Source: a virus (taxonomy: Duplodnaviria > Caudoviricetes). From it: 57,156 nucleotides of DNA. Of this stretch, positions 1 to 57,156 are shown one piece after another (positions within the stretch are counted from its first letter, which is position 1; every line of letters starts with the position of its first letter). The notes under the pieces were generated by a model. The model saw only the letters and a list, made by a program, of their open reading frames with translations. It was not told where the DNA came from and made no database searches. The DNA lies in IMG/VR virus record IMGVR_UViG_3300036819_000112, positions 1 through 57,156 of that record; one strand, 5' to 3'. Both the position numbers and the translations under genes were made by a program.

Positions 1-127
1 ACCGCCATGAGCCGCGGCGACGGATCAGGCCTATGGCAGACCGAGAGGAATCTTTCGCGCCTGCGTGACGAATGGGCCAAGGGCACAAGCACCGCCGAAA
101 TCGGCCGGCTGCTCAGGGCGTCGAAAA
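1..127. repeat. Terminal direct repeat (assembly overlap), left copy
   Basis: 1-127 is identical to 57030-57156; 127 nt matches a de Bruijn k-mer overlap, so the contig is circular. Confidence 0.95.
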
Positions 128-582
128 GTGCCATCGTCGGCAAGGCCGGGCGGCTTGACCTGCCAGGGCGGCCGTCGCCGATCAAGCGCGGCCCCGATCA
201 TATACCCGTGCCGATTTCCGAGCGGGAGCGCCAGAGAGCGATCCCGCAGACCACCCTGCCGCCGATCGCCTCCGAGGTGCCCGCACCGGAGGTGACGTCC
301 AGGGACGCCCCGACGCTGCCAGCCCCGATTTCGCCGCCGCCCGCGCCCCGCCCGGTGATCGCCGCGCCTGTTCCCCCAGCGATGCCGGCATCGGCCTTCA
401 GCGAAGACGACAGGACATGCCGCTGGCCGATCACCGAACGCCCGTACCGGTACTGCGATCAGCCCACCTTTGGGCGGCTGGCCTTTTGCGAGAAGCACGC
501 CGGCAAAGCCTACCAGACCGAGGGGTGGCGACAACGGGCGAACGCCGGTCCACCGGCGCATGCATCTGGGGGAGGTGATTGA
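7..582 (+). CDS. gcrA: GcrA-family cell-cycle transcription regulator homolog
   Basis: N-terminal W..E...LRDEWAKGTSTAEIGRLL..SKSAIVGKAGRLDL and C-terminal CRWPI...YC...FCEKHAGKAY, joined by a Pro-rich linker. Confidence 0.9.
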   Translation: MSRGDGSGLWQTERNLSRLRDEWAKGTSTAEIGRLLRASKSAIVGKAGRLDLPGRPSPIKRGPDHIPVPISERERQRAIPQTTLPPIASEVPAPEVTSRDAPTLPAPISPPPAPRPVIAAPVPPAMPASAFSEDDRTCRWPITERPYRYCDQPTFGRLAFCEKHAGKAYQTEGWRQRANAGPPAHASGGGD

Positions 583-1886
583 TGTCCTGGGCAATGGAGC
601 TCTCCCCGGCCGGGTTTGACGGCATGTTTGCCGACCTCGCGATGATGGATCGCAAGACCGGTCGGGCCTACCTCCAGCTGCTCGGCTACCTCCGGCGCTT
701 CGGCTCAGTCCCGTCCGGAGAGCGCGCGCTTGCCAGCGTGCTGGGGGTGACGGTCGGGTTCCTTCGCGAAGTCGCCTGGCCGCTGCTGGAAGACCGCCTG
801 GAGCTTTCGGCGGACGGACGGCGGTATTCCGATCCCGACGTTACAGCGAGCCGGCCGCGGCGCCCGGTCCGTGAGCCAACGGACGATCGGATCAAAAATC
901 AGCAGCAGCAGGATGCCGCCAAAGCCAGATGGGCGAAGCAACGCGCCGCCGGGGAGCCGCTACAAACAGATGCGCAGGCGCATCCTGAAACGCATGCGGA
1001 GCGCATGCGATCTGATGCGGAAACGCATGTGATTTCAATGCGCGGCGCATCGGAAATGCATGCGGAAACGCATTCCACTGATGCGCCCAGCGCATCGTCG
1101 AGCGCATCCGGCGCATATGCGCTCGCGCATGCGCGCGCTCTCTCTCCCTCTGATACTTCTCTTGCTGAATCCCCTGATAATTGGAGAGATTCTTTGGGAG
1201 AGAGAGAGGACGCGCTCATGCGCAGCGATGCGTCGGCGCATGCGGAGCGCATGCGATCTGATGCGTCCGCGCATGCGTCAAGCGATGCGCCCGCCCCCGA
1301 AGCGCATCGTGCATCGGGACGCAAACAGCAGCCGCCGAGTCGCCCGAGTATCCCAATCCCACCGGACTGGAGGCCGACACCGGAGGACGCGTTGGCTGCT
1401 CGGGGCCGGGGCTACGATCCTGACGAACTCGCGCAAGGCTTCCTCGACTGGTATCTCGGCCGAGACGAGGTCAGCCCTGACTGGAATGCGAAGTTCCGCA
1501 CATGGATGCGGCGGGAGAAGAGTCCTCCCAACAGCAATCTCCAGCAGGGCACCATCAAGCTGCCGATCGAGGGCGGCGTTTCTGACGAGGCAGATGATCC
1601 CGCCGCGGCCGTGGGGGATGGCGTGGAGGCGCAATGGGTTCGCGCATCGCGCCAGCTCAAAGCTGAAATCGGCCCTGTCCCGTACCGGACCTGGATGTCG
1701 AAGGCCGCCATCGTCGGGATAGAGGATGGCGAGGCCACAATCAGCCTGCCCTCGACGTTCCTGCGCGACTATGTCCGCACCAATTTCCTCGATCGGCTGA
1801 CGGCATTCTGGCGGGCGGACAATCCCACGGTCCTGCGGGTCCAGGCTGTGGTGGCATCCGTTGAACGTCGGACGGCAGGTGGCTGA
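579..1886 (+). CDS. Phage replication initiator (YdaU-like N-terminus, DnaT-like middle motif, DnaA N-terminal-like C-terminus)
   Basis: PIPPDWRP...FLDWY...DWNAKFRTW motif; C-terminal W..LKAEIGPVPYRTW...PSTFLRDYV resembles DnaA domain I; internal iteron region. Confidence 0.75.
   Translation: MMSWAMELSPAGFDGMFADLAMMDRKTGRAYLQLLGYLRRFGSVPSGERALASVLGVTVGFLREVAWPLLEDRLELSADGRRYSDPDVTASRPRRPVREPTDDRIKNQQQQDAAKARWAKQRAAGEPLQTDAQAHPETHAERMRSDAETHVISMRGASEMHAETHSTDAPSASSSASGAYALAHARALSPSDTSLAESPDNWRDSLGEREDALMRSDASAHAERMRSDASAHASSDAPAPEAHRASGRKQQPPSRPSIPIPPDWRPTPEDALAARGRGYDPDELAQGFLDWYLGRDEVSPDWNAKFRTWMRREKSPPNSNLQQGTIKLPIEGGVSDEADDPAAAVGDGVEAQWVRASRQLKAEIGPVPYRTWMSKAAIVGIEDGEATISLPSTFLRDYVRTNFLDRLTAFWRADNPTVLRVQAVVASVERRTAGG
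965..1320. repeat. Putative replication origin (ATGCG/CGCAT iterons) inside the initiator gene
   Basis: Dense ATGCG motifs; CGCATGCGGAGCGCATGCGATCTGATGCG occurs twice (~991 and ~1237); AT-richer core flanked by CT/AG inverted tracts. Confidence 0.7.
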
Positions 1887-1928
1887 TGGCCCTCGCAGGA
1901 TACCTCCCCGACCCCGAGGCAGCCTGAG

Positions 1929-2264
1929 ATGTCCGCGCTCGCCCGCCTGCCGGAACCATGCCCGCGTCGGACGGCCCGTGTAGGCAGGCGTCCAGTAATC
2001 GTCGGTGCGGCCCTCGCACCTCCGGTGGCTGGCCAGATCGACCTGGGGACAGCGGTGCGCGTCTCGCTCTCCGGCAGTCACCGGACGTCGCTGATGTGCG
2101 AGGAGGGTGTGGTGATCGAGGTGGTGGAACCCGCGACGGACGTGCGAGCGGCCCGGGTCTTTCACCACCCCGAGCGGCTCTCCGTAGAGCGGCGCTACGT
2201 CGTGCAGTGCTGGTCCCGCCGGGTGCTGCGCCACGCGGCTCATATGGTCGTGGTCTCGCCGTGA
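1929..2264 (+). CDS. Hypothetical protein
   Basis: ORF in the coupled early operon; stop overlaps the next GTG. Confidence 0.6.
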   Translation: MSALARLPEPCPRRTARVGRRPVIVGAALAPPVAGQIDLGTAVRVSLSGSHRTSLMCEEGVVIEVVEPATDVRAARVFHHPERLSVERRYVVQCWSRRVLRHAAHMVVVSP

Positions 2265-2584
2265 CGGGTGACGCCAGACCGTACTGGACTGTCAGGGTGG
2301 GTCACGTCGCTCCTCTGGCGCCTGCCTGGTTGCGCGGGTTCGTGGTCTCGATGCTCGCCGATCCGCGCTCTGACAGCGACACGCTGCTGCGCCTGACGGA
2401 TGCGCTGGAAGAGGCCGCAGAGGAGGCGCTGACGGTGGGCCGGCCGGCGCTGGCGAGGGATCTGCGCGCATTGGCCGATGAGGCTCGCGCGCTGGCGCCG
2501 GATCGGGTCCTGGATGGCCTGCCGATGGCCGCCGGGGAAGCAAAGGGTGACCGCGAACGGGGCGGGAGGCTCCAACGCCAGTAA
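2261..2584 (+). CDS. Hypothetical protein
   Basis: GTGA overlap with the upstream stop; helical composition. Confidence 0.55.
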   Translation: MTGDARPYWTVRVGHVAPLAPAWLRGFVVSMLADPRSDSDTLLRLTDALEEAAEEALTVGRPALARDLRALADEARALAPDRVLDGLPMAAGEAKGDRERGGRLQRQ

Positions 2585-3030
2585 GAAAAGACCTGCGCCC
2601 GCTCTATCCGCCGGACTGGCCAGAGATCAGCCAGCGCATCCGCTTCGACGTCGCCCAGGGTCGCTGCATGCGCTGCCGCCGCCCGCATCTCACCCGCATC
2701 CTCTGCCTGCCGGATGGCCGATGGGAAGATTTTGACCAGAGGTGTTGGTACGATGGGGACGGAGCCATGGTCCCCGCGCCTTCCGTGCTGGAGGTCGATC
2801 GCAGCGGCCATGTCACCCGGGTGGTGCTGGCCACGGCCCATCGCGACCATGATCCCGCCAACAGCGACGATCCAAACTTCGCCGCCTGGTGCCAGCGCTG
2901 TCATCTCCTGCACGACGCCGCCCATCATCGGGCACAGCGCCAGATCACACTCCGGCTTCGGTGGGCGATCGGGGACCTGTTCTCGGGCCTTTACTCGCTG
3001 GCCGGATATCCCAGGAACGGGGCGCCATGA
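2575..3030 (+). CDS. HNH-like Zn-finger protein (ACG at the expected start)
   Basis: In-frame PVRKDLRPLYPPDWPEISQRIRF..GRCMRC...AHRDHDPAN...WCQRCHLLHD; GGAGG precedes ACG at 2575. Confidence 0.7.
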   Translation, partial: TPVRKDLRPLYPPDWPEISQRIRFDVAQGRCMRCRRPHLTRILCLPDGRWEDFDQRCWYDGDGAMVPAPSVLEVDRSGHVTRVVLATAHRDHDPANSDDPNFAAWCQRCHLLHDAAHHRAQRQITLRLRWAIGDLFSGLYSLAGYPRNGAP

Positions 3031-3881
3031 CCGGGCCATCACGGCCGCTGCTGCGCTGGCATGGTGGAAAGTGGCGCTTGGCTCCGTGGATCGTAGCGCA
3101 CCTTCCCCGCCATCGTGTTTACGTCGAGCCGTTCGGTGGCGCGGCGAGCGTCTTGCTCCGCAAACCCCGCTCCTATGCTGAAATCTACAACGACCTCGAC
3201 GGCGATGTGGTGAATCTGTTCCAGGTCCTGCGGTCCGGTCGCGCCGGCGAACTCGTCCGGGCTTTGGAGTTGACGCCGTTCGCAAGAGCCGAATTCGAGG
3301 GTGCCTACGAACGATCCGATGATCCGGTGGAGGAGGCTCGTAGCCTCATCGTGCGCTCATTCATGGGGTTCGGTTCCGACGGGTTCAACCGAGCCGTGCG
3401 AACCGGGTTTCGATCGACGTCCAATCGGAGCGGCACCACGCCGGCGCACGATTGGGCGAATTACCCCACGGCGCTACGGGCGATCATTAAGCGCCTGAAC
3501 GGGGTGGTCATCGAGCGGCGGCCGGCGCTGCAGGTGATGCTTCAACACAACGATGTAGACGCCCTGCACTACCTCGACCCACCCTATATGCCGGAAACCC
3601 GGTCGGAGAAGAGCCGCAAGACGGGCGAGCGCTATCATGCCTACGCGCACGAGATGACGCCGGCCGATCATGCAGCGCTGCTGGCTAGCCTTCCGAACAT
3701 CCGTGGTGCCGTGGTCATCAGCGGGTACGCAACTCGGCTCTACGACGAGGCGCTGGTGGGCTGGCGGCGGCTGACGATCGCGGCGCTGGCGGACGGTGCG
3801 GCAAAACGAACCGAGGTGCTTTGGCTCAATCCCAGAGCAGCAGATCAAATCGCAGGCGAGTTGGAGTTCGGCTCGCCATGA
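3027..3881 (+). CDS. DNA adenine methyltransferase (Dam/D12 class)
   Basis: RWHGGKW, YVEPFGGAAS, NDLD and YLDPPY motifs. Confidence 0.92.
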   Translation: MTGPSRPLLRWHGGKWRLAPWIVAHLPRHRVYVEPFGGAASVLLRKPRSYAEIYNDLDGDVVNLFQVLRSGRAGELVRALELTPFARAEFEGAYERSDDPVEEARSLIVRSFMGFGSDGFNRAVRTGFRSTSNRSGTTPAHDWANYPTALRAIIKRLNGVVIERRPALQVMLQHNDVDALHYLDPPYMPETRSEKSRKTGERYHAYAHEMTPADHAALLASLPNIRGAVVISGYATRLYDEALVGWRRLTIAALADGAAKRTEVLWLNPRAADQIAGELEFGSP

Positions 3882-4060
3882 AAAAAGCCGATCGCATCGC
3901 CGCTGAACAGGCGCTGTATCGGAAGCGGATGGCTGAACTCGCCGCCTGGAAACTGACGCAACCGTGCAAAAACAGCGGCAATGTCCAGGTTCGCGGCGAT
4001 GGCGGGTGCCTGCGGTGCGATGCCGACGCCGGCGAGGTATGCCGTGATGGCGCGCCATGA
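3878..4060 (+). CDS. Small Cys-containing hypothetical protein
   Basis: ATGA coupling on both sides; CLRC..C. Confidence 0.6.
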   Translation: MKKADRIAAEQALYRKRMAELAAWKLTQPCKNSGNVQVRGDGGCLRCDADAGEVCRDGAP

Positions 4061-4263
4061 GTCGAAGTTGGCCACTCGACGAAGAGTGCTGCACCGGGAT
4101 GGATGTGCCGATTGACCCTTGGACCGCGGAAGACGTCGCGTTCTGGACGGCAACCCCGACTTATCAGCCATGGAAAGACGTAGCGGCGCTATTCGGGGCG
4201 GAGATGGAGCGGACATCCGCTGCTGCTCGGGCGTTGGGCGCCAATCTGACGGAGAAGGGTTGA
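4057..4263 (+). CDS. Hypothetical protein
   Basis: Coupled ORF. Confidence 0.5.
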   Translation: MSRSWPLDEECCTGMDVPIDPWTAEDVAFWTATPTYQPWKDVAALFGAEMERTSAAARALGANLTEKG

Positions 4264-4628
4264 TGACCCCCATCGCCAAGGAGGAGATGCTCGCGCTCCG
4301 CGAAGACCGCGGCTGGTCGTACGCCAGGATCGCGGCGACTTACGGAGTGTCGCCGGCGGTGGTCTCCTACCATTGCCTGATTGCGGGGGCCGAGAAGCCG
4401 GGGCCATTCCCGAGATCGTATGTGCGCCCGGGCGCCATAGAGCAGCGCGGCAACCATGTCGTCCGCCGTTTCACCCCTGACGAAGATGCGCTGATCCTGG
4501 CGCTATCGCTGAGGGGTATGAGCAACGGGGCGATCGGCCGCTCGTGCTCACCGCGCCGCCGCCCCAACTCGATCAAAGGGCGACTCGCGACACTGGCCCG
4601 CCGGGAAGCTCGGGCGGAGGCAGGCTGA
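4263..4628 (+). CDS. HTH/Myb-like DNA-binding protein
   Basis: GWSYARIAATYGVSPAVVSY and FTPDEDALIL...SNGAIGR...NSIKGRL. Confidence 0.7.
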   Translation: MTPIAKEEMLALREDRGWSYARIAATYGVSPAVVSYHCLIAGAEKPGPFPRSYVRPGAIEQRGNHVVRRFTPDEDALILALSLRGMSNGAIGRSCSPRRRPNSIKGRLATLARREARAEAG

Positions 4629-4835
4629 ATGGACGCCATAGGCGAAGCCCAGAGGAGGATGGAGACGGTCTGGACCGCTGCTCGCCTGGCTGACAGGTGC
4701 TACGACGAGCGGCTCTCCGATGCCCACGGCCTGACGCGGGCCGAATACGTCGGCAAAGCCGTGGTGGCGGCGCTCTATGCCGATATCGGCAACGGCCGGC
4801 CGCCCAACGCCCGCGCGGTGGATGAGGGGAGATGA
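4629..4835 (+). CDS. Hypothetical protein
   Basis: Coupled ORF. Confidence 0.55.
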   Translation: MDAIGEAQRRMETVWTAARLADRCYDERLSDAHGLTRAEYVGKAVVAALYADIGNGRPPNARAVDEGR

Positions 4836-5425
4836 CGATGCACACGAAGGACTTTCTGGCCCAAGAGCTACGTAAGGCTGGCCTGAGCGCGATGGCCGAC
4901 AAGGCAGCGACCGGGTACTACCACGACTACCTCTCACCTCTCGATCTGCCCTGCCAGCAACTCGCGCACGACCTTAAAACCTTCGCCAACGCGCCGTCGC
5001 TGTCCGCGCCGCGCCGACACGAAGTGCAGACGTTGTTGGCGCGGCACATGAACGGGGAATTTGACGCCAGCAAGGAAGAGTCGGAGGCCTGGGCCTCAAG
5101 CGATGAAGGCAAAGAGACCTTCGGCAAGCTGACCGAACAGCAGCCGCCGGAGACTGAGGGGAAAGAGCGGATTGGGCGGCTGGCGATGCGCCACGAAGGC
5201 GAGTTCTGGAACGCCTACTACGCGTTGCCGCAAAGCATGGATCGGGCGGTCTTGATCGGATCGATCCACATGAAGTTCGTCGAGAAAGAGGGGCGCAAGC
5301 AGGCCTTCATGGACCTCATGCGTGAGTGTGCGGCTGACATCATCGAGGCGGCGATCGGCCAGCGGCCCATCTGGCCAAGGGGACCCGAACCGGCGCCGGA
5401 GCACGAGCGCTCGGGGCACGCATGA
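4832..5425 (+). CDS. Hypothetical phage protein (apparently two domains)
   Basis: Good RBS and globular composition; acidic linker QQPPETEGK separates the halves. Confidence 0.7.
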   Translation: MTMHTKDFLAQELRKAGLSAMADKAATGYYHDYLSPLDLPCQQLAHDLKTFANAPSLSAPRRHEVQTLLARHMNGEFDASKEESEAWASSDEGKETFGKLTEQQPPETEGKERIGRLAMRHEGEFWNAYYALPQSMDRAVLIGSIHMKFVEKEGRKQAFMDLMRECAADIIEAAIGQRPIWPRGPEPAPEHERSGHA

Positions 5426-5459
5426 CAGGCCCGGATCACGTCACTTCACCGGCGGCGCG

Positions 5460-5636
5460 ATGAGCGCCTGGCTGCATCGCCTCCAGCACGCCCTTCACTG
5501 GCAGTTTGGCCATGTCGTCAGCGCGCTGGACGATCACGGCACGGTTTGGATCGGCTTTCGGTGCTCGCGGTGTGGCGAGATCACGGGCATCCATGCCAGT
5601 TGGCGGGACAGTCCGCCGCTGGATCGCTTCACATGA
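5460..5636 (+). CDS. Small Zn-ribbon protein
   Basis: CSRC motif; coupled to the next ORF. Confidence 0.55.
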   Translation: MSAWLHRLQHALHWQFGHVVSALDDHGTVWIGFRCSRCGEITGIHASWRDSPPLDRFT

Positions 5637-5851
5637 GCACCTGGCCCAAGCCTACCTGGGAGCCGCTCTGGCTGCGCTGCGGACCGTGCGGCCACGAATG
5701 GGACGACTGGCAGCCATGCCATGTTCCGATCCTGACCTGGACGGCTCATGTCCAGGCGCTGCGCTGCCCGAAGTGCCGAGCAAGGCGGAAGCTGTTCATG
5801 CGTATGACGCCGCTCACAGAGGCCACTACCCAGGCCGGCACGGGAGTCTAG
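5633..5851 (+). CDS. Small Zn-ribbon protein
   Basis: CGPC...CPKC. Confidence 0.6.
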   Translation: MSTWPKPTWEPLWLRCGPCGHEWDDWQPCHVPILTWTAHVQALRCPKCRARRKLFMRMTPLTEATTQAGTGV

Positions 5852-6254
5852 CGGAGCGGGGATCATCCGCCCTGCCAGAAGTTGAGAGAGCAATCGCGAA
5901 ACCGCACACCCGGCAGGTCACCACCCAAAGCCCGCATCTCGCCGCTGGGTAGGGCAGTTCGACGCGGCAGGCGTGCGGAGCGTCAAGGGCAACGTCGATC
6001 GCGCTGCCATTGGGGTAGGCCGAGTCTGCGGGATAGCTCGCTTCCCGATGCTGATCGACCCAATCCACCAGAAACCGCGATTCTGCGACCGGCGCACCAG
6101 GCTCCAGTGACACCGCGCTGAACGCGAGCGGCTGTCCGCGCTGCATCGTCCCAGCCTCAGCCCAGCAGCGCTCATTCTCAAATTCCGGATCGTCAGGTGC
6201 ACCGTCGAAGGCGTCGTCGTGCGGATCGTCAACTCGGTCGGCGGTGTTCTGCAT
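5826..6254 (-). CDS. Cys-rich hypothetical phage protein
   Basis: LPYPAARCG..VVTCRVCG...GRADDPRS..LPC; convergent with the early operon. Confidence 0.6.
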   Translation of the reverse strand: MQNTADRVDDPHDDAFDGAPDDPEFENERCWAEAGTMQRGQPLAFSAVSLEPGAPVAESRFLVDWVDQHREASYPADSAYPNGSAIDVALDAPHACRVELPYPAARCGLWVVTCRVCGFAIALSTSGRADDPRSARLPCRPG

Positions 6255-6679
6255 GCCCCCGATTCTGCCATCGCGAGCGGTGCAGTGGCAACGCGTGGCG
6301 GAGGTGATTCCGCATGCGGATCGCCGATGGACGCGCATAGAATCACTGCACGTCTTCGCATGGAAACAACGGCTGATTGATGTGCGATTTGTCTGCAAAA
6401 ATCGATGCGAAAATTCTGGATAAATAGATACACATCGATGCCGATTTTGATGCGCAGAACGCATGCGCTGGCACACCCCGCCGCACCTCTGCCCATGTCT
6501 ATTTCCCAGGCACGATCCGGTGCTTTTCCGTCTCAGCGCTTGATCGCGGCGCGCGCATAGCGATACAAAGTCGTTGACTATTAGATCGAAACGGCGCTGC
6601 CATCGGCGCTAGAAGCCAACGTTAACGGGGCCGGTTCCCGACTTTGGAACCATGCGCGCCGTGCGGGAGCAATCCAGAC

Positions 6680-7339
6680 ATGGGTGACACTCATTCCGAT
6701 ATAGATCGGACCGCGGAGCCGTGGGAAATCGAAGGCATTAGCCGGCGCACCTGGTATCGGCGCTCTGCCGCCGAGTACAGAGACCTGAACACGAAGCGGG
6801 TCGAGCCGGCTGGTCCAAGGTGGTACTGCGGACGAACGGTGTATGGCGGCGAGCGGCAGGCCGCGGCAGAGTGTCGTTCGGCAGGCTTTGACGTGTTTGC
6901 GCCGACCATCTTCAAACCGGCCACGCGAGCCAGACGCAACGCCGTCGGCGCGATCATCCCCGCCCGCCCGGCCAGCGCGGTACCGCTGTTTCCGAACTAC
7001 ATCTTCTCCCGGTTTCGCGTGATCGATTACTGGCGGTATCGGGGCGATCTGCCGAGTGTGGCCGGCCTCCTCAGCCTCGCTCCCGACGCTCCTACTCCCA
7101 TGCCCGACCGCGCCATCAGCTTGATCCGAGGCATGTGCGGTGCCGACGACTGCTATCACGAGGACGGCGATACGCCGAACACCCTTGTCGGCGCTCTTCT
7201 GCGGCTGCTCAGCGGTCCGTTCAGTGGGTTCGAGGGCATCTGCGATTGGTCAGGGGACGGGAAGGCACGGATGCCGGTCACGTTCTGCGGCCGGCCGTGC
7301 CCTATTACCGTCGATCAGGAGATGGTGGAGGTGGTCTGA
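6680..7339 (+). CDS. NusG-like transcription antiterminator (probable late-gene regulator)
   Basis: NGN motifs WYCGRT..GGERQA, PLFPNYIF; KOW-like LLSGPFSGFEG; upstream of the packaging genes. Confidence 0.85.
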   Translation: MGDTHSDIDRTAEPWEIEGISRRTWYRRSAAEYRDLNTKRVEPAGPRWYCGRTVYGGERQAAAECRSAGFDVFAPTIFKPATRARRNAVGAIIPARPASAVPLFPNYIFSRFRVIDYWRYRGDLPSVAGLLSLAPDAPTPMPDRAISLIRGMCGADDCYHEDGDTPNTLVGALLRLLSGPFSGFEGICDWSGDGKARMPVTFCGRPCPITVDQEMVEVV

Positions 7340-7367
7340 AGCGACGGAAAACCGCCATTTGTCAGAG

Positions 7368-7389
7368 GGTGATAAGAAATATTATCTCC
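7368..7389. promoter_or_regulatory. Candidate recombination/binding site of the adjacent tyrosine recombinase
   Basis: GGTGATAA-gaaata-TTATCTCC: inverted arms with a 6-bp spacer just upstream of the recombinase. Confidence 0.5.
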
Positions 7390-7414
7390 TATTGATATCC
7401 GGAGATCAGTAGCC

Positions 7415-8341
7415 ATGACCAGCGCCCTAGCAGTGCCTGTACGCTCGTCACCTCCCGCTCAGCGGCTGGATACAACCGATGACGCGATGGTTGCACTCTG
7501 GCTTGGGAGATACACCCGTTCGGCTCACACCAGGCGCAGCTACAAAGCGGACGTGGATGCATTCCGCGCTTTTGTCGCCAAACCATTGCCCACGGTCACC
7601 GGGAGCGACATCAATGCATTTGCGTCGAGCCTCGGCCACCTGGCGCCCGCGTCGCAGAGTCGCCGACTGTCGGCAGTCAAGTCGCTGATCGGACTGCTGC
7701 ACCGCCAGGGCCTGATGCCCTTCGATGTCGCCGCGGCGATCCAGCTCCCAGCGATCAAGGACACCTTGATCGAGCGGATCATGACGGAGGAGGCGGTGCA
7801 GCGCCTGCTCTGGGCGGCCGAGGCGCCGCCGCGGTTCTCCCGGATAAACAATCGCACAACGCGATGGGCCAAGCGCAACGCGGCGCTGTTGCGGTTGCTT
7901 TATGGTGCTGGTTTGCGAATCAGCGAGGCGTGCGGCTTGTGCTGGCGCGATCTAACGCCCCGTGATCAGGCCGGCCAGCTGAACGTGCTGGGCAAAGGCG
8001 GCAAGACGCGCCCGGTGCTGCTGACCAAATCACTTTGGGACCGACTCGCCGAGTTGCGAGGCAGTGCCGGCCCGGGCGATTCAGTTTTCAAGTCGCGCGA
8101 AGGTGGCGCATTGGCACCATCGCAGGTCGATCGGATTATGAAAACTGCGGTAAAACGCGCCCAACTACCGCCGGCGGTGTCAGCTCACTGGCTCCGGCAC
8201 GCCCACGCAAGTCATGCCCTCGATCGCGGCGCTCCGGTACATGTCGTGCAAACGACGCTCGGCCATGCGTCGCTGACCACGACCACTCGTTACACTCATG
8301 CGCGGCCTGGCGACAGTAGCGCTAAGTATCTCACGGCATAG
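7415..8341 (+). CDS. XerC/D-like tyrosine recombinase (resolvase type)
   Basis: SAM-like N-domain; GLRISE, GKGGKTR, HWLRHAHASH, LGHASLTTTTRY catalytic residues. Confidence 0.93.
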   Translation: MTSALAVPVRSSPPAQRLDTTDDAMVALWLGRYTRSAHTRRSYKADVDAFRAFVAKPLPTVTGSDINAFASSLGHLAPASQSRRLSAVKSLIGLLHRQGLMPFDVAAAIQLPAIKDTLIERIMTEEAVQRLLWAAEAPPRFSRINNRTTRWAKRNAALLRLLYGAGLRISEACGLCWRDLTPRDQAGQLNVLGKGGKTRPVLLTKSLWDRLAELRGSAGPGDSVFKSREGGALAPSQVDRIMKTAVKRAQLPPAVSAHWLRHAHASHALDRGAPVHVVQTTLGHASLTTTTRYTHARPGDSSAKYLTA

Positions 8342-8350
8342 GTTTCATTC

Positions 8351-9961
8351 GTGGCAGCAGGCTTCAAGACAGGCGGTCGAGTGAAAGGTTCCCTCGACAA
8401 AGGACCGAGGAAGCGGAGGTCCTCTGTGTCTGTAGATGCACATGTCACTACCAGAGTAGTGGCAGCGGGGGCGGGGGCGCCCCCCACCGCGCCCATTATT
8501 CCAGCCTCGCGCCCGGGCGCGCGCGCGAGGACGTCACTGAAAGCCGCTGCAGCGGCCGGTTTGCCGCCACCAGAGGCCGGTTCCATTCTTCCCGTCTCGC
8601 AAGCGGCGGCGGACCCGTCGTTCCCGAAATACCGCACCATGGCAACCGACAAGTTGGTGCCCTACGCGAACAATGCCCGTACCCATTCGAAGGCGCAGAT
8701 TGCCAAGATAGCCGCCAGCATTAAGGAGTTTGGCTTCACCAACCCCGTCCTCACTGACGGCAAGCGTGGCATCATCGCCGGTCACGGCCGAGTCCTTGCG
8801 GCACAGATGCTGGACATGGTCTCGGTGCCGATAATCGAGCTGTCCCACCTGAGCGTGGCCCAGCGGCGAGCTTACATTCTTGCGGACAACCGACTAGCGC
8901 TTGACGCTGGATGGGACGATGAACTGCTGGCGCTTGAGCTCGGTGCGTTGCGCGCTGATGGCTTTGACCTCTCGCTTACCGGTTTTGATTTCAACGAGAT
9001 CGGAATGCTGCTTGGCTCATCGGAGGGTCTTACCGATCCTGACGACGCACCGCCGGCCCCGTCGCAGCCCGTATCGATTGCGGGCGATGTGTGGCTGCTC
9101 GGCGGGCACAGGCTGGCCTGTGGGGACTCTACGGATGCGCGGGTGGTCGCGGCTGCGCTGGGCGGCGCGAAGCCGCATTTGATGGTCACTGATCCGCCCT
9201 ATGGCGTGGGCTACGACGCGAACTGGCGAAATGAGCGCGTGCGGCAGGACGGTTCTCCCGTGGGTGGGCGAGCTGTCGGTAAAGTGGCGAACGACGGGGA
9301 TGCCGACTGGCGCGAGGCGTGGGCGCTGTTTCCCGGCTCGGTCGCTTATGTCTGGCATGCCGGCCTTCATGGAGAGCAGGTGATCAGCAGCCTGGTGGCG
9401 AACGGCTTCAGGATTCGAGCGCAGATCATCTGGGTCAAGACTCGTGCGGTGATCTCGCGGGGTCACTACCATTGGCAGCATGAACCTGCGCTCTACAGCG
9501 TACGCGAGGGGGAAGACGATCAGTGGCGCTTCGTCCCCGAGCACGAGGTGGTCGATTACTCTGTCCGCGAGGGCGAAACCGGGCAATGGCAAGGCGGCCG
9601 CAAGCAGTCGACCGTTTGGAACATTGAGCACATCAAATCCGAAACCGGCCACAGCACCCAGAAGCCGGTCGAGTGCATGCGGCGTCCTATCGAAAACAAT
9701 TCATCTCCCGGGCATGCGGTCTACGACCCCTTCGCCGGCTCCGGTACCACCATCATAGCCGCTGAGATGACCGGCCGCGCCTGCCATGCGATCGAACTCA
9801 GCCCCGCCTATGTCGACGTCGCTATTCTCCGTTGGCAGGCGTTCACCGGCAAAGATGCTGTCCATGGCGAAGACGGACGCACTTTTGCCTCCATCGGTCT
9901 CGAACGGAGCGTACCTCCGCAAGCCGCCCGCACCCGGACCCGCGTCAAGGTTGAAGCGTAG
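8351..9961 (+). CDS. ParB-like domain + N6/N4 DNA methyltransferase
   Basis: PYANNARTHS..IAASIKEFGF..AGHGR..ADNRL; TDPPYG, HSTQKPV, DPFAGSGTT; alternative start at ATG 8639. Confidence 0.9.
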   Translation: MAAGFKTGGRVKGSLDKGPRKRRSSVSVDAHVTTRVVAAGAGAPPTAPIIPASRPGARARTSLKAAAAAGLPPPEAGSILPVSQAAADPSFPKYRTMATDKLVPYANNARTHSKAQIAKIAASIKEFGFTNPVLTDGKRGIIAGHGRVLAAQMLDMVSVPIIELSHLSVAQRRAYILADNRLALDAGWDDELLALELGALRADGFDLSLTGFDFNEIGMLLGSSEGLTDPDDAPPAPSQPVSIAGDVWLLGGHRLACGDSTDARVVAAALGGAKPHLMVTDPPYGVGYDANWRNERVRQDGSPVGGRAVGKVANDGDADWREAWALFPGSVAYVWHAGLHGEQVISSLVANGFRIRAQIIWVKTRAVISRGHYHWQHEPALYSVREGEDDQWRFVPEHEVVDYSVREGETGQWQGGRKQSTVWNIEHIKSETGHSTQKPVECMRRPIENNSSPGHAVYDPFAGSGTTIIAAEMTGRACHAIELSPAYVDVAILRWQAFTGKDAVHGEDGRTFASIGLERSVPPQAARTRTRVKVEA

Positions 9962-10014
9962 CGGTCAACCCGTCAGCAACCAGGTCAACCGATACCAGAG
10001 TCAGGGACCGCCGC

Positions 10015-10452
10015 ATGCCCCTAGACGATACCCATCTCGTCAGTGTGTCCGAAGCCGTTACATTCGCATTTGCGGAGATCGGGAAAGACCATCTCCCGGC
10101 CACTCGCAGCACCAAGGAAAAGCTCGCCCTCGAGTACTGGGTTTCCTCGGTGCTTTTGCGACTGGCCGAGGCCAGGCGGGATAAGGCCAAGAGGGCGGCC
10201 GTCCATGGAAACGTGCTGCCGGATACCTTAGCCAACCCGTTCCCGATCGGAACGGCGGAGGCGGTCTACGCCGGGGCGTTGGTGACAATCGGCCTCAAGG
10301 TTGTGCCGCAGGCCGAGAGGCTGAATGTGGCAGGATTGACGGCCTACCTGGAGAAGAACGGGGTCAGGCCCGCGCTGCTCAAGCGGGCGGTCAAGCGCAA
10401 CACCGAGACATTCGCCGGCGCGCACATCTACACGGCGCTGCTGACGGTCTGA
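10015..10452 (+). CDS. Hypothetical protein
   Basis: RBS, globular ORF. Confidence 0.7.
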   Translation: MPLDDTHLVSVSEAVTFAFAEIGKDHLPATRSTKEKLALEYWVSSVLLRLAEARRDKAKRAAVHGNVLPDTLANPFPIGTAEAVYAGALVTIGLKVVPQAERLNVAGLTAYLEKNGVRPALLKRAVKRNTETFAGAHIYTALLTV

Positions 10453-10456
10453 AGGG

Positions 10457-10933
10457 ATGGCGGGGCGAAAGGCTTTCGTGCCGACCGATGAGCAGCGCGC
10501 CCGGGTGCGATCCATGGCCTCCGCCGGCATCGATGAAGGCACGTCCGGAAACGGCAGGAACGGTGGCGCGACGTTGGCGGAAATCTGCGCGGTCATCGAC
10601 GTCAGTGAAAAGACGCTGCGGCGGGCGTTCAAAACCGAGCTGAAGACAGCGTTCTATCTTGCGAAAGACCAGATGCGTCGGAGCCTGTTCCAGCAGGGCA
10701 CCGGGCAACAAGAGCGACCGGAGGAGCGAGACGAGCGTGGCAGGGTAATCCGTCCGCGGCAGCGATACGTCCCACCCAACCCTACCGCGACGATCGCCTG
10801 GCTGGAGTTCTACGGCGGCGCGGTGAAAACCCAACGCACGGAACACACCGGCCAGGTCAACACACGGAACCTTACGGATGAACAGCGCGACGCTCGAATC
10901 GCTGAGCTCCTCCGTAAAGCAGGAGCTGCTTGA
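10457..10933 (+). CDS. Terminase small subunit
   Basis: PTDEQRARV..HTH (ICAVIDVSEKTLRR); C-terminal EHTG..LTDEQ; overlaps TerL. Confidence 0.8.
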   Translation: MAGRKAFVPTDEQRARVRSMASAGIDEGTSGNGRNGGATLAEICAVIDVSEKTLRRAFKTELKTAFYLAKDQMRRSLFQQGTGQQERPEERDERGRVIRPRQRYVPPNPTATIAWLEFYGGAVKTQRTEHTGQVNTRNLTDEQRDARIAELLRKAGAA

Positions 10934-12389
10934 GCTACTTGAAGAAAGGCACCGTGCGCTCTGCCGGCGCAGCTTTCTGGCCTGGTGCATCGAAGCCTTG
11001 GCGCCGTTCGGGCAGACCCCCGCGGCGCACCATCGTCTGCTGATCTCCGAACTGCAGGCGGTCGCCGATGGGCTATGCGACCGGCTGATGATCTTCATGC
11101 CGCCGGGTTCGGCGAAATCACGCTACGCGACGGTGCTGTTTTCCGCCTGGCTGTTGTCGCGCCGGCCGAACTTCCAACTGATCGGAGCAAGCCACACCTC
11201 GGAACTGGCGGACGATTTCTCCGGCAAGATCCATGCAATCGTCAGCGAGAACACTGCAACGCTCGGCTATGGCTTGGCCAAGAAGGCGGTCGGACGATGG
11301 TATACGACGAACGGCGGGGCCTATCTCGCGGCGGGCGTGCGGGCTGGTATCCCCGGCTTCCGTGCTGATGCCGCGATCATCGACGATCCGGTGAAGGGGC
11401 GCGCCGCAGCCGACTCCGCGCCGGACCGCAAGCAGGTCTGGGACTGGTACAACGGAGACCTGGAGCGGCGGCTAACTCCGCGGTCATCCGTCGTGCTCAT
11501 GCAGACCAGATGGCACGAAGATGACCTGGCCGGGCGGCTGCTGGAGACCGAGGGGCATCGCTGGCGGGTGCTGAGGCTACCGGCAGAGGCAGAAGCGAAC
11601 GACCCGCTTGGCCGTCAGCCGGGCGAATGGCTGTGGTCGGACGGCACCTATGGGTTCGGCCAAGGCCTTGCTCAGATCAAGCAGTCGCTCTCCGAACGCG
11701 GCGCCAGCCGCGAGTGGACAGCGCAATACCAGCAACGACCGGTTCCCGAGACCGGCGACTACTTCCAGCGCGACTGGTTGCGTTCTGTCCCGAGTTTGCC
11801 GCCGCGCACTGCCCTGCGCGTGTTCGGCGCGTCGGACTATGCCGTGACCGACGATGGCGGGGATTTCACGGTGCATATCGTGGTCGGGGTCGATAGCGAC
11901 GATCGGCTCTACGTGCTGGATCTCTGGCGCCAGCAGACGGCGTCGGATCAGTGGGTCGAGGCGTTCTGCGACATGGTGGTGCGCTGGAAACCGATGGGCT
12001 GGGCCGAAGAGGCGGGGCAGATTCGTGCCGGCATTGGGCCCTGGCTGAACCGGAGATCACGCGAGCGGCGGGCGTTCGTGGCCAGACAGACATTTCCGAC
12101 GCGAGGCGGCGACAAAAGTGTGCGCGCGCAGAGCATTCGCGGGCGGGCTGCGCTGAGCGGGATCTATGTCGCAGCCGACGCGCCCTGGCGAGCCGACTTT
12201 GAAGCGGAGCTGCTGTCGTTTCCGGCCGGTAAGCATGACGACCAGGTCGACGCGCTTGGCCTGATCGGCCAGTTGCTTGATGTCATGCTGCCACCGCCCG
12301 GAGCGAAACCGCCGGCGCCTCCGGCGGATAGTTGGGACCGGGCATTCCGGCGCGGCGATGATTCTGGCGACGGCTGGAAAGTGACGTAG
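10878..12389 (+). CDS. Terminase large subunit
   Basis: Walker A MPPGSAKS, Walker B IIDDP, QTRWHEDDL, nuclease HDDQVDA. Confidence 0.95.
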   Translation: MNSATLESLSSSVKQELLELLEERHRALCRRSFLAWCIEALAPFGQTPAAHHRLLISELQAVADGLCDRLMIFMPPGSAKSRYATVLFSAWLLSRRPNFQLIGASHTSELADDFSGKIHAIVSENTATLGYGLAKKAVGRWYTTNGGAYLAAGVRAGIPGFRADAAIIDDPVKGRAAADSAPDRKQVWDWYNGDLERRLTPRSSVVLMQTRWHEDDLAGRLLETEGHRWRVLRLPAEAEANDPLGRQPGEWLWSDGTYGFGQGLAQIKQSLSERGASREWTAQYQQRPVPETGDYFQRDWLRSVPSLPPRTALRVFGASDYAVTDDGGDFTVHIVVGVDSDDRLYVLDLWRQQTASDQWVEAFCDMVVRWKPMGWAEEAGQIRAGIGPWLNRRSRERRAFVARQTFPTRGGDKSVRAQSIRGRAALSGIYVAADAPWRADFEAELLSFPAGKHDDQVDALGLIGQLLDVMLPPPGAKPPAPPADSWDRAFRRGDDSGDGWKVT

Positions 12390-12400
12390 GGGGCCATCGT

Positions 12401-14431
12401 TTGAGCGATCTGATGTCCCTGGCCACGCCGCAAGGTCCGACCATTGATGCGCAGCAAGGCTGGCCGGGCGACCTCGACGCGCTTCTGGCGCGGCTGATCC
12501 GCGATTTCCAGGAGGCCGAGGAAGCTACCGCCGATGCACGGGCTGAGGCCGAGCGGTCCCGGGATTTCCGCGACGGCCGCCAGTGGACCGCGGAAGAGGC
12601 CGCGATTCTTCGCAAGCGGCGCCAGCCGATCGTCTGGAACAACATCATCGGGCGCAAGATCGAGTTGCTGCGGGGGCTGGAGCGCCGCGGCAGGTCCGAT
12701 CCCGAGGCCTACCCGAGAAATCCGGTGAACAATGTCCGTGCCGACGCCGCAACCCAGGCGCTGCGCTACATCGCCGACGAGAACCGCTTCGACGTCATCC
12801 GCAGCGCCGTCTACGACCAGATGCTGGTCGAGGGGTTCTCCGGAGCCGAGGTGATCGTCGAGGAACAGCAGGACGGCGACGGCTATGACGTCGTCATCAA
12901 CCACATTCCGTGGGAGCGGCTGTACTACGATCCACATTCCCAGCATCCGGCGTTCACCGATGCCAGCTATCTGGGGATGGTGATCTGGATGGATTTCGAC
13001 GATGCCGCCGATATGTATCCGGGCTGTGAAGACATCCTGGATTCAACCCTCGAAAGCGCCCGCTCGGACACCTATGGCGACAAGCCCATCGCAACCTGGG
13101 GCGATCGAAAGCGGCGCAGGGTCCGCGTCGCACAGCATTGGTGGAAGAAGCGGCGCGACTGGTGGACCGCGACTTTCACCAAAGGCGGGTTTCTCGGCGC
13201 GCCGATGTTGTCGCCCTACAAAGACCGCCACGGCAATGCGACCTGCCCGATCATCCTTCGCTCCGCGCGGATCGACCGCGACAACAACCGGTTCGGCATC
13301 GTGCGTGACCTGGTGCCGTTACAGGAAAGCATCAACAAGCGCGAAAGCAAGCTGCTGCATTCGCTTTCGGTCAATCAGATCATCATGGAGGAAGGCGCGG
13401 TCGACGACGTCGACCACGTCCGCGCGGAGGCTGCCAAGCCGGACGGCGTGATGATCCACAACAAGGATTTCGAGTTCAAGCTGCAGAAGGACCAGGCGGA
13501 GATCCAGGGCCAGTTCGAGTTGCTCCAGTACTCCGTGGCTCAGATGCAGATGCACGGCCCCAACGCGGCGATGAGCGGCAAGGATCCGCGGGAGCAGTCG
13601 GGCAGGGCCATTATCGCCCAGCAGTCCGGCGGCCAGGTCGAGAACGAGCCCATGGCCGATGCGCTGCGGCAGTGGACGCACAAGATTTACGAGGCCGCCT
13701 GGATGCGGGTGCGGCAGTTCTGGACCGGGCCGCGCTGGATCCGGGTGACCGACAGCGACAAGAACACCCAGTTCGTCGGCTTGAACCGGCCGGTGACGAT
13801 CGCCGATCTGCTTGGCCAACTCGACCGGACGCAGCCAATCGATTCACAACTGAAGGGTTTGGATCCAGGTGACGCGGCGGCCGTGCAGTTCGGCCTGCAG
13901 CTTCCGCCGGGCGACCCGCGGCTGCAGATGGCGGTGCGGATCGAGAACGACATCGGCGATATGGACTGCTCGATCACGGTGGAAGAGGGGCCGGACAACC
14001 CCACGATGCAGGCGGAGCAGTTCCAGACCATCATGCAACTGCCGCCGCAGATCCTGATGCAGTTTCCGCCCGAGTTCATCATCCAGGCCTCGGCGCTGCG
14101 CAACAAGGACCAGCTGATCAAGCTCCTGGAGCAACACCAGCAAAGCCAGGCGCAGGCTGCGGAGGCGGCCAAGGCCAATCAAACGGCGATGCAAACGGCT
14201 CAGGTCGCAAAAACCCAGGCCGATGCGGCTGACAAGCGCGCTCAGGCGCTGCAGCGCATGCACGGCATCGCGGCCGATCATGCGGGGATGCCGGGGCAGG
14301 ACGCGCAGCAGGCGGCCGATGTCGCGAATACCCAAGCTGGGACCCTGGAGATGATGCACGGCATGGCGATGGATCACGCCGCCGCGCAACAGCCTCCGGT
14401 CAATCCGCTGTCAGAGCCATCCCCCCCTTAA
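12401..14431 (+). CDS. Portal protein (P22-like)
   Basis: Follows TerL; DFRDGRQW, N.I..KI..LRGLE, GIVRDL...Q..INKR, SGRAI motifs. Confidence 0.9.
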   Translation: MSDLMSLATPQGPTIDAQQGWPGDLDALLARLIRDFQEAEEATADARAEAERSRDFRDGRQWTAEEAAILRKRRQPIVWNNIIGRKIELLRGLERRGRSDPEAYPRNPVNNVRADAATQALRYIADENRFDVIRSAVYDQMLVEGFSGAEVIVEEQQDGDGYDVVINHIPWERLYYDPHSQHPAFTDASYLGMVIWMDFDDAADMYPGCEDILDSTLESARSDTYGDKPIATWGDRKRRRVRVAQHWWKKRRDWWTATFTKGGFLGAPMLSPYKDRHGNATCPIILRSARIDRDNNRFGIVRDLVPLQESINKRESKLLHSLSVNQIIMEEGAVDDVDHVRAEAAKPDGVMIHNKDFEFKLQKDQAEIQGQFELLQYSVAQMQMHGPNAAMSGKDPREQSGRAIIAQQSGGQVENEPMADALRQWTHKIYEAAWMRVRQFWTGPRWIRVTDSDKNTQFVGLNRPVTIADLLGQLDRTQPIDSQLKGLDPGDAAAVQFGLQLPPGDPRLQMAVRIENDIGDMDCSITVEEGPDNPTMQAEQFQTIMQLPPQILMQFPPEFIIQASALRNKDQLIKLLEQHQQSQAQAAEAAKANQTAMQTAQVAKTQADAADKRAQALQRMHGIAADHAGMPGQDAQQAADVANTQAGTLEMMHGMAMDHAAAQQPPVNPLSEPSPP

Positions 14432-14447
14432 CCCCAGAGGAAACCCG

Positions 14448-14936
14448 ATGAAACGTCTCCTGCTCGCGAGCGTGGCCGCGCTGGCGCTCGCCGTCTCCGC
14501 GCATGCGCAGACTACCTCCGCCCCGGTTGGCCAGACCGCCGGCGGCGCGATCAATCAGAACGCGTTCAACAACAACAGCGACGCCGCTGGCTTCAACCAG
14601 ATGTCGTTGACCCCTGGGCTTGTGGTGCCCTCGACATCGACGGCGCAGGCCACCTGGGTGAACGGCGCGGTCGCCACGGGAACGCTGATCACCACGAAAA
14701 CCACGGTGATAACGACCTGTTCCGGCACCACGGGCGTGACGCTTCCCGCGATTCAGCGCTTCGAGCCGATCACCATCATGAACCGCTCCGGCGGCTCGTG
14801 TCTGGTATGGCCGTCGATCGGGGCAACCGTGGAGACGGCGCTGGGCACCGATGGCGCCTCAAACGCTCCATTCACCCAGTTGACCAATACCGACGTCACG
14901 TATCGACCCATCACCGGAACCCGCTGGCTACAGTAA
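14448..14936 (+). CDS. Signal-peptide protein, possible capsid decoration
   Basis: MKRLLLASVAALALAVSAHA-Q; GVTLP..ITIMN..LVWP beta-rich body with two Cys. Confidence 0.75.
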   Translation: MKRLLLASVAALALAVSAHAQTTSAPVGQTAGGAINQNAFNNNSDAAGFNQMSLTPGLVVPSTSTAQATWVNGAVATGTLITTKTTVITTCSGTTGVTLPAIQRFEPITIMNRSGGSCLVWPSIGATVETALGTDGASNAPFTQLTNTDVTYRPITGTRWLQ

Positions 14937-14974
14937 CCCCAACCCCATACCGCGCAGCACGGGGCCGATGCTGC

Positions 14975-15059
14975 TTCCCGCCGCCGGGGAAATCGGGCGC
15001 GATCAACGCGTAACGACCGGGTCGCACCCGGGAAAGCCGACGCCGGGCTCAATCGGGCA
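14975..15059 (+). ncRNA. Tandem pseudoknot-like cis-RNA motif (copies 1-2) in the scaffold leader
   Basis: TTCCC-GCCGCCG-GGGAA..CGGGCG and AGCC-GACGCCG-GGCT..CGGGCA. Confidence 0.65.
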
Positions 15060-15071
15060 GAAAGTACCACC

Positions 15072-15893
15072 ATGAGTGATATTGATAGCTTCCTGACCGG
15101 AGACGATCCCGGGCAGGCGGAGGCTGAACAGCCGTCCGAACCACAGGCTCCGGAAGCGACGCCGGCTGAGGCAGAAACCGAGGACAAGCCGGTCCCTGCC
15201 AAGGAGGAGGCCGATGACAGCCAACCTGAGGATGTCGTCGGCCTCAAGAGCGCTTTGCAGGCCGAGCGGGCGCGCCGGCGCGACTACAAGGGCGAAAGGG
15301 ACCGTCTGCAAGGCGAGAGGGACGCGCTCATGGCGCAGATGGAGGTGTACCGCAAGGCTCCTCCTGCACCTCCTGCACCCCCGTCCGTGCCACAGGCTGT
15401 CGCGCCGCCGGAGCGGGTGCCCAATCCGGTCGAGGATCCCGAAGGCTATGCGGCCTGGCAGGAGCAGCGATTCGAGAAACGGCTGTTCAATGAGCGATTG
15501 AACATCTCCGAACGGATGCTGCGCGCGAGGACCGATTCGGCGGACGTCGATGCCAAGATCGCGGTGTTTCGAAAGGCCGCCGCTGATAATCCCGGACTTC
15601 GCGCGCAACTCGGAAGCCATCCCGACCCCTACCAGTTCGCCTACGACACCGGTGCGAGGTTTCTGGCGATGGAGGAAATCGGCACCGATCCGGCCGCCTA
15701 TCGAGCCAAGGTCGAAACTGAACTGCGCGCGAAGATTGAGGCGGAATTGGCCGGCACCCAACCATCCGCACCCGCACCTCGCGTCACTCTACCGCAAAGC
15801 CTCGGCACCGCGCGATCCGCCGGACCGCGTTCGGGGCCGCCGATCAACGTGGCGGAGAGTTTCGACGACATCCTGGCGCGTCCACGGAAGTAG
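15072..15893 (+). CDS. Capsid scaffolding protein
   Basis: Acidic N-terminus, ALQAERARR coiled coil, PNPVEDPEGY, HPDPYQFAY; between portal and capsid. Confidence 0.85.
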   Translation: MSDIDSFLTGDDPGQAEAEQPSEPQAPEATPAEAETEDKPVPAKEEADDSQPEDVVGLKSALQAERARRRDYKGERDRLQGERDALMAQMEVYRKAPPAPPAPPSVPQAVAPPERVPNPVEDPEGYAAWQEQRFEKRLFNERLNISERMLRARTDSADVDAKIAVFRKAAADNPGLRAQLGSHPDPYQFAYDTGARFLAMEEIGTDPAAYRAKVETELRAKIEAELAGTQPSAPAPRVTLPQSLGTARSAGPRSGPPINVAESFDDILARPRK

Positions 15894-16425
15894 GTAATTC
15901 AAAGCGGGCGAACGCGCCGTGGAGGCGCGTGGCTGCTTCGCAATACGCGGCATGGGCCAGTTGCTGGGTCGGGAACAGACCGAGGTTACTTTTCCGGCCG
16001 CTAACCCAAATCTCGGCAGACCAAGCCGCTCGTCTGGTGTTCCAATGAACGCCCTTCAACCCGCTGTTGTTGTCGCAACGGACGCGCATGTTCATTTTAT
16101 TTTGGGATGATGTGGCCGCTCTAAGGTTCCGCCAACGGGTGTTGCCGGGATCGTTGTCGATGTGATCAATTTCAAACGGAGGCCACGCGCCGGTCATCCA
16201 GAGCCACGCTAGGCGGTGGGCATGATATAGCCAACCGTTTACCGCGATTTGGATGTAGCCTCGGTTGGTCACGCTTCCAGCTACCCGGCCAGCGTTGCGG
16301 GTGTTCCATTCTCGTCTGGCATTTGGCCTATATCGCCAAGTGAATAAGCCGGCCTGTGGATCATAGTCTAGCGCCGCACGAAGTTGGTCCGCCGTCAGCG
16401 GATCGTCTACACGAGGTTTAACCAT
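15844..16425 (-). CDS. HNH homing endonuclease with AP2-like C-terminus
   Basis: LDYDPQAGLFTW, AHRLAW, IDHID...N...NLR, SGLKGV, AAYCEAA..LHGAFAR. Confidence 0.9.
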   Translation of the reverse strand: MVKPRVDDPLTADQLRAALDYDPQAGLFTWRYRPNARREWNTRNAGRVAGSVTNRGYIQIAVNGWLYHAHRLAWLWMTGAWPPFEIDHIDNDPGNTRWRNLRAATSSQNKMNMRVRCDNNSGLKGVHWNTRRAAWSAEIWVSGRKSNLGLFPTQQLAHAAYCEAATRLHGAFARFELPTSVDAPGCRRNSPPR

Positions 16426-16552
16426 GATCTGCTCCCGAGCAGTGATTGGTAAGAGGTCCGGATCGCTGTTTCCGCAGCGCCGGGCCTCGCCATCGATACC
16501 ACCATTTGTCGCCGCTCGCAGGCCGTTTCGGTCTCGCGGCTTCACGTTTTCA

Positions 16553-16647
16553 CCTGCCGCCGAGGGCCGCAAGGCAACGGGCGATCTAGCCTCCCGGAAG
16601 TCGGACTCGGGGACCGAACATCGTCGCCGGATGGGTTTTGCCGGGCG
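16553..16647 (+). ncRNA. Tandem pseudoknot-like cis-RNA motif (copies 3-4) in the capsid leader
   Basis: CCT-GCCGCCG-AGG..CGGGCG and CATC-GTCGCCG-GATG..CGGGCG. Confidence 0.65.
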
Positions 16648-16696
16648 TTTCGCAATACACCGCCCCCTCTTACTCCATCAGGAAGGATATCGTGCT

Positions 16697-17806
16697 ATGG
16701 CCGATATGAATATCACTTCGGCACGGGCCGGCTTAACGCCGACCCTGTGGGACAAGATGTTTTTCGCCGAATACATCAGGGCGAACCGGTTCAAGAAGTA
16801 CATGGGAACCGACGAAAATTCTATGATACAAATCAAGGACAGCTTGACCACCAAAAACGGTGACAGCGTGAATTTCGCCGCCGTCCGCCGCCTTGTGGGT
16901 GCCGGGGTCACTGGCAATACCGTGCTTGAGGGCAACGAAGAAATCCTCGACCAGCGCTCGATGAAACTGGCCGTAGCCCCGATTCGCCATGCGGTGGCGG
17001 TCTCCGACTGGGATGAGCAGAAATCGACCATCGAGCTACGGGACGCGGCGAAAACCGCGCTCAAAAACTGGTCGATGGAAAAGCTGCGCAACGACATCAT
17101 CATCTCGCTGTCGAGTGTCGGCGGCATCCCGTACGCCACCGCCACCTCGACGCAGCGCAACCTTTGGCTCGCGAGCAACTCCGACCGCGTCCGGTTCGGC
17201 GCCGCGGCGGCGAACTTCTCCTCCGGCGTCATGGCCACCGCGCTGGCAACGCTCGACAACACCGCCGACAAGATGACCGGAGCGTTCCTGTCGCTGTGCA
17301 AGCGTCAGGCGCAGACCGCGTCGCCGCATATCCGCCCGATCATGACCAACGACACCAACGACGAAGAGTGGTTTGTCGCTTTCCTGCCGTCGCTGGTGTT
17401 CCGCGATTTCAGGAACGACCCGGCGGTGCTGGCGGCCAACAAGGACGCTCGCCCGCGGGAGACCAGGTGGATGGACAATCCCATGTTCTCCGGCGGCGAC
17501 ATGGTCTGGGACGGGATCATTGTGCGGGAAATCCCCGAACTGCCGGTCCTGACCGGTGTCGGAACCGCCGGGATCGATGCGGCGGCCTCGTTCCTCTGCG
17601 GTGCCCAAGCGGTTGGCGCGGCCTGGGCGCAACGTCTCCGCACGACGACCAATGTCCGCGACTACGGCTACTTCCACGGTGTCGGTATTCAGGAGATGAG
17701 GGGCGTGGGCAAATTGCAGTTCGGCCGCGACGCAGCAGTGGATACGACCACAGAAGTCGATCAAGGGGTGTTCACGATGTTCACCGCGGCAGTGGCGGAC
17801 GTTTAA
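16697..17806 (+). CDS. Major capsid protein (N4-gp56/DUF4043-like)
   Basis: GVTGNTVLEGNEE, RHAV, NPMFSGG..WDGIIVREIP, FLCGAQA, DYG...G motifs; strong RBS. Confidence 0.9.
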   Translation: MADMNITSARAGLTPTLWDKMFFAEYIRANRFKKYMGTDENSMIQIKDSLTTKNGDSVNFAAVRRLVGAGVTGNTVLEGNEEILDQRSMKLAVAPIRHAVAVSDWDEQKSTIELRDAAKTALKNWSMEKLRNDIIISLSSVGGIPYATATSTQRNLWLASNSDRVRFGAAAANFSSGVMATALATLDNTADKMTGAFLSLCKRQAQTASPHIRPIMTNDTNDEEWFVAFLPSLVFRDFRNDPAVLAANKDARPRETRWMDNPMFSGGDMVWDGIIVREIPELPVLTGVGTAGIDAAASFLCGAQAVGAAWAQRLRTTTNVRDYGYFHGVGIQEMRGVGKLQFGRDAAVDTTTEVDQGVFTMFTAAVADV

Positions 17807-17822
17807 CTAGGAGAACACTTGC

Positions 17823-18149
17823 ATGCCGCGGTTCATCGCGCGCCCGGTTGAAGTCGAGGCGCATCAGTATGACGGCACCACCGTCTGCATGCCGGACGAT
17901 TTCCGCCGCGCGCTGATCCGCCATCTTCCGAACGGGACGGTTGAGTTTTTGACCGGCGATGGTCCACGGCCCTGCAAGTACCATGACTGGGTGGTGCGGG
18001 GTCCGGACGGCCTGCTCTCGGTCATCCGCGACGCCACCTTTGAGGCGATGTTCACGCCTCTGGTCACCGCCTCTCCGCCTGAAGCACTGCAGCCTGCGCC
18101 GCCGATCACGGCCAAGCGCGCTGGAAAGAAGGACGTTACCCATGCCTGA
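17823..18149 (+). CDS. Hypothetical protein (PGDYG-like fold)
   Basis: PVEVEAHQY...DWVVRGPDG...FEAMF. Confidence 0.65.
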   Translation: MPRFIARPVEVEAHQYDGTTVCMPDDFRRALIRHLPNGTVEFLTGDGPRPCKYHDWVVRGPDGLLSVIRDATFEAMFTPLVTASPPEALQPAPPITAKRAGKKDVTHA

Positions 18150-18555
18150 CAGGAAGCCCGACGTGAAATCCGATCCCGCAGCCGATCCGAAGCCGGCTGA
18201 TCTGCAGGCCGATCCGCTACCGGGCAAGGATCCCGAGCCCGCGGCACCGGCCGGTGCTGAGCCTTCGCCGACCCCGGGTCTGGCACCGCCTGGGCAGGGC
18301 GCGCAGGTCGTGCTCACCGGCGATGCCCAGGCTGCGGCGCGTGGCGGAACCCACGGCGATATTCTGGCCAACACGATAGCCCGGGATGCAGCGATCGAAG
18401 GCGGCCACATCGAACCGGCGACGGCCGCCGCCGCCGCGGATGCGACCTTCGGGACCTCGGCGGATGAGCTTGACCAAGGCGAGGCCGAAGCGATCGCCAA
18501 GGTGCGAGCCGACTTCGCCCAGCGGCGGGCCGCGCGCGCGGCGAAGCCGGCCTGA
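18142..18555 (+). CDS. Pro/Ala-rich hypothetical protein
   Basis: RBS; coupled within the late operon. Confidence 0.65.
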   Translation: MPDRKPDVKSDPAADPKPADLQADPLPGKDPEPAAPAGAEPSPTPGLAPPGQGAQVVLTGDAQAAARGGTHGDILANTIARDAAIEGGHIEPATAAAAADATFGTSADELDQGEAEAIAKVRADFAQRRAARAAKPA

Positions 18556-18556
18556 C

Positions 18557-18805
18557 ATGGCCGATGACTTGTATCATGTCGGCATGGCATGGGCGGCGGA
18601 CGGTGAAAGCCGCCCGTCGCGGTTTCGCACCGTGCTCGCGCGAGCTCCTGGTGCCGGCGATGGCGCTCTTTTCGTCGAGGACGGTGATGATTCCCGGCGC
18701 CAGTGGATATTGGCGAGCGAGTGGCAGGCCTGGGTGAAGGAGACCAACGCCAAACTCGTCCCGGCGGTCGAGGAGTCGGGCGATGATGATCCGCACGCCG
18801 CATGA
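18557..18805 (+). CDS. Hypothetical protein
   Basis: Coupled ORF. Confidence 0.6.
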   Translation: MADDLYHVGMAWAADGESRPSRFRTVLARAPGAGDGALFVEDGDDSRRQWILASEWQAWVKETNAKLVPAVEESGDDDPHAA

Positions 18806-20082
18806 GCACCGTCGCGCAACTCGGGGCGCGCGCCCTGCGCAAGCTCGGCATCGCCGTTGTCGCCGATGCGTCGCGGCCTGAGAGTGCTCCGGTTGCGACT
18901 GCGGCTGACGTCGCGGTGGATATGATGCGGCAGATGAACATCCCGGTAGCCGATGCCGATCGCCCAGCCTCGCTCGGTACCATCGGCCAAGGCGAGATCG
19001 CCAGTCGCGCGTTACGGGCCGTGGGCGTCAATCCGGCGGCGATCATCGCCTCGATCGGCACCAACACCACCTTGACGCTGGACCAGATCGCAACCGCGGC
19101 GCTGCGCAAGCTGGCGGTGATCGCCTCGGACGAGTCGCCTGCTGATCTCGACCAGGCTGAAGCACTGGCCCGGGCGAATGCGGCACATGACATGCTGGTG
19201 GCGATGGACTTCGTGACCTGGCCGGCAAGTGCGGTGCCGGATCAGGCTGCGGAGGCCTACATCGTCATGGTCGCCAACCTGATCGCGCCGCAGTTCGGCA
19301 AAGTGGCGGACATGACAGCGACCGCGAGCGCGCAGGCCATGATCCGCCAGCAGGCGCTCTCCGGGGTGTTCGGGCAGGCTTTGGCCGAAGCGCGCGTGCA
19401 AGCGGTCCACGAGGAACTGAACGCGCTCGGCATCGTCTCCTGGCCGGTCACAGCGGTTCCGCTGGCTCAGGCGCAGGCCTATGTGCAGATGACCGCGGTG
19501 CAGTTGTCGCCGATCTACAAGACGGAGGCGCCGGACGACCGCAAAACCGGCGAGGAAATCTATGGCGCGGCGATGGCCTCAATCCGGCGCGCAGCGCAGG
19601 TCCAGGGCGCCTATGCGCGGGCGGCGGACCGTGTCCTCTCCGTCCACGAGGAACTGAACGCGCTCGGTCTGGTGACCTGGACGCCTGACACAATCCCGCG
19701 GGCGATGTCCGATCTCTACAGCGTTCTCGCGGCATCGAAGATGACGGCCGAAGGCGGCAAGCCGATGGACAACGCGGAGTACGGAGCCGCGGTCTCTCGC
19801 ATTCGGCTGATGGCGATGGGCGGACCGGCCGGGCAGGCTTTGGCGGAGCAGAAAATCCGGGTGGTGCAGTATTCCCTTGAAGCCCGCGGACGGGCACGCT
19901 GGACCCTGATGGACGTGCCGGTCTGGGCCGAAGAACCTCTGGTGCTGATGGCTGCTGCGCTGTTGGCGCCAGAATGCGGGGTCAAGGCAGACCCTTCATG
20001 GTCCGACCAGGCCGAACGGGAATTGATGCGGATCGTCTCGCTGCCGAGCGAGCGCGAGCCGGTGCGGGCGGTTTATTTCTGA
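18802..20082 (+). CDS. Head-tail adaptor (P22 gp4-like) with internal repeats
   Basis: ALRKLG/ALRKLAV N-motifs; four L...G...W...VP repeats; ends ..RAVYF. Confidence 0.7.
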   Translation: MSTVAQLGARALRKLGIAVVADASRPESAPVATAADVAVDMMRQMNIPVADADRPASLGTIGQGEIASRALRAVGVNPAAIIASIGTNTTLTLDQIATAALRKLAVIASDESPADLDQAEALARANAAHDMLVAMDFVTWPASAVPDQAAEAYIVMVANLIAPQFGKVADMTATASAQAMIRQQALSGVFGQALAEARVQAVHEELNALGIVSWPVTAVPLAQAQAYVQMTAVQLSPIYKTEAPDDRKTGEEIYGAAMASIRRAAQVQGAYARAADRVLSVHEELNALGLVTWTPDTIPRAMSDLYSVLAASKMTAEGGKPMDNAEYGAAVSRIRLMAMGGPAGQALAEQKIRVVQYSLEARGRARWTLMDVPVWAEEPLVLMAAALLAPECGVKADPSWSDQAERELMRIVSLPSEREPVRAVYF

Positions 20083-20098
20083 TCCTGGTTGAGGATTT

Positions 20099-20743
20099 AT
20101 GGGCACTTTTCGCCTTGCGACCTCGCGTCTGGTCCGCAATCCGGTCCGGGTGCAGACCTGGAACGGGTCGATTCGCGCCGGCGATGACTTCAAGCTCGCG
20201 CTCACGGTGTTCACGGACGACAGCGGAACCCCTGCGCAAGTAGCCGGCTCAAGGTCTCGCCTGACCCTGTGGCCCGATCGCTCCCGTGGCTTTGGGAGCA
20301 GTCCAGACTACGGGTTTGCGTGGTTCACCGGGGGCAGCCTGATCAATTCGCCCGGAATCAGAGTACAGACCGATGGGCTGGTGACGCCGGTGCGCGACGG
20401 CGGGATCAATTTCGCCATTCCAGCGTCAACCACGGCCGGGATGTGGCTCGGCAGGTATCGGCTGGTGCTGCAGGTCGATCTGCCTGACGGGGAATTCTCC
20501 CAGGTCGAGGGCATCCTGCAGGTGCGCGAGCGCTGGCAGCCGTCGGGACTGGGCCATACGCCCGGGGTGTTTTTCCAACTCGACGTCTCGCAACTCGATC
20601 TGGCGATCCTCGCACCTGTCCTGGTGGGTGGAGTGCCGGTCGATGACGATGGGTTCTTCCTGCTGACGAGCGACTTCCAGCCGGTGCTGCCGGCCAACGC
20701 GCCGCTCGATGAATTCGTATTGGATCGGAACCAACTCGCATGA
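20099..20743 (+). CDS. Virion protein (BppU/Ig-like tail-fibre attachment candidate)
   Basis: IRAGDDFKLAL...GRYRLVLQV..EGILQV beta pattern. Confidence 0.6.
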   Translation: MGTFRLATSRLVRNPVRVQTWNGSIRAGDDFKLALTVFTDDSGTPAQVAGSRSRLTLWPDRSRGFGSSPDYGFAWFTGGSLINSPGIRVQTDGLVTPVRDGGINFAIPASTTAGMWLGRYRLVLQVDLPDGEFSQVEGILQVRERWQPSGLGHTPGVFFQLDVSQLDLAILAPVLVGGVPVDDDGFFLLTSDFQPVLPANAPLDEFVLDRNQLA

Positions 20744-22569
20744 GATTGCGCGCGTGGCTCGTCGGGTTTTGTCTGCTGGCTGGTGCAGCTCTTGCCCAGA
20801 CGCCTGGCAGCTTCGTCGGAACGTCAACCAATCCAACGGCCGCGCCTCTTTCGGCTGCAAGTCTGAACGCCGCGTTCGGCCGCAAGGTTGATACGACCAA
20901 CGGCGTCCTCACAAATCCAACCATCAACGGCGGTGCCGTCAACGCCGCCACGGGTGCGTTCTCGGGGGCGCTGAGTGCGGCAGGGGCCGTATCGGGAGCG
21001 GGCTTTACCGCGCTGTTGTCACCCTATGCGCTGGCCAGTTCGGATGCGCTGAAGTTGCCTTTGGCCGGCGGGACGCTGACCGGACCATTGGTGGGGACGT
21101 CAGGGACGTTCTCCGGAGCGATCAACGCGGGAAGCCTGGCGATCAACGGCGCTTTGTTGGTGCCGTTAGGGACCATTCCCGGAGGGGGCGCCAATACCAC
21201 AATATTTGCGGGGGTAAATACTGGGCTAAATCTCGGATCCGCTAGCAATTTCTCGACTTTTTATGGCTCCTCTTCAGGTGCTGCTTATAACGATACCGGT
21301 AGTGGCGAAGTTTCCGGTTTTGGCGTCGGGTCCTGTTCTTCACTGGTATTGCCCGCAATCCACGACACCTGTCTCGGCGTCTACACGCTGCACTACGAGA
21401 CTACCGGCCAGCAGGACGTCGCGGTCGGCGGCGACACGATGCGTAATACTGCCCTGGTCAGTGCTGGCACGGCCATCGGGTCTCGCGCTCATCAAGATTA
21501 TCGCGGACAGAAATCATTTGCGGGGGGTGCCTTTGCCCTCTACGGCAATGCCGCCTCGATTCTCATCGGGGGCACCGCCACGGCGGCAGACGTTATTACA
21601 CTGACGTTCACATCGACAGCCATCAGCGGCGGCTCTGTCGCCATCCCCTACACTGTGTCGGGTGGGGACACGCCGGCGACCATCACCGCCGCTCTAAGTG
21701 CTGCAGCCAACGGGTCAGCGCCGCTTATCGCGGCGGATATCCGGGTCGGTGGCGATATCACTGCCTCGCCCAATGTCATTCCTATCGTAGGGCCGAACGC
21801 CGCCGCCGCTGGTCCAGCGCCGCTAGTTGTAACGGCTGCGATAGCGGGTGCGGCGACAGAAACCGTGACGATCACCGGCGGCAGTGATTCTGCGAGCACG
21901 CGCAATAACGCGACGGGCTTCGACAGCATGATGGGGTTGCGGATAACCACCTCCAGCTTCAACAATGCATATGGTGCCTACACTCTGGCGAACCTCACCA
22001 CCGGGTCGCACAATAACTGCTACGGTGACAGCGCATGCCAGTTCGGTACCACGCTGGCCACGACATCGGCATTCGGCGACAGCGCATTCAAGGCTGCGAC
22101 GACAGCGAATTCGCTGGTCGGGATGGGCAACAATGTTGGCGCTCTCTGCACGACATGCCGCAACGTGACCTTGCTGGGAAATAATGCCGGCCAGACCACG
22201 CTGACGACTGGCAACGACATCATCATCATCAGCGACGGGTCGGCTTGCGACACGAACAGTCCGAACCGGTTGATGATGTGCGGATCGGGCGGCACTTTCC
22301 TGCAGTTCACCGGCACGAACACTGCCGCCTCGTCGATTGGCTACGTCCCGGGCGGCTTTTTGGTTGGCTCCACCACTGTAACAACTAACGTCGGCAACGC
22401 GGAGATTGGCATCAAAGAGGCGACGCTTTCCGGCGTCGCCCCCGGCGCCGGGATTGGCAAACTAGCCGTTGCAGCGGGGACCAGCGTCGGGACGTGCAAA
22501 TTGGTGTTCTACGGCGGCAGCACAGCCACCCCGGTCACCGTGCTCGATAATGTCGGGTCGGGATGCTGA
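20740..22569 (+). CDS. Tail fibre-like beta-helix protein with N-terminal signal peptide
   Basis: MRLRAWLVGFCLLAGAALA-Q; LPLAGGTLTG; N/T..G...A beta-roll repeats; paired Cys. Confidence 0.8.
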   Translation: MRLRAWLVGFCLLAGAALAQTPGSFVGTSTNPTAAPLSAASLNAAFGRKVDTTNGVLTNPTINGGAVNAATGAFSGALSAAGAVSGAGFTALLSPYALASSDALKLPLAGGTLTGPLVGTSGTFSGAINAGSLAINGALLVPLGTIPGGGANTTIFAGVNTGLNLGSASNFSTFYGSSSGAAYNDTGSGEVSGFGVGSCSSLVLPAIHDTCLGVYTLHYETTGQQDVAVGGDTMRNTALVSAGTAIGSRAHQDYRGQKSFAGGAFALYGNAASILIGGTATAADVITLTFTSTAISGGSVAIPYTVSGGDTPATITAALSAAANGSAPLIAADIRVGGDITASPNVIPIVGPNAAAAGPAPLVVTAAIAGAATETVTITGGSDSASTRNNATGFDSMMGLRITTSSFNNAYGAYTLANLTTGSHNNCYGDSACQFGTTLATTSAFGDSAFKAATTANSLVGMGNNVGALCTTCRNVTLLGNNAGQTTLTTGNDIIIISDGSACDTNSPNRLMMCGSGGTFLQFTGTNTAASSIGYVPGGFLVGSTTVTTNVGNAEIGIKEATLSGVAPGAGIGKLAVAAGTSVGTCKLVFYGGSTATPVTVLDNVGSGC

Positions 22570-22598
22570 ATCGAAGGCTCACACCGAGGTATGATCAT

Positions 22599-22874
22599 AT
22601 GAGGCATCTCACGCTTCTGGCCGCGCTCCTGCTCCCGCTTGCCGCGCACGCGCAGCCCGCCCCCCCATCGGCATCCGCCAACCTGGCCGGGCAACTGGCG
22701 CAGAACCTGAGTGCCGCGATGACTGAGAACGACGCGCTTCGGGCGCAGAACACTGCCCTGCAAGCGGAGGTCACCAGCCTGAAGGCAGCGGCGAAGCCTG
22801 CCATCCCACGCGATCCACCCGCGACGGTCGCACCGGCGCCGAACGCCACGCTGCCAGCGCCGAAGGCGCCCTGA
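22599..22874 (+). CDS. Signal-peptide coiled-coil protein (fibre chaperone candidate)
   Basis: MRHLTLLAALLLPLAAHA-Q then heptad repeats. Confidence 0.7.
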   Translation: MRHLTLLAALLLPLAAHAQPAPPSASANLAGQLAQNLSAAMTENDALRAQNTALQAEVTSLKAAAKPAIPRDPPATVAPAPNATLPAPKAP

Positions 22875-22900
22875 TCGCGCTGGCGGTCTGAAGGACACCC

Positions 22901-24538
22901 ATGCCCGACATTTTCGCCGAATTCGAGTTCGTGACCTACACCAAGCTGAACAACACGTTCGGGCTGTACGCTTTGCAGGCCGATCTGCTCACGCTCGGCG
23001 ACTCGGTCACCGGTCTCTCAGGATCGATCGCGGGTCAAGCGGCGTCGATCGCCGCTCTCCAGGCTGCTGAAGCCAGTACAGCCCTGCTGCCGTTCATCCA
23101 GTCGATCACGGTCCCGGCCGCGGTCGGGCTGCTGAGCTATCTCCCGCCGTCAACCGGGGGCGTGGCCCGGGGGTTGGTGGGCAAGCTCAGCGACCAGATG
23201 AGCGTCGCCGATTTCGGCGCGGTCGGTGACGGGGTAGCCGACGACACCGCGGCGGTGCAGGCGGCGATCGTCGCTGCCGAGGCACATGCTCGCTCCCTGC
23301 ATCTGATCGGCTTGACCGGATGCGTCTTCAAGATCACCGCGCCGCTTACGATCACCGGTCCGCTGCGGCTTATCGGCACAGGAACCGCGCAGTCTTCCTT
23401 GACCGCCGCGGGAAACTTCGCCGCGATCCTGTCGCTCACTGGGGCCTGCCAGCAGGTCTGGGTCGAGCACCTTGGCCTGATCCAGACCGGAACCACGACG
23501 CGCTGCGTCGTCGCCGCGCCCGGTGCTCAGGGCATTAAGTTTTTCGAGACGAGCTTCACCGGCAACCTGTCCGGGATTCTGGTCTACACCCAAGCGGCGG
23601 GGTTCGTGGAGTTCCAGAACTGCATCTGGCTTTGCAGCGCGGCCAGCACGATCGGGATCGTCTTCGACGGCTACAACCAGAACTGCGAGATTTCCGGTGG
23701 GCATGCCGGCGGTGCCGGCACGTTCCTCATCGTGCAGAACAGCACCGGCAACGTCGCAAATAACGTCCAGGGCCTGAGGATTTGTGATTTCGCCTCGGTC
23801 TGCACTGGTCCCACGGCGATCACGATCAGCGACCAGGCATTCGGGACCTTCCTCTCCAACTGCGTCATCGACCAGGCCGGAACCGCGTGCGTGCTGATCG
23901 AAGCCGGGGCTGAACTGACGCAGATCGCCGGCGGGTATTATGGTGTCACCGACACGGTGCATGGCATCTGCATCCAGGTGGCTGCGACAGCGGGGGCCGG
24001 CACGACGATCGATGACGTGCAGTGCTTCGGGGGCGCGCAGTCGATAGCGGTTCAGGCGTCGGTCTCCTCGCGGGTCACTCAGGTTTCGATCCGCAACAAC
24101 TCCTTCAGCGCCGCTGCGGCCTGCTCTCTGGTGCTTGACAGCGTCAACGGCTGCCAGGTCGAAGGCAATCTGGACATGGGATCGCCCTCGCTCGGCTCGT
24201 GGGCAACCTCGGCGACCAATGCCGCAGGTGCTTATACCTTCGGAAACAACACCTGGACCGCGCACACGCTGTCCACCGTCGATCCGACCAGTTCCTACCG
24301 TGCGACGCCAGACCGCGGGGTCACGCTGGCTGCCAAAGGGCAGAGCACATCGGGTGCGGGTGCTACCTCGCTGGTGGTCAATCATGGCCTGCTGCTGACG
24401 CCGTCGGCGATCAATGTCACCCCGATCGGCTCGGTCGGGGCATTTTGGCTGAGCGCGGTCGGCGCGACCTCCTTCACCATCAACTGGACCACTACCGGGA
24501 CGTTCACCTGGCTGTGGGACGCCGGGGTCCACGACTGA
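22901..24538 (+). CDS. Tailspike (pectate-lyase-like beta-helix)
   Basis: SVADFGAVGDGVADDTAAVQAAI; C-terminal VNHGL..TP. Confidence 0.85.
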   Translation: MPDIFAEFEFVTYTKLNNTFGLYALQADLLTLGDSVTGLSGSIAGQAASIAALQAAEASTALLPFIQSITVPAAVGLLSYLPPSTGGVARGLVGKLSDQMSVADFGAVGDGVADDTAAVQAAIVAAEAHARSLHLIGLTGCVFKITAPLTITGPLRLIGTGTAQSSLTAAGNFAAILSLTGACQQVWVEHLGLIQTGTTTRCVVAAPGAQGIKFFETSFTGNLSGILVYTQAAGFVEFQNCIWLCSAASTIGIVFDGYNQNCEISGGHAGGAGTFLIVQNSTGNVANNVQGLRICDFASVCTGPTAITISDQAFGTFLSNCVIDQAGTACVLIEAGAELTQIAGGYYGVTDTVHGICIQVAATAGAGTTIDDVQCFGGAQSIAVQASVSSRVTQVSIRNNSFSAAAACSLVLDSVNGCQVEGNLDMGSPSLGSWATSATNAAGAYTFGNNTWTAHTLSTVDPTSSYRATPDRGVTLAAKGQSTSGAGATSLVVNHGLLLTPSAINVTPIGSVGAFWLSAVGATSFTINWTTTGTFTWLWDAGVHD

Positions 24539-26019
24539 TGTCGGACGCCCTCGCCACGCTGCGGACTGCGCTCAGCCCGAAAGGGAGCATGCGGCGCATC
24601 CCGATCCCGCTCGAAAGCTACCAGCATCCATCCCCGGCATTATCGGCCAAGCGGCTGCTCAACATGCTGGCCGAACAGGAGCCGGCGGACGCGCGCACCG
24701 CCGCGGCGCTGATCCCGGTGCATGGGCTGCGGCTCGCCGCCGACGTGTTCGGAGCGGGGCCGATCACCGCGATGAACTCCGACCAGCCGGGCGTGATGTA
24801 TGTCGCATCGGGCACGCATTTTTTCCGCATGACGCAGCCCTTCGGCGGTCCAAGGGTGATCGAGGACCTGGGCGAAATCGGCATCCCGGGCGGTGCCGAC
24901 TATTCCATCAACCTGATGGTCACGATCGCGGTCGGGGTGACCGCGGCCGTCGTCTGTGTGCCGCCGAACGCCTTCACCTGCCCCCATGCCGGGGCGCTCA
25001 ACCAGATCGGTGGCACCTTTCCCGGTGCGAGGTCGGTGGCCTATCTCGACGGCTACTTCGTTTTCACCTCCGACGATGACGACTCGAACTTCTTCTGTTC
25101 GCTGCTGCTTGACCCGACGATGTTCGATGCGCTGGATTTCGCCTTCGCCGACGGCGTGCCGAACGTCCTGCACCGGGTCATCCCCTTGGCTGGCGAGTTG
25201 TGGCTGGCTGGCGATACCGCCATGGAGGTGTGGTACGACGCCGGCGCTGCGGACTTCCCGTTCCGCCGCCAGTCCGGCGGGGTGGTTCCATACGGCGCGG
25301 TTTCGATGAAATCCATCGTCGTGCTGGATGGGTCGTTGTTCTGGCTGGCTTCGAACGGTTCGGTCCTGCGCTCGCAGGGCTACAAGGCGGTGCGGGTTTC
25401 GACCCATGCGATCGAGTCGCTGATCCAGGCGATCGGGATTTTCCAGATCGTCTCGGCCGTCGGCTATACCTACAAGGGCCACCGGTTCTACTGCCTGACT
25501 TTTGTCGGCCACACCCTGGTCTATGACACCCAGACCAACGTCTGGCACGAACGGTCAAGTTCCGCCGATGGCGCCGCGGCATGGCTGGTGAGTGCGGTGG
25601 CTCAGGTCGGCTCGGACACGATTTTCGGCACCTCCGGATCGGGGCGGACCTTCAACCCGTTCGACAATGACGACGACGACGGGATCCAGGTGATCCGCCA
25701 CATCGTCCTGCCGCCGCTGTGGGGTGGCACCTATCTCGGCTTCTGCCACCGGCTGGAGATCGAGATGGAACGCGGCGGCGTCGATCCGACCGGAAATGTC
25801 CTCCTGGAATGGTCCGATGATGACGGCCTGACCTGGAAGGGTGGCCGGGTGATGACGGCCGGCACCACATCGGGCTATCGCGGGCGGGTGTTCACCACCC
25901 GGCTCGGGTCGTTCCGTGCGAGGATATTCCGCCTGACTGCCCATCACCGCTGCACGGTGTATGCCGTGGAAGCGGCGATTTCCGGGGGTGCATCGGGCGC
26001 GCCGGACTTCGCGCCCTGA
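24538..26019 (+). CDS. Tail hub / packaged-DNA stabilisation protein (P22 gp10-like)
   Basis: SVAYLDGYFVF, FDALDFA.A, EVWYDAG..FPF, RVSTHAIE, WSDDDG.TW, RLGSFR. Confidence 0.88.
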   Translation: MSDALATLRTALSPKGSMRRIPIPLESYQHPSPALSAKRLLNMLAEQEPADARTAAALIPVHGLRLAADVFGAGPITAMNSDQPGVMYVASGTHFFRMTQPFGGPRVIEDLGEIGIPGGADYSINLMVTIAVGVTAAVVCVPPNAFTCPHAGALNQIGGTFPGARSVAYLDGYFVFTSDDDDSNFFCSLLLDPTMFDALDFAFADGVPNVLHRVIPLAGELWLAGDTAMEVWYDAGAADFPFRRQSGGVVPYGAVSMKSIVVLDGSLFWLASNGSVLRSQGYKAVRVSTHAIESLIQAIGIFQIVSAVGYTYKGHRFYCLTFVGHTLVYDTQTNVWHERSSSADGAAAWLVSAVAQVGSDTIFGTSGSGRTFNPFDNDDDDGIQVIRHIVLPPLWGGTYLGFCHRLEIEMERGGVDPTGNVLLEWSDDDGLTWKGGRVMTAGTTSGYRGRVFTTRLGSFRARIFRLTAHHRCTVYAVEAAISGGASGAPDFAP

Positions 26020-26507
26020 TGGTCGCCATTCCGACTTCGCCGCAGCCGCCGGTCAACGAAGTGCCGATTGCGCCGGATGGCCAGCATACCCAGGCCTGGT
26101 CGCAGTACCACCAGAAGATGTCGGACGCGCTCAAGGTGATCGGCCAGTATCTCTCCGCCACCGGCGGCCCGGTGGCGTTGACGACCTCGACCGCGGCCAA
26201 CATCGCTTCGCTATCTCTCCCCGCCGGGGACTGGGATGTATCGGGGCGGATCACGTTCTCTCCGGCGCCGACGACCCATCCTATTCAACTCGAAGCCGGG
26301 CTGAGCTCGGTTTCGGCTGCGTTCTCGACGCCGCCTTCGGGACTCTCGACAGCGTTCACCGCCGGCATCCCGGCCACCATCGATGCGGGCGTCGCGCGGT
26401 TCGATCTCACCGAGGCGACCGTGGTTTATCTCGTCGGCTTCGCAAGTTTCACTGTCGCTGGAATGACGGCCTCGGGATCGATCAGCGCGCGGCGGGCGGG
26501 CGGGTGA
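26019..26507 (+). CDS. Tail-associated protein
   Basis: Position; SLSLPAGDWDVSG...GSISARR. Confidence 0.7.
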   Translation: MVAIPTSPQPPVNEVPIAPDGQHTQAWSQYHQKMSDALKVIGQYLSATGGPVALTTSTAANIASLSLPAGDWDVSGRITFSPAPTTHPIQLEAGLSSVSAAFSTPPSGLSTAFTAGIPATIDAGVARFDLTEATVVYLVGFASFTVAGMTASGSISARRAGG

Positions 26508-27052
26508 GATTTCTGCGGATCGCTCAGGGCGTCGATATGATGCCGCTGCTGCTTGAACTGCATCGGGCGCCGCAGCTGTGGGACCAGAACCCGGCTCGGC
26601 GGCAGTACGAGGGCACGCCGCACGCGGCCATGCGCGACATCTGGGTCAGGTTCCGCCCGGCTGAGGAGCTTACTGGCCCGGATGCGTTCTGGGGTGAATA
26701 TCGGTGCGTGTTCTGGCCGGCCTGGCATGAATTACCATCCCTGCGACCCATGGTATTTGCCTTGATGAGCAAGGTTTCCGCGGTCGAACTGGGATCGATA
26801 CTGATCACGCGGCTGCCGCCGGGCGGCGAAATACTGGCGCACTCGGACCAGGGCGGGTGGGGGCCGGGGTGGTTCAACTGCAAGTGCCATCTGACCGTCG
26901 CTGGATCATCCGAAAGCATGTGCGACGGGGAGACTGTGACCATGAGGACGGGTGATATTTTCACCTTCGACAATCTGCTGGTCCACAGCGTCAAAAACGC
27001 CGGCGACTGCGACCGGATCGTCTGTATCGTCAGCATGAGGTGCGAACCATGA
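26504..27052 (+). CDS. 2OG-Fe(II) oxygenase, Asp/Asn beta-hydroxylase-like
   Basis: LPPGGEILAHSD...FDNLLVHSVKN..DRI (HxD...H...R); GTG start coupled to the upstream stop. Confidence 0.8.
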   Translation: MRFLRIAQGVDMMPLLLELHRAPQLWDQNPARRQYEGTPHAAMRDIWVRFRPAEELTGPDAFWGEYRCVFWPAWHELPSLRPMVFALMSKVSAVELGSILITRLPPGGEILAHSDQGGWGPGWFNCKCHLTVAGSSESMCDGETVTMRTGDIFTFDNLLVHSVKNAGDCDRIVCIVSMRCEP

Positions 27053-27393
27053 ACCTGCAAAGGCTCGCTGAACAGCCGATTTCGACGGACATCCGCATGT
27101 GCGAGGGGTTGTTCGTGAAGCACTGCATATTCGCGGAAGGGGCGTATATACCGCAGCACTCCCATCAGGATGCGCATCTTTCCGTCATCGCTACAGGAGC
27201 TGTTCGCGCATGGGCGGACGGTGAACTGCTGGGTGACTTCCGAGCGCCTGCCGGCATCGTCATCCAGGCGCGATGCAAGCATATGTTCCTGGCATTGGAG
27301 CCGATGACGACAATCTTGTGCGTCCACCGTGTCGAGCAGGGCGGCGAACCAGTGGTGCACGAAGAACACCACATCGATTTCGTGGAGGCATAA
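27049..27393 (+). CDS. Cupin-domain protein
   Basis: PQHSHQDAHLSVIATG...I.A..KHMF..LE. Confidence 0.75.
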   Translation: MNLQRLAEQPISTDIRMCEGLFVKHCIFAEGAYIPQHSHQDAHLSVIATGAVRAWADGELLGDFRAPAGIVIQARCKHMFLALEPMTTILCVHRVEQGGEPVVHEEHHIDFVEA

Positions 27394-27395
27394 CG

Positions 27396-28004
27396 ATGCC
27401 GTTCGCAGCGGTAGGTGCCGCGGTCGCCGGCGCCGCAGTGAGTTCAGGCATCAGCGCCCTTACTGCGAAAGGCCAGAGCGGTGCGATCTCGGCCGGCAAG
27501 GACGAGGCCAATGCCGTCCTGGCGCCGTATTCCAATACCGGCGTGCTGTCGAACACCCAAACGGCGAACCTGCTGGGGCTCAACGGACAACCCGCCGCCG
27601 ACACAGCGATGACGACCTTTCAGGCCTCCCCCGGCTATGCATACGATGTCCAGCAGGGGTTGCGCGCGGTTGACGCCGGCGCCGCGTCGAAGGGCATCCT
27701 GCGATCCGGAGCGACGCTGAAAGCCGAACAGACGCTCGGGTCCAATCTCGCGAACCAGGATTTCGGCAACTACATCAGCCGGCTGAACAGCCTGTCGAAC
27801 TTCGGAATCACCGCGGCCGGCGGGCAGGCCAGCACGGATACCAGCGCGGCCGGCCAGCAGGCATCGATCCTTGGGCAAGAGGGCAAGAACATCAGCAACG
27901 CGATCGGCGGGGGCCTGACAAACGCGCTGACCAGCTTCGGGACGAGCGGCACAAGCGGTACAGGCGGCAATTTCGATCCTCCCGTTGATTCGAATACATT
28001 CTGA
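27396..28004 (+). CDS. DNA ejection protein (P22 gp7-like)
   Basis: FQASPGYAY..QQG..AASKG.LRSGATLKA; Gly/Ala-rich. Confidence 0.85.
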   Translation: MPFAAVGAAVAGAAVSSGISALTAKGQSGAISAGKDEANAVLAPYSNTGVLSNTQTANLLGLNGQPAADTAMTTFQASPGYAYDVQQGLRAVDAGAASKGILRSGATLKAEQTLGSNLANQDFGNYISRLNSLSNFGITAAGGQASTDTSAAGQQASILGQEGKNISNAIGGGLTNALTSFGTSGTSGTGGNFDPPVDSNTF

Positions 28005-30547
28005 TGCCCTCCTTCGGCACAGTCGCGCTCCCAGATATCAATCCGCTTTACGACCTGGCGAGCATCGACAGGAACGTCAACGCGATCAATGCCGGGCGGC
28101 TGGCAAACGAGGGCGCGACGCAGACCCTGGCCGATCGGGCGACGCTGCGTGGCCTCGCCCCCGGCCTGGCGGCCAATGACCCGGCCGCGACCGCAACAGC
28201 GCTCACCCTGCCGGGCGTTGGTGGCGATGCCGCAGCGAGTGGTCTGGCGAACATGCATGCCGATCAGCGTGCGGCGCTTGGTCAGACGCTCTCGGTGACT
28301 GGGCAGATATCCGGCGCGGTGCTGGCGGCGCCCCCCGATCAGCGCGCGGCGCTGTGGAAGCAACTGCAGCCGCTGATGGTCCAGGCCGGTGCCGTCAAAA
28401 CGCCCGCAGAATATCCTGGTGATGATGTTGTGGCGGCGCATCGCACCGCTGCGCTCAGCACGCAGGAACAGATTGCAGCGCTTGGTAATGCGTTCACCGG
28501 CGATCCCTACCGCACGCCGCTCTCGCCACCGAGCGGTGTTCGTATCGGGCCTGGGGGCGTTGTCCAGGGGCAGACTGCTGCGGGCGATTTCACCCCCCAG
28601 ATGGCCGCCAGCGAAAGTCCTGGCGGTCCGGGTGTGGTCAACAAGGGTGGATACTCCGGACAGTTCCAGTTCGGCGCGGGGCGGCTCGCGGACCCGAATG
28701 TCGGCGTCTACACTCCAGCCCAAGGGGAGGATTTGAACGCCAACACCTGGCAGGGAACCTTCCACATCCCAGGCTTCCCAGACGTCAAGACTCATGCCGA
28801 TTTCCTGGCTAGCCCCGATGCGCAACGCGCGGTGTTCGCCAGCCATGTCGCCGACATCGACTCCGCGATCGCACAAACGCCTGGCGCTTCCGGCTTGAAT
28901 CAGAATGGTTTGCGTGCCGTTGCTCACCTGGGCGGTGTAGCCGGGATGCGGCGGTTTGTTTCATCCGGCGGATTGTATGACCCCGCCGATGCCAACGGCA
29001 CGAAGCTATCGGACTACTACAGCAGGTTCAGCCAAGGTGGTCCGCGGGCGCTGCAACAGGCTTTCGGGCATCCTGATGGGCCGCCGGCACCCTCTGGTCC
29101 CGTTCAGGTCGCAGGGCCGGGCGCGCCGACGGCTGCTTCGCCTCAACCCGGCACCCAAGGTGCCGACGACGTCCTGGCTCGGCTTCGAGCCGCTCAGGGG
29201 GTCGATCCCTCCGCCATATCCGGGCCGGGCCCAAGCTTGCCGCCGCAGACAGCCGCGGCGATTCCAAACCAGAACGCCCTGCTGCCGCTGGCCCAAACCG
29301 ACACATCGGCGCCGATCAACCAACTCATGCCGGCCGCTTCAGCGGTTCCGCCAGCCGCAACGTCGGGCGGCGTCCAGCAGACGCCGTCAGGATTGCAGCC
29401 CGGAGAAACGCCGCTCTACGTCCCCGGAAAGGGGCCAGCGCCAGCCTCGATTCCAGGGTATCAGCTAACGCGACGAGCCGACGGATCGTACGGGATGGTG
29501 CGGATGCCTGGCGCGCCGCCGAAGATCAAGACCGAAACAGTCGGCGGTCAGATGATCAACATCGACGAGAACACCGGGCAGGAGGTCGGTTCGCGCATCG
29601 CGGTGCCGGATGCCAGGCGCGCGCTGCAAAGCGACGAGAACGGCATGCACGTCGTGCGCAACGCCGACGGGCAGGTACTGAGCTCAACCCCCACCGGCGC
29701 CTACAAGGTCGCCACGCTGGCCTATGACCGCGACGCCAAGGAGATCGCCGGGATTGCGGATGCCGGACACAGCGCCCAGTCGGACAATATCCGCATCCAG
29801 GCAATGCGCGACGCGCTCGCCAACCTTCCGACCGGCTCGGGCGGCACGACCCGCGCCGCCATGGCCTCGTTCGTGCAGACCTATCTGCCGGATCAGGCCG
29901 CGGGTTTCATCAAGTCCATCGCCGATCTTCCGGACGCAGCCGTCGCACAGGAGTTCAGCAAGCTGGCGCTGAAGGGTGCGGGGACGCAGGAGCGACAGGT
30001 GCTCGGCGCCCGCGGCGGCTATCAGGCGATGCGGCTGTTCCAGGCGACGAACCCCGGCCTCGATCTGCTGCCGGGAGCCAATCGCGCCATTCTCGGCATG
30101 CAGCTGATCGGCAATCAAGCCGACGCCGATTACTCGCAGGGCGCGCAAGCCTGGTTCACCCAGAACGAAGATCGCCTGGGAAGCGAGGGCAAATACGCCT
30201 CGCTCGCGCATTACGACCAGCAGTGGCAAGGCGAGCGCCAGCCGCAAATCTATGCCGCCGCCATGGGTGCGCTCGCTGGCCTCCCGGTCGAGAGCGGCTC
30301 AATCGACGGCAAATCGGTGAAGGGCTGGGCAACCGGCCTCTCGGATAAGGAGTACCAGCGGGCGCTGAACATCGTCTCGCGCGCCGATCCATCGGCCAAG
30401 GTGAACGGCAAGAGCGGACCGCTCTCGATGCAGCCGCCGAACGGTAGCGGCACGCCTCCAATACCTGCCGTCGGCACGATCATGCAGGGACATCGCTTCC
30501 TGGGTGGCAATCCGGCCAGTCCGACATCCTGGCAGCCGGTCCAGTAA
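28004..30547 (+). CDS. DNA ejection protein with lysozyme/SLT-like domain (gp20-like position)
   Basis: AASES...GYSGQFQFG...AHLGG..G...DANGTKLSDY. Confidence 0.75.
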   Translation: MPSFGTVALPDINPLYDLASIDRNVNAINAGRLANEGATQTLADRATLRGLAPGLAANDPAATATALTLPGVGGDAAASGLANMHADQRAALGQTLSVTGQISGAVLAAPPDQRAALWKQLQPLMVQAGAVKTPAEYPGDDVVAAHRTAALSTQEQIAALGNAFTGDPYRTPLSPPSGVRIGPGGVVQGQTAAGDFTPQMAASESPGGPGVVNKGGYSGQFQFGAGRLADPNVGVYTPAQGEDLNANTWQGTFHIPGFPDVKTHADFLASPDAQRAVFASHVADIDSAIAQTPGASGLNQNGLRAVAHLGGVAGMRRFVSSGGLYDPADANGTKLSDYYSRFSQGGPRALQQAFGHPDGPPAPSGPVQVAGPGAPTAASPQPGTQGADDVLARLRAAQGVDPSAISGPGPSLPPQTAAAIPNQNALLPLAQTDTSAPINQLMPAASAVPPAATSGGVQQTPSGLQPGETPLYVPGKGPAPASIPGYQLTRRADGSYGMVRMPGAPPKIKTETVGGQMINIDENTGQEVGSRIAVPDARRALQSDENGMHVVRNADGQVLSSTPTGAYKVATLAYDRDAKEIAGIADAGHSAQSDNIRIQAMRDALANLPTGSGGTTRAAMASFVQTYLPDQAAGFIKSIADLPDAAVAQEFSKLALKGAGTQERQVLGARGGYQAMRLFQATNPGLDLLPGANRAILGMQLIGNQADADYSQGAQAWFTQNEDRLGSEGKYASLAHYDQQWQGERQPQIYAAAMGALAGLPVESGSIDGKSVKGWATGLSDKEYQRALNIVSRADPSAKVNGKSGPLSMQPPNGSGTPPIPAVGTIMQGHRFLGGNPASPTSWQPVQ

Positions 30548-30548
30548 G

Positions 30549-33500
30549 ATGGATGGACCTTGGACACAGTTTGCCCCTGACGCTGCTTCACCTCCAGCGC
30601 CTCCGGTCGCTGACGGACCCTGGACGCAGTTCGCGCCGACTGGATCGGGCACATCGGGCGGGGAGTATGGTTTCGCGCCGGCGGCGCCTGACCCTGTCCC
30701 CGCGTCTCCTTTCAGGAAGACCGGCTATCTGGCCAACACTGCCGCCGGCGTGGTCGAAGGTTCGGCCGGGACGCTCAACGTCCTGTCCGACCCGTTCGGC
30801 AATCTGGTCGGCAAGCCGCTTGTGACCCTCGGCATGGCGGCGCATGACGCTCTGGCCCCGGTGTTCGGCTACGACAGGTTTTCGCCCGACTTTCGCGCCA
30901 CGATGCTCAACGACACGGTTCCCCAGCCTGGCAGTCGCATTGCCGAGGCGACCGGCAGGGCGATCGGCGCTCCGGCGACAGAGGACATACATCCGGCCAC
31001 GCCCGGTGAGGCCATCGTGCGTAGCGTCGTTCCAGCCGCGGTCGGTATGGCCGCGCTTGGTGGTGGCTCTGGCGTGCTCCGCAATGCATTGGTCAATCCC
31101 GCTCTTGGCGTATCCGGCGCGCTGGGCGGCAAATTGGCCTCCGCGCTTGCACCGGATTGGGCCCAACCCGCCGCTGAACTGGTTGGCAACGTAGCCGGAA
31201 TGGTGGCGCCGAACACGCTGGTAGGTCTGGGTGGCAGAGTTTTCGTCAAGCCGAACCCGCTGCTGGACGACGCGGGGGCACCGGTCATCAGCCGGGCCAC
31301 CGGCCAGCCGCTCGTGACGACACCTGCTCAGGCGCGCGCGGCAGGGGAGCAACTAACCGCGGCGGCGACCGATCCTGCTGCGGTGCGTGCCACTCTCGAT
31401 AATCCGCCGGCTCCGCTGATGGAAGGCGACCAGCCGACGACGGCGAAAGTGACCGGCGACCCGGGTCTGAACGCAGCGGAATTCACCGCATCGCGGACCG
31501 GTACCGAACAGCAGAAGGGCGCCTTCATCCAGCAGGCCAATCGGCAGAACGACGCTCGGGTGAGGGCGATCCAGAGCCAGGCGGCTGAGGGAGACGTTCC
31601 AACGGCTGACGCGGCGCTCAAGGCTCATGCGGAAGCTGCTGACCAACTCCAGGCGACGCGGGTCGCTGGGGTGCAGACCGACGCGGCGACTGACCTGGCG
31701 AAGGCGCAGGCGCAGGGCGAGAAACGTGTCAGCGGTTTGGCGCAGACGGCGGACACCGCTCGCTCTGCCATTGGCGGCGATCTCCCGCCCGGGTCCGACG
31801 CGCAGGTCGGCGCGGCATTGCGTGATCCTATCGCGACGGCAAACCAAGCCGCCAAGGCCCGCGAAGGTGCGTTGTGGGAGGCGATCGACCCGGGCGGCAA
31901 GCTCGCGGTCGACATGGGTCCGGTCAAGACCGGCGCGGCGGCGATCCTGCAGGATATGTCGCCCAATGCAGCCCCCTTGGCAGGCAACGAAGCGGGGATC
32001 TTCTCCACCGCGGCTGCCCTGCCCGATGTGCAGTCATTCCGCGATCTGGCGGCGCTGCGGAACCGGATAACGGATGCGATCCGTCAAGAACGCGGTCCGC
32101 AGGGCGATCCGCAGGCGGTCCGGCGGATGTCGATGCTGCTCGGCCACGTTCACAGGGCGATGGAGGAGAGTGCGATCAGTGGCGCTGATCAAACCACGGT
32201 GGCGCGCTTGCGTTCTGGTATCAAAACGTGGGATGATGAAACTGATGCGGCAAGTGCGCAAACAGTACCCGACCGTGCCGGAAACACTGGACAACATGAG
32301 CCAGGACGAGCGGGTGCGGTTCCTCCTCTGGATGGAGCCTCGGACCAGGCGGGCAGCCAACGAGAACCAGCTCGATCGGGATTTGCTGGCAGAACTGGTG
32401 GCCTACCGCCTGGCTCAGCAGATGAAGTAGCGCCCCTCAAGGGTCCGAACCGCCAGCCGCAAACGCTGCATGATTTCGTCATCTCGCGTGGTGGCGTGAA
32501 GGATCAGGCGGGCGAATACCGCTCGCAGGAGATCGACCGCATTCATCATCGTGCCGGCGGCCGGTTGATCAACAACACCTCTGGCGTCCCCGAGGACTAC
32601 ATGCGCGAGGCCGCGGTGCAGGAGGGTTTTCTGCCGGCCAATGCCGACGTCAACGACTTCCGCGACGCGATGTTGTCGACCACCCCGGTGTATCGGATCA
32701 GCGAAGCCCATGAGGCCGCCGCGCGACGTGCCGAGCGCACTCAGGCCTGGCAAACCGATGAAGCGCGCTATAATTCCCGCGATGCGGTTGCCGTCGCCGC
32801 GGATGAGGCCGGAGCTCGGCTGTCTCCGGCAGAACTCGATCATGCGACCGAGCTGCACATGCGCGGCGTTCATCCGGAAGAAGCGGTCCGGCAGGCCGCG
32901 TCGGCCACTGAGAGCGGTGCTCTCGATCGCAACGCCGCCGCGAACGCCGTCGGCTCGCCCGGGGTTCCGTTGGCAGCGCGGCAAGCCGACAATGGGCTGG
33001 CGGGAGCAACCCGGCTGCAACCGAACTTCGATCAGGCGGCGGCGGACCGTTATGCTGCGGCTCGTCAGGCCACAGCCGATCGCGCGGCGACCTTCAAGAA
33101 CGCACCTGGTGTTGGTCAGGTCTTGCAGGGCGGTCCCCAGGCCGGCTCTTTTCAAACCCCCGACAGCGCGGTTCCGAACATCATCGTCAAGGTCGGTCCG
33201 GCCGGGGCGGACGTCGCCAAAGCCTACCTTGCGGCGGGTGGCGACCCGGAAGCACTCGCGGAGGCGGCGGCGTTTTCGCTGCGCCGCTACGCCGCGCGCC
33301 CGGACGGCACACTTGCTCCGGATAAGGTCGGTGCTTGGGCAAAGGAACGGGCCAGCTTCCTCTCCCAACTGCCTGAATCCGCCGACAAATTCAGTGCGGC
33401 CGCGGACGCACAGCGCGCGGTCGAGGCCGGCACAAAGGATGCGGCCGCCGCGCTGAAGCAGGCGACTGAAACGGCGCAGACGGCTGTCGACAACGCAATG

Positions 33501-34322
33501 GCAGACCGGGCCTCCGCCGCAAAAGCCATGCAAGCAAGCGCGATCGGCAGGTTTCTTGGTCAGTCCGATCCCGTCGCTACGATGTGGTCGATCCTGAACG
33601 ACAAGAGGAACGGCCAGGCCAATGCGCGGACCTTGGCACAGGCTGTCGCCGGCAATCCTGACGCCGTCGCGGGTTTGCAACGCACAGTCGCCGCGGCGAT
33701 CGAGCGAGAGATCGTGGGCAACAGCCGGGGTGCGACATCCGAGGAGGGTGGCATTCGGGCGGAGAAGTTCCAGAACCTCATCAAGCACGGTGGGCCGGCT
33801 TTGCGTGAAATCCTGACACCAGAGCAGATGCGCGGCGTCATGACCGCACATGATAGCTTGGTCCGCGACTACCGCTCGGGGCAGGTCGGCTTTGGTTCGG
33901 CCACCGGGCAGATTCAATCCGGAACGGCTCCGGGGGTCGTCAAACAGGTCGCAAAGACGGTGCTGGGAATGGCCAGCGGCGCCGGCGTCGGGGCGGCGAT
34001 CGGCGCCTGGATCGGCGAGCGGATCGGCGTCGGCGCGTCAGCCGGTAGCTTCGTCGGCGGTAATGTCGGCGTCGCGGTCAGCGCGGTCATTCAGCGGGCG
34101 CGCGAGGCTGGCATTCAAAACGTCGCGGACCTGAGAACCGAGGCTTTGCTCAATCCCGCGCTCTACCGATTGCTGACCACCAAGGTGACGCCACAGAACC
34201 GGTCGTCGCTGCTGGCCGGAGTGGCGGCGCAACTCGGGCGGGCCTCGCTGGTCTCGACGGCCACAGGTCAACAGGACCGCCGGACCATGCCATCTCCGCC
34301 ACAGAACGCGCTGCTGCACTGA
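30549..34322 (+). CDS. Large DNA ejection protein (gp16-like position)
   Basis: 1257 aa, Ala-rich helical; N-terminal DGPWTQFAP repeat; C-terminal Gly-zipper. Confidence 0.8.
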   Translation: MDGPWTQFAPDAASPPAPPVADGPWTQFAPTGSGTSGGEYGFAPAAPDPVPASPFRKTGYLANTAAGVVEGSAGTLNVLSDPFGNLVGKPLVTLGMAAHDALAPVFGYDRFSPDFRATMLNDTVPQPGSRIAEATGRAIGAPATEDIHPATPGEAIVRSVVPAAVGMAALGGGSGVLRNALVNPALGVSGALGGKLASALAPDWAQPAAELVGNVAGMVAPNTLVGLGGRVFVKPNPLLDDAGAPVISRATGQPLVTTPAQARAAGEQLTAAATDPAAVRATLDNPPAPLMEGDQPTTAKVTGDPGLNAAEFTASRTGTEQQKGAFIQQANRQNDARVRAIQSQAAEGDVPTADAALKAHAEAADQLQATRVAGVQTDAATDLAKAQAQGEKRVSGLAQTADTARSAIGGDLPPGSDAQVGAALRDPIATANQAAKAREGALWEAIDPGGKLAVDMGPVKTGAAAILQDMSPNAAPLAGNEAGIFSTAAALPDVQSFRDLAALRNRITDAIRQERGPQGDPQAVRRMSMLLGHVHRAMEESAISGADQTTVARLRSGIKTWDDETDAASAQTVPDRAGNTGQHEPGRAGAVPPLDGASDQAGSQREPARSGFAGRTGGLPPGSADEVAPLKGPNRQPQTLHDFVISRGGVKDQAGEYRSQEIDRIHHRAGGRLINNTSGVPEDYMREAAVQEGFLPANADVNDFRDAMLSTTPVYRISEAHEAAARRAERTQAWQTDEARYNSRDAVAVAADEAGARLSPAELDHATELHMRGVHPEEAVRQAASATESGALDRNAAANAVGSPGVPLAARQADNGLAGATRLQPNFDQAAADRYAAARQATADRAATFKNAPGVGQVLQGGPQAGSFQTPDSAVPNIIVKVGPAGADVAKAYLAAGGDPEALAEAAAFSLRRYAARPDGTLAPDKVGAWAKERASFLSQLPESADKFSAAADAQRAVEAGTKDAAAALKQATETAQTAVDNAMADRASAAKAMQASAIGRFLGQSDPVATMWSILNDKRNGQANARTLAQAVAGNPDAVAGLQRTVAAAIEREIVGNSRGATSEEGGIRAEKFQNLIKHGGPALREILTPEQMRGVMTAHDSLVRDYRSGQVGFGSATGQIQSGTAPGVVKQVAKTVLGMASGAGVGAAIGAWIGERIGVGASAGSFVGGNVGVAVSAVIQRAREAGIQNVADLRTEALLNPALYRLLTTKVTPQNRSSLLAGVAAQLGRASLVSTATGQQDRRTMPSPPQNALLH
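32233..32430 (+). CDS. Overprinted small ORF inside the large ejection gene
   Basis: Alternative frame MMKLMRQVRKQYPTVPETLDNMSQDERVRFLLWME... is amphipathic-helical while the host frame is low-complexity. Confidence 0.5.
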   Translation: MMKLMRQVRKQYPTVPETLDNMSQDERVRFLLWMEPRTRRAANENQLDRDLLAELVAYRLAQQMK

Positions 34323-34353
34323 CGCTCTTCCTGCGACTCACGAAGGGTTCCCC

Positions 34354-34809
34354 ATGCTGAAACGACTCCTCGTCGCCGCACTCCTGTGCGTGCTGTCGGC
34401 TGGTGCGATGGCGCAGCAGGCGGTTCGCGTCCAGACCTGCGGTCAGGCGGGATCGGCTCCCCCAAACGTCTCTCCGCTGTTCGTGGATGCCAACGGCAAC
34501 CTCTGCGCCAATGGCCCCTCCAATCCCGTCGGCCCGGCCATGGCCCCGTTCACCGCGACAGTCACGGACCAGGCGTTGACCCTGACGCTCCCGGGCCGGT
34601 TCCGCCTCGAAAATCCGCAATACCAAATCGGCACGACGACGTTCAACACGACACCGCTGCAGATCAACTATGCCGGGGGGAATGCCTGCACCGCGCCGAC
34701 GGCGACGCTCTCGCCCGGCCAGATCGACGACTGGTTTGTGATCAGCGGAACCACGCAACCGCATGTGTGCGTGCCGACGGGCACGCTCCAGATCGAGGCC
34801 CAGCAGTGA
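34354..34809 (+). CDS. Signal-peptide protein, four Cys in the mature part
   Basis: MLKRLLVAALLCVLSAGAMA-QQ; VDANGNLC. Confidence 0.8.
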   Translation: MLKRLLVAALLCVLSAGAMAQQAVRVQTCGQAGSAPPNVSPLFVDANGNLCANGPSNPVGPAMAPFTATVTDQALTLTLPGRFRLENPQYQIGTTTFNTTPLQINYAGGNACTAPTATLSPGQIDDWFVISGTTQPHVCVPTGTLQIEAQQ

Positions 34810-37016
34810 TGACCTTGCGCACGATCATCGCCGCGCTGGCGACGTGGGCCATGCTTCAGGGTGCGATGGCGGCCAGTACTGCGCCATCACCCCCGCCGGC
34901 CGCTCCATACCAGCTTGTCGGCACGCGCGCCGGTGCGCATGGGTTTTCCCTGAATGTCACCACTGGCTTGCAGCGCTGGAATCAGAGGTCGCAGCACTGG
35001 GCGCCATACGGTGCGCGGTCTCTGAGACTGATCCTGCCGGGCTGGGCACCGATCGCGTCGGCGCAGCCCTTCCGCGGTGACCAGGCAATCGCGAACTCGA
35101 TCCTTTACATGACCAGCGCGACGGTTGTGTCGGGCGGCTCGCAATACAGCGTCGGCGACATCCTCGTGATGCCGGTATGGGGTGCGGGTTTTGAGCCGGC
35201 GCTGCTTTACGTCGATGCTGTGGCGGCCGGCGTAATCACCAAGGTTCACGTGCTGCGCGGCGGCGCCTACCAGTTGACGACGCCACTTGCGGACGGCACA
35301 GGCCAGATGGCCGTGTGGCAGGCGACGTTCGGCTACGGCGCTTATTCGGAAAGCCAAGGCTTCACCGGGTCGAACCTGAATGGCTACAATCTATCGAACC
35401 TGAACGGCGGCGCGCGATACGTCGCGGCCAACACATTCATCTCGGTTGCATCCGGCCCCGCCTGCACTGGCGGGACGATCTCGGCCACGGTCGATAGCGC
35501 CGTCTCCGCCATCAACAGCACGCCCCCGGCTGGAACGTGGACCTGCACCGACACCACGCATATGAACGCGGTGTACGCGATCAGCAGCGGCGCCACGCTG
35601 GGCGGGCTCGGCTCGGGCGCGACGTTCAACTTCACCTGGCAGGGCGCCGCCTACCTGGCCCGCGTGTCCGTGGACCCTGTCTGGACTGACGAGACCTGTT
35701 CCAACCAACTTACGGGCGTCTGCGTGCATGTGCCCGCGACGGCGTCCAGCCCTTACCCGAACGCCGGTCCCGACGCGCTCGGCAACACGATGGACATCTA
35801 CGTCCCGTCGGGCGCCGATGTCGTCACGGACCCGATCCCCATCAACATCGCGCCTGGCGCTTCATTCGGCATCCGCACCTTCGTCTTCGGGTCCGTGCCG
35901 CAGTCGCGCATGACGGTGACGAACGGAGAGGGGCAGGCAACTGCGTCTTTCACGAACTACGACAAGACGATGTTCTCGTCGTTCGGCCAGGGCGCGGTGA
36001 CCTCGCCGGCCGGGATGTTGGAATTTGTGGGCATCCTGGGACAGCCTACCGTGGCTGGACCCACGCCGTCTCTGCTCTCGATCACCGATAGCCGCGGTGC
36101 CGGGACGATCGGCTTTGCGAACACGAGCGGCTTCGATGTCTACGACTATACTGGCGGGTCGCAGGGCTGGCTTGAGCGCGCGGTCAACAACACCATGCCG
36201 ATCGTCGCCTACAATCATTCTGGAGATGCGATCTACTACTGGCAGCGCAATCACCAGATGCACCTCGATGGGCTGAAGAAAGTGGCTGGGTTCGGCAAAT
36301 TTCCTGAACTCTGCTACCAGGGGATGTCGATCAACGACGAAAACCAGTTGGCGCTTTCTTTCGCCACTGTCGCGGCGTCCGAAGCACAATTGGTCAAGGA
36401 ACTGCGCGGCCTCGGCTGCAAGTTCGTGTTCGCCACCACCGATGACCCGGTCGCTTCGGTCTCCGACACGAACCACGGCATCATCTGGGCGGACATCAAC
36501 ACCCCCGGCTCTGGCTATGGCGCTAACCAGACCTTCACCGTCACAGTGGCGGGCGGCACGTTCACGACGGCGGCGACCGCCACAGTCACGACGGACTCAG
36601 GCGGCGCGGTGCGGCAGGTGAACGACATCACGAACGGCGCCTATACCGCGGACCCGACAACCACGGCCAACGTCGTGACGGGAGGAAGCGGGACAAACCT
36701 GAAGCTCAACCTCTACATGTCATCGTTCGGAAATCCAGCTACGCAGACCCCGAATGGTGTGGCGAACCCCACGCTTCAGTTGCGCAACGCCGCCCTGCGG
36801 CAGCTTGTTTCGGCTGGGACCGGCACTTATGCGGGCGTCTACGACGGCGTTCTCGACTTCGCTGGCATCACCGAGACCTCGATCGCAAGCGGCGTGTGGA
36901 CGCCGTTCTGCACCGCAGACGGTCTCCATGCCTCGGTCAAGTGCCAGATCGCCAAGGCAAACTATGCCCGGCCGATCATCGCGGGGTGGGCCGCGCGTGC
37001 CTACGGGATGCGCTGA
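34809..37016 (+). CDS. SGNH/GDSL hydrolase-domain protein with signal peptide
   Basis: ITDSRG (block I), SINDE (block III), DGLH (block V); GGSQYS/PGSGYG repeats; N-terminal signal ending AMA. Confidence 0.8.
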   Translation: MTLRTIIAALATWAMLQGAMAASTAPSPPPAAPYQLVGTRAGAHGFSLNVTTGLQRWNQRSQHWAPYGARSLRLILPGWAPIASAQPFRGDQAIANSILYMTSATVVSGGSQYSVGDILVMPVWGAGFEPALLYVDAVAAGVITKVHVLRGGAYQLTTPLADGTGQMAVWQATFGYGAYSESQGFTGSNLNGYNLSNLNGGARYVAANTFISVASGPACTGGTISATVDSAVSAINSTPPAGTWTCTDTTHMNAVYAISSGATLGGLGSGATFNFTWQGAAYLARVSVDPVWTDETCSNQLTGVCVHVPATASSPYPNAGPDALGNTMDIYVPSGADVVTDPIPINIAPGASFGIRTFVFGSVPQSRMTVTNGEGQATASFTNYDKTMFSSFGQGAVTSPAGMLEFVGILGQPTVAGPTPSLLSITDSRGAGTIGFANTSGFDVYDYTGGSQGWLERAVNNTMPIVAYNHSGDAIYYWQRNHQMHLDGLKKVAGFGKFPELCYQGMSINDENQLALSFATVAASEAQLVKELRGLGCKFVFATTDDPVASVSDTNHGIIWADINTPGSGYGANQTFTVTVAGGTFTTAATATVTTDSGGAVRQVNDITNGAYTADPTTTANVVTGGSGTNLKLNLYMSSFGNPATQTPNGVANPTLQLRNAALRQLVSAGTGTYAGVYDGVLDFAGITETSIASGVWTPFCTADGLHASVKCQIAKANYARPIIAGWAARAYGMR

Positions 37017-37073
37017 CACCGCAATCTGGGAGCGCACAACGCGCTCCGCTTTGGCCGCCGTATCGGAGGGCTG

Positions 37074-37559
37074 ATGAGCGACCACCCGCACATGCGTCGC
37101 GCTACCGACCATCAAGTGATACCCTGGACTCAGCTTGGTGTGGTGATCGCTGCGATCGTCATGGCGACCACGTTTCTCGCGTGGTTGACGGGCGGCCTAC
37201 ACCCCCAGTGGTCGGCAGACATCTCGGAACTTCGCGCCTCCAACACCTCTCTGTCGAACGAGCTCAAATCGTCCGTCGCCGATCTGCAAGCCACGCAGAA
37301 GGCCGCTGCCGCCGCTGCCGCCAGCGACAAGGCGCAACTGACGGAACGCATCGACGCCGCCAAAGAGCTTTTCAACACCCGGCTGAACGGCATGTGGCGG
37401 CCGTCCGACTATGCCGAGCGTGACAGTCACCTGCATGAACTTGATTCGCGTGGCGACGCCATCCGCGATCGGGTGCTGAAGCTCGAGTACGGCTACACCG
37501 ATCTGGACAAGCGCATCAACGCGCTCTCCGGCGCTCCGGTGCGGAACCCCAGGAATTGA
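37074..37559 (+). CDS. Membrane-anchored coiled-coil protein (i-spanin/holin-like)
   Basis: One N-terminal TM helix followed by coiled coil; lysis region. Confidence 0.65.
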   Translation: MSDHPHMRRATDHQVIPWTQLGVVIAAIVMATTFLAWLTGGLHPQWSADISELRASNTSLSNELKSSVADLQATQKAAAAAAASDKAQLTERIDAAKELFNTRLNGMWRPSDYAERDSHLHELDSRGDAIRDRVLKLEYGYTDLDKRINALSGAPVRNPRN

Positions 37560-37810
37560 TCCGCTCGGTTGCTCTGGTGATCGTGCTGGCAGGTTGTGCG
37601 GCGACGCCCGCGCCGCCGCCGCCAGTCCGGCCGGTCTGCCAGTGCCAGTGTCCGCCCTCCGTCGCCGTCCCGGCGCCGCTGTCGCGTGTGCATACCCTCG
37701 AACAGCTCAATGCATTCGCCATCGCCCTGGAAGTCGCGCGAGAGGCTGAGCGGGCGCGTGGGGATGCCTGTGCCCGGACCGTGCTCGAACTGCGAGGAAT
37801 GACCCCATGA
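37556..37810 (+). CDS. Pro-rich lipoprotein (o-spanin candidate)
   Basis: Lipobox LAGC followed by PAPPPP. Confidence 0.7.
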   Translation: MIRSVALVIVLAGCAATPAPPPPVRPVCQCQCPPSVAVPAPLSRVHTLEQLNAFAIALEVAREAERARGDACARTVLELRGMTP

Positions 37811-38346
37811 TCACGAATTTCCCGGCCGCCCTCGACTTCGTTTGGGGCCCGGGGCGGGATTCTCCCCGCGACGGCTACCACACGACACCAGGTGATCCGG
37901 GCGGCGGGACGTTCGGAGGGGTGATCGAGGCGACCTGGGCGGACGCGGTGCGCTCCGGCATCGTCCACGGCACCCTCTCGAACGCGACGATCGACCAGCT
38001 TACCGCGGTGCTGCGGATCAAGTTCTGGGAGCCGACGTGCAATGATCTCCCGGCCGGCCTCGACCTGCTGCTGTTCAATGGCCGCATGATGTCAGGGCAT
38101 TTCCCCTGGCTGTTCCAGCAATGCCTTGGCTTCGTCGGGGAAGATGTTGACGGCTGGATCGGACCGGAAAGCCTGAAGCAGACGCGCTCGCGCGAGCCGA
38201 TCACGCTGATCGATGCGATCACCGGGGTCCATGCCTCCTACCTGGCCGGACTCCCGACCTGGCCACGGTTCGGCGACGGCTGGATCAGCAGGATCAAAGC
38301 AGCACAGGCGGAGGCGCACGCAATGGCAGACGCGGCAGTCGCTTAG
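37807..38346 (+). CDS. Endolysin, glycoside hydrolase 108-like
   Basis: DPGGGTFGGV, FW...C.DLPAGLD, DGWIGP, FGDGW..R; the usual N-terminal EGG motif is altered. Confidence 0.8.
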   Translation: MITNFPAALDFVWGPGRDSPRDGYHTTPGDPGGGTFGGVIEATWADAVRSGIVHGTLSNATIDQLTAVLRIKFWEPTCNDLPAGLDLLLFNGRMMSGHFPWLFQQCLGFVGEDVDGWIGPESLKQTRSREPITLIDAITGVHASYLAGLPTWPRFGDGWISRIKAAQAEAHAMADAAVA

Positions 38347-38516
38347 GCCGCCACCTGCTCCATCAAATCCAGAATCACGGGCACCCATTGGGGGATATCC
38401 TGTTCCCCCGACGCCCAGCGCCGCACCGTCCGCTCATTGGCGCCGACATATTCGGCAAAGCCCCGCTGACCGTAGTTGAGGCGGGCGAGGGCGGCGCGGA
38501 AGTCTCCGGCGGTCAT
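38343..38516 (-). CDS. Small XRE-type HTH protein
   Basis: MTAGDFRAALARL..QRGFA..VG.NERTVRRWASGE.DIP. Confidence 0.85.
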   Translation of the reverse strand: MTAGDFRAALARLNYGQRGFAEYVGANERTVRRWASGEQDIPQWVPVILDLMEQVAA

Positions 38517-38626
38517 GGAAGCGCCCCGAGAAATCGGTCGGTCATCATGTCGTGGCTGGCCAGCGCGGCGTCGATTTGAGCCATCTTCAGTCTCAGGTCG
38601 AAGTCGGCCGGGGTGGTGGCGCTCAT
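38513..38626 (-). CDS. 37-aa hypothetical protein (absent from ORF track)
   Basis: MSATTPADFDLRLKMAQIDAALASHDMMTDRFLGALP; ATGA overlaps on both sides. Confidence 0.55.
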   Translation of the reverse strand: MSATTPADFDLRLKMAQIDAALASHDMMTDRFLGALP

Positions 38627-38841
38627 CGGTCGCGCATCCTGCGCATTTCTTCCTCCAGCTTGGTGATGCGGTTCTCGCTATCGAACCACCGGCGACCACT
38701 TATGAGCGCGTCACCAACAAGAAACTCTTTGGTATTTACGAAGTCGCGTTCCAGCGAACCAAGCCGATCGAGCACATGTTCGAACTGGTCGTTGATGCGG
38801 ACCATCATGCCGTCGAGGTAGTTGCGCAGTTCTTCGTCCAT
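38623..38841 (-). CDS. Small coiled-coil protein
   Basis: MDEELRNYLDGMM...RITKLEEE. Confidence 0.7.
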   Translation of the reverse strand: MDEELRNYLDGMMVRINDQFEHVLDRLGSLERDFVNTKEFLVGDALISGRRWFDSENRITKLEEEMRRMRDR

Positions 38842-38976
38842 CTGAGGGTCTTCCGTATCGCCGGTGCGCACGATTGCCCCTGCCGATATCCGCAATATAG
38901 GGCATTTTGCCCGGTTCGGCAACATTTACTTCCGTGGGAACAACAAAATGATCCTCAAGGACCGGGCGCCAGAAGC

Positions 38977-39372
38977 ATGATCGATTTCACCCCCATCGCC
39001 GTCTCCGTAGTCGGCGCGCTGATCACCATCGTCAACGCCGTGTTCCTGGCCTGGCTTCAGTCGCACCTGAAGGACGAAGCCGCGAAAGCGACGATCTCGA
39101 ACGCCATGACCAACGCCCTCGGAGCGGTCAAGCAGGCAGCCGACGCCGGGTTAGCCGCCCATCCCTTGCAGGTCTCAATGCCGGGTATTTCCCCCACGAC
39201 AGCGGCCGGCGTGCAGTATGTGCTGAACAACGCCGGGCCTGAACTGCGACGGTTCTCGGACATCACGCCGGAGACGATCGCGGAGAAGGTGGAAGCCAGG
39301 CTTGGCCTACAGTCCCTGGCTCAAGCCGCGCAACCCGTGATCGTCGTGCCCGGTGGGTCGCCACCAGCGTGA
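38977..39372 (+). CDS. Holin-like membrane protein
   Basis: N-terminal TM; GVQYVLNNAGPEL...IAEKVEARL. Confidence 0.65.
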   Translation: MIDFTPIAVSVVGALITIVNAVFLAWLQSHLKDEAAKATISNAMTNALGAVKQAADAGLAAHPLQVSMPGISPTTAAGVQYVLNNAGPELRRFSDITPETIAEKVEARLGLQSLAQAAQPVIVVPGGSPPA

Positions 39373-39566
39373 GATTCTACCGGACCCTGTGCGCGATCAA
39401 TTACCCGACCGTGATTTCGATGCTGTGGTTGATCGGCGGGTTCCTCGCCTGGATGGGCGGACTTGTTGCCCTTTGGAGCCGGGTCGACATCGGCCTTGGC
39501 ATGGTCGCTGCCGGCGCGGTGCTGATCGCGATCCCCTTCGTTCTTCAACCGTGGAGCAAATCATGA
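39369..39566 (+). CDS. Small two-TM membrane protein
   Basis: Two hydrophobic segments; coupled. Confidence 0.6.
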   Translation: MRFYRTLCAINYPTVISMLWLIGGFLAWMGGLVALWSRVDIGLGMVAAGAVLIAIPFVLQPWSKS

Positions 39567-39895
39567 CCGTCGATCACGCCCGCCGTGCCGCCTCGTATGG
39601 CTTTACCGCCGCGATCTGGGCAGCCCTCGCTCTATGGCTCGCTGCATGTTCGCCCGCTCAACAGACCAAGGCCGTGGTGGATGGCCAGATGTTCTGCGCG
39701 AAAGCCACGGCGACCGGCCCGCTGGTTGTGGCGATCGCCGATGCATCAGGCGTGCCGGTCTCGGTCATCGGCATGACGTCGGCGGCGGTCCAGGGCGTCT
39801 GTGCGACGATTGCCGCCATTCCGGTCACGCCGCCAGTTGACCCTGGTGCTGCACCTGTGGTGGCTGTGGTGGTGCCTCCTGTCGCGCTGAAGTAG
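39563..39895 (+). CDS. Lipoprotein
   Basis: Lipobox LAAC; Pro-rich C-terminus. Confidence 0.7.
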   Translation: MTVDHARRAASYGFTAAIWAALALWLAACSPAQQTKAVVDGQMFCAKATATGPLVVAIADASGVPVSVIGMTSAAVQGVCATIAAIPVTPPVDPGAAPVVAVVVPPVALK

Positions 39896-39906
39896 GGAGC
39901 GAGCCG

Positions 39907-40068
39907 ATGGGCCTCATACTGCTGCTGGTGATCCTGTTCCTGCTGTGCGGCGGGGGCGGATATTATGGCTACGGCCGGTACGGCAACGTGGGCGTCGTCG
40001 TCCCGCTGATATTGCTGATCGTCGTGCTGTTCTGGCTGTTCGGCGCCGACGGGTACTCTCGCTTCTGA
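39907..40068 (+). CDS. DUF3309-like small membrane protein (absent from ORF track)
   Basis: MGLILLLVILFLLCGGGGYYGYGRYG..LILLIVVLFWLFG. Confidence 0.75.
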   Translation: MGLILLLVILFLLCGGGGYYGYGRYGNVGVVVPLILLIVVLFWLFGADGYSRF

Positions 40069-40119
40069 ATCCAGGACGCGCTACTGATCGGGCGCGACGC
40101 CAGACGCAGGACTGCAAAG

Positions 40120-40157
40120 CGCCGGTCACCTTTCGAGAGGGGGTGGCCGGCGTTTTT
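40120..40157 (+). terminator. Intrinsic terminator of the late operon
   Basis: CGCCGGTCACC...GGTGGCCGGCG stem followed by TTTTT. Confidence 0.8.
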
Positions 40158-40173
40158 GCGTCTGCACCAGGAT

Positions 40174-40317
40174 TTTTATGGCCTATGGGCGTTGTTTTTG
40201 ACGCAGGGGGAAAAGCAAGCAACCGGCCTCTCGATTGCACTGCTGCATCCGACAGGTTCAGGCCCCATCACGCTGGCTTTTCCCACTGCCCCTCTACAAC
40301 GCCCATAGGCCATAAAA
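40174..40317. repeat. Long inverted repeat element
   Basis: TTTTATGGCCTATGGGCGTTGT (40174-40195) and exact reverse complement (40296-40317), extended by imperfect inner arms. Confidence 0.9.
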
Positions 40318-40324
40318 GCCTATC

Positions 40325-40741
40325 TTATGCTGCCTGCTTCGCCATGAACCGAGCAATCCACCAATCCCGGCCCTTCGCCGGCCTTGGCTGGCGTGCGGGC
40401 TTGACCGATTCCTGGGCACGGGTGGCGACGATCGATGGCAACGGGGCGGGAGGAGCGCGTCGGATGGGTTGCGCCGGGGCTGGAATGGCCTCGGCTATCC
40501 CTTGGGCTTTCATCAAGCGCCGGCCGCAGCGCTCCAGATCGTCGGCATGGATCTCGAGGCGATCGGCGATATCGATCCGCGCCTGGCGCCATTCACCGCC
40601 GGACGTGAAAAACGCAACGGCGTCGGCATGCTCGAGCGAATCGCGGCCGCTGGAGAGATCGTCGATCGCCTGCTGGACGACCGCGATCCATAGGGCGCGC
40701 TCGCCTTGGCCTCGTTGTGATCTCGTGTCGTGCTGGGACAT
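40325..40741 (-). CDS. Hypothetical phage protein
   Basis: ERALWIAVVQQAIDD...AVAFF globular N-half. Confidence 0.7.
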   Translation of the reverse strand: MSQHDTRSQRGQGERALWIAVVQQAIDDLSSGRDSLEHADAVAFFTSGGEWRQARIDIADRLEIHADDLERCGRRLMKAQGIAEAIPAPAQPIRRAPPAPLPSIVATRAQESVKPARQPRPAKGRDWWIARFMAKQAA

Positions 40742-40899
40742 GGCGGGGATGTAGCAGGGCGCCGCCCGAATGTCATCACGGAACCGTGATACCGGCCTGG
40801 GAGATTTCGAGAGGTGCTGCGTGCCTCGCAATAAATAGTTTACCCGGGCATCGGCTTGGGCGCAGAGGTGTGCCTGACGTTTCCCCCAACCTGTCTTTC

Positions 40900-40932
40900 G
40901 CCCGGCCGCAGAAATGCGCGCTGGGCTTTTTT
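40900..40932 (+). terminator. Intrinsic terminator/attenuator
   Basis: GCCCGGCCGCA-GAAA-TGCGCGCTGGGC-TTTTTT. Confidence 0.7.
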
Positions 40933-41005
40933 ATGCTCAGGTGTTGGTGTTGGTTGGCCGGCCTGAAGGGTGCCTTGCGGCGGGCAGCAGAAGGGAAAGC
41001 CAGCG

Positions 41006-41230
41006 ATGCAAAATTCTGAGACGAGCGTCGCCGCGACGCTGGAAGCATCCGTCCTGGCGGCGGTGCCGTTCAGCACATGCCGGTCCACGCCAATGCCGTT
41101 TGCCGCAACCGCTGACGCTCTGTTCCGGCGCGGCGTGATGACCCGCAAATGGATCGGGGAGCCGGGAATATACACGGGCTGGGAATACGACATGGCAGAC
41201 CCCAGAAGGGAGGCCGTCAGTGGCAAGTGA
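41006..41230 (+). CDS. Hypothetical protein
   Basis: RBS AAGGGA; coupled downstream. Confidence 0.55.
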   Translation: MQNSETSVAATLEASVLAAVPFSTCRSTPMPFAATADALFRRGVMTRKWIGEPGIYTGWEYDMADPRREAVSGK

Positions 41231-41411
41231 CCGATCCCAAACCACCCGGCCGCTCGGAGATGGCTGGCTGTGTTCCGGCGGTCTATGGATCGTTGATACG
41301 CAACGGCGCTGTCCGGTTTGCGGAGCGTGGCGCGGCGGGTGCTTGCGTGATCCAGACATGGTCGATGTCGATGCAGAGCGAGCAAAATGGGAGGCGGCAA
41401 ACGGTGAATGA
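41220..41411 (+). CDS. Small Zn-finger-like protein
   Basis: CPVC...C; RBS GGAGG. Confidence 0.5.
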   Translation: MASDRSQTTRPLGDGWLCSGGLWIVDTQRRCPVCGAWRGGCLRDPDMVDVDAERAKWEAANGE

Positions 41412-41662
41412 TCCGCAGCAGACAACCAATCTCTGGCTTTTATGGATTACGCTCGCGCCGTTCGTCGCGCTCGGGATCTGGGGTCTATACCAGACTTGGA
41501 AGGAATTCCGATGAAATCTCCGACGACCGAGGACTATGCAAGGAATCCTTGCGGACTGTGCGGGCGATCGTCCTCCGGGATCGGCTGACCAGATGACCGG
41601 CGACCCTCAGACGCCGCCCGCGCCCATTCGGTGACGATGGAGGCAAGCAACATTGCCGGCAC

Positions 41663-41920
41663 TCAGCCATCGTGACCAACACCAGTTTGATGCGTTGCAT
41701 CCGCTCGCCTCGCATCTCGCTTCATCTCGCGCAACAGTCCCAACAGCGCGCGCATCTCACCCGATACGCGGGCGTCCCCAGATACCATGCGCTGGATCGA
41801 GCGGAGGATATTCTTCTCGTCCCGATCGTCGCCGAGTTGCTTCATGCGCCGCGCCAGGCTGCTTTGGTTGAGGCCAAGGCTGGCAATCTGGGCTCGGAGT
41901 TCGCTATATTGCTGGCTCAT
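41663..41920 (-). CDS. HTH DNA-binding protein
   Basis: LRAQIASLGLNQSSLARRM...RSIQRMVSGDARVSGEM; RBS GGAG. Confidence 0.8.
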   Translation of the reverse strand: MSQQYSELRAQIASLGLNQSSLARRMKQLGDDRDEKNILRSIQRMVSGDARVSGEMRALLGLLREMKRDARRADATHQTGVGHDG

Positions 41921-41948
41921 ATTCAACTCCGCTCTGGGTTGTGGCATA

Positions 41949-41990
41949 AGGCCAGAAGGCAGGGGCCTTGCGACCCCTGCCCTCCGGCCT
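41949..41990 (-). other. 19-bp RNA hairpin with GCAA tetraloop
   Basis: AGGCCGGAGGGCAGGGGUC-GCAA-GGCCCCUGCCUUCUGGCCU pairs fully (with G-U) only on the minus strand. Confidence 0.8.
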
Positions 41991-41992
41991 GG

Positions 41993-42067
41993 TTAGAAGC
42001 GGATCGCGATTGAACCCTTGATCCGCCTCTTTCCCCACCGGAAGTCCCAGGCGATGCGAATTTGCAT
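41993..42067 (-). CDS. 24-aa basic/aromatic peptide (absent from ORF track)
   Basis: MQIRIAWDFRWGKRRIKGSIAIRF; RBS GGAGGA 6 nt upstream. Confidence 0.7.
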   Translation of the reverse strand: MQIRIAWDFRWGKRRIKGSIAIRF

Positions 42068-42116
42068 CCGGGTTCCTCCGCTGACCCTCGACCTGATTGC
42101 CGAAGGCACAGTCTAG

Positions 42117-42135
42117 ATACGTCAATATGACGTAT
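42117..42135. promoter_or_regulatory. Near-palindromic operator of the peptide-HTH cassette
   Basis: ATACGTCA-ata-TGACGTAT. Confidence 0.65.
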
Positions 42136-42285
42136 AACGCAAGTGGAATAATGAGGCGATTCGGCCCAGCCGCAGCGATGCGGGTCCGGGATTTCCTGCG
42201 TCCGACGGGTGGTTACCCCACGTCTGACATTGGGCGTGACAGACCTCTAATTTAGGCTAGAATCCTCGCAAAATCAGAGACAGAC

Positions 42286-42723
42286 ATGTCAGACGAGACG
42301 GCAGACGATCGGTGGACCGTGCGCGGTGTGCCGAAGGCATACCGGGATCGTGCGGTGGAGGCGGCCGGCCGGCGAAAGCTCCCGATCGGGGCGTATGTAT
42401 GCCAGGCGCTTGATCGGGAGATTCGCGCCGAGCGCGAGCCGTTGGAGGTGATCAGCCCCCGTTCGGCGGCAGACAAATCGTCAGACTCGGCAGACAAGAT
42501 GTCCGACGCGATGGCCTGTGTCATGGTGGCCGAGCGCGCGATCGCCGCTGCGATCGCATTAGCAGGGGCAGCGGATGTGCCCACCACGTTCCGCCGGCGC
42601 GCGAACCGGCTGTTGCGGGAAAGCCTGCCTCCTCGGGTGACGAAGCGGACGCCCCCGCTCCTTACCGATGACGCGGCCCGACCAATGGGCAACGGCGCGC
42701 ACGGCGAGGCGGCGCACGACTGA
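42286..42723 (+). CDS. Ribbon-helix-helix-like protein
   Basis: WTVRGVPKAYRDRAVEAAGRRKLPIGAYVCQAL. Confidence 0.7.
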   Translation: MSDETADDRWTVRGVPKAYRDRAVEAAGRRKLPIGAYVCQALDREIRAEREPLEVISPRSAADKSSDSADKMSDAMACVMVAERAIAAAIALAGAADVPTTFRRRANRLLRESLPPRVTKRTPPLLTDDAARPMGNGAHGEAAHD

Positions 42724-42803
42724 TGGGCGCCGGCCAACTGATGCGAGGGGAGATCGCGGGGTCAAGCGCGATGGGGTCTCTCACCGCTTGGTCGTCTGGT
42801 CTG

Positions 42804-43079
42804 TCATGGCGCTGACTCCACAGCGACCTGAAAGGTATATCCGTCGATCAGAGACATAATGGCTTGCCGCAATTCTCGGGCGATCTCTGGACCACCGGAA
42901 GCAATCGACTGACCGAGCACCTGAGCACACGCCACTATGACGTCAGCCGGGTTCGCCCTCATCACCTTCGTCTCGGCGTCGATCGCCGCAATGACGCACA
43001 TGACGCCGCGATCTGATGATACATCCGTGACCAGCTGCGCCCAATGCTGCGCGTATGGCGTCGTCTGATCTTGGCTCAC
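42804..43079 (-). CDS. Hypothetical protein
   Basis: GTG start coupled to the upstream stop. Confidence 0.6.
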   Translation of the reverse strand: MSQDQTTPYAQHWAQLVTDVSSDRGVMCVIAAIDAETKVMRANPADVIVACAQVLGQSIASGGPEIARELRQAIMSLIDGYTFQVAVESAP

Positions 43080-43297
43080 TGTTGATTCCCCTCTTCCTCT
43101 TCCATGTCGTCGGCGATCTCATCGAGTGACCGCGTGTCACCAGCGGGCACGTAGTACGGCCGGCAGGGGCACGTCGGGCTGCTGTCGCCTCGGGTATGGG
43201 GGAACTCGTCACCTAGCCAGCGGTGCACCCACGCAGCAGCGCCGGGTTCCCTTGGGAAAAGGATGGTAAAGCGCCCGGATGCGTTGTCCCCGCTCAT
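43076..43297 (-). CDS. Hypothetical protein
   Basis: H...CPCRP motif; start uncertain. Confidence 0.5.
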   Translation of the reverse strand: MSGDNASGRFTILFPREPGAAAWVHRWLGDEFPHTRGDSSPTCPCRPYYVPAGDTRSLDEIADDMEEEEGNQQ

Positions 43298-43322
43298 CTG
43301 CGCCCCAGCGCGCGGCAGGGGG

Positions 43323-43622
43323 TCATCCGTGTGCCGCTCCACAGACGAACTCAAGCACCCACTGCGTGCCCCCATTCTCGAAATATCGCCGGTGGAGATC
43401 GGAGACAATAAATCCAGCTTCCGATACAATCTTGCGGGCACGTGGTCCTTCTTGGTCATCGCCCTCAAATAACACAGTCGGCCGCAGATAGCCGTGCCCC
43501 CATCCATAGCCACCCCCCTGGCACGATCCAACCGTCACGACACCCGCGATTTGCAGAATACGCACGACCCCTCGAATGCCTTCGTCCATGTTCTCCAGGT
43601 CGTTGCTTTCGATTTCGGTCAT
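43323..43622 (-). CDS. Hypothetical protein
   Basis: MDEGIRGVVRIL...TVGSCQGG. Confidence 0.65.
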   Translation of the reverse strand: MTEIESNDLENMDEGIRGVVRILQIAGVVTVGSCQGGGYGWGHGYLRPTVLFEGDDQEGPRARKIVSEAGFIVSDLHRRYFENGGTQWVLEFVCGAAHG

Positions 43623-43699
43623 ACTGTTCTCGTGCCTCGGGCGTGTCTGAGGTGCAATTTTGCCAATATGTGCGCCGGCTTCTGATCGTCTGGCTATCG

Positions 43700-43845
43700 G
43701 TCATGGCGTCCGCGCAAGCGAACTAAATGGCGATACGTGACGGCGTCACGGAACCTCCGAGGCGCAGCATTTTCCGGTTTGTCGCCTGGAAACCCTAGAG
43801 GAACGCCACATCTCACTTTCTCTGCTGACAGATTACAGCCGCTCA
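43700..43845. other. Probable attP region
   Basis: Non-coding gap downstream of the integrase with short dyads (CGTGAC-ggc-GTCACG; GCTG-N8-CAGC); core not identified. Confidence 0.35.
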
Positions 43846-44877
43846 ATCCGCTGGTTTCAGCGCCTTTTTTGTATTTCCTGTCCATCGCAAAACCGCCGCC
43901 TCTGCTAGCCGTTCCTGATCGGTCCCGGCAGTATAGAGTTGCAACATCGCAAGACTCCTGTGCCCGGTGATCGCGCCAATCTCGTGAAGTGTACAGCCGC
44001 ACTGCGCGAGATTGATCGCGGCTAGCTTTCGTAGTCCATGGATGTTCCGATGCGGCGGAAAGCCCTCCAACTTTGCCAGGGCATCACCCAATTGCCGGGA
44101 CAGGTTCGTGACTTGCCACGGCCTGTCGAACTTGTTGACCAGGATCATCGTTGCCGCTGCCTCGGCTCGCCATGCATCCAGTTCTGCCTTCAGCGCAGGA
44201 TGGACGGGTATCACTAACGCCGCGCCCGTCTTGCTCTGCCGGAGTCGCAGGCTTCGCCCATCATAGGCTGACCAAGGTAATCGGCACAGATCGCCCCGGC
44301 GCTGGCCGCTGTAGAGCGCCAGCACGACCGGGCGCCGCAAATGCTCCGGAAGTTGGCGCATCGCCTGTTCGGCCTCTGCGGGCGTCCAGGCGGGGAGGTG
44401 GCCGCCTTTCAGTCGCTTCATGCGCAGCGTCGGGGACATCTTTAGCCAGCCGTTTTCGACGGCCCATCCGAATAGTGCCGACGCGGTGCGCACGAAGCCT
44501 GTGGAAGCGCCGTTGCCTTTCGCTTGAGCTAGTGCGTTGCGGATGTCCGTAATCTGCTTGCGCTCAATCCGCGATGCCTGGACGTGCTCCATGCCTACCA
44601 GTGGCCGAAGGTACGTGAGGTAGTTCGCTTGGGTGCTCGGCGCGAGCGCGCGCCACTCCGGACTGCGTTCCCACGCGGCGATGAGTTCGCCCATAGTCTC
44701 GCCTTTCGAGCGGACGCGCCTCGGCTGATATGGCGGATAGCGGTAGCTTCGCGTGGTCCCGTCAGCTAGGACGCGGTGGACTACCCTTTCGGCCTTGCGC
44801 GAGGATTTTCTGGACAACGGCGGCACTCGCTGCTCTTGGATCAGTGGACGATGTTCCCCCGCTAAACGCGGCGTCAA
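43843..44877 (-). CDS. int: Phage integrase (tyrosine recombinase)
   Basis: SGQRRGD, QSKTG, HGLRK, ITGHRS..LQLY; adjacent excisionase; start uncertain. Confidence 0.92.
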   Translation of the reverse strand: MTPRLAGEHRPLIQEQRVPPLSRKSSRKAERVVHRVLADGTTRSYRYPPYQPRRVRSKGETMGELIAAWERSPEWRALAPSTQANYLTYLRPLVGMEHVQASRIERKQITDIRNALAQAKGNGASTGFVRTASALFGWAVENGWLKMSPTLRMKRLKGGHLPAWTPAEAEQAMRQLPEHLRRPVVLALYSGQRRGDLCRLPWSAYDGRSLRLRQSKTGAALVIPVHPALKAELDAWRAEAAATMILVNKFDRPWQVTNLSRQLGDALAKLEGFPPHRNIHGLRKLAAINLAQCGCTLHEIGAITGHRSLAMLQLYTAGTDQERLAEAAVLRWTGNTKKALKPAD

Positions 44878-45028
44878 GGGCGAGCCGGTCCCATCGTGGG
44901 GAGCGTACGCCGAGAGTGTGATCGGGTGCTGGAATGCGACCCTGCTTCACCAGACGGGGCAGGGCATCGACCCGCACGCTTATGTAGGCGGCGGTCGATT
45001 CGGCGTTCAGCCATCGTGCGTCACCCAT
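44762..45028 (-). CDS. Excisionase/AlpA-like protein
   Basis: WLNAESTAAYI...LVKQGRIPAP..LG.RSPRWDR..LD. Confidence 0.8.
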   Translation of the reverse strand: MGDARWLNAESTAAYISVRVDALPRLVKQGRIPAPDHTLGVRSPRWDRLALDAAFSGGTSSTDPRAASAAVVQKILAQGRKGSPPRPS

Positions 45029-45303
45029 CAGCCTCCCCTCCAAACACAAGCCGCCCTGAATCCGAAGTAATGATGCTCGACCAGGTCGAAGCGGACCTCG
45101 CACCCGCAGGCGACGCACTGCTCCATCTGCTCCGGACCCTCCCAGGCAGGCGTCGAGGCATGGCCGCGGCAGGCGCCGTGCTTGTTCCGACGGGTGATCG
45201 CGTCATCCACAAAGACACCACATCGCTTGCAGTAGCGCTGATGCAGGTCACTCTGGTTGTGGCTGATCGATGAGCAGAACGGGCAGGTGAAGGGGTCAGG
45301 CAT
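45028..45303 (-). CDS. Zn-finger protein
   Basis: CPFC...YCKRC; CVAC. Confidence 0.6.
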   Translation of the reverse strand: MPDPFTCPFCSSISHNQSDLHQRYCKRCGVFVDDAITRRNKHGACRGHASTPAWEGPEQMEQCVACGCEVRFDLVEHHYFGFRAACVWRGG

Positions 45304-45502
45304 CACGCTTCTCCGGCATCCACGCTTCGCACCAATCCATCGCAGCGCGCTCTGTCGTATGAATCGAGGTCTGGCGGTCGGAAGGTCCGGATGCCCACGC
45401 TGCAAACCCGTCGCCTTGCGACCACACTGCAAACCAAGTCTTCCGGCCGTCGGTTGACCAGATGAACGGCTCTGACCCGCCATCTTTCCATTCAAGGGCC
45501 AT
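45296..45502 (-). CDS. Trp-rich hypothetical protein
   Basis: Coupled ORF; AAMDWCE. Confidence 0.55.
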   Translation of the reverse strand: MALEWKDGGSEPFIWSTDGRKTWFAVWSQGDGFAAWASGPSDRQTSIHTTERAAMDWCEAWMPEKRDA

Positions 45503-45719
45503 CGGATGCCCTCTCAGCCGCGCGCGGGAAGCCAAGCGTCGAAAGATCCGCTGCTTTAAGACCATGCAGGGCGATGTAGTGACGCTGGACGGCCCAGGAT
45601 TGATCCCCGACGGTGACCACGACATCGGCCCCGAGCCGGTCTATCAGCTTCTGCACCGCTCGCTTGATCGAGGGGTCGGTGTAATGAAGCGGTCGGCCGC
45701 AGGCACAGAGATCAGCCAT
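45492..45719 (-). CDS. Hypothetical protein
   Basis: CACGRPLHY; coupled. Confidence 0.6.
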   Translation of the reverse strand: MADLCACGRPLHYTDPSIKRAVQKLIDRLGADVVVTVGDQSWAVQRHYIALHGLKAADLSTLGFPRAAERASDGP

Positions 45720-46002
45720 CGGACGCCGCTTTGAACGTGCGCAGCTCGATCTTCGTGATCCTGCTCACCGCGTGCTGCGATGCGCTCTGAATTCGCCGGG
45801 CCAGCGGAGCCATTGTCTCAGCAACCTCGCGTCGCGAATTGAGCAGCGGCATGTGGCGGACACCACCCAGGCCGCCGGGCGTTGGAAAGTCTGCGCTCAG
45901 CATCCCCTCTCCGCCGTCGGCGTAGTGGCCGATCCAGGTGTAGATTTCCCGGATGGGCGGGCTTGCGGGTTGGTCGACGAGGATTGCGTCAGCGTCATCC
46001 AT
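45712..46002 (-). CDS. Hypothetical protein
   Basis: Coupled ORF. Confidence 0.65.
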   Translation of the reverse strand: MDDADAILVDQPASPPIREIYTWIGHYADGGEGMLSADFPTPGGLGGVRHMPLLNSRREVAETMAPLARRIQSASQHAVSRITKIELRTFKAASDG

Positions 46003-46303
46003 CAGACGGCTCTCCTGAGGGGCTGGGCGGTTTGTAGTCGGCCGGCGGTCGCTTGAAGGTCGGCGCCTTGCCGAGCTCCGCAGCGATCCGGTCGCCCACG
46101 CTCTCGTGCAGCATCATCAACATGCGGGCGTGGTCGACGCCGAATATGCCGATGACCCTCGTGAGGCGGGGCAGGTTATCGACGATCACCTGGCGCACCA
46201 GGGCGGCGGCGGCTGCAGTGGCCACCATGTCCGAGCTGGGAACAAGCCGGGGGTCATCCGTCTCGATCTGCACCATCGCCACGATCGTGTGCTTCCTCAT
46301 CAC
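45995..46303 (-). CDS. Hypothetical protein
   Basis: Coupled ORF. Confidence 0.65.
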   Translation of the reverse strand: MMRKHTIVAMVQIETDDPRLVPSSDMVATAAAAALVRQVIVDNLPRLTRVIGIFGVDHARMLMMLHESVGDRIAAELGKAPTFKRPPADYKPPSPSGEPSDG

Positions 46304-46734
46304 AGGGCCTTTCGCTGTTCGGTTTCCGCTTCAGCTTTGGCCGTCATCAGCCGCTCCAGCTCCTGCGCCTGCTCGGCCGTCGCGATGACGAACGTCGGGC
46401 GTGGTTCCGCGCTATCGGGAAGCTCGATCTCCAGCCTGTGGAGGCGCAACAGGCCTCCCAACGTCCAATTGCAACCTCGAATCGCTCGCCGACGTTCGGC
46501 CTTTGCTGACCCATCCTTGTCGCTTGGCCAAGGTCCGACGTTGGAGAAGCGACCTTCGCAGGAAAAGGCGACAAACCGTTCGACCGTTTCTGGGTTTGCG
46601 CCGGCCGCGATGAGCGAGGCCATGGACTGAACCGTGCCGCAGATCGGGCAGACGAACGCGATATGCTTGTGATCGGAGACGCCTTGCGCTTTGAATCGGG
46701 TGTGCGCTTCGGCGAGCGTGATGCGCTCCATCAT
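46300..46734 (-). CDS. VVA0879-like phage protein
   Basis: FVCPICGTVQS...FSCEGRF...GCNWTLGGL. Confidence 0.75.
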   Translation of the reverse strand: MMERITLAEAHTRFKAQGVSDHKHIAFVCPICGTVQSMASLIAAGANPETVERFVAFSCEGRFSNVGPWPSDKDGSAKAERRRAIRGCNWTLGGLLRLHRLEIELPDSAEPRPTFVIATAEQAQELERLMTAKAEAETEQRKAL

Positions 46735-46982
46735 ATGGCCTCCGGAGGGTCGTCGCTGGTGATGGCGACCGCGCGGCGCTTCATCCGCATCAGCGCGGTA
46801 TCCTCCGGCGCGTCCTTGCCGAAGTGCCGGAGCACGGCGATCGCGTGGTCCCAGCCATCAACGAAGCCTTGGTTGTAGGTCGTGACGTGGGATTCACGCA
46901 TGGCACCCGGCGTCCCATCATTTCGTGCGTCCGGGCAAATTGCCTTCCGATCGGCGGCTTGCATGTGCGAGATGTCGGTCAT
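46731..46982 (-). CDS. Hypothetical protein
   Basis: YNQGFVDGW; coupled. Confidence 0.55.
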   Translation of the reverse strand: MTDISHMQAADRKAICPDARNDGTPGAMRESHVTTYNQGFVDGWDHAIAVLRHFGKDAPEDTALMRMKRRAVAITSDDPPEAI

Positions 46983-47281
46983 TCCAACGCCCTCCGCTGT
47001 TGGTTGCTCTCCGTCCACAGCCTGGCCGCAATCGCCGAGAGATCGAGGCCGTGCTTCACCTCGAAAGTCCGCCATCCTTGCTGGTGGCCTTCCGTATGGT
47101 GGTCAACACAGAGTCCTACGGCGTTCCTGTCCGCCGGCTTCAGCCCGACGCCGGCGCCCTTGCGGACGTGGTGGGCCTCGATGATGTCGCTCCTGCACCC
47201 CGGTACAGAGCACGGCAGGGTGCGTATCCAGGCGAGGTGGCGGGGAGAGCGCAGGCGCTCGGTCTTCGGGAGGAGCATCAT
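46979..47281 (-). CDS. DUF968-like HNH-type protein
   Basis: RSPRHLAWIRTLPCSVPGC...EAHH...KPAD..AVGLC..HH. Confidence 0.8.
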   Translation of the reverse strand: MMLLPKTERLRSPRHLAWIRTLPCSVPGCRSDIIEAHHVRKGAGVGLKPADRNAVGLCVDHHTEGHQQGWRTFEVKHGLDLSAIAARLWTESNQQRRALE

Positions 47282-47285
47282 GGCG

Positions 47286-47540
47286 TCACTCGTTGCAGGC
47301 TATGTCGCGCGGGCAGTAGCCCTTTCCGGCGCAGACCGATGGCGTTTGGCAGAACGGATAAGGCGCCATGGCGGCGGGTTGATGCACGCAACAAAGGTCG
47401 GTCCCTCGCTGCGCTGCGGCGCGGCACTGGCGGGGCGCATCCTCACCTCTGGGTTGGTCAATGATGCGCTGGCATCGGCGGTTGAACGCGCCACGATAAT
47501 CAGGCCGATCGCAGAGGACAGCCAATGGGGTCGCCATCAC
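47286..47540 (-). CDS. Cys-rich hypothetical protein
   Basis: CQTPSVCAGKGYCPRDIACNE. Confidence 0.6.
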   Translation of the reverse strand: MMATPLAVLCDRPDYRGAFNRRCQRIIDQPRGEDAPRQCRAAAQRGTDLCCVHQPAAMAPYPFCQTPSVCAGKGYCPRDIACNE

Positions 47541-47818
47541 GCCGCCCCCTCGGGTGGGGCGAACACGAACGCCGGCCCCCCGATCGCGAGCGGGTCACGC
47601 GCCGGGACGGGCGTGCCATTCGCCGTCTCCCCCACCACCCGCGGCTTGCGGACCCGGGCCTTGCGGGTGAGCAGGGCGATCAGTTCGCGCACCTCGTTGC
47701 GGCAGGCAGTGGCGACCTCGGCGTTGCGGATGTGCTGCTGGACGTCCGCATCCAGTTGGCGCTCGCGCTCGCGGAGGGCCTCGATGGCGGGGTCTTGCGG
47801 GCTGCTGATGTCGGACAT
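47537..47818 (-). CDS. Coiled-coil hypothetical protein
   Basis: Helical N-half; coupled. Confidence 0.6.
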   Translation of the reverse strand: MSDISSPQDPAIEALRERERQLDADVQQHIRNAEVATACRNEVRELIALLTRKARVRKPRVVGETANGTPVPARDPLAIGGPAFVFAPPEGAA

Positions 47819-47848
47819 GGCTAGGGTTCCTGCTGAAATTCGTGGGGG

Positions 47849-48496
47849 TTACGCGGCTTCTCGGACGATCTGCTCGAAGAAGCCGGAGGCGCGGGCCTTG
47901 GCCAGCATCTCGTCGCGGATGGCGAGGAATTCGATGAGCGCCGCGCTCATCTTGCGGATGAACGGCTCGTCGCGCTCTATCCGGAACAAAGCGGGTGGAA
48001 GTAAAGGATGGAACGAGTAGAAGTCCACGAATGCGAGTTCTGCCACAGCCATCTGGCCCTGAAACTGGCACTTGTAGTCGAGGCCGGGGCCATCAATCAG
48101 ATACGAAAGATGCGTCTGCGGGGCGGGACATTTGATCTCGACGGCGCCGCGGTGGCCAATGATGAGGCGGTCCGGACTGCACCCGATCCGGCCGTCATCC
48201 GTGGTCACGAATCCTACGGTCTCAATCTCGGTGTCGGTCGTGAACGCGTACTGCTGCGCCGCCATCGGCTCGTGCAGCTTGCCCCAGGCGATCCAGTAGG
48301 GGTCGGAGCGCTCCGGCTCCAGCGGCGCCCGCAGGAGGGTCTCCGCCACGAGATACTGCGCGTAGGCACGCGATGACTTCGACAACTCGCCCTTCGCTGG
48401 CGTCACGATTTTGTCGAAGCAGGAGGCCGTGGGAATGCCCAGCCGAACAGCCCACCACTCTGGTGTGCCCTGTTCGATGTCACGGAAGATAATCAT
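47849..48496 (-). CDS. YqaJ/lambda-exonuclease family
   Basis: [39 protein letters not shown]. Confidence 0.93.
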
Positions 48497-49116
48497 TTCA
48501 TACTCCAATAGGTCTGTTCCAAGTACTTACGTGCCTCTACAGCGTCCTCGAAGTGTTCAAAGGAAAACACGGCTCGCCAAACACCTTTGATCTCACTCCA
48601 ATGGACGCCTCTAACTTTGACACCGTCTTTTCGAACGCGCCTGTTGCGCGCCTGCGTTTGAGATGTCGCCCACCGACAATTCGAAGGCTCGTAATTGCCG
48701 TCGTTATCGATCCGATCGAGGGACATGTTGGACGGCCTGGGGCCCATATCGGCCGTAAAGGTGGCAAAGTCTTGCCAGCGGTCACACACTTTGATGCCCC
48801 GGCCTCCATAGTCCGCGTAGCTCTTTGCCTTGGGGTTTCTGCATCTAGCCAGCATCGTGCGATACGTGTTGTATTCAGACGTGTTGGTCTGACCGTGGGT
48901 GGTGCTCTTTTCGATAGCCAAACAGCCGCAAGAGGCAGACCCTTTTCGTCCGGGTCGAGGCAGCGACATTGCAAGGACCACTCTCTCGGTGCCACAATCG
49001 CACCGACATAGCCAAGCCCTCCGCATTCTCTTCGTGCCGCTGGGAACGCGACGTTCTTCAAGAACCAGCCAGCGTCCGCGCTTTTCGCCGACTAGATTGA
49101 GCGGCTCGCTACCCAT
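48493..49116 (-). CDS. HNH homing endonuclease
   Basis: [44 protein letters not shown]. Confidence 0.9.
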
Positions 49117-49952
49117 TACGCTGCTTCTCCAGCTTTGGCATTGGCGTTCTGTGCTGCGCGCTGAGCCATGATGCCTCGCTTCGTCAGCAGCGCGTTCTTC
49201 AGCCGGGCGAAGTCACCGACGCGGGCATCCGCCATGGAGCGGAGATCGCCGAGCCCCATCTTCGTCAGGAACGCCCGCTCGTTCGCCGCTACTGCTTTCG
49301 GATCAGCCGAGCATGCTGCCAGCAGGGCATACAGTTCATCGACCTGGCGGCGGCTGTTGACCTCCCCGTCGTCGCGCTGGCGGCGGTTGCCGTCGTTGTC
49401 CTCGTTCGCGAGGGCGATGTTGAAGATCATGCAGGTGAGGTAGCGGCGCAGGTAAGAGACCGTTGAGCCCAACCCGTGCAGCGGCGTCTTGTTCGCCTTG
49501 CCCTGCGGTCCTGCTGTGTCCGGCGCGGCCTCAAGCTGATACCGCTTGCTGTGTCCCGCGCTGTGCGACACCTCGCAGACGATCCGCTCGTTCGGCCCCT
49601 CGATCGCCTCGGAATTGAACTCCAGGCAGAAGCCGTAGCGGGTGTAAATCGGCCGGATCGCCGCGTCGATCGTCTCCAGGCGGGCATACTTGCTGTTGGT
49701 CTGGTCGTTCTTCGCATCCCGCACGACCGGCTGCATCTCGCCCTGGGCCTTGGACATCGCGCGGTTGAACTGCAGCTTGGCGTCGTCGGCGACGATCTCC
49801 CTTTGCATGCTCAGCAGCATCTGCAGCTTGTCGACGTTGATGTCGGGGTCCTTCATCGCCGCGGCGACGAAGTTCAGCAGCGAGCCGGGAAGCGATTCTG
49901 CGAGCGGTGCAACGTTGGTGTTGGCCGCCTCGGTCTTCGTGATCGCGTTCAT
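49116..49952 (-). CDS. ERF-family single-strand annealing protein
   Basis: [29 protein letters not shown]...FNI...EDNDG. Confidence 0.9.
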
Positions 49953-50302
49953 GCCTCCAGCCCCCGCCAGCCGTTGTCGTTGGCGTGGTCTCGCTCGTCA
50001 TCGAAGCCGTCGGCGCCGTCGTCCCTCGCGGCCTCGCGGGCCCTTTCGAGATTGGCCAGGAACCAGCCCCGCAGCGTGGCCAACTCCGCCTCCGTCAGCT
50101 TCCCCGGCACCGGACAGAAGCGGGTCTCCAGTTCGGCGTCCTCGAAGGTGACCTCGTATTCCGGACCTTCGCCGGGCTGCGTGTAGGTCGCCGGGTAGCC
50201 GGGGCTGATGCATTCGGCGGTGAAGGAAACGGTTGCGTCGCATTCGACCGGATCGCCGTCGGCGTCGATGCGGGTGATCGTGGTGTAGAGTTCCAGGGCC
50301 AT
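49949..50302 (-). CDS. Acidic hypothetical protein
   Basis: PGYPATYTQPGEGPEYE; coupled. Confidence 0.65.
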   Translation of the reverse strand: MALELYTTITRIDADGDPVECDATVSFTAECISPGYPATYTQPGEGPEYEVTFEDAELETRFCPVPGKLTEAELATLRGWFLANLERAREAARDDGADGFDDERDHANDNGWRGLEA

Positions 50303-50469
50303 CACACCGCCTCCTTCGAATCGGCGGGACCGCGGTTCGCGGCGATTTGTCGGGCCTCGGTAACGAGCATCGCGCGCATCTCTTCGCTCGTCATGGCGCG
50401 GTATTTCACCGCCAGGACCTCATTCTGGGCGGCGATGCTGGCAAACAGCATGGCGGCGAGATCAGCCAT
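50302..50469 (-). CDS. Hypothetical protein
   Basis: TGATG coupling. Confidence 0.55.
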   Translation of the reverse strand: MADLAAMLFASIAAQNEVLAVKYRAMTSEEMRAMLVTEARQIAANRGPADSKEAV

Positions 50470-50948
50470 CACACCGCCTCCCGCAGGGCGGCGCGCTCGA
50501 TCAGGTCGATCTCTTTGCCGAGGATGGCGAGCGCGCGGGTCAGCGCAACGCGGATGTGGGCAAAGTGGGTCTCGATGTCGTCCAGCATCGCTTCGGCGGC
50601 ATCTACCGGCAGGGTGCCTTTGATGCCGCACTTTGCAGCGGCAACCGCGGCCAGCGTGCGCTCCAGCTTGGCGTGGGATTGGTAAAGCGCGTTGTCGTTG
50701 GCCGCGCGGCGGGACAGGGCGTGCGCCACCAGGCCGTTGGCGACGTCGGCTGAGAGTTCCCAGGGAACAGCGGCGCCGGTAATCGCACCATGCTCGCGCT
50801 CCCAGTCCTCTGCCGCGAGCTCGGCGCAGAGTTCCGCGGAGATGCGCATGTCGTGGGATGTGGCGCCGGTCGCTTCGCGCAGGAACGGGGTCGCCGTGAG
50901 AGCGCGGGCCACCAGGTCGGCGACGGTTGGGGGTGTGCGGGTGAGCAT
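50469..50948 (-). CDS. Hypothetical protein
   Basis: TGATG coupling; helical. Confidence 0.6.
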   Translation of the reverse strand: MLTRTPPTVADLVARALTATPFLREATGATSHDMRISAELCAELAAEDWEREHGAITGAAVPWELSADVANGLVAHALSRRAANDNALYQSHAKLERTLAAVAAAKCGIKGTLPVDAAEAMLDDIETHFAHIRVALTRALAILGKEIDLIERAALREAV

Positions 50949-51166
50949 CAGACCGCTCCCCGGGCGCGCGCCGTCACGACGGGCAATGTGGCGCCCTGGA
51001 TGATGACGCAACCCGCGCGGCGCACCAGGATCTGGCGAGCCTTGGCCTTGGGGATGTAGCCAGCGGCGGTGCGTTTCACCGGAGTGCCGAGCCAGCAATG
51101 CTCTAGGCCGGGCGCGGCAGTGACTACGCTGTAGTGGCAGCCGGCGGTGTCTCGAACGATGTTCAT
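50948..51166 (-). CDS. Hypothetical protein, first gene of the leftward early operon
   Basis: RBS GAGG; downstream of the operator-bearing promoter. Confidence 0.65.
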   Translation of the reverse strand: MNIVRDTAGCHYSVVTAAPGLEHCWLGTPVKRTAAGYIPKAKARQILVRRAGCVIIQGATLPVVTARARGAV

Positions 51167-51204
51167 CGGGGTCCTCGCATCCGGGTCAGGGTGGCTCGAT
51201 GGAG

Positions 51205-51249
51205 AGACTATCCAACATTCCGTTGGGTGTGTAAACAACATAATGTTGG
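51205..51249 (-). promoter_or_regulatory. Leftward early promoter with two repressor operators
   Basis: CCAAC-attcc-GTTGG (51212-51226) and ACAAC-ataat-GTTGG (51235-51249); minus-strand TTTACA-17-GATAGT. Confidence 0.7.
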
Positions 51250-51324
51250 TCTGCCGGCTTTTTTTATCGGCAGACATTTCATTCTGTCTGCTACGATATC
51301 GTGATGAAATAGGGGATCCCAGCG

Positions 51325-51753
51325 ATGCGCGAGATTTGGCTTGCAGCGGCGGCGATGATGATAGCCCTGGCGGGGTGCGCGCGAGTGGCTGACATGGTGC
51401 CCTTAAATGACGCGGCCACCGCTGTCGGCATTCCGAAACTCGATGTTGCGCTCTACGGCACAGGCTATGGCCCTGCAACCGTAACGATGCCAGATGGTGA
51501 GGTACTCAACGGTCATTATCACCTGGCTGTCGGCGGTGCCGTTGGCACCAGCTTCGGGGTCGCCAGCGGGCGAAGGGGAACCGTGATCGTCAGTGATTCC
51601 TCAACCGTTATCCCAATGCAGAATCCATTCATGCTTCAGGCAGCCGGCCAGCGGGGTACTACGATGACCTGCGAGGGATCGGCTGGCGGCATGGGCCACG
51701 GCGGCGCTCTCTGCACGACGAATCATGGGGCGGAATATCAGATGATGTTCTGA
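51325..51753 (+). CDS. Lipoprotein moron (superinfection-exclusion candidate)
   Basis: Lipobox LAGC; C-terminal CEG...GHGGALC...Y..MF. Confidence 0.75.
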   Translation: MREIWLAAAAMMIALAGCARVADMVPLNDAATAVGIPKLDVALYGTGYGPATVTMPDGEVLNGHYHLAVGGAVGTSFGVASGRRGTVIVSDSSTVIPMQNPFMLQAAGQRGTTMTCEGSAGGMGHGGALCTTNHGAEYQMMF

Positions 51754-51756
51754 CGG

Positions 51757-52148
51757 TCGGACGGCCGCTTCGTGCAGTGCCGGTAGGGCTTGTGCTATGA
51801 TGGCGCCGTAGACGGAGGGCGTTGATGGCTGATGCAAGCTTGGAACTGTTGCAGACGATGGTTGAGCGACATCCTGAACGGCCAGCGTCGTATAGAGACG
51901 ACGCTCGACCGGATCGCCGACGATTTGGCGGACCTCAAGCTGCGTACCACGAATACCGAGGAAGCATTGGCGGGCGTTAATCGCCGAATTGACCGGATGG
52001 ATGGCCGCCTCGATCGGATTGAGCGACGGCTTGACCTGGTGGACACTACGCCATGAGCCGCAGCCTTTCGGATGGCCGCTTCGTGCAATGCCGGGTGGGG
52101 GTCCGTTCTCTCGGCGTGGCGGGGCTGCTATGATGCAGGCCTTAGACG
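51757..52148 (+). repeat. Duplicated intergenic/promoter element flanking a moron
   Basis: TCGGAYGGCCGCTTCGTGCARTGCCGG at 51757 and 52068, each followed by TGCTATGATG...TAGACG. Confidence 0.8.
51825..52056 (+). pseudogene. Coiled-coil protein with apparent +1 frameshift
   Basis: MADASLELLQTMVER (RBS GGAGG) continues as ILNGQRRIETTLDR... after one extra base near 51869. Confidence 0.65.
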
Positions 52149-52198
52149 CTACGGCCTGGGGAATGGCTCCGGGCCGGACTATCAGGGGCATGGCCCGG

Positions 52199-52627
52199 AT
52201 GAGCGACCTTTACGACGATGACATTGTGCTTTGGAGCGAGCGCCAAGCGGAACTGCTGCGCCAGCACGCGGCCGGCGCACGGGAGAACGACGCGATCGAC
52301 TGGCCGAACATCATTGAGGAAATCGAGAGCGTGGGGAACGAGCAGCTTCACGCGGTAACGTCGCTGCTGCGCCAGGCGCTGATCCACATGCTGAAAGCCG
52401 AGGCGTGGCCGCTGTCGCGCGACGCCCCAAGCTGGCGAGCCGATGCCGTCGACTTCCGCACCCAGGCAGCGGATCGCTACGTCCCATCCATGCGGCAAAA
52501 ACTCAACCTTGCCCGCATCTATCGCCAGGCTCTGCGCGCGGTTCCCGAAACGATGGACGGTCAGCCGCCGCTACCGTTGCCCGATGCGTGCCCGGTGATG
52601 CTGGATGATCTGCTGGCCGACGACTAG
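52199..52627 (+). CDS. DUF29 family protein
   Basis: LYDDDIVLWSERQAELLR...DWPNIIEEIESVG...HMLK...LPDACP. Confidence 0.9.
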   Translation: MSDLYDDDIVLWSERQAELLRQHAAGARENDAIDWPNIIEEIESVGNEQLHAVTSLLRQALIHMLKAEAWPLSRDAPSWRADAVDFRTQAADRYVPSMRQKLNLARIYRQALRAVPETMDGQPPLPLPDACPVMLDDLLADD

Positions 52628-52665
52628 AGCCGGGATATACGGGGCGTCTCCTGCGGTGATGACTG

Positions 52666-53313
52666 CTATTGTGGCTGGATGCCCGCAATCGTGCTCTCGC
52701 GAAGTCCGACAAAGACCGTGGCCTCGCCCTCTACTAATGTAGAGCCTATGCTGAAGCTGCCCTCCGGTATCGCGTAGGTCCACACCGACATCCCCGCAAT
52801 GGTAAAGATGCCGCGCACCTCGTCATTCAAGGCTGGGTCCAAGGGAACTGACACCCCGAACGGGATGGTAAAGCTAATTGGGATCGCTTCTGCCGTTATT
52901 ATCCAGCCAGCTGCGTGGAAAACCTCTGCAAGTTGTTCTCCGAACCAAACACTTTCTGGATCACCAAATACCCACGCGAGATGAACCTTCCTTTGCGAAC
53001 TTGCCCGCAGGCCGTCGATCAGTCTTGCCTTTAAGGCGGGCTCCAGTGTCCGCCACTTTAGGGTGGCCTTCAGGCGCTCGGTTTCGAATCTGGCAGAAGC
53101 GGCTTGGCCGTTGGCTTGCGCTATTTGAACGGCAGCTTCCGCCTTATACTTTTCCAGCGCTGAATCGCTCTCATTTTGCGCAGCCACCGATACGCGCCAA
53201 AGTGTGGCGGTGAGGGCAAAGGTAAGAAGCAGGGAAAGCAAATAGGCGACGTTCGTATAGGTCAGCAAGTCTCGAATGGATAACCCTAACATGGTGCCCC
53301 TGTGGATTTTCAT
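52666..53313 (-). CDS. Membrane-anchored moron protein
   Basis: N-terminal TM, coiled coil, WRTL...DPES..F...L...GW; lower GC. Confidence 0.7.
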   Translation of the reverse strand: MKIHRGTMLGLSIRDLLTYTNVAYLLSLLLTFALTATLWRVSVAAQNESDSALEKYKAEAAVQIAQANGQAASARFETERLKATLKWRTLEPALKARLIDGLRASSQRKVHLAWVFGDPESVWFGEQLAEVFHAAGWIITAEAIPISFTIPFGVSVPLDPALNDEVRGIFTIAGMSVWTYAIPEGSFSIGSTLVEGEATVFVGLRESTIAGIQPQ

Positions 53314-53637
53314 CGCGTTTCTGATGGGGTTGGTCGGGGTTGGAGTTTGGATTGTTGCCGCTGCGGTCCGTGATGTGCGGAAGCGGCGGAGGTAATCACC
53401 ACCCCTCCACCTCCGCGACAGGGTGCAATGATCCTGCTACACTGGTGGGCCAAATACGGGAGAAGCCGGCATGATCGCAGAGCGGGAGCGAGCACTTACT
53501 TTGGCGCACGAAGCGGAGGCAAAGGGCGGTTTGACGCCGCCCAGCATAGTCGTAGAGCGAGCGACGGTTTATCTGAACTTTCCCCTCGGCGAGTCGAACG
53601 CTGGCGCTAGCGCCGTTCCCCAAGGGTTTGAAGCTGA

Positions 53638-53865
53638 TCATGAAAGCGGTTGATCCCTGGGCCAGTCCGCTAAGAATAATCTCAGCTGAGCTTCAAGGCG
53701 TTCAGCGCCTGCTCGATTCAATCCGACCGTCAGCACCCCATCGCCCGTCTCGATGGACACGCATGCAACTTTGGGCGCTTCGCTCAGGAGTTCGAATTGC
53801 CATCGCGCGCCTAGATGCGCTGCATCGCAGCGGATATATCCCGGAATGGGCGGTTGATCGGCCAT
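53638..53865 (-). CDS. Hypothetical protein
   Basis: RBS GAGGAGG; globular. Confidence 0.55.
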   Translation of the reverse strand: MADQPPIPGYIRCDAAHLGARWQFELLSEAPKVACVSIETGDGVLTVGLNRAGAERLEAQLRLFLADWPRDQPLS

Positions 53866-53974
53866 CGGTTTCCTCCTCATGGACCGCGGAAGAAATCGCC
53901 GCTGTTGAGACAGCGGTGCGCAGGCCGGTGATGATGAACAGCCGGCCTGCGCTGTAGTCTCCATGGCGATCGGC

Positions 53975-54421
53975 TCACCGCCGCTCTCCCTCCACGACGA
54001 GTCGAGGTCCTCGAACGGCGACCTTCGGAGGACACGCCGGGCTAACTCGTTTTTCTTTGACGTTGCCCCCTTCCAGAAAAGGGGGCGGGGGTGATCGTCC
54101 TTTGGGTTTGGTCGATGGGGGTTCCGTCGACTCCCGTTCCAGCCGCCGGCCTGCCGGAAGTTGGGCGATGAGATCGTCAAGCGAGTAGCCCGTGACGCGA
54201 CGCAAAGCCGCCAATATCCATAGCGGTGGCTCGCGCTTGGCATTCTCGTAGAGCCTATAACGCTCTTCCGGCCGTTCCCCGCTGATTCCTAGCATCTGGG
54301 CGAATTCTTTTTGGGTGATCTCTCCCTGGCCCGTCTCCCTGCCATACCGGAGTCGTGCCGATCGAAGGGCCGCGGCGAAAAGGCGCTGGGCTTCGTTCGC
54401 TGAGTGAGGGTCGTCATCCAC
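53975..54421 (-). CDS. cI-like XRE repressor without S24 peptidase domain
   Basis: LRSARL...TQKEFAQMLGIS...YRLYENAKREP...YSLDDL; divergent from cro; start uncertain. Confidence 0.8.
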   Translation of the reverse strand: MDDDPHSANEAQRLFAAALRSARLRYGRETGQGEITQKEFAQMLGISGERPEERYRLYENAKREPPLWILAALRRVTGYSLDDLIAQLPAGRRLERESTEPPSTKPKGRSPPPPFLEGGNVKEKRVSPACPPKVAVRGPRLVVEGERR

Positions 54422-54434
54422 GGGAGAAACCTGC

Positions 54435-54504
54435 CCAACAATGAGTCGGACAGCATCCGGCAAGATGTCCTTGACATATCCAACAGTTCGTTGGATGTTC
54501 GGGT
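54435..54504 (+). promoter_or_regulatory. Rightward lytic promoter with operators and LexA-like box
   Basis: TTGACA 54471; operators CCAAC-N5-GTCGG 54435 and CCAAC-N5-GTTGG 54480; GTTC-N7-GTTC 54486-54500. Confidence 0.75.
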
Positions 54505-54810
54505 ATGACCCTGGCATCCTACATGACCGAAAAAGGTCTGACCGACGGAGATCTCGCCGCATCGCTTGGTGTGAGCGGCGAACTCGTGCGGCTTTGGCGG
54601 CATGGGCACCGAGCAATTTCGGCCAAGCGCGCGATTACGATATCCGAGGTCACCGGTATTCCCCGCCATGAACTTCGGCCCGATCTGTGGGATGCCCCCG
54701 CCCTTTCCCCGTCCTCGCCAGCCAATGACACCCCAAAGCCCAAGGCCAAGCGCCCCACCCGAAGCGCCGGCGCCGCCGCCACCCCACCATCACCCGCCGA
54801 AGCCGCCTGA
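54505..54810 (+). CDS. Cro/YdaS-like regulator (probably leaderless)
   Basis: LAASLGVS..LVRLW...RAITISEVTGIPRHELRPDLW; ATG at the expected transcription start. Confidence 0.88.
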   Translation: MTLASYMTEKGLTDGDLAASLGVSGELVRLWRHGHRAISAKRAITISEVTGIPRHELRPDLWDAPALSPSSPANDTPKPKAKRPTRSAGAAATPPSPAEAA

Positions 54811-54946
54811 TGAACGAGCACGCGGAGACCCTCAGCGAGTCCCCGCGTTTCGTATCCACCCGCGTTCGCGCGCGGGGCCGTCTGGTCTCACCGATGCTCC
54901 ACTGCTCCGGCGTCCGTGCCCCGCACACTGGCACGGAATCGGAATC

Positions 54947-55402
54947 ATGGCTGCTACGCCGACGCATCGAGATTGCGCCGTGACCAGCGCAACATTGACA
55001 GCCGCGATCCGCGATTTCGGCACCGCGAAAGAAGTAGCCGAGGCCGGCGGCTGCTCCGAGGCAACCGCGGCGCGTTACCGGCGCGGGGAGACGATGCCGA
55101 ATCCGGTCATACTGGCGCGGCTGATGGGCCGTTCGCGTCAGATCGCCAATGCGATGCTCCGCCTGGCCGGCCTCGATGATCTGAGCATGGATCTGGAGGA
55201 AGCCCGGCTACGGCAGGAGCTGCGCCAACTGGAGGCACGCCGCGGGGGGTCGCTGGATGTGGAGACGACTGATGCGGCGCCTGGCGCTGTTGCGGGCACG
55301 ATGGTGGACCCGCCGGGCGGACCCAAAGCCGAAGCGGTGAACGAACGCGCCCTGGGTCGGGCCTGGGATGCGCTGCGCGACGCTGATCGGCGGCGGCCAT
55401 GA
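54947..55402 (+). CDS. HTH protein (CII-like position)
   Basis: AKEVAEAGGCSEATAARYRRGETMP. Confidence 0.7.
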   Translation: MAATPTHRDCAVTSATLTAAIRDFGTAKEVAEAGGCSEATAARYRRGETMPNPVILARLMGRSRQIANAMLRLAGLDDLSMDLEEARLRQELRQLEARRGGSLDVETTDAAPGAVAGTMVDPPGGPKAEAVNERALGRAWDALRDADRRRP

Positions 55403-55806
55403 GAGATCCCATTATCGTCGAGATGCAGGCAATCGTCCGCCTCGCGTCCCAGCCGTGGGAACCGGGCGATAGCGTCAGGGTAGCGATCACCCGAGCGGCG
55501 GACGTTTTGGGTCTCTCCTACCGGCGCGCCCGGAGCTTCTGGTACCAGGAGGTGGTATCCGTTCGCGCTGTCGAAGCGGATCGGATGCGCGCGGCGGAAC
55601 GGGTTTTGCTGGCCAAACGATATCGCGTGATTCAACACGAGCTGGCGGCGATAGAAGTGCGGCTGGACAGACTGAAGGCCATAGAGGAAGCGAAGGCTAG
55701 CCGGGTCGCCGTTTTGGCTCAGCGAGAAGCTGACGGTGGGGTGGCTGCTCCGGCTGGAGTGACGCAGTGGGATGGGGTGCGCAGCGAAGCGGGGGTGAGC
55801 CCATGA
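55399..55806 (+). CDS. Hypothetical HTH-like protein
   Basis: SVRVAITRAADVLGLSYRRARSFWY. Confidence 0.7.
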   Translation: MRDPIIVEMQAIVRLASQPWEPGDSVRVAITRAADVLGLSYRRARSFWYQEVVSVRAVEADRMRAAERVLLAKRYRVIQHELAAIEVRLDRLKAIEEAKASRVAVLAQREADGGVAAPAGVTQWDGVRSEAGVSP

Positions 55807-55928
55807 GCGCCGTCATGACCCTCGACTCCGAAACCCTCAGCTACCTCCGCCGGATGCGCGACCAGTCGAAGTCCCATGAAGCCGCGCTCATCCATCTCGG
55901 CATCCGATTTGACGGGGGGCGGCCATGA
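55803..55928 (+). CDS. 41-aa hypothetical protein
   Basis: ATGA coupling on both sides. Confidence 0.5.
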   Translation: MSAVMTLDSETLSYLRRMRDQSKSHEAALIHLGIRFDGGRP

Positions 55929-56353
55929 GCACGCGATCATGTCGGGCGCTGGAGCCGGTCGGACATTGGCAGCAGGGCCATTACTTCATCGCCACCCTGG
56001 GCCTAGCCGAGCCCCGCCGCGGCTGGCTATGGGCGGGTCTTGCGATATCGCTGCTTTATCGGGGATCACCGAAAGGTCGCCGACCTCCGACATGGAATCT
56101 CACCCACTGCGGCAGTGGGCATCGCGTCTGCTTGATCGAGGCGCCAGCGCGGGAAGCGTTTGCGATCGCCGACCAGCTTGCCGAACTCGGCGACTGGACT
56201 TTCGACGGTCTGTATGGGTGGCAGAACGCCAGCCCGGACCTCATGGATAAGGTGAAGGCGCTTAGGGCGTGCCTCCCCACCTACGTAGATTTCGGCGATG
56301 GCAATCGAGACGAAGATGCGGCGCGAGCGGTCGCCTATGCGAGGGCCGCGTGA
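55925..56353 (+). CDS. Hypothetical protein
   Basis: WNLTHCGSG motif; coupled. Confidence 0.65.
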   Translation: MSTRSCRALEPVGHWQQGHYFIATLGLAEPRRGWLWAGLAISLLYRGSPKGRRPPTWNLTHCGSGHRVCLIEAPAREAFAIADQLAELGDWTFDGLYGWQNASPDLMDKVKALRACLPTYVDFGDGNRDEDAARAVAYARAA

Positions 56354-56547
56354 CCGCCGCCCGCTACCCCAGCGAATTCGACTGCCGCGACTGTGGCGTG
56401 CGCGTCGTCTTGCCCGGTCTGCCCCCGGTCCCTGGCGAGCGCTGCTCGAACTGCCAGTGGATCGCGGCCATCCCCGATCCGCGTCACCGTCTCGCCCTGC
56501 GCGCTCAACTGATCGAGCATGCCGCCATCGGAGCGCCGCGGCCATGA
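56350..56547 (+). CDS. Small Zn-finger protein
   Basis: CRDC...CSNC. Confidence 0.6.
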   Translation: MTAARYPSEFDCRDCGVRVVLPGLPPVPGERCSNCQWIAAIPDPRHRLALRAQLIEHAAIGAPRP

Positions 56548-56763
56548 GCGCGCACGAATATCGCGATGTGGCTTCACCCGCCGCGGGGCCGTTGTTGCAG
56601 TACAGTGAATTGCGTTCTGTTAAACTTCCTGCAACTTCAAAAAGTAAGCCCTCGGCTGTTCTAAGCAACCGAGGGCCAGGAGGTCATCATTTCTACAGAT
56701 ACAGAATATTTCATTAGTCCTCCCAGCGCAAGCCCAGCGTCGGGGCAAACGTCTGACAACAGC

Positions 56764-57039
56764 GTGACATCACACGCGCGCGTCCGCATTGTCCGGCGCT
56801 GCCATGACTGCGGTGCAACTCCGCGTGAGGCGACGTTCCCCGGCACGCGCAAGCCCAGCCAGATCGACCGCTGCATCGATTGCCTGGCCGAACTTGAACG
56901 GCTGGCGGAAGCCACGCCTGCGCGCTTCGCAAAGCCCGCGAAGCCGATCCAGACCCGACGGAGGTATCGCGCTGCATTCTGCTACCGGGCGAAGCAGGCC
57001 CAAGGGGATCTGGTCGACCTGCTGGTGCCACCGCCATGA
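56764..57039 (+). CDS. Small Zn-finger protein
   Basis: CHDC...CIDC; stop overlaps the GcrA ATG across the circular junction. Confidence 0.6.
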   Translation: MTSHARVRIVRRCHDCGATPREATFPGTRKPSQIDRCIDCLAELERLAEATPARFAKPAKPIQTRRRYRAAFCYRAKQAQGDLVDLLVPPP

Positions 57040-57156
57040 GCCGCGGCGACGGATCAGGCCTATGGCAGACCGAGAGGAATCTTTCGCGCCTGCGTGACGA
57101 ATGGGCCAAGGGCACAAGCACCGCCGAAATCGGCCGGCTGCTCAGGGCGTCGAAAA
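57030..57156. repeat. Terminal direct repeat (assembly overlap), right copy
   Basis: Identical to 1-127. Confidence 0.95.

What the first reader, a model, noticed from the sequence alone, without database searches (positions are those of the whole stretch)
14448..37016. Five virion-operon proteins carry Sec signal peptides: a possible periplasm-matured virion decoration system
Seen: ORFs at 14448 (MKRLLLASVAALALAVSAHA-Q), 20740 (MRLRAWLVGFCLLAGAALA-Q), 22599 (MRHLTLLAALLLPLAAHA-Q), 34354 (MLKRLLVAALLCVLSAGAMA-Q) and 34809 (MTLRTIIAALATWAMLQGAMA-A) have a basic n-region, hydrophobic core and AxA site. Four have Gln at +1. Four have multiple Cys in the mature chain (e.g. CYGDSAC, CTTC, terminal C...GSGC). 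The 20740 fibre has an LSAASLNAAF segment right after the signal that resembles the TKLNNTF N-terminus of the signal-less tailspike at 22901, and its neighbouring coiled-coil partner is also exported. Established: tailed-phage virions assemble in the cytoplasm; disulfides form in the periplasm; N-terminal Gln can cyclise to pyroglutamate. Inference: fibre, chaperone, decoration protein and SGNH esterase are exported, folded oxidatively and docked onto particles only at lysis, or act as secreted surface-modifying or receptor-masking factors.
Basis: partly seen in the sequence, partly recalled or inferred. Interest (0 to 1): 0.82.

Follow-up and report, generated by a model that had tools for sequence, protein, structure and literature searches.

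The report
Phage fibre-type proteins carrying export signals
A complete 57-kb short-tailed temperate phage puts ordinary bacterial secretion signals and paired cysteines on five late proteins, three of them of the fibre or knob type, so these parts very probably fold in the periplasm, away from the cytoplasm where the particle is built.

Summary
Observation confirmed. The five ORFs are real late-operon genes of a complete 57,156-bp virus record with a P22-like tail. Each starts with a Sec/signal-peptidase-I-type leader: 5 of 69 gene calls pass my heuristic, against 0.32% of internal windows. The leaders are kept in every complete homolog that I could read, while their sequences drift. Cysteines are even in number. 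In the esterase family they are gained and lost in pairs, and in the 14448 family the leaderless members lack both cysteines. Export and oxidative folding are therefore well supported (about 0.85).

- 14448 has a fibre, tailspike or capsid-spike knob fold.
- 20740 is a modular fibre-like protein; its leader plus N-module recurs in the cultured Acetobacter phage phiAX1.
- 22599 is an exported coiled coil that co-occurs with leader-bearing fibres.
- 34809 looks SGNH-like by motifs and Atlas neighbours only; Pfam gave no match.

What happens after export is not shown. I favour soluble glycan-binding or glycan-modifying accessory factors (about 0.45) over docking onto particles at lysis (about 0.2). 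This scan has noted the same pattern on other phage DNA. Seven literature searches found no description of it for tailed-phage fibres.

The parts
14448..14936 (+). p14448, 162 aa. Signal peptide residues 1-20 (AHA|Q). The mature chain has a conserved arm and a beta-sandwich knob (residues about 51-162) with one Cys pair (C91, C118). It lies between the portal and scaffold genes.
   Evidence: Leader conserved in 9 of 9 complete homologs in related loci. AF2 model pLDDT 83. VIA Z 9.4, 8.8, 8.6, 7.7 and 7.4 to phage tailspike, baseplate, fibre and capsid-spike domains; the next unrelated row is 5.9, then 3.9. 38 BFVD matches at E<=1e-3; nearly all rows shown are phage proteins (some named tail fibre, head fibre, gp9/gp10, collagen repeat) plus a few giant-virus collagen-repeat proteins. 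Leaderless family members lack both Cys.
20740..22569 (+). p20740, 609 aa fibre-like protein. Signal peptide residues 1-19 (ALA|Q), a conserved N-module (about 20-66), a beta-rich repetitive body and 10 Cys, with a Cys as the last residue.
   Evidence: ATGA overlap with 20099 and no alternative start. 6 of 6 complete homologs have leader plus Gln; P0007 shares only leader plus N-module (86% identity) and then carries a beta-helix, PF13229. N-module also in L009 3609-4715 and phiAX1 gene 26418-27383 (41% over 66 aa, E 1e-7). Cys columns co-occur in pairs. Fold not established: AF2 pLDDT 53.5, best Foldseek E 0.057.
22599..22874 (+). p22599, 91 aa. Signal peptide residues 1-18 (AHA|Q), a helix of about 35 aa with coiled-coil character, a Pro-rich tail, no Cys.
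   Evidence: Heuristic score 6.1. Sub-threshold Pfam hits to a leucine zipper and DivIC. An analog of the same build follows the leader-bearing fibres in L009 (6409-6657), but BLASTP finds no sequence likeness. No such gene in L004 or L005, which carry leaderless fibres.
34354..34809 (+). p34354, 151 aa. Signal peptide residues 1-20 (AMA|QQ), a conserved N-module with a Cys pair (C29, C51) and a variable C-terminal domain (C112, C139).
   Evidence: 3 of 3 homologs have leader plus QQ. P0017 and P0018 keep the N-module but carry a different C-terminal domain. Atlas neighbours are unnamed viral clusters at 0.87-0.88, a lead only.
34809..37016 (+). p34809, 735 aa. Signal peptide residues 1-21 (AMA|A), N-terminal beta domains, then an SGNH-like esterase half (DS 427-428, G472, ND 509-510, DGLH 704-707). 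8 Cys.
   Evidence: 5 of 5 homologs have a leader. The four blocks and 8 Cys are invariant in 6 of 6 sequences, and 4 further Cys pairs are gained or lost together. ESM Atlas: GDSL-like clusters by features (0.84) and by structure (TM 0.81 by the hit). Pfam: no family, 0 of 6. PDB profile search: nothing.
20099..20743 (+). Leaderless 214-aa protein upstream of the fibre. A conserved N-terminal part of 186 aa and a variable C-terminus; candidate fibre adaptor.
   Evidence: Homologs in L004, L005 and L009; the L009 copy has a 110-aa C-terminal extension. No Pfam family and no cultured-phage match.
22901..24538 (+). Leaderless tailspike, 545 aa, pectate-lyase-like beta-helix.
   Evidence: PF12708 at E 1.3e-8; 11 tail-spike or tail-protein PHROGs. 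N-terminus like the leaderless fibres of L004 and L005.
24538..26019 (+). P22 gp10-like tail hub.
   Evidence: phrog_578 at E 1.4e-70. 47 cultured-phage records, annotated gp10 / packaged DNA stabilization protein.
37807..38346 (+). Soluble endolysin with no membrane segment. It is part of the lysis region, together with a membrane-anchored coiled-coil protein at 37074-37559 and a lipoprotein at 39551-39895.
   Evidence: phrog_315 at E 1.6e-19. TM and lipobox scan.

Best explanation
The five genes are expressed with the late (particle and lysis) genes.

1. Each product is threaded unfolded through the host Sec translocon and cut by signal peptidase I. In four of the five this leaves an N-terminal Gln.
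2. Each product folds in the periplasm, and its cysteines pair into disulfides there. The small coiled-coil protein 22599 probably serves the fibre 20740 there as an assembly partner.
3. The products are glycan-recognition-type or glycan-modifying-type proteins: a knob (14448), a modular fibre (20740), a small modular protein (34354) and an SGNH-like esterase (34809).
4. I commit to the reading that they work as soluble accessory factors, not as parts built into the particle. They would act on envelope polysaccharide or peptidoglycan from the periplasm late in infection, and on debris and neighbouring cells once holin, endolysin and spanin release them.

Shown by comparison: the leaders and their conservation, the cysteine pairing pattern, the knob fold, and the modular build. 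Inferred: export itself (about 0.85), disulfide formation, the partner role of 22599, and the soluble fate. The confidence given is for the whole chain.
For: **Leaders.** 5 of 69 gene calls against 0.32% of internal windows. They are kept in all complete homologs: 9 of 9, 6 of 6, 3 of 3 and 5 of 5. No alternative start exists for 20740.

**Cysteines.**
- All mature chains have even counts.
- In the esterase family, 4 pairs are invariant and 4 more pairs are present or absent together.
- In alignment A4 of the 14448 family, the 4 leaderless members lack Cys in both columns. Of the 15 leader-bearing members, 13 have Cys in both columns and the other 2 in one.

**Accessory behaviour.**
- 20740 and 22599 are missing from L004 and L005, which carry a leaderless fibre and a leaderless second gene instead.
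- In L012, a leader-bearing pectate-lyase-like protein (PF12708, E 4.1e-9) and two further leader-bearing genes sit with the 14448 homolog between portal and scaffold, not in the tail module.
- The window has a complete leaderless set of hub, tailspike and candidate adaptor.

**Enzyme content.** SGNH blocks in 34809. Beta-helix bodies behind the same kind of leader in P0007, P0037 and P0038.

**Precedent for exported tailspike-like enzymes in bacteria.** WceF (PMC7949094, passages read).
Against: - No trained signal-peptide predictor and no experiment. The leader of 34809 is the weakest (score 5.4), with T, W and Q in its core.
- The genes are tightly packed and translationally coupled inside the late operon, unlike typical morons. 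A consensus scan found no promoter or terminator around them, but that scan is not suited to this host.
- A conserved N-module with a swapped C-terminal body is the hallmark of particle-attached receptor-binding proteins.
- 14448 is present at the same place in every relative examined and has the fold of virion appendages.
- In L009 the only stand-alone fibre genes between adaptor and hub carry leaders.
- Late expression leaves little time to remodel a cell surface from inside (inference).
- A soluble lectin or enzyme would be released by lysis from the cytoplasm too. Export therefore needs its own reason, such as disulfides.
Confidence: 0.45

Rival explanations
1. Late docking. The exported fibre, knob and perhaps the esterase are true particle appendages. 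They fold and trimerise in the periplasm, then bind the finished P22-like tail or head when the holin opens the inner membrane and the compartments mix, or in the lysate.
For: - Leader plus N-module is conserved while the body is swapped: P0007, L009 3609-4715 and phiAX1.
- Between the window and phiAX1, this N-module and the gp10-like hub are the only late-region similarities found by tblastn at E<=1e-3.
- A short L-x4-LN-x2-F type motif lies about 11 residues from Met1 in leaderless fibres of the same slot and 14-16 residues after the predicted cut in the leader-bearing ones (descriptive, since the pattern was written after seeing the sequences).
- In L009 the stand-alone fibre genes of the slot all carry leaders.
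- 14448 has the knob fold of tailspikes, fibres and a capsid spike, and is a fixed gene of the head module.
- The endolysin is soluble, which implies a large-hole holin (inference).
Against: - L004 and L005 do without the leader-bearing fibre.
- The window has a leaderless tailspike with its own anchor-type N-terminus.
- In L012, leader-bearing tailspike-like genes sit beside the portal.
- Binding after lysis would be limited by dilution (inference).
- No particle proteome exists for any relative; the phiAX1 paper does not mention tail fibres, SDS-PAGE, mass spectrometry or signals.
Confidence: 0.2
2. Periplasmic action before lysis only. The esterase removes O-acetyl groups from peptidoglycan or from nascent surface polysaccharide, which helps the muramidase-type endolysin or strips the receptor. 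The fibre-like proteins bind glycan in transit and mask or block receptor export, which gives exclusion of other phages and less loss of progeny on debris.
For: - 34354 and 34809 lie directly before the lysis region.
- One Atlas structural row for 34809 is the periplasmic Ape1-type esterase cluster, at TM 0.52 by that row.
- Rhodoferax phage P26218 has a leader-bearing 169-aa protein (Gln at +1, 2 Cys) in the same slot before its GH108 endolysin.
- Bacterial periplasmic tailspike-like enzymes exist, such as WceF.
Against: - The best Atlas rows are viral GDSL-like clusters, not Ape1.
- These are late genes of a temperate phage, so they would not be expressed in the lysogen (inference).
- This reading gives no reason for modular N-modules.
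- Receptors already on the outer face cannot be reached from the periplasm (inference).
Confidence: 0.15
3. The hydrophobic N-termini are not export signals. They would be membrane anchors, assembly handles removed by a phage protease, or mis-called starts.
For: No trained predictor was run. Matrishin et al. (PMC10367356, passages read) suggest that signal-like N-termini on capsid proteins of Porphyromonas phages are removed by the prohead protease.
Against: - The positive n-region, uncharged core and small residues at -3/-1 are kept in all complete homologs across four unrelated families.
- Cysteine pairing co-varies with the presence of the leader.
- 20740 has no downstream start.
- The five proteins have no lipobox and no twin-arginine motif.
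Confidence: 0.05

Closest known systems
Leaderless tail fibres and tailspikes of P22-like podophages (here 22901; the L004, L005 and L012 fibres)
   Same: Same genomic slot between adaptor and gp10-like hub. Conserved N-terminal part with a swapped C-terminal body. A short LN-containing N-terminal motif. A small gene after the fibre.
   Different: The known ones have no leader, few or unpaired Cys, and are assembled onto the tail in the cytoplasm.
Pantoea stewartii WceF (PMC7949094; passages read)
   Same: A trimeric tailspike-fold protein sent out of the cytoplasm by an N-terminal signal. It acts on the cell's own exopolysaccharide.
   Different: WceF is bacterial and encoded in a polysaccharide gene cluster. 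It uses a Tat signal, so it is exported folded, and it is not encoded in a phage late operon.
Signal-peptide proteins of Porphyromonas gingivalis phages that obey the Bacteroidetes Q-rule (Matrishin et al. 2023, PMC10367356; passages read)
   Same: Phage genes with signal peptidase I sites that expose an N-terminal Gln. The authors read this as adaptation to the host's secretion system.
   Different: Those are capsid, spanin and unknown genes of Bacteroidota phages, and the passages I read name no fibres. Here the host lead is Acetobacteraceae and the proteins are of fibre or knob type with paired Cys.
Bdellovibrio mosaic adhesive trimer fibres (Caulton et al. 2024, PMC10769870; search listing and start of abstract only)
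   Same: Fibre proteins of phage-tail-fibre type used outside the cytoplasm by a Gram-negative cell.
   Different: They are encoded by a predatory bacterium and displayed on its own surface. I did not read the paper beyond the listing.
Filamentous-phage coat proteins g3p and g8p (recalled, no call)
   Same: Virion proteins with Sec leaders, and periplasmic disulfides in g3p.
   Different: The whole filamentous particle is assembled at the membrane. Here the head and tail are of the cytoplasmic tailed-phage type.
T4 gp57A fibre chaperone (recalled, no call)
   Same: A small coiled-coil protein needed for trimeric fibre folding, which is a possible model for 22599.
   Different: gp57A is cytoplasmic and has no leader. 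No homology was tested or found here.

Membership tests
Sec / signal peptidase I (type I) signal peptide | Positively charged n-region, uncharged hydrophobic core of about 8-16 residues, small residues at -3 and -1 | tested here: met
   Own heuristic: the five are the top five of 69 gene calls, with controls. This is not a trained predictor.
Sec / signal peptidase I (type I) signal peptide | The feature is kept in homologs while the sequence drifts | tested here: met
   9 of 9, 6 of 6, 3 of 3 and 5 of 5 complete homologs.
Sec / signal peptidase I (type I) signal peptide | Actual translocation and cleavage | not testable with these tools
   Needs fractionation, N-terminal sequencing or reporter fusions.
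Lipoprotein (signal peptidase II) signal, as in Llp, Cor or o-spanins | Lipobox with Cys at +1 | tested here: not met
   No lipobox in the five. Lipoboxes are found only at 39551 and 51325.
Tat signal (as in WceF) | Twin-arginine motif in a long n-region | tested here: not met
   None of the five has RR. A few homologs start MRR (P0004, P0008), but with short n-regions.
SGNH/GDSL hydrolase (for 34809) | Match to the Pfam models PF13472 or PF00657 | tested here: not met
   0 families for 34809 at E<=0.1. 0 of 6 family members at E<=1.
SGNH/GDSL hydrolase (for 34809) | Blocks I (DS), II (G), III (ND) and V (DxxH) with catalytic Ser, Asp and His | tested here: met
   D427-S428, G472, N509-D510 and G705/H707 are invariant in 6 of 6. 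The Asp of block V is Glu in one sequence. The block definitions are recalled.
SGNH/GDSL hydrolase (for 34809) | SGNH fold | tested here: inconclusive
   ESM Atlas's own model (pTM 0.71) has GDSL-like clusters as nearest neighbours, at TM 0.81 by the hit and 0.46 by the query. I made no model of my own and ran no PDB fold search.
Phage fibre / tailspike knob domain (as in CBA120 TSP4 residues 79-174, Solidus gp83 C-terminus, Pa223 capsid spike) | Shared fold of the roughly 110-residue beta domain | tested here: met
   VIA Z 9.4 (rmsd 2.1, 81 aligned), 8.8, 8.6, 8.1, 7.7 and 7.4, well above the unrelated rows. 38 BFVD matches at E<=1e-3. PDB Foldseek best E 7.6e-3. This is fold level only.
Phage fibre / tailspike knob domain | Trimer formation and attachment to a particle | not tested
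P22-like tail machine (context) | gp10-type hub | tested here: met
   phrog_578 at E 1.4e-70. Cultured-phage hits are annotated gp10.
Moron (independently expressed accessory gene) | Own promoter and terminator, with variable presence among relatives | tested here: inconclusive
   Presence varies for 20740 and 22599. The genes are coupled to their neighbours, and the consensus scan is at chance level and unsuited to the host.
Spanin (for 22599) | An uncleaved N-terminal membrane anchor (i-spanin) or a lipobox (o-spanin), and a place in the lysis cassette | tested here: not met
   22599 has an AHA|Q cleavage-type site, no Cys, and lies in the fibre slot 14 kb from the lysis genes.

The most novel reading that the evidence does not exclude
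A tailed phage builds its particle in two compartments. Head, tail hub and ejection proteins assemble in the cytoplasm. Disulfide-bonded fibres, a head or tail knob and perhaps an esterase are exported by Sec and folded in the periplasm with an exported coiled-coil helper. They snap onto the particle only when the holin joins the compartments. Leader plus N-module would then be a portable 'export-and-dock' cassette shared with the cultured Acetobacter phage phiAX1.
Probability: 0.2. Interest if true: 0.9.

Novelty: new variant of a known kind. Interest (0 to 1): 0.62.

Why it matters
Textbook tailed-phage assembly is cytoplasmic. The exported phage proteins known so far are lysis proteins, exclusion lipoproteins and conversion enzymes.

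A conserved set of fibre-type and knob-type proteins with secretion signals and disulfide-type cysteines means one of two things. Either phages make a class of secreted, stable glycan-binding or glycan-cutting proteins that annotation pipelines currently label as tail fibres, or part of the host-recognition gear is added outside the cytoplasm.

Both readings matter in practice:
- for host-range prediction;
- for expressing phage receptor-binding proteins and depolymerases, which may need an oxidising compartment;
- for reading virion proteomes.

The link to phiAX1, a mitomycin-inducible phage of a culturable Acetobacter strain, makes the question testable at the bench.

Tried and rejected
**Searches for relatives that found nothing.**
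- Cultured phages: no match for the 23-kb late region by megablast. No match by tblastn for 14448, 20740 or 34809, for the N-part of 20740 at E<=1, or for 20099.
- Contig scans: 20740 in IMG/VR; the esterase alignment in GTDB genomes and in IMG/VR; the N-module alignment in IMG/VR; the fibre alignment in JGI metagenomes.
- Because of this I saw no genomic context for P0002-P0008, P0010-P0014 or P0016-P0018.

**Family and structure searches that found nothing useful.**
- Pfam and PHROGs gave no family for any of the five above threshold.
- PDB profile searches: nothing for the esterase family, and one chance-level row for the fibre family.
- The AF2 model of 20740 is poor (pLDDT 53.5). Its Foldseek rows (best E 0.057: phage tail, sheath and baseplate chains, and beta-helix enzymes) are not usable, so I call it fibre-like on sequence build only.
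- BLASTP finds no likeness between 22599 and its L009 analog.

**Complex prediction.** I folded three copies of 20099 with three copies of residues 20-100 of 20740. The verdict was 'no answer' (score 0.00, mark 0.32, controls not run). This is neither for nor against binding.

**Other dead ends.**
- The promoter and terminator scan of 10-30 kb is at chance level.
- Agrobacterium phage Atu_ph08 was fetched as a possible relative and dropped, because its architecture is different.
- Among three further cultured gp10-type phages, PBR31 has 0 of 17 and DSL-LC05 0 of 23 leader-bearing late genes, and P26218 has 1 of 18. The trait is therefore sporadic.

**Readings rejected.** Spanin, lipoprotein and Tat readings of the leaders; see Membership tests.

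**Literature.** Seven full-text searches listed no paper that describes Sec signals on tailed-phage fibres. I judged by titles and abstract starts, and by passages of five papers. Supplementary files were not opened.

Full report
**What the window is.** The window is a whole IMG/VR virus record of 57,156 bp with direct terminal repeats and about 64% G+C. My gene calls and the family searches give these genes, in order:
- an integrase and a ParB-methylase;
- the terminase and the portal (12401-14431);
- the scaffold (15072-15893) and a major head protein (phrog_334, E 2e-69);
- a P22 gp10-type hub (24538-26019, phrog_578, E 1.4e-70);
- a DNA-ejection protein (phrog_598) and two large internal proteins;
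- a soluble endolysin (phrog_315), followed by small membrane proteins and a lipoprotein.

It is therefore a temperate short-tailed phage with a P22-like tail. The nearest cultured portals are only 27-41% identical.

A host lead is Acetobacteraceae. A 15-kb contig with a portal 79% identical is binned with a Rhodopila MAG. The leader plus N-module of the fibre recurs in Acetobacter phage phiAX1. Binning of a phage contig is weak evidence for a host.

**The observation.**
- My heuristic ranks them as the top five of 69 gene calls.
- At the score of the weakest of them (5.4), 26 of 8198 internal windows pass, 0 of 163 internal Met positions pass, and 165 of 13,800 shuffled N-termini pass. Five of 69 is far above chance.
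- The starts are sound. 14448, 22599 and 34354 have purine-rich sites upstream, and 20740 and 34809 overlap the preceding stop codon. 20740 has no other in-frame start within 80 codons except a TTG at codon 3.
- Gln follows the predicted cut in four of the five. The mature chains hold 2, 10, 0, 4 and 8 Cys.

**Conservation of the leaders.**
- *14448, related loci.* Nine of nine complete homologs keep a leader that ends in a small-x-small site followed by Gln, although the core sequence differs. In L006 the first codons are out of frame, and L015 lacks the N-terminus.
- *14448, representative library.* In the 1.84-billion-protein library, 20 proteins match at E<=1e-3. By my heuristic 14 have a leader, and 13 of these have Gln at +1. 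Six have none; one of the six, P0019, is probably cut at the N-terminus.
- *20740.* Six of six complete homologs have leader plus Gln.
- *34354.* Three of three homologs have leader plus Gln-Gln.
- *34809.* Five of five homologs have a leader, with varied +1 residues.

**Cysteines.**
- In the esterase alignment, 8 Cys are invariant. Four further column pairs (38/65, 261/267, 359/363, 585/612) carry Cys in exactly the same sequences.
- In the fibre alignment, the column pairs 427/433, 470/473 and 503/514 behave the same way.
- In the 14448 family, the four leaderless members of alignment A4 lack Cys in both conserved columns. Thirteen of the fifteen leader-bearing members have both.
- This is what disulfide partners in exported proteins look like, and it ties the cysteines to the leader.
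- A counter-example for Cys content alone is the leaderless tailspike 22901, which has 14 Cys.

**What the proteins are.**
- *14448.* The model is good (pLDDT 83). Residues 51-162 match a C-terminal domain of the Acinetobacter phage Solidus tailspike (Z 9.4), the CBA120 TSP4 N-terminal domain (Z 8.8), a Klebsiella phage baseplate protein (Z 8.6), a fibre in a chaperone complex (Z 7.7) and the Pa223 capsid spike (Z 7.4). These stand well above the unrelated rows. The 38 BFVD matches at E<=1e-3 are nearly all phage proteins, most of them unnamed, plus a few giant-virus collagen-repeat proteins; several are named tail fibre, head fibre, gp9/gp10 or collagen repeat. The same domain ends two long leader-bearing beta-helix proteins, P0037 and P0038.
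- *20740.* It has a conserved leader plus N-module and a repetitive beta-rich body. P0007 shares only the first 50 or so residues (86% identity) and continues as a beta-helix. Its fold could not be established.
- *22599.* After its leader it has a short helix with coiled-coil character and a Pro-rich tail.
- *34354.* It keeps its leader and a Cys-bridged N-module in P0017 and P0018, but these have another C-terminal domain.
- *34809.* The SGNH blocks are invariant and the Atlas neighbours are GDSL-like, but no Pfam or PDB sequence match exists. The esterase label is therefore likely but not proven.

**Relatives.**
- *L004 and L005.* The homolog of 20099 is followed by a leaderless fibre and a leaderless second gene. 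Neither locus has a leader-bearing fibre or a coiled-coil gene.
- *L009.* The slot between the 20099 homolog and the hub holds two leader-bearing fibres. The first has the N-module of 20740. The second starts at a GTG that overlaps the stop of the first. An 82-aa gene built as leader, coiled coil and Pro-rich tail follows, and there is no leaderless tailspike.
- *Co-occurrence.* Leader-bearing fibres and the exported coiled coil therefore occur together: both present in two genomes (the window and L009), both absent in two (L004 and L005).
- *L012.* This more distant relative (portal 44% identical) has leader-bearing genes between portal and scaffold: a 115-aa protein, a 527-aa pectate-lyase-like protein (PF12708, E 4.1e-9), a 237-aa protein whose leader I judged by eye, and the 14448 homolog. 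Its tail slot holds a leaderless fibre.
- *phiAX1.* This phage was induced from Acetobacter sp. ATCC 21760 (PMC8566455, passages read). It has a 321-aa gene in the same slot whose first 60 residues align with 20740 (41% identity, E 1e-7). Apart from the hub, this is the only late-region similarity between the two phages. The paper does not mention tail fibres, SDS-PAGE, mass spectrometry or signals.
- *Other cultured gp10-type phages.* P26218 has one leader-bearing late gene just before its endolysin. PBR31 and DSL-LC05 have none.

**Gln at +1.** In 0.79 Mb of the candidate host bin, 7 of 31 signal-like N-termini have Gln at +1 and 8 have Ala (crude heuristic, and some rows are membrane proteins). 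Gln may therefore reflect host usage. It is nevertheless nearly universal in the fibre-type families here. The Bacteroidetes Q-rule and its use by Porphyromonas phages are in print (PMC10367356). I found nothing in print for this host group.

**Mechanism.** Export and periplasmic oxidative folding are the well-supported steps. The fate of the proteins after export is open.
- *For soluble accessory factors:* variable presence and variable position of the genes, a complete leaderless tail set in the window, and enzyme-type bodies behind the same kind of leader.
- *For late docking:* the conserved N-module with swapped bodies, the fixed slot, the knob fold, L009, and a short motif shared with leaderless fibres (descriptive only).
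- *My odds:* soluble about 0.45, docking about 0.2, purely periplasmic action about 0.15, not exported about 0.05.

**Earlier notes of this scan.** The scan's index lists the same pattern on other phage genomes. Its later checks kept the observation and priced the docking reading at about one in ten. I did not use these notes as evidence. One of them pointed me to the Matrishin paper, which I then read in passages.

**Limits.**
- No trained signal predictor was available.
- Only two structure models were made.
- Supplementary files were not opened.

Noticed in passing
L012 7050-10420: A more distant relative has leader-bearing genes packed between portal and scaffold: 115 aa, 527 aa (pectate-lyase-like), 237 aa (leader judged by eye) and the 14448 homolog. 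A 72-aa leaderless ORF lies among them. This looks like a movable cassette of exported tailspike-type proteins.
   Followed up: partly
L056 (phiAX1) 26418-27383: The cultured Acetobacter phage phiAX1 has a 321-aa gene annotated as hypothetical. It has a Sec-type leader (AFA|Q), the N-module of 20740 and 4 Cys in the mature chain, and it lies between an adaptor-like gene and a 606-aa protein upstream of the gp10-like hub.
   Followed up: partly
L057 (Rhodoferax phage P26218) 16496-17005: gp24, 169 aa, has a strong leader with Gln at +1 and 2 Cys. It lies after the internal proteins and just before the GH108 endolysin, which is the same slot as 34354 and 34809.
   Followed up: no
window 37074-40068: The lysis region is spread out. 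It holds a membrane-anchored coiled-coil protein (37074-37559), a soluble endolysin (37807-38346), a one-TM protein (38977-39372), a two-TM 65-aa protein (39369-39566), a lipobox protein (39551-39895, LAAC) and a 53-aa two-TM protein (39907-40068). Two minus-strand genes (38343-38871) lie in between.
   Followed up: no
window 51325-51753: A 142-aa ORF outside the late operon with a lipoprotein signal (LAGC). It is a candidate exclusion or conversion lipoprotein.
   Followed up: no
window 15844-16572 (minus strand): A 242-aa ORF on the opposite strand between the scaffold and capsid genes. By eye its sequence looks like an HNH-type homing endonuclease. It overlaps the long upstream extension of the capsid ORF. 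I ran no family search on it.
   Followed up: no
L009 2661-3566: The homolog of 20099 carries a 110-aa C-terminal extension ending ...VHWFAS. By eye this resembles the leaderless form of the 14448 knob family, so the 'adaptor' may itself be a fibre with a swappable tip.
   Followed up: no
L006 14176-15326 and L003 11688-12811: The capsid gene matches in two overlapping pieces in different frames in both records. This could be a frameshift, a programmed shift or an assembly error. L006 also has a frame break at the start of the 14448 homolog.
   Followed up: no
L016-L055 (candidate host bin): Gln is as common as Ala after predicted signal-peptidase sites (7 and 8 of 31). This hints at a Q-preference outside Bacteroidota, but the sample is small and the heuristic crude.
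   Followed up: partly

What the first reader, a model, noticed from the sequence alone, without database searches (positions are those of the whole stretch)
14975..16647. Four-copy covarying pseudoknot RNA motif, in tandem pairs before the scaffold and capsid genes
Seen: consensus stem-[GNCGCCG]-stem-linker-CGGGC(G/A) at 14975-14999 (TTCCC/GGGAA), 15035-15059 (AGCC/GGCT), 16553-16583 (CCT/AGG, with a GCC-GCAA-GGC hairpin in the linker) and 16619-16647 (CATC/GATG). The stem sequence differs in every copy yet always pairs, while the loop and 3' tail are conserved; loop CGCC can pair with tail GGCG (H-type pseudoknot). Each pair has a hairpin between its copies and ends just before the RBS. Established: P22 scaffolding protein autoregulates its synthesis post-transcriptionally, and NusG paralogs can be loaded at RNA elements. 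Inference: a cis-regulatory RNA that sets scaffold:capsid stoichiometry, a loading site for the phage NusG paralog, or an unrecognised riboswitch-like aptamer. I do not recognise it as a named family.
Basis: partly seen in the sequence, partly recalled or inferred. Interest (0 to 1): 0.8.

Follow-up and report, generated by a model that had tools for sequence, protein, structure and literature searches.

The report
Tandem mini-pseudoknot leader of phage head genes
The four repeats are real copies of a small, uncatalogued folded RNA unit that hundreds of tailed phages place in tandem at the start of their scaffold and capsid messages, probably to secure the very high output of these two proteins.

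Summary
Observation confirmed. The pattern stem-GNCGCCG-stem-linker-CGGGCR occurs exactly four times in this 57-kb phage genome, at the stated places and all on the gene strand (0.24 expected). It matches no Rfam 15 family.

The unit occurs in 82 of 87 loci that encode a related capsid protein, in 1-5 tandem copies and almost only on the gene strand. It also occurs in cultured phages Pam5, Pan3 and CBW1004C-Prop1, and before a second capsid family, PF25209. The stems covary freely, while the loop and tail are nearly invariant. Loop G4/tail C5' changes to A/U in three independent units and never to a mismatch, which supports an H-type pseudoknot.

Arrays always precede scaffold and/or capsid genes. 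They tolerate about 620 nt between array and start codon. They often abut a terminator or a promoter. A NusG paralog is present in only 2 of 7 complete genomes.

Best reading: a cis-acting leader RNA that acts on the whole head-gene message, such as a stability roadblock. A docking site for an unknown reader is a close rival. The mechanism is unproven.

Earlier notes of this scan report tandem mini-pseudoknot capsid leaders in other phages. Whether they are the same motif was not checked.

The parts
14975..14999 (+). Unit 1: S1 14975-14979/14987-14991, loop 14980-14986 (GCCGCCG), linker AT, tail CGGGCG 14994-14999
   Evidence: model R1 35.0 bits
15035..15059 (+). Unit 2: S1 15035-15038/15046-15049, loop GACGCCG, linker CAAT, tail CGGGCA. 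The last tail base is a variant, so one predicted pseudoknot pair is lost.
   Evidence: 29.1 bits; C3.A6' mismatch listed
16553..16583 (+). Unit 3: S1 16553-16555/16563-16565, loop GCCGCCG, linker carrying an inserted GCC-GCAA-GGC hairpin (16566-16575), tail CGGGCG 16578-16583
   Evidence: 24.4 bits; the same insertion is in the Rhodopila MAG locus L086
16619..16647 (+). Unit 4: S1 16619-16622/16630-16633, loop GTCGCCG, linker GGTTTTGC, tail CGGGCG 16642-16647
   Evidence: 24.8 bits
14937..15071 (+). Scaffold-gene leader (stop of the 162-aa ORF to the scaffold ATG), holding units 1-2 and a spacer with possible hairpins
15072..15893 (+). Scaffolding protein gene (273 aa)
   Evidence: Lies between portal and capsid. 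29% identical over its full length to the annotated scaffolding protein of phage Pam5, E 9e-20. tblastn finds homologs at the same place in relatives. No Pfam or PHROG family.
15844..16425 (-). HNH_3 + AP2 homing-endonuclease gene, inserted antisense between the scaffold gene and the capsid-leader array. Not part of the motif, but it shows the array is separable from its neighbours.
   Evidence: PF13392 at 1.8e-14, phrog_99 at 8.5e-62; variable insertion side in relatives
16426..16696 (+). Capsid-gene leader, holding units 3-4. Its first ~75 nt are the complement of the HNH gene's own leader hairpin.
16697..17806 (+). Major capsid protein gene (369 aa, PF13252 Phage_capsid_3)
   Evidence: PF13252 at 8.7e-53; phrog_334 at 1.7e-69

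Best explanation
Each copy is one unit of a conserved, uncatalogued cis-acting RNA, a compact H-type pseudoknot of about 21-37 nt.

Anatomy of a unit:
- A 3-6 bp stem S1 of free sequence.
- A 7-nt loop G-Y-C-G-C-C-G.
- An A/U-rich linker.
- A 3' tail C-G-G-G-C-G whose GGCG pairs with loop CGCC to form S2.

Phages with this head module string 1-5 units together at the 5' boundary of the scaffold/capsid message. That boundary lies after the portal gene, after a terminator, after a promoter or after the scaffold gene.

The array acts on the message as a whole, not by masking the ribosome-binding site. Most likely the units are self-folding, mechanically robust obstacles. They would shield the head-gene segment of the late transcript from 5'-end-dependent decay (RNase E entry or scanning, RNase J). 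Scaffold and capsid protein would then be made in large excess over the upstream portal and terminase.

Shown: existence, strand, fold, conservation, exclusive association with head genes, and independence from distance to the start codon.
Inferred: that the effect is on mRNA survival, and that no dedicated reader is needed.
For: Reality and RNA nature
- There are 4 of 4 hits on the gene strand in the window.
- 82 of 87 capsid-homolog loci carry the unit.
- 263 of 267 model hits at E<=1 lie on the gene strand.
- S1 covaries. Pair 5-17 reads CG 58, GC 42, UA 6, AU 3, GU 3. Pair 7-15 reads CG 81, UA 23, UG 5, AU 3. The covariation score is 0.33 against 0.116 when shuffled, and 0 of 500 shuffles reach it.
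- Without any stem requirement, 144 of 231 distinct loop+tail contexts on the gene strand have a stem of 3 or more pairs. The figure is 2 of 46 on the other strand and 90 of 1459 for loops without a tail.

Pseudoknot
- Among 132 units (112 canonical plus 20 that I added), loop-4/tail-5' reads G-C 128, A-U 3, G.U 1, with no mismatch. Loop-3/tail-6' reads C-G 130, U.G 1, C.A 1.
- The A-U units have unrelated stems: L024/L048, L189 and a further one in L254.
- A control scan for A4 with C5' gave 0 stem-validated units beside a canonical unit in 120 stretches.
- The variant loop always matches its own 3' tail, not the tail upstream.
- The linker is 70% A+T in a 64% G+C genome, with A at position -2 in 81 of 112 units.
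- The linker tolerates inserted hairpins.

Place
- In 7 complete genomes (window, G001-G005, Pam5) the units occur only in head-gene leaders.
- In 74 of 88 further arrays a scaffold and/or capsid homolog follows on the same strand.
- Of the rest, L136 and L160 precede PF13252 capsids and L109 and L172 precede PF25209/Mu-gpT-like capsids.

Action at a distance
- An antisense HNH gene sits between the array and the capsid start in L008, L009, L025, L028, L059-L063 and L075. The array is then about 620 nt from the ATG and still has 3-4 intact units.

Boundary position
- 12 of 137 distinct arrays have an intrinsic terminator within 110 nt upstream. Eight of these end 6 nt or less before unit 1. 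Background is 0.4%.
- 5 of 137 have a strong sigma-70-like promoter 37-57 nt upstream, against 1.1% background. An example is TTGACA-N18-TAGCAT in L181.

No conserved dedicated reader found
- The window shares only portal, scaffold, capsid, adaptor and tail genes with G001-G005.
- The hosts named in the records span Alphaproteobacteria, Gammaproteobacteria, Polyangiaceae and a cyanobacterium.

Precedent
- Small loop-to-3'-tail pseudoknots, often in tandem, block 5'-3' exoribonucleases without protein, including bacterial RNase J1 (PMC5760640 and bioRxiv 10.1101/262683, passages read).
Against: - No transcript data exist for this phage, so no 5' end, processing site or half-life is known.
- If only mechanical stability mattered, S2 should covary as freely as S1. 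Instead loop and tail are almost invariant across capsid identities from 84% down to about 33%. Positions outside the proposed pairs are conserved too: G1, G7, C1', G2', A at -2, U after the tail. This is what a sequence-specific reader or a ligand pocket would produce.
- Loop-7 and tail-1' co-vary only loosely: G/C 121, U/A 4, A/U 1, but G.A 3 and A.A 3.
- No conserved 3' stabilising hairpin follows the capsid gene in the window or in most of the 33 relatives inspected.
- Whole-leader folding energy is no better than shuffles (z +1.37 and -0.48).
- S1 of 5-6 bp with a linker of 2-3 nt is tight for a classical H-type geometry.
- A terminator directly upstream of the most highly needed genes is not explained by the stability model alone.
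Confidence: 0.4

Rival explanations
1. The units are docking sites for a sequence-specific protein. One candidate is a head-module protein (scaffold, capsid or portal) that feeds back on its own message, as P22 scaffolding protein does post-transcriptionally. The other is a universal host RNA-binding factor. Tandem units would give cooperative binding that tunes translation or decay of the head-gene message.
For: - Loop, tail and junction bases are nearly invariant while S1 is free. This is the classic signature of a protein operator.
- The commonest arrangement in distant relatives is two units 2-5 nt apart, which fits a dimeric reader.
- In portal-array-scaffold layouts the last tail lies 12-40 nt from the scaffold start.
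- The only genes the window shares with five complete relatives are head and tail genes.
- Post-transcriptional autoregulation of P22 scaffold (Casjens & Adams 1985; Wyckoff & Casjens 1985) is known to me only from titles in the reference list of PMC5529062.
Against: - The same unit precedes a different capsid family (PF25209) and a 305-aa gene of no family, with no detectable homolog of the window's scaffold or portal nearby. A head-module reader would therefore have to be shared across modules.
- Arrays about 620 nt from the capsid start stay intact. This excludes simple RBS occlusion there.
- The hosts named in the records span several phyla.
- The scaffold has no Pfam or PHROG RNA-binding domain.
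- P22 itself has no such leader.
Confidence: 0.3
2. The array is a co-transcriptional signal that makes RNA polymerase termination-resistant. It would act either directly (as the HK022 put RNAs do) or by loading a factor such as the phage NusG paralog (as the LoaP leader hairpin does). The long late operon downstream would then be transcribed to the end.
For: - It acts at a distance and sits at the start of the head/tail transcription unit, often just after a promoter or terminator.
- It is tandem and strand-specific.
- The window encodes a NusG-like protein upstream of the late genes.
- A conserved RNA polymerase surface would explain the invariance across hosts.
Against: - A NusG-like gene was found in only 2 of 7 complete carriers (window and G003). 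The profile used was built from just two sequences, so distant paralogs could be missed.
- The terminators seen lie upstream of the array, where it cannot act.
- In the window no terminator-like site was found on the + strand between 14300 and 17000.
- The put and LoaP comparisons are recalled, not tested.
Confidence: 0.12
3. Each unit is a minimal ligand-binding aptamer, a riboswitch-like sensor of the preQ1-I or guanidine-III size class. It would couple capsid synthesis to a universal metabolite.
For: - It has a hairpin, an A-rich tail and 3'-end pairing to the loop, like preQ1-I (recalled).
- Junction bases outside the helices are conserved.
- It recurs across host phyla.
Against: - No Rfam match, even at E<=10.
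- No terminator or RBS-sequestering expression platform; the distance to the start codon ranges from 12 to about 620 nt.
- Up to 5 copies in a row.
- At 21-30 nt there is little room for a pocket.
- Found only before head genes.
Confidence: 0.07
4. It is a DNA-level signal, not an RNA: a protein-binding site, a promoter element, a single-strand hairpin, or a conserved target exploited by the neighbouring HNH homing endonuclease.
For: - HNH genes are repeatedly inserted right next to arrays, on either side.
- The two conserved boxes are 13-17 bp apart in most units.
Against: - The stems covary while their sequence is free, which duplex-DNA recognition does not predict.
- The orientation is always that of the downstream genes.
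- Among near-perfect stems, G.T wobbles outnumber A.C by 11 to 3.
- Loop and tail change together.
- Most arrays have no HNH gene nearby.
Confidence: 0.04

Closest known systems
Compact H-type pseudoknots of luteovirus frameshift sites (e.g. BWYV); recalled from memory, not tested here
   Same: Size (about 26-28 nt). Short G+C-rich S1, 2-nt first loop, 3-5 bp S2, A-rich last loop suited to minor-groove triples. High sequence conservation for a tiny fold.
   Different: Here the units lie in non-coding leaders (or at most over the 3' end of a small upstream ORF), in tandem, and I noted no slippery heptamer. They are phage DNA-encoded mRNA elements, not frameshift stimulators.
Exoribonuclease-resistant RNAs (xrRNAs) of flaviviruses and dianthoviruses (PMC5760640; bioRxiv 10.1101/262683; passages read)
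   Same: A stem-loop whose loop pairs with a 3' single-stranded tail. They work without protein, often occur in tandem, and depend on a conserved specific fold. A flaviviral xrRNA stops bacterial RNase J1.
   Different: The xrRNAs are 44-70 nt and form a ring around their own 5' end. No ring topology or nuclease resistance has been shown here. No bacterial or phage xrRNA is known to me.
preQ1-I riboswitch aptamer (Rfam RF00522) and guanidine-III (ykkC-III); architecture recalled
   Same: Minimal H-type pseudoknots of 30-40 nt with an A-rich tail and a G+C-rich loop-tail helix. Tandem copies occur.
   Different: No Rfam hit at E<=10. The conserved bases differ, there is no expression platform, and arrays hold up to 5 units only before head genes.
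Autogenous operators of phage structural or abundant proteins: the T4 gene 32 leader pseudoknot (recalled) and post-transcriptional autoregulation of P22 scaffolding protein (titles seen in the reference list of PMC5529062)
   Same: A phage mRNA leader element that controls the output of a protein needed in large amounts. A pseudoknot acts as nucleation site in T4.
   Different: No binding protein is identified here. P22 has no leader of this kind. The array also works far from the RBS.
Leader RNAs that modify RNA polymerase: HK022 put, lambda nut, the LoaP leader hairpin (all recalled)
   Same: Small promoter-proximal hairpins that act in cis over long distances on a long operon.
   Different: No association with a NusG paralog (2 of 7 genomes). 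No downstream terminator was identified in the window.
Other tandem hairpin or mini-pseudoknot arrays in capsid leaders noted earlier by this scan (e1-3482143, e1-5348251, e1-6280230, e1-6103936; AI notes, unchecked)
   Same: Tandem small covarying units fill the leader of scaffold or capsid genes.
   Different: They lie in other phage groups and mostly have other loop sequences. Whether any is this motif could not be checked: sequence look-ups found no related window.

Membership tests
Any Rfam 15 family | Covariance-model score at or above the family's gathering threshold | tested here: not met
   0 hits on the whole window at gathering thresholds. In 14850-16750 at E<=10 there were only 5 weak, unrelated hits, none on the units.
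H-type pseudoknot (structural class) | A hairpin stem supported by covariation | tested here: met
   All 5 stem pairs show changes on both sides. Score 0.33 against 0.116 shuffled, 0 of 500 shuffles reach it. Control free of the stem requirement: 144 of 231 against 2 of 46.
H-type pseudoknot (structural class) | Loop bases pair with a 3' single strand, supported by covariation | tested here: met
   G4-C5' becomes A4-U5' in three units with unrelated stems (L024/L048, L189, L254). No A4.C5' unit was found. The other single changes are wobble-compatible, except C3.A6' in window unit 2. Few events; two of the four pairs never vary.
H-type pseudoknot (structural class) | Loop lengths compatible with the geometry | tested here: inconclusive
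   The first loop is 2 nt and the linker is A-rich. However, 12 of 112 units combine a 5-6 bp S1 with a 2-3 nt linker. The outer S1 pairs may therefore open.
preQ1-I / guanidine-III riboswitches | Family consensus, plus an expression platform (terminator or RBS sequestration) | tested here: not met
   No Rfam hit. No + strand terminator-like site in 14300-17000. Variable distance to the start codon.
NusG-paralog (LoaP-type) loading element | Co-occurrence with a NusG paralog in the same genome | tested here: not met
   A NusG-like gene is present in the window and G003. It is absent by jackhmmer from G001, G002, G004, G005 and Pam5. The genome-wide PF02357 search is unreliable because it missed the window's own gene.
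xrRNA | [quoted passage not shown] | not testable with these tools
   Only the loop-to-3'-tail pseudoknot and the tandem arrangement are shared.
P22-type scaffold autoregulation operator | An RNA target in the scaffold message bound or sensed by free scaffolding protein | not testable with these tools
   P22 has only 13 nt between genes 1 and 8, and genes 8 and 5 abut. The element is therefore not conserved in P22. Binding could not be tested.

The most novel reading that the evidence does not exclude
The units are the long-postulated RNA partner in head assembly. By docking portal and/or scaffold subunits on the very message that is producing scaffold and capsid protein, the tandem pseudoknots would nucleate procapsids co-translationally. 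That would help ensure one portal vertex per shell. An obligate portal-mRNA interaction was proposed for P22 by Bazinet, Villafane & King (1990), as cited in PMC5529062 (passage read).
Probability: 0.05. Interest if true: 0.95.

Novelty: new variant of a known kind. Interest (0 to 1): 0.72.

Why it matters
How tailed phages make hundreds of capsid and scaffold copies but only a dozen portals from one late transcript is poorly understood outside a few model phages.

This motif is a compact (about 25 nt), deeply conserved RNA unit. It marks the start of the head-gene message in hundreds of uncultured phages and in at least three cultured ones. It crosses capsid families and, going by the hosts named in the records, several host phyla.

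It belongs to no RNA catalogue I could search, so it offers a new handle for three purposes:
- Annotating head-gene expression units in metagenomic phages.
- Testing whether bacteria-infecting viruses use nuclease-blocking pseudoknots as RNA viruses of eukaryotes do.
- Building very small portable mRNA-expression or stability modules.

Earlier notes of this scan suggest that tandem mini-pseudoknot leaders before capsid genes are a general phage theme. This family, with its fixed loop-tail helix and cultured carriers, is a good entry point for experiments.

Tried and rejected
- **Rfam.** Nothing at gathering thresholds on the whole window. Nothing relevant at E<=10 in the region. The best hit, symR at 25 bits against a gathering score of 61, lies on the HNH leader hairpin and not on the units.
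- **Global folding.** The two leaders fold no better than shuffles (z +1.37 and -0.48). The signal lies in small local units, not in a large fold.
- **Spacer hairpin.** RNAalifold on 5 relatives gave a weak structure that conflicts with the one I read by eye. Left unresolved.
- **NusG link.** The PF02357 genome search found it in 1 of 5 genomes. The same tool missed the window's own gene, so I repeated the test with phmmer and jackhmmer on all stop-to-stop ORFs. Only G003 has a homolog.
- **Host copies.** The model was run on 5 MAG genomes and hit only the phage-like contigs already known, plus one further contig of G009. Only 150 of 3,400-18,000 candidates per genome were scored, so this is weak.
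- **Strand test by wobble pairs.** The outer pairs were uninformative. For the inner pairs, G.U outnumbered A.C by 11 to 3, which is weak support.
- **3' stabiliser after the capsid gene.** Not general among 33 distinct downstream regions, and absent in the window.
- **P22.** It has no leader of this kind.
- **Sequencing runs.** No RNA holder listed.
- **Literature.** Searches with 'RNA motif / major capsid protein / covariation / phage / upstream' (0 papers), 'structured RNA / capsid / bacteriophage / pseudoknot / leader / tandem' and 'pseudoknots / major capsid / leader / phage / noncoding RNA / metagenom' listed no title that suggested this motif. I read only those listings (titles, and the starts of abstracts). 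Supplements were not seen. Subscription journals are mostly not held.
- **Papers not held.** The two P22 autoregulation papers are not held. I saw only their titles in a reference list.
- **Recalled only.** RNase E scanning obstacles, papBA/puf-type segmental mRNA stability, BWYV, preQ1-I, guanidine-III, put, nut, LoaP and the T4 gene 32 operator were seen in no call.
- **Earlier findings.** Look-ups by sequence, by place and by motif words found no related window.
- **Rows dropped.** Before alignment A1 I removed 3 of 115 distinct regex hits (L074:1797, L084:1072, L080:4039) as off-context or atypical. Alignment A2 misaligned several variant units, so I counted its pseudoknot pairs with my own stem-anchored parser and not with the count of structure pairs. 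The 20 units added to A2 were hand-picked.
- **Doubtful hit.** L239 lies in coding-like sequence and is not counted as an independent A-U event.
- **Not used.** Structure prediction, complex prediction and the large protein searches.


Full report
**What is in the window**

The window is a complete 57,156-bp phage genome with 64% G+C. Around the finding the genes run as follows:
- Large terminase, 10878-12389.
- P22-type portal, 12401-14431 (PF16510).
- A 162-aa ORF, 14448-14936.
- A 273-aa scaffolding protein, 15072-15893. It is 29% identical over its full length to the annotated scaffold of phage Pam5 (E 9e-20).
- An HNH_3+AP2 homing-endonuclease gene on the opposite strand, 15844-16425.
- The major capsid protein, 16697-17806 (PF13252).

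A scan for stem (3 or more pairs), GNCGCCG, stem, up to 14 nt, then CGGGCR finds these four and nothing else on either strand. Dinucleotide shuffles give 0.24 matches on average, and 0 of 300 reach four. Because the pattern was written after seeing the copies, I give more weight to an independent test. A covariance model built from relatives scores the four at 24-35 bits and everything else in the genome at 14.8 bits or less. Rfam 15 has no matching family.

**It is a conserved element**

IMG/VR holds at least 176 stretches that encode a relative of the capsid protein. I examined the best 80 (58-84% identity) and 7 loci from GTDB genomes.
- 82 of these 87 loci carry the unit on the gene strand, mostly as 2-5 tandem copies just upstream of the capsid gene. 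In some a second array lies upstream of the scaffold gene. Only 2 regex hits lie on the other strand.
- Of the 5 loci without a regex hit, L005 and L027 have model hits. L020 and L031 show a variant unit with an inserted hairpin. L085 has no upstream sequence.
- The model finds 267 hits at E<=1, and 263 of them are on the gene strand.
- In five complete 41-42 kb relatives, and in the cultured phage Pam5, the units occur only in the head-gene leader.

Of these, 88 have at least two stem-validated units on one strand.
- In 74 of the 88, a scaffold and/or capsid homolog (33-68% identity) follows on the same strand. Typically the order is portal, array, scaffold, capsid.
- Among the remainder, L136 and L160 precede distant PF13252 capsids. 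L109 and L172 precede a PF25209/Mu-gpT-like capsid. L181 and L190 precede a 305-aa protein of no family.
- Cultured carriers are Pseudanabaena phages Pam5 and Pan3 (two units each before the scaffold gene) and phage CBW1004C-Prop1 (one unit).

**It is an RNA hairpin with a pseudoknot**

In 112 distinct units the stem next to the loop changes freely but stays paired. Pair 5-17 reads CG 58, GC 42, UA 6, AU 3, GU 3. Pair 7-15 reads CG 81, UA 23, UG 5, AU 3. The covariation score is 0.33 against 0.116 for shuffles, and 0 of 500 shuffles reach it.

These units had been selected for a stem of 3 or more pairs, so I repeated the test without that requirement. Of 231 distinct loop+tail contexts on the gene strand, 144 have such a stem. 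The figures are 2 of 46 on the other strand and about 6% of loops without a tail.

The loop (G, Y, C, G, C, C, G) and the tail (C, G, G, G, C, G, usually followed by U) are almost invariant. The linker is 70% A+T, with A at position -2 in 81 of 112 units. It can hold an extra hairpin, as in window unit 3.

The proposed loop-tail helix (C3-G6', G4-C5', C5-G4', C6-G3') has little variation to test, but what there is fits.
- G4-C5' is replaced by A4-U5' in units with unrelated stems in L024/L048, in L189 and in L254. The homologous unit of the relative L016 is canonical.
- The changed loop always goes with its own 3' tail.
- Single changes are wobble-compatible: U3.G6' in L011, G4.U5' in L046.
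- The only mismatch is C3.A6' in window unit 2.
- A control scan for A4 with an unchanged C5' found none beside a canonical unit in 120 stretches.
- Loop-7 and tail-1' also change together, but not strictly as a base pair.

I therefore regard the H-type pseudoknot as supported by a few independent events, not as proven.

**Where it sits and what that says about mechanism**

Three observations place the array at the 5' boundary of the head-gene expression unit and show that it does not need to be near the start codon.
- *HNH insertions.* The antisense HNH gene is inserted upstream of the array in the window, L003, L016, L024, L047 and L082. In L008, L009, L025, L028, L059-L063 and L075 it lies between the array and the capsid start. 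There 3-4 intact units lie about 620 nt from the ATG.
- *Terminators.* 12 of 137 distinct arrays have an intrinsic terminator within 110 nt upstream. Eight of them end 6 nt or less before the first unit. Background is 0.4% of random segments (examples).
- *Promoters.* 5 of 137 have a strong sigma-70-like promoter 37-57 nt upstream, against 1.1% background. In L181 an 8-bp outer stem encloses the first unit next to the predicted start.

The distance from the last tail to the next start codon ranges from 12 nt (window scaffold, Pan3), through 35-66 nt (most capsid leaders), to about 620 nt.

These facts argue against simple masking of the ribosome-binding site and against a riboswitch with a local expression platform. 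They fit an element that acts on the transcript as a whole, through survival or processing of the message or through the elongating polymerase.

**Who reads it?**

The window does encode a NusG-like protein (PF02357, 37 bits). Of the six other complete carriers only G003 has a homolog. The quicker genome search gave the same answer but failed its positive control. The window shares only portal, scaffold, capsid, adaptor and tail genes with the five complete relatives, not even the large terminase. The unit also occurs before another capsid family. The hosts named in the records include Acetobacteraceae, Rhodopila, Steroidobacteraceae, Polyangiaceae and a cyanobacterium. MAG binning and host assignments are as deposited.

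A dedicated phage regulator is therefore unlikely.

I favour the last option at about 0.4: a self-contained mechanical obstacle that protects the head-gene segment from 5'-end-dependent decay.
- It explains the action at a distance, the boundary position, the variable copy number and the host independence.
- It has a precedent in the small loop-to-tail pseudoknots of viral xrRNAs. These work in tandem without protein and stop even bacterial RNase J1.

The main argument against it is the near-invariance of loop, tail and junction bases. This looks like recognition by a specific partner, so a protein-docking operator is a close rival (0.3). Polymerase modification (0.12), a riboswitch (0.07) and DNA-level roles (0.04) follow.

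**Comparison with what is known, and novelty**

No Rfam family matches, and three full-text searches found no description. In architecture the unit resembles the luteovirus frameshift pseudoknots and the preQ1-I aptamer (both recalled). In logic it resembles xrRNAs or phage autogenous operators. It meets the defining features of none of these families that I could test.

Earlier notes of this scan describe tandem hairpin or mini-pseudoknot arrays in capsid leaders of other phages. They suggested to me that a structural, reader-free role should be considered. I could not check whether any of them is this same motif.

I class the finding as a new variant of a known kind: a structured cis-acting mRNA leader. 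It is well supported as an element. Its mechanism is open, and it can be tested directly in cultured phages.

Noticed in passing
window 15844-16500 (minus strand); also L003, L005, L016, L022, L024, L033, L047, L069, L078, L082: The HNH_3+AP2 homing-endonuclease gene carries its own conserved leader: a long covarying hairpin (GAGGnCCGG...CCGGnCCTC) followed by TGACCA-like sequence and the RBS. The cassette is found antisense before the array, antisense between array and capsid gene, or in sense after the capsid gene. Its ORF overlaps the 3' end of the scaffold gene by 50 nt (15844-15893). The weak Rfam symR-like hit lies on this hairpin (25 bits, E 0.054).
   Followed up: partly
window 6644-7339 (+): NusG-like gene (PF02357, 37 bits) upstream of a tyrosine recombinase gene (7415-8341; PF00589, 1.8e-30). 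A homolog occurs in only one of six other complete motif-bearing genomes.
   Followed up: yes
L022, L041, L048, L069, L076, L080; also L004, L033, L078 (0-2 nt before the first unit): A conserved flank YAGCCGTGCC(GTGCC) lies between the scaffold stop codon and the first unit of many capsid-leader arrays. It might be a processing site, a start site or part of the fold. The window lacks it.
   Followed up: no
L089, L107, L110, L112, L126, L129, L150, L179, L188; L223 2516-2539: Canonical intrinsic terminators end 0-15 nt (8 of these 10 within 6 nt) before the first pseudoknot unit, between the portal and scaffold genes. This occurs in several lineages, including the cultured phage CBW1004C-Prop1. 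It is counter-intuitive before the most highly expressed genes.
   Followed up: partly
L030 2004-2090; L079 2055-2141: A short stretch like capsid residues 12-40 (62-66% identity) lies between the portal and scaffold genes. It may be a remnant of recombination or of a homing event.
   Followed up: no
L014, L015, L042, L043 leaders (last ~90 nt before the capsid start): The last hairpin with the GCCGCCG loop has no 3' tail. It is instead preceded by CGGGCTG(T)A, a tail-like box on the 5' side. This is a possible variant topology.
   Followed up: no
L227 (Pseudanabaena phage Pam5, whole record): Pam5 has 62.8% G+C and carries a GcrA-like 'cell cycle regulator' gene. From memory, GcrA is otherwise alphaproteobacterial. 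I did not examine the host assignment.
   Followed up: no
tool behaviour: The six-frame family search for PF02357 found no candidate in the window's own genome, although hmmscan on the translated ORF scores 37 bits. Negative results from that route need a positive control.
   Followed up: yes
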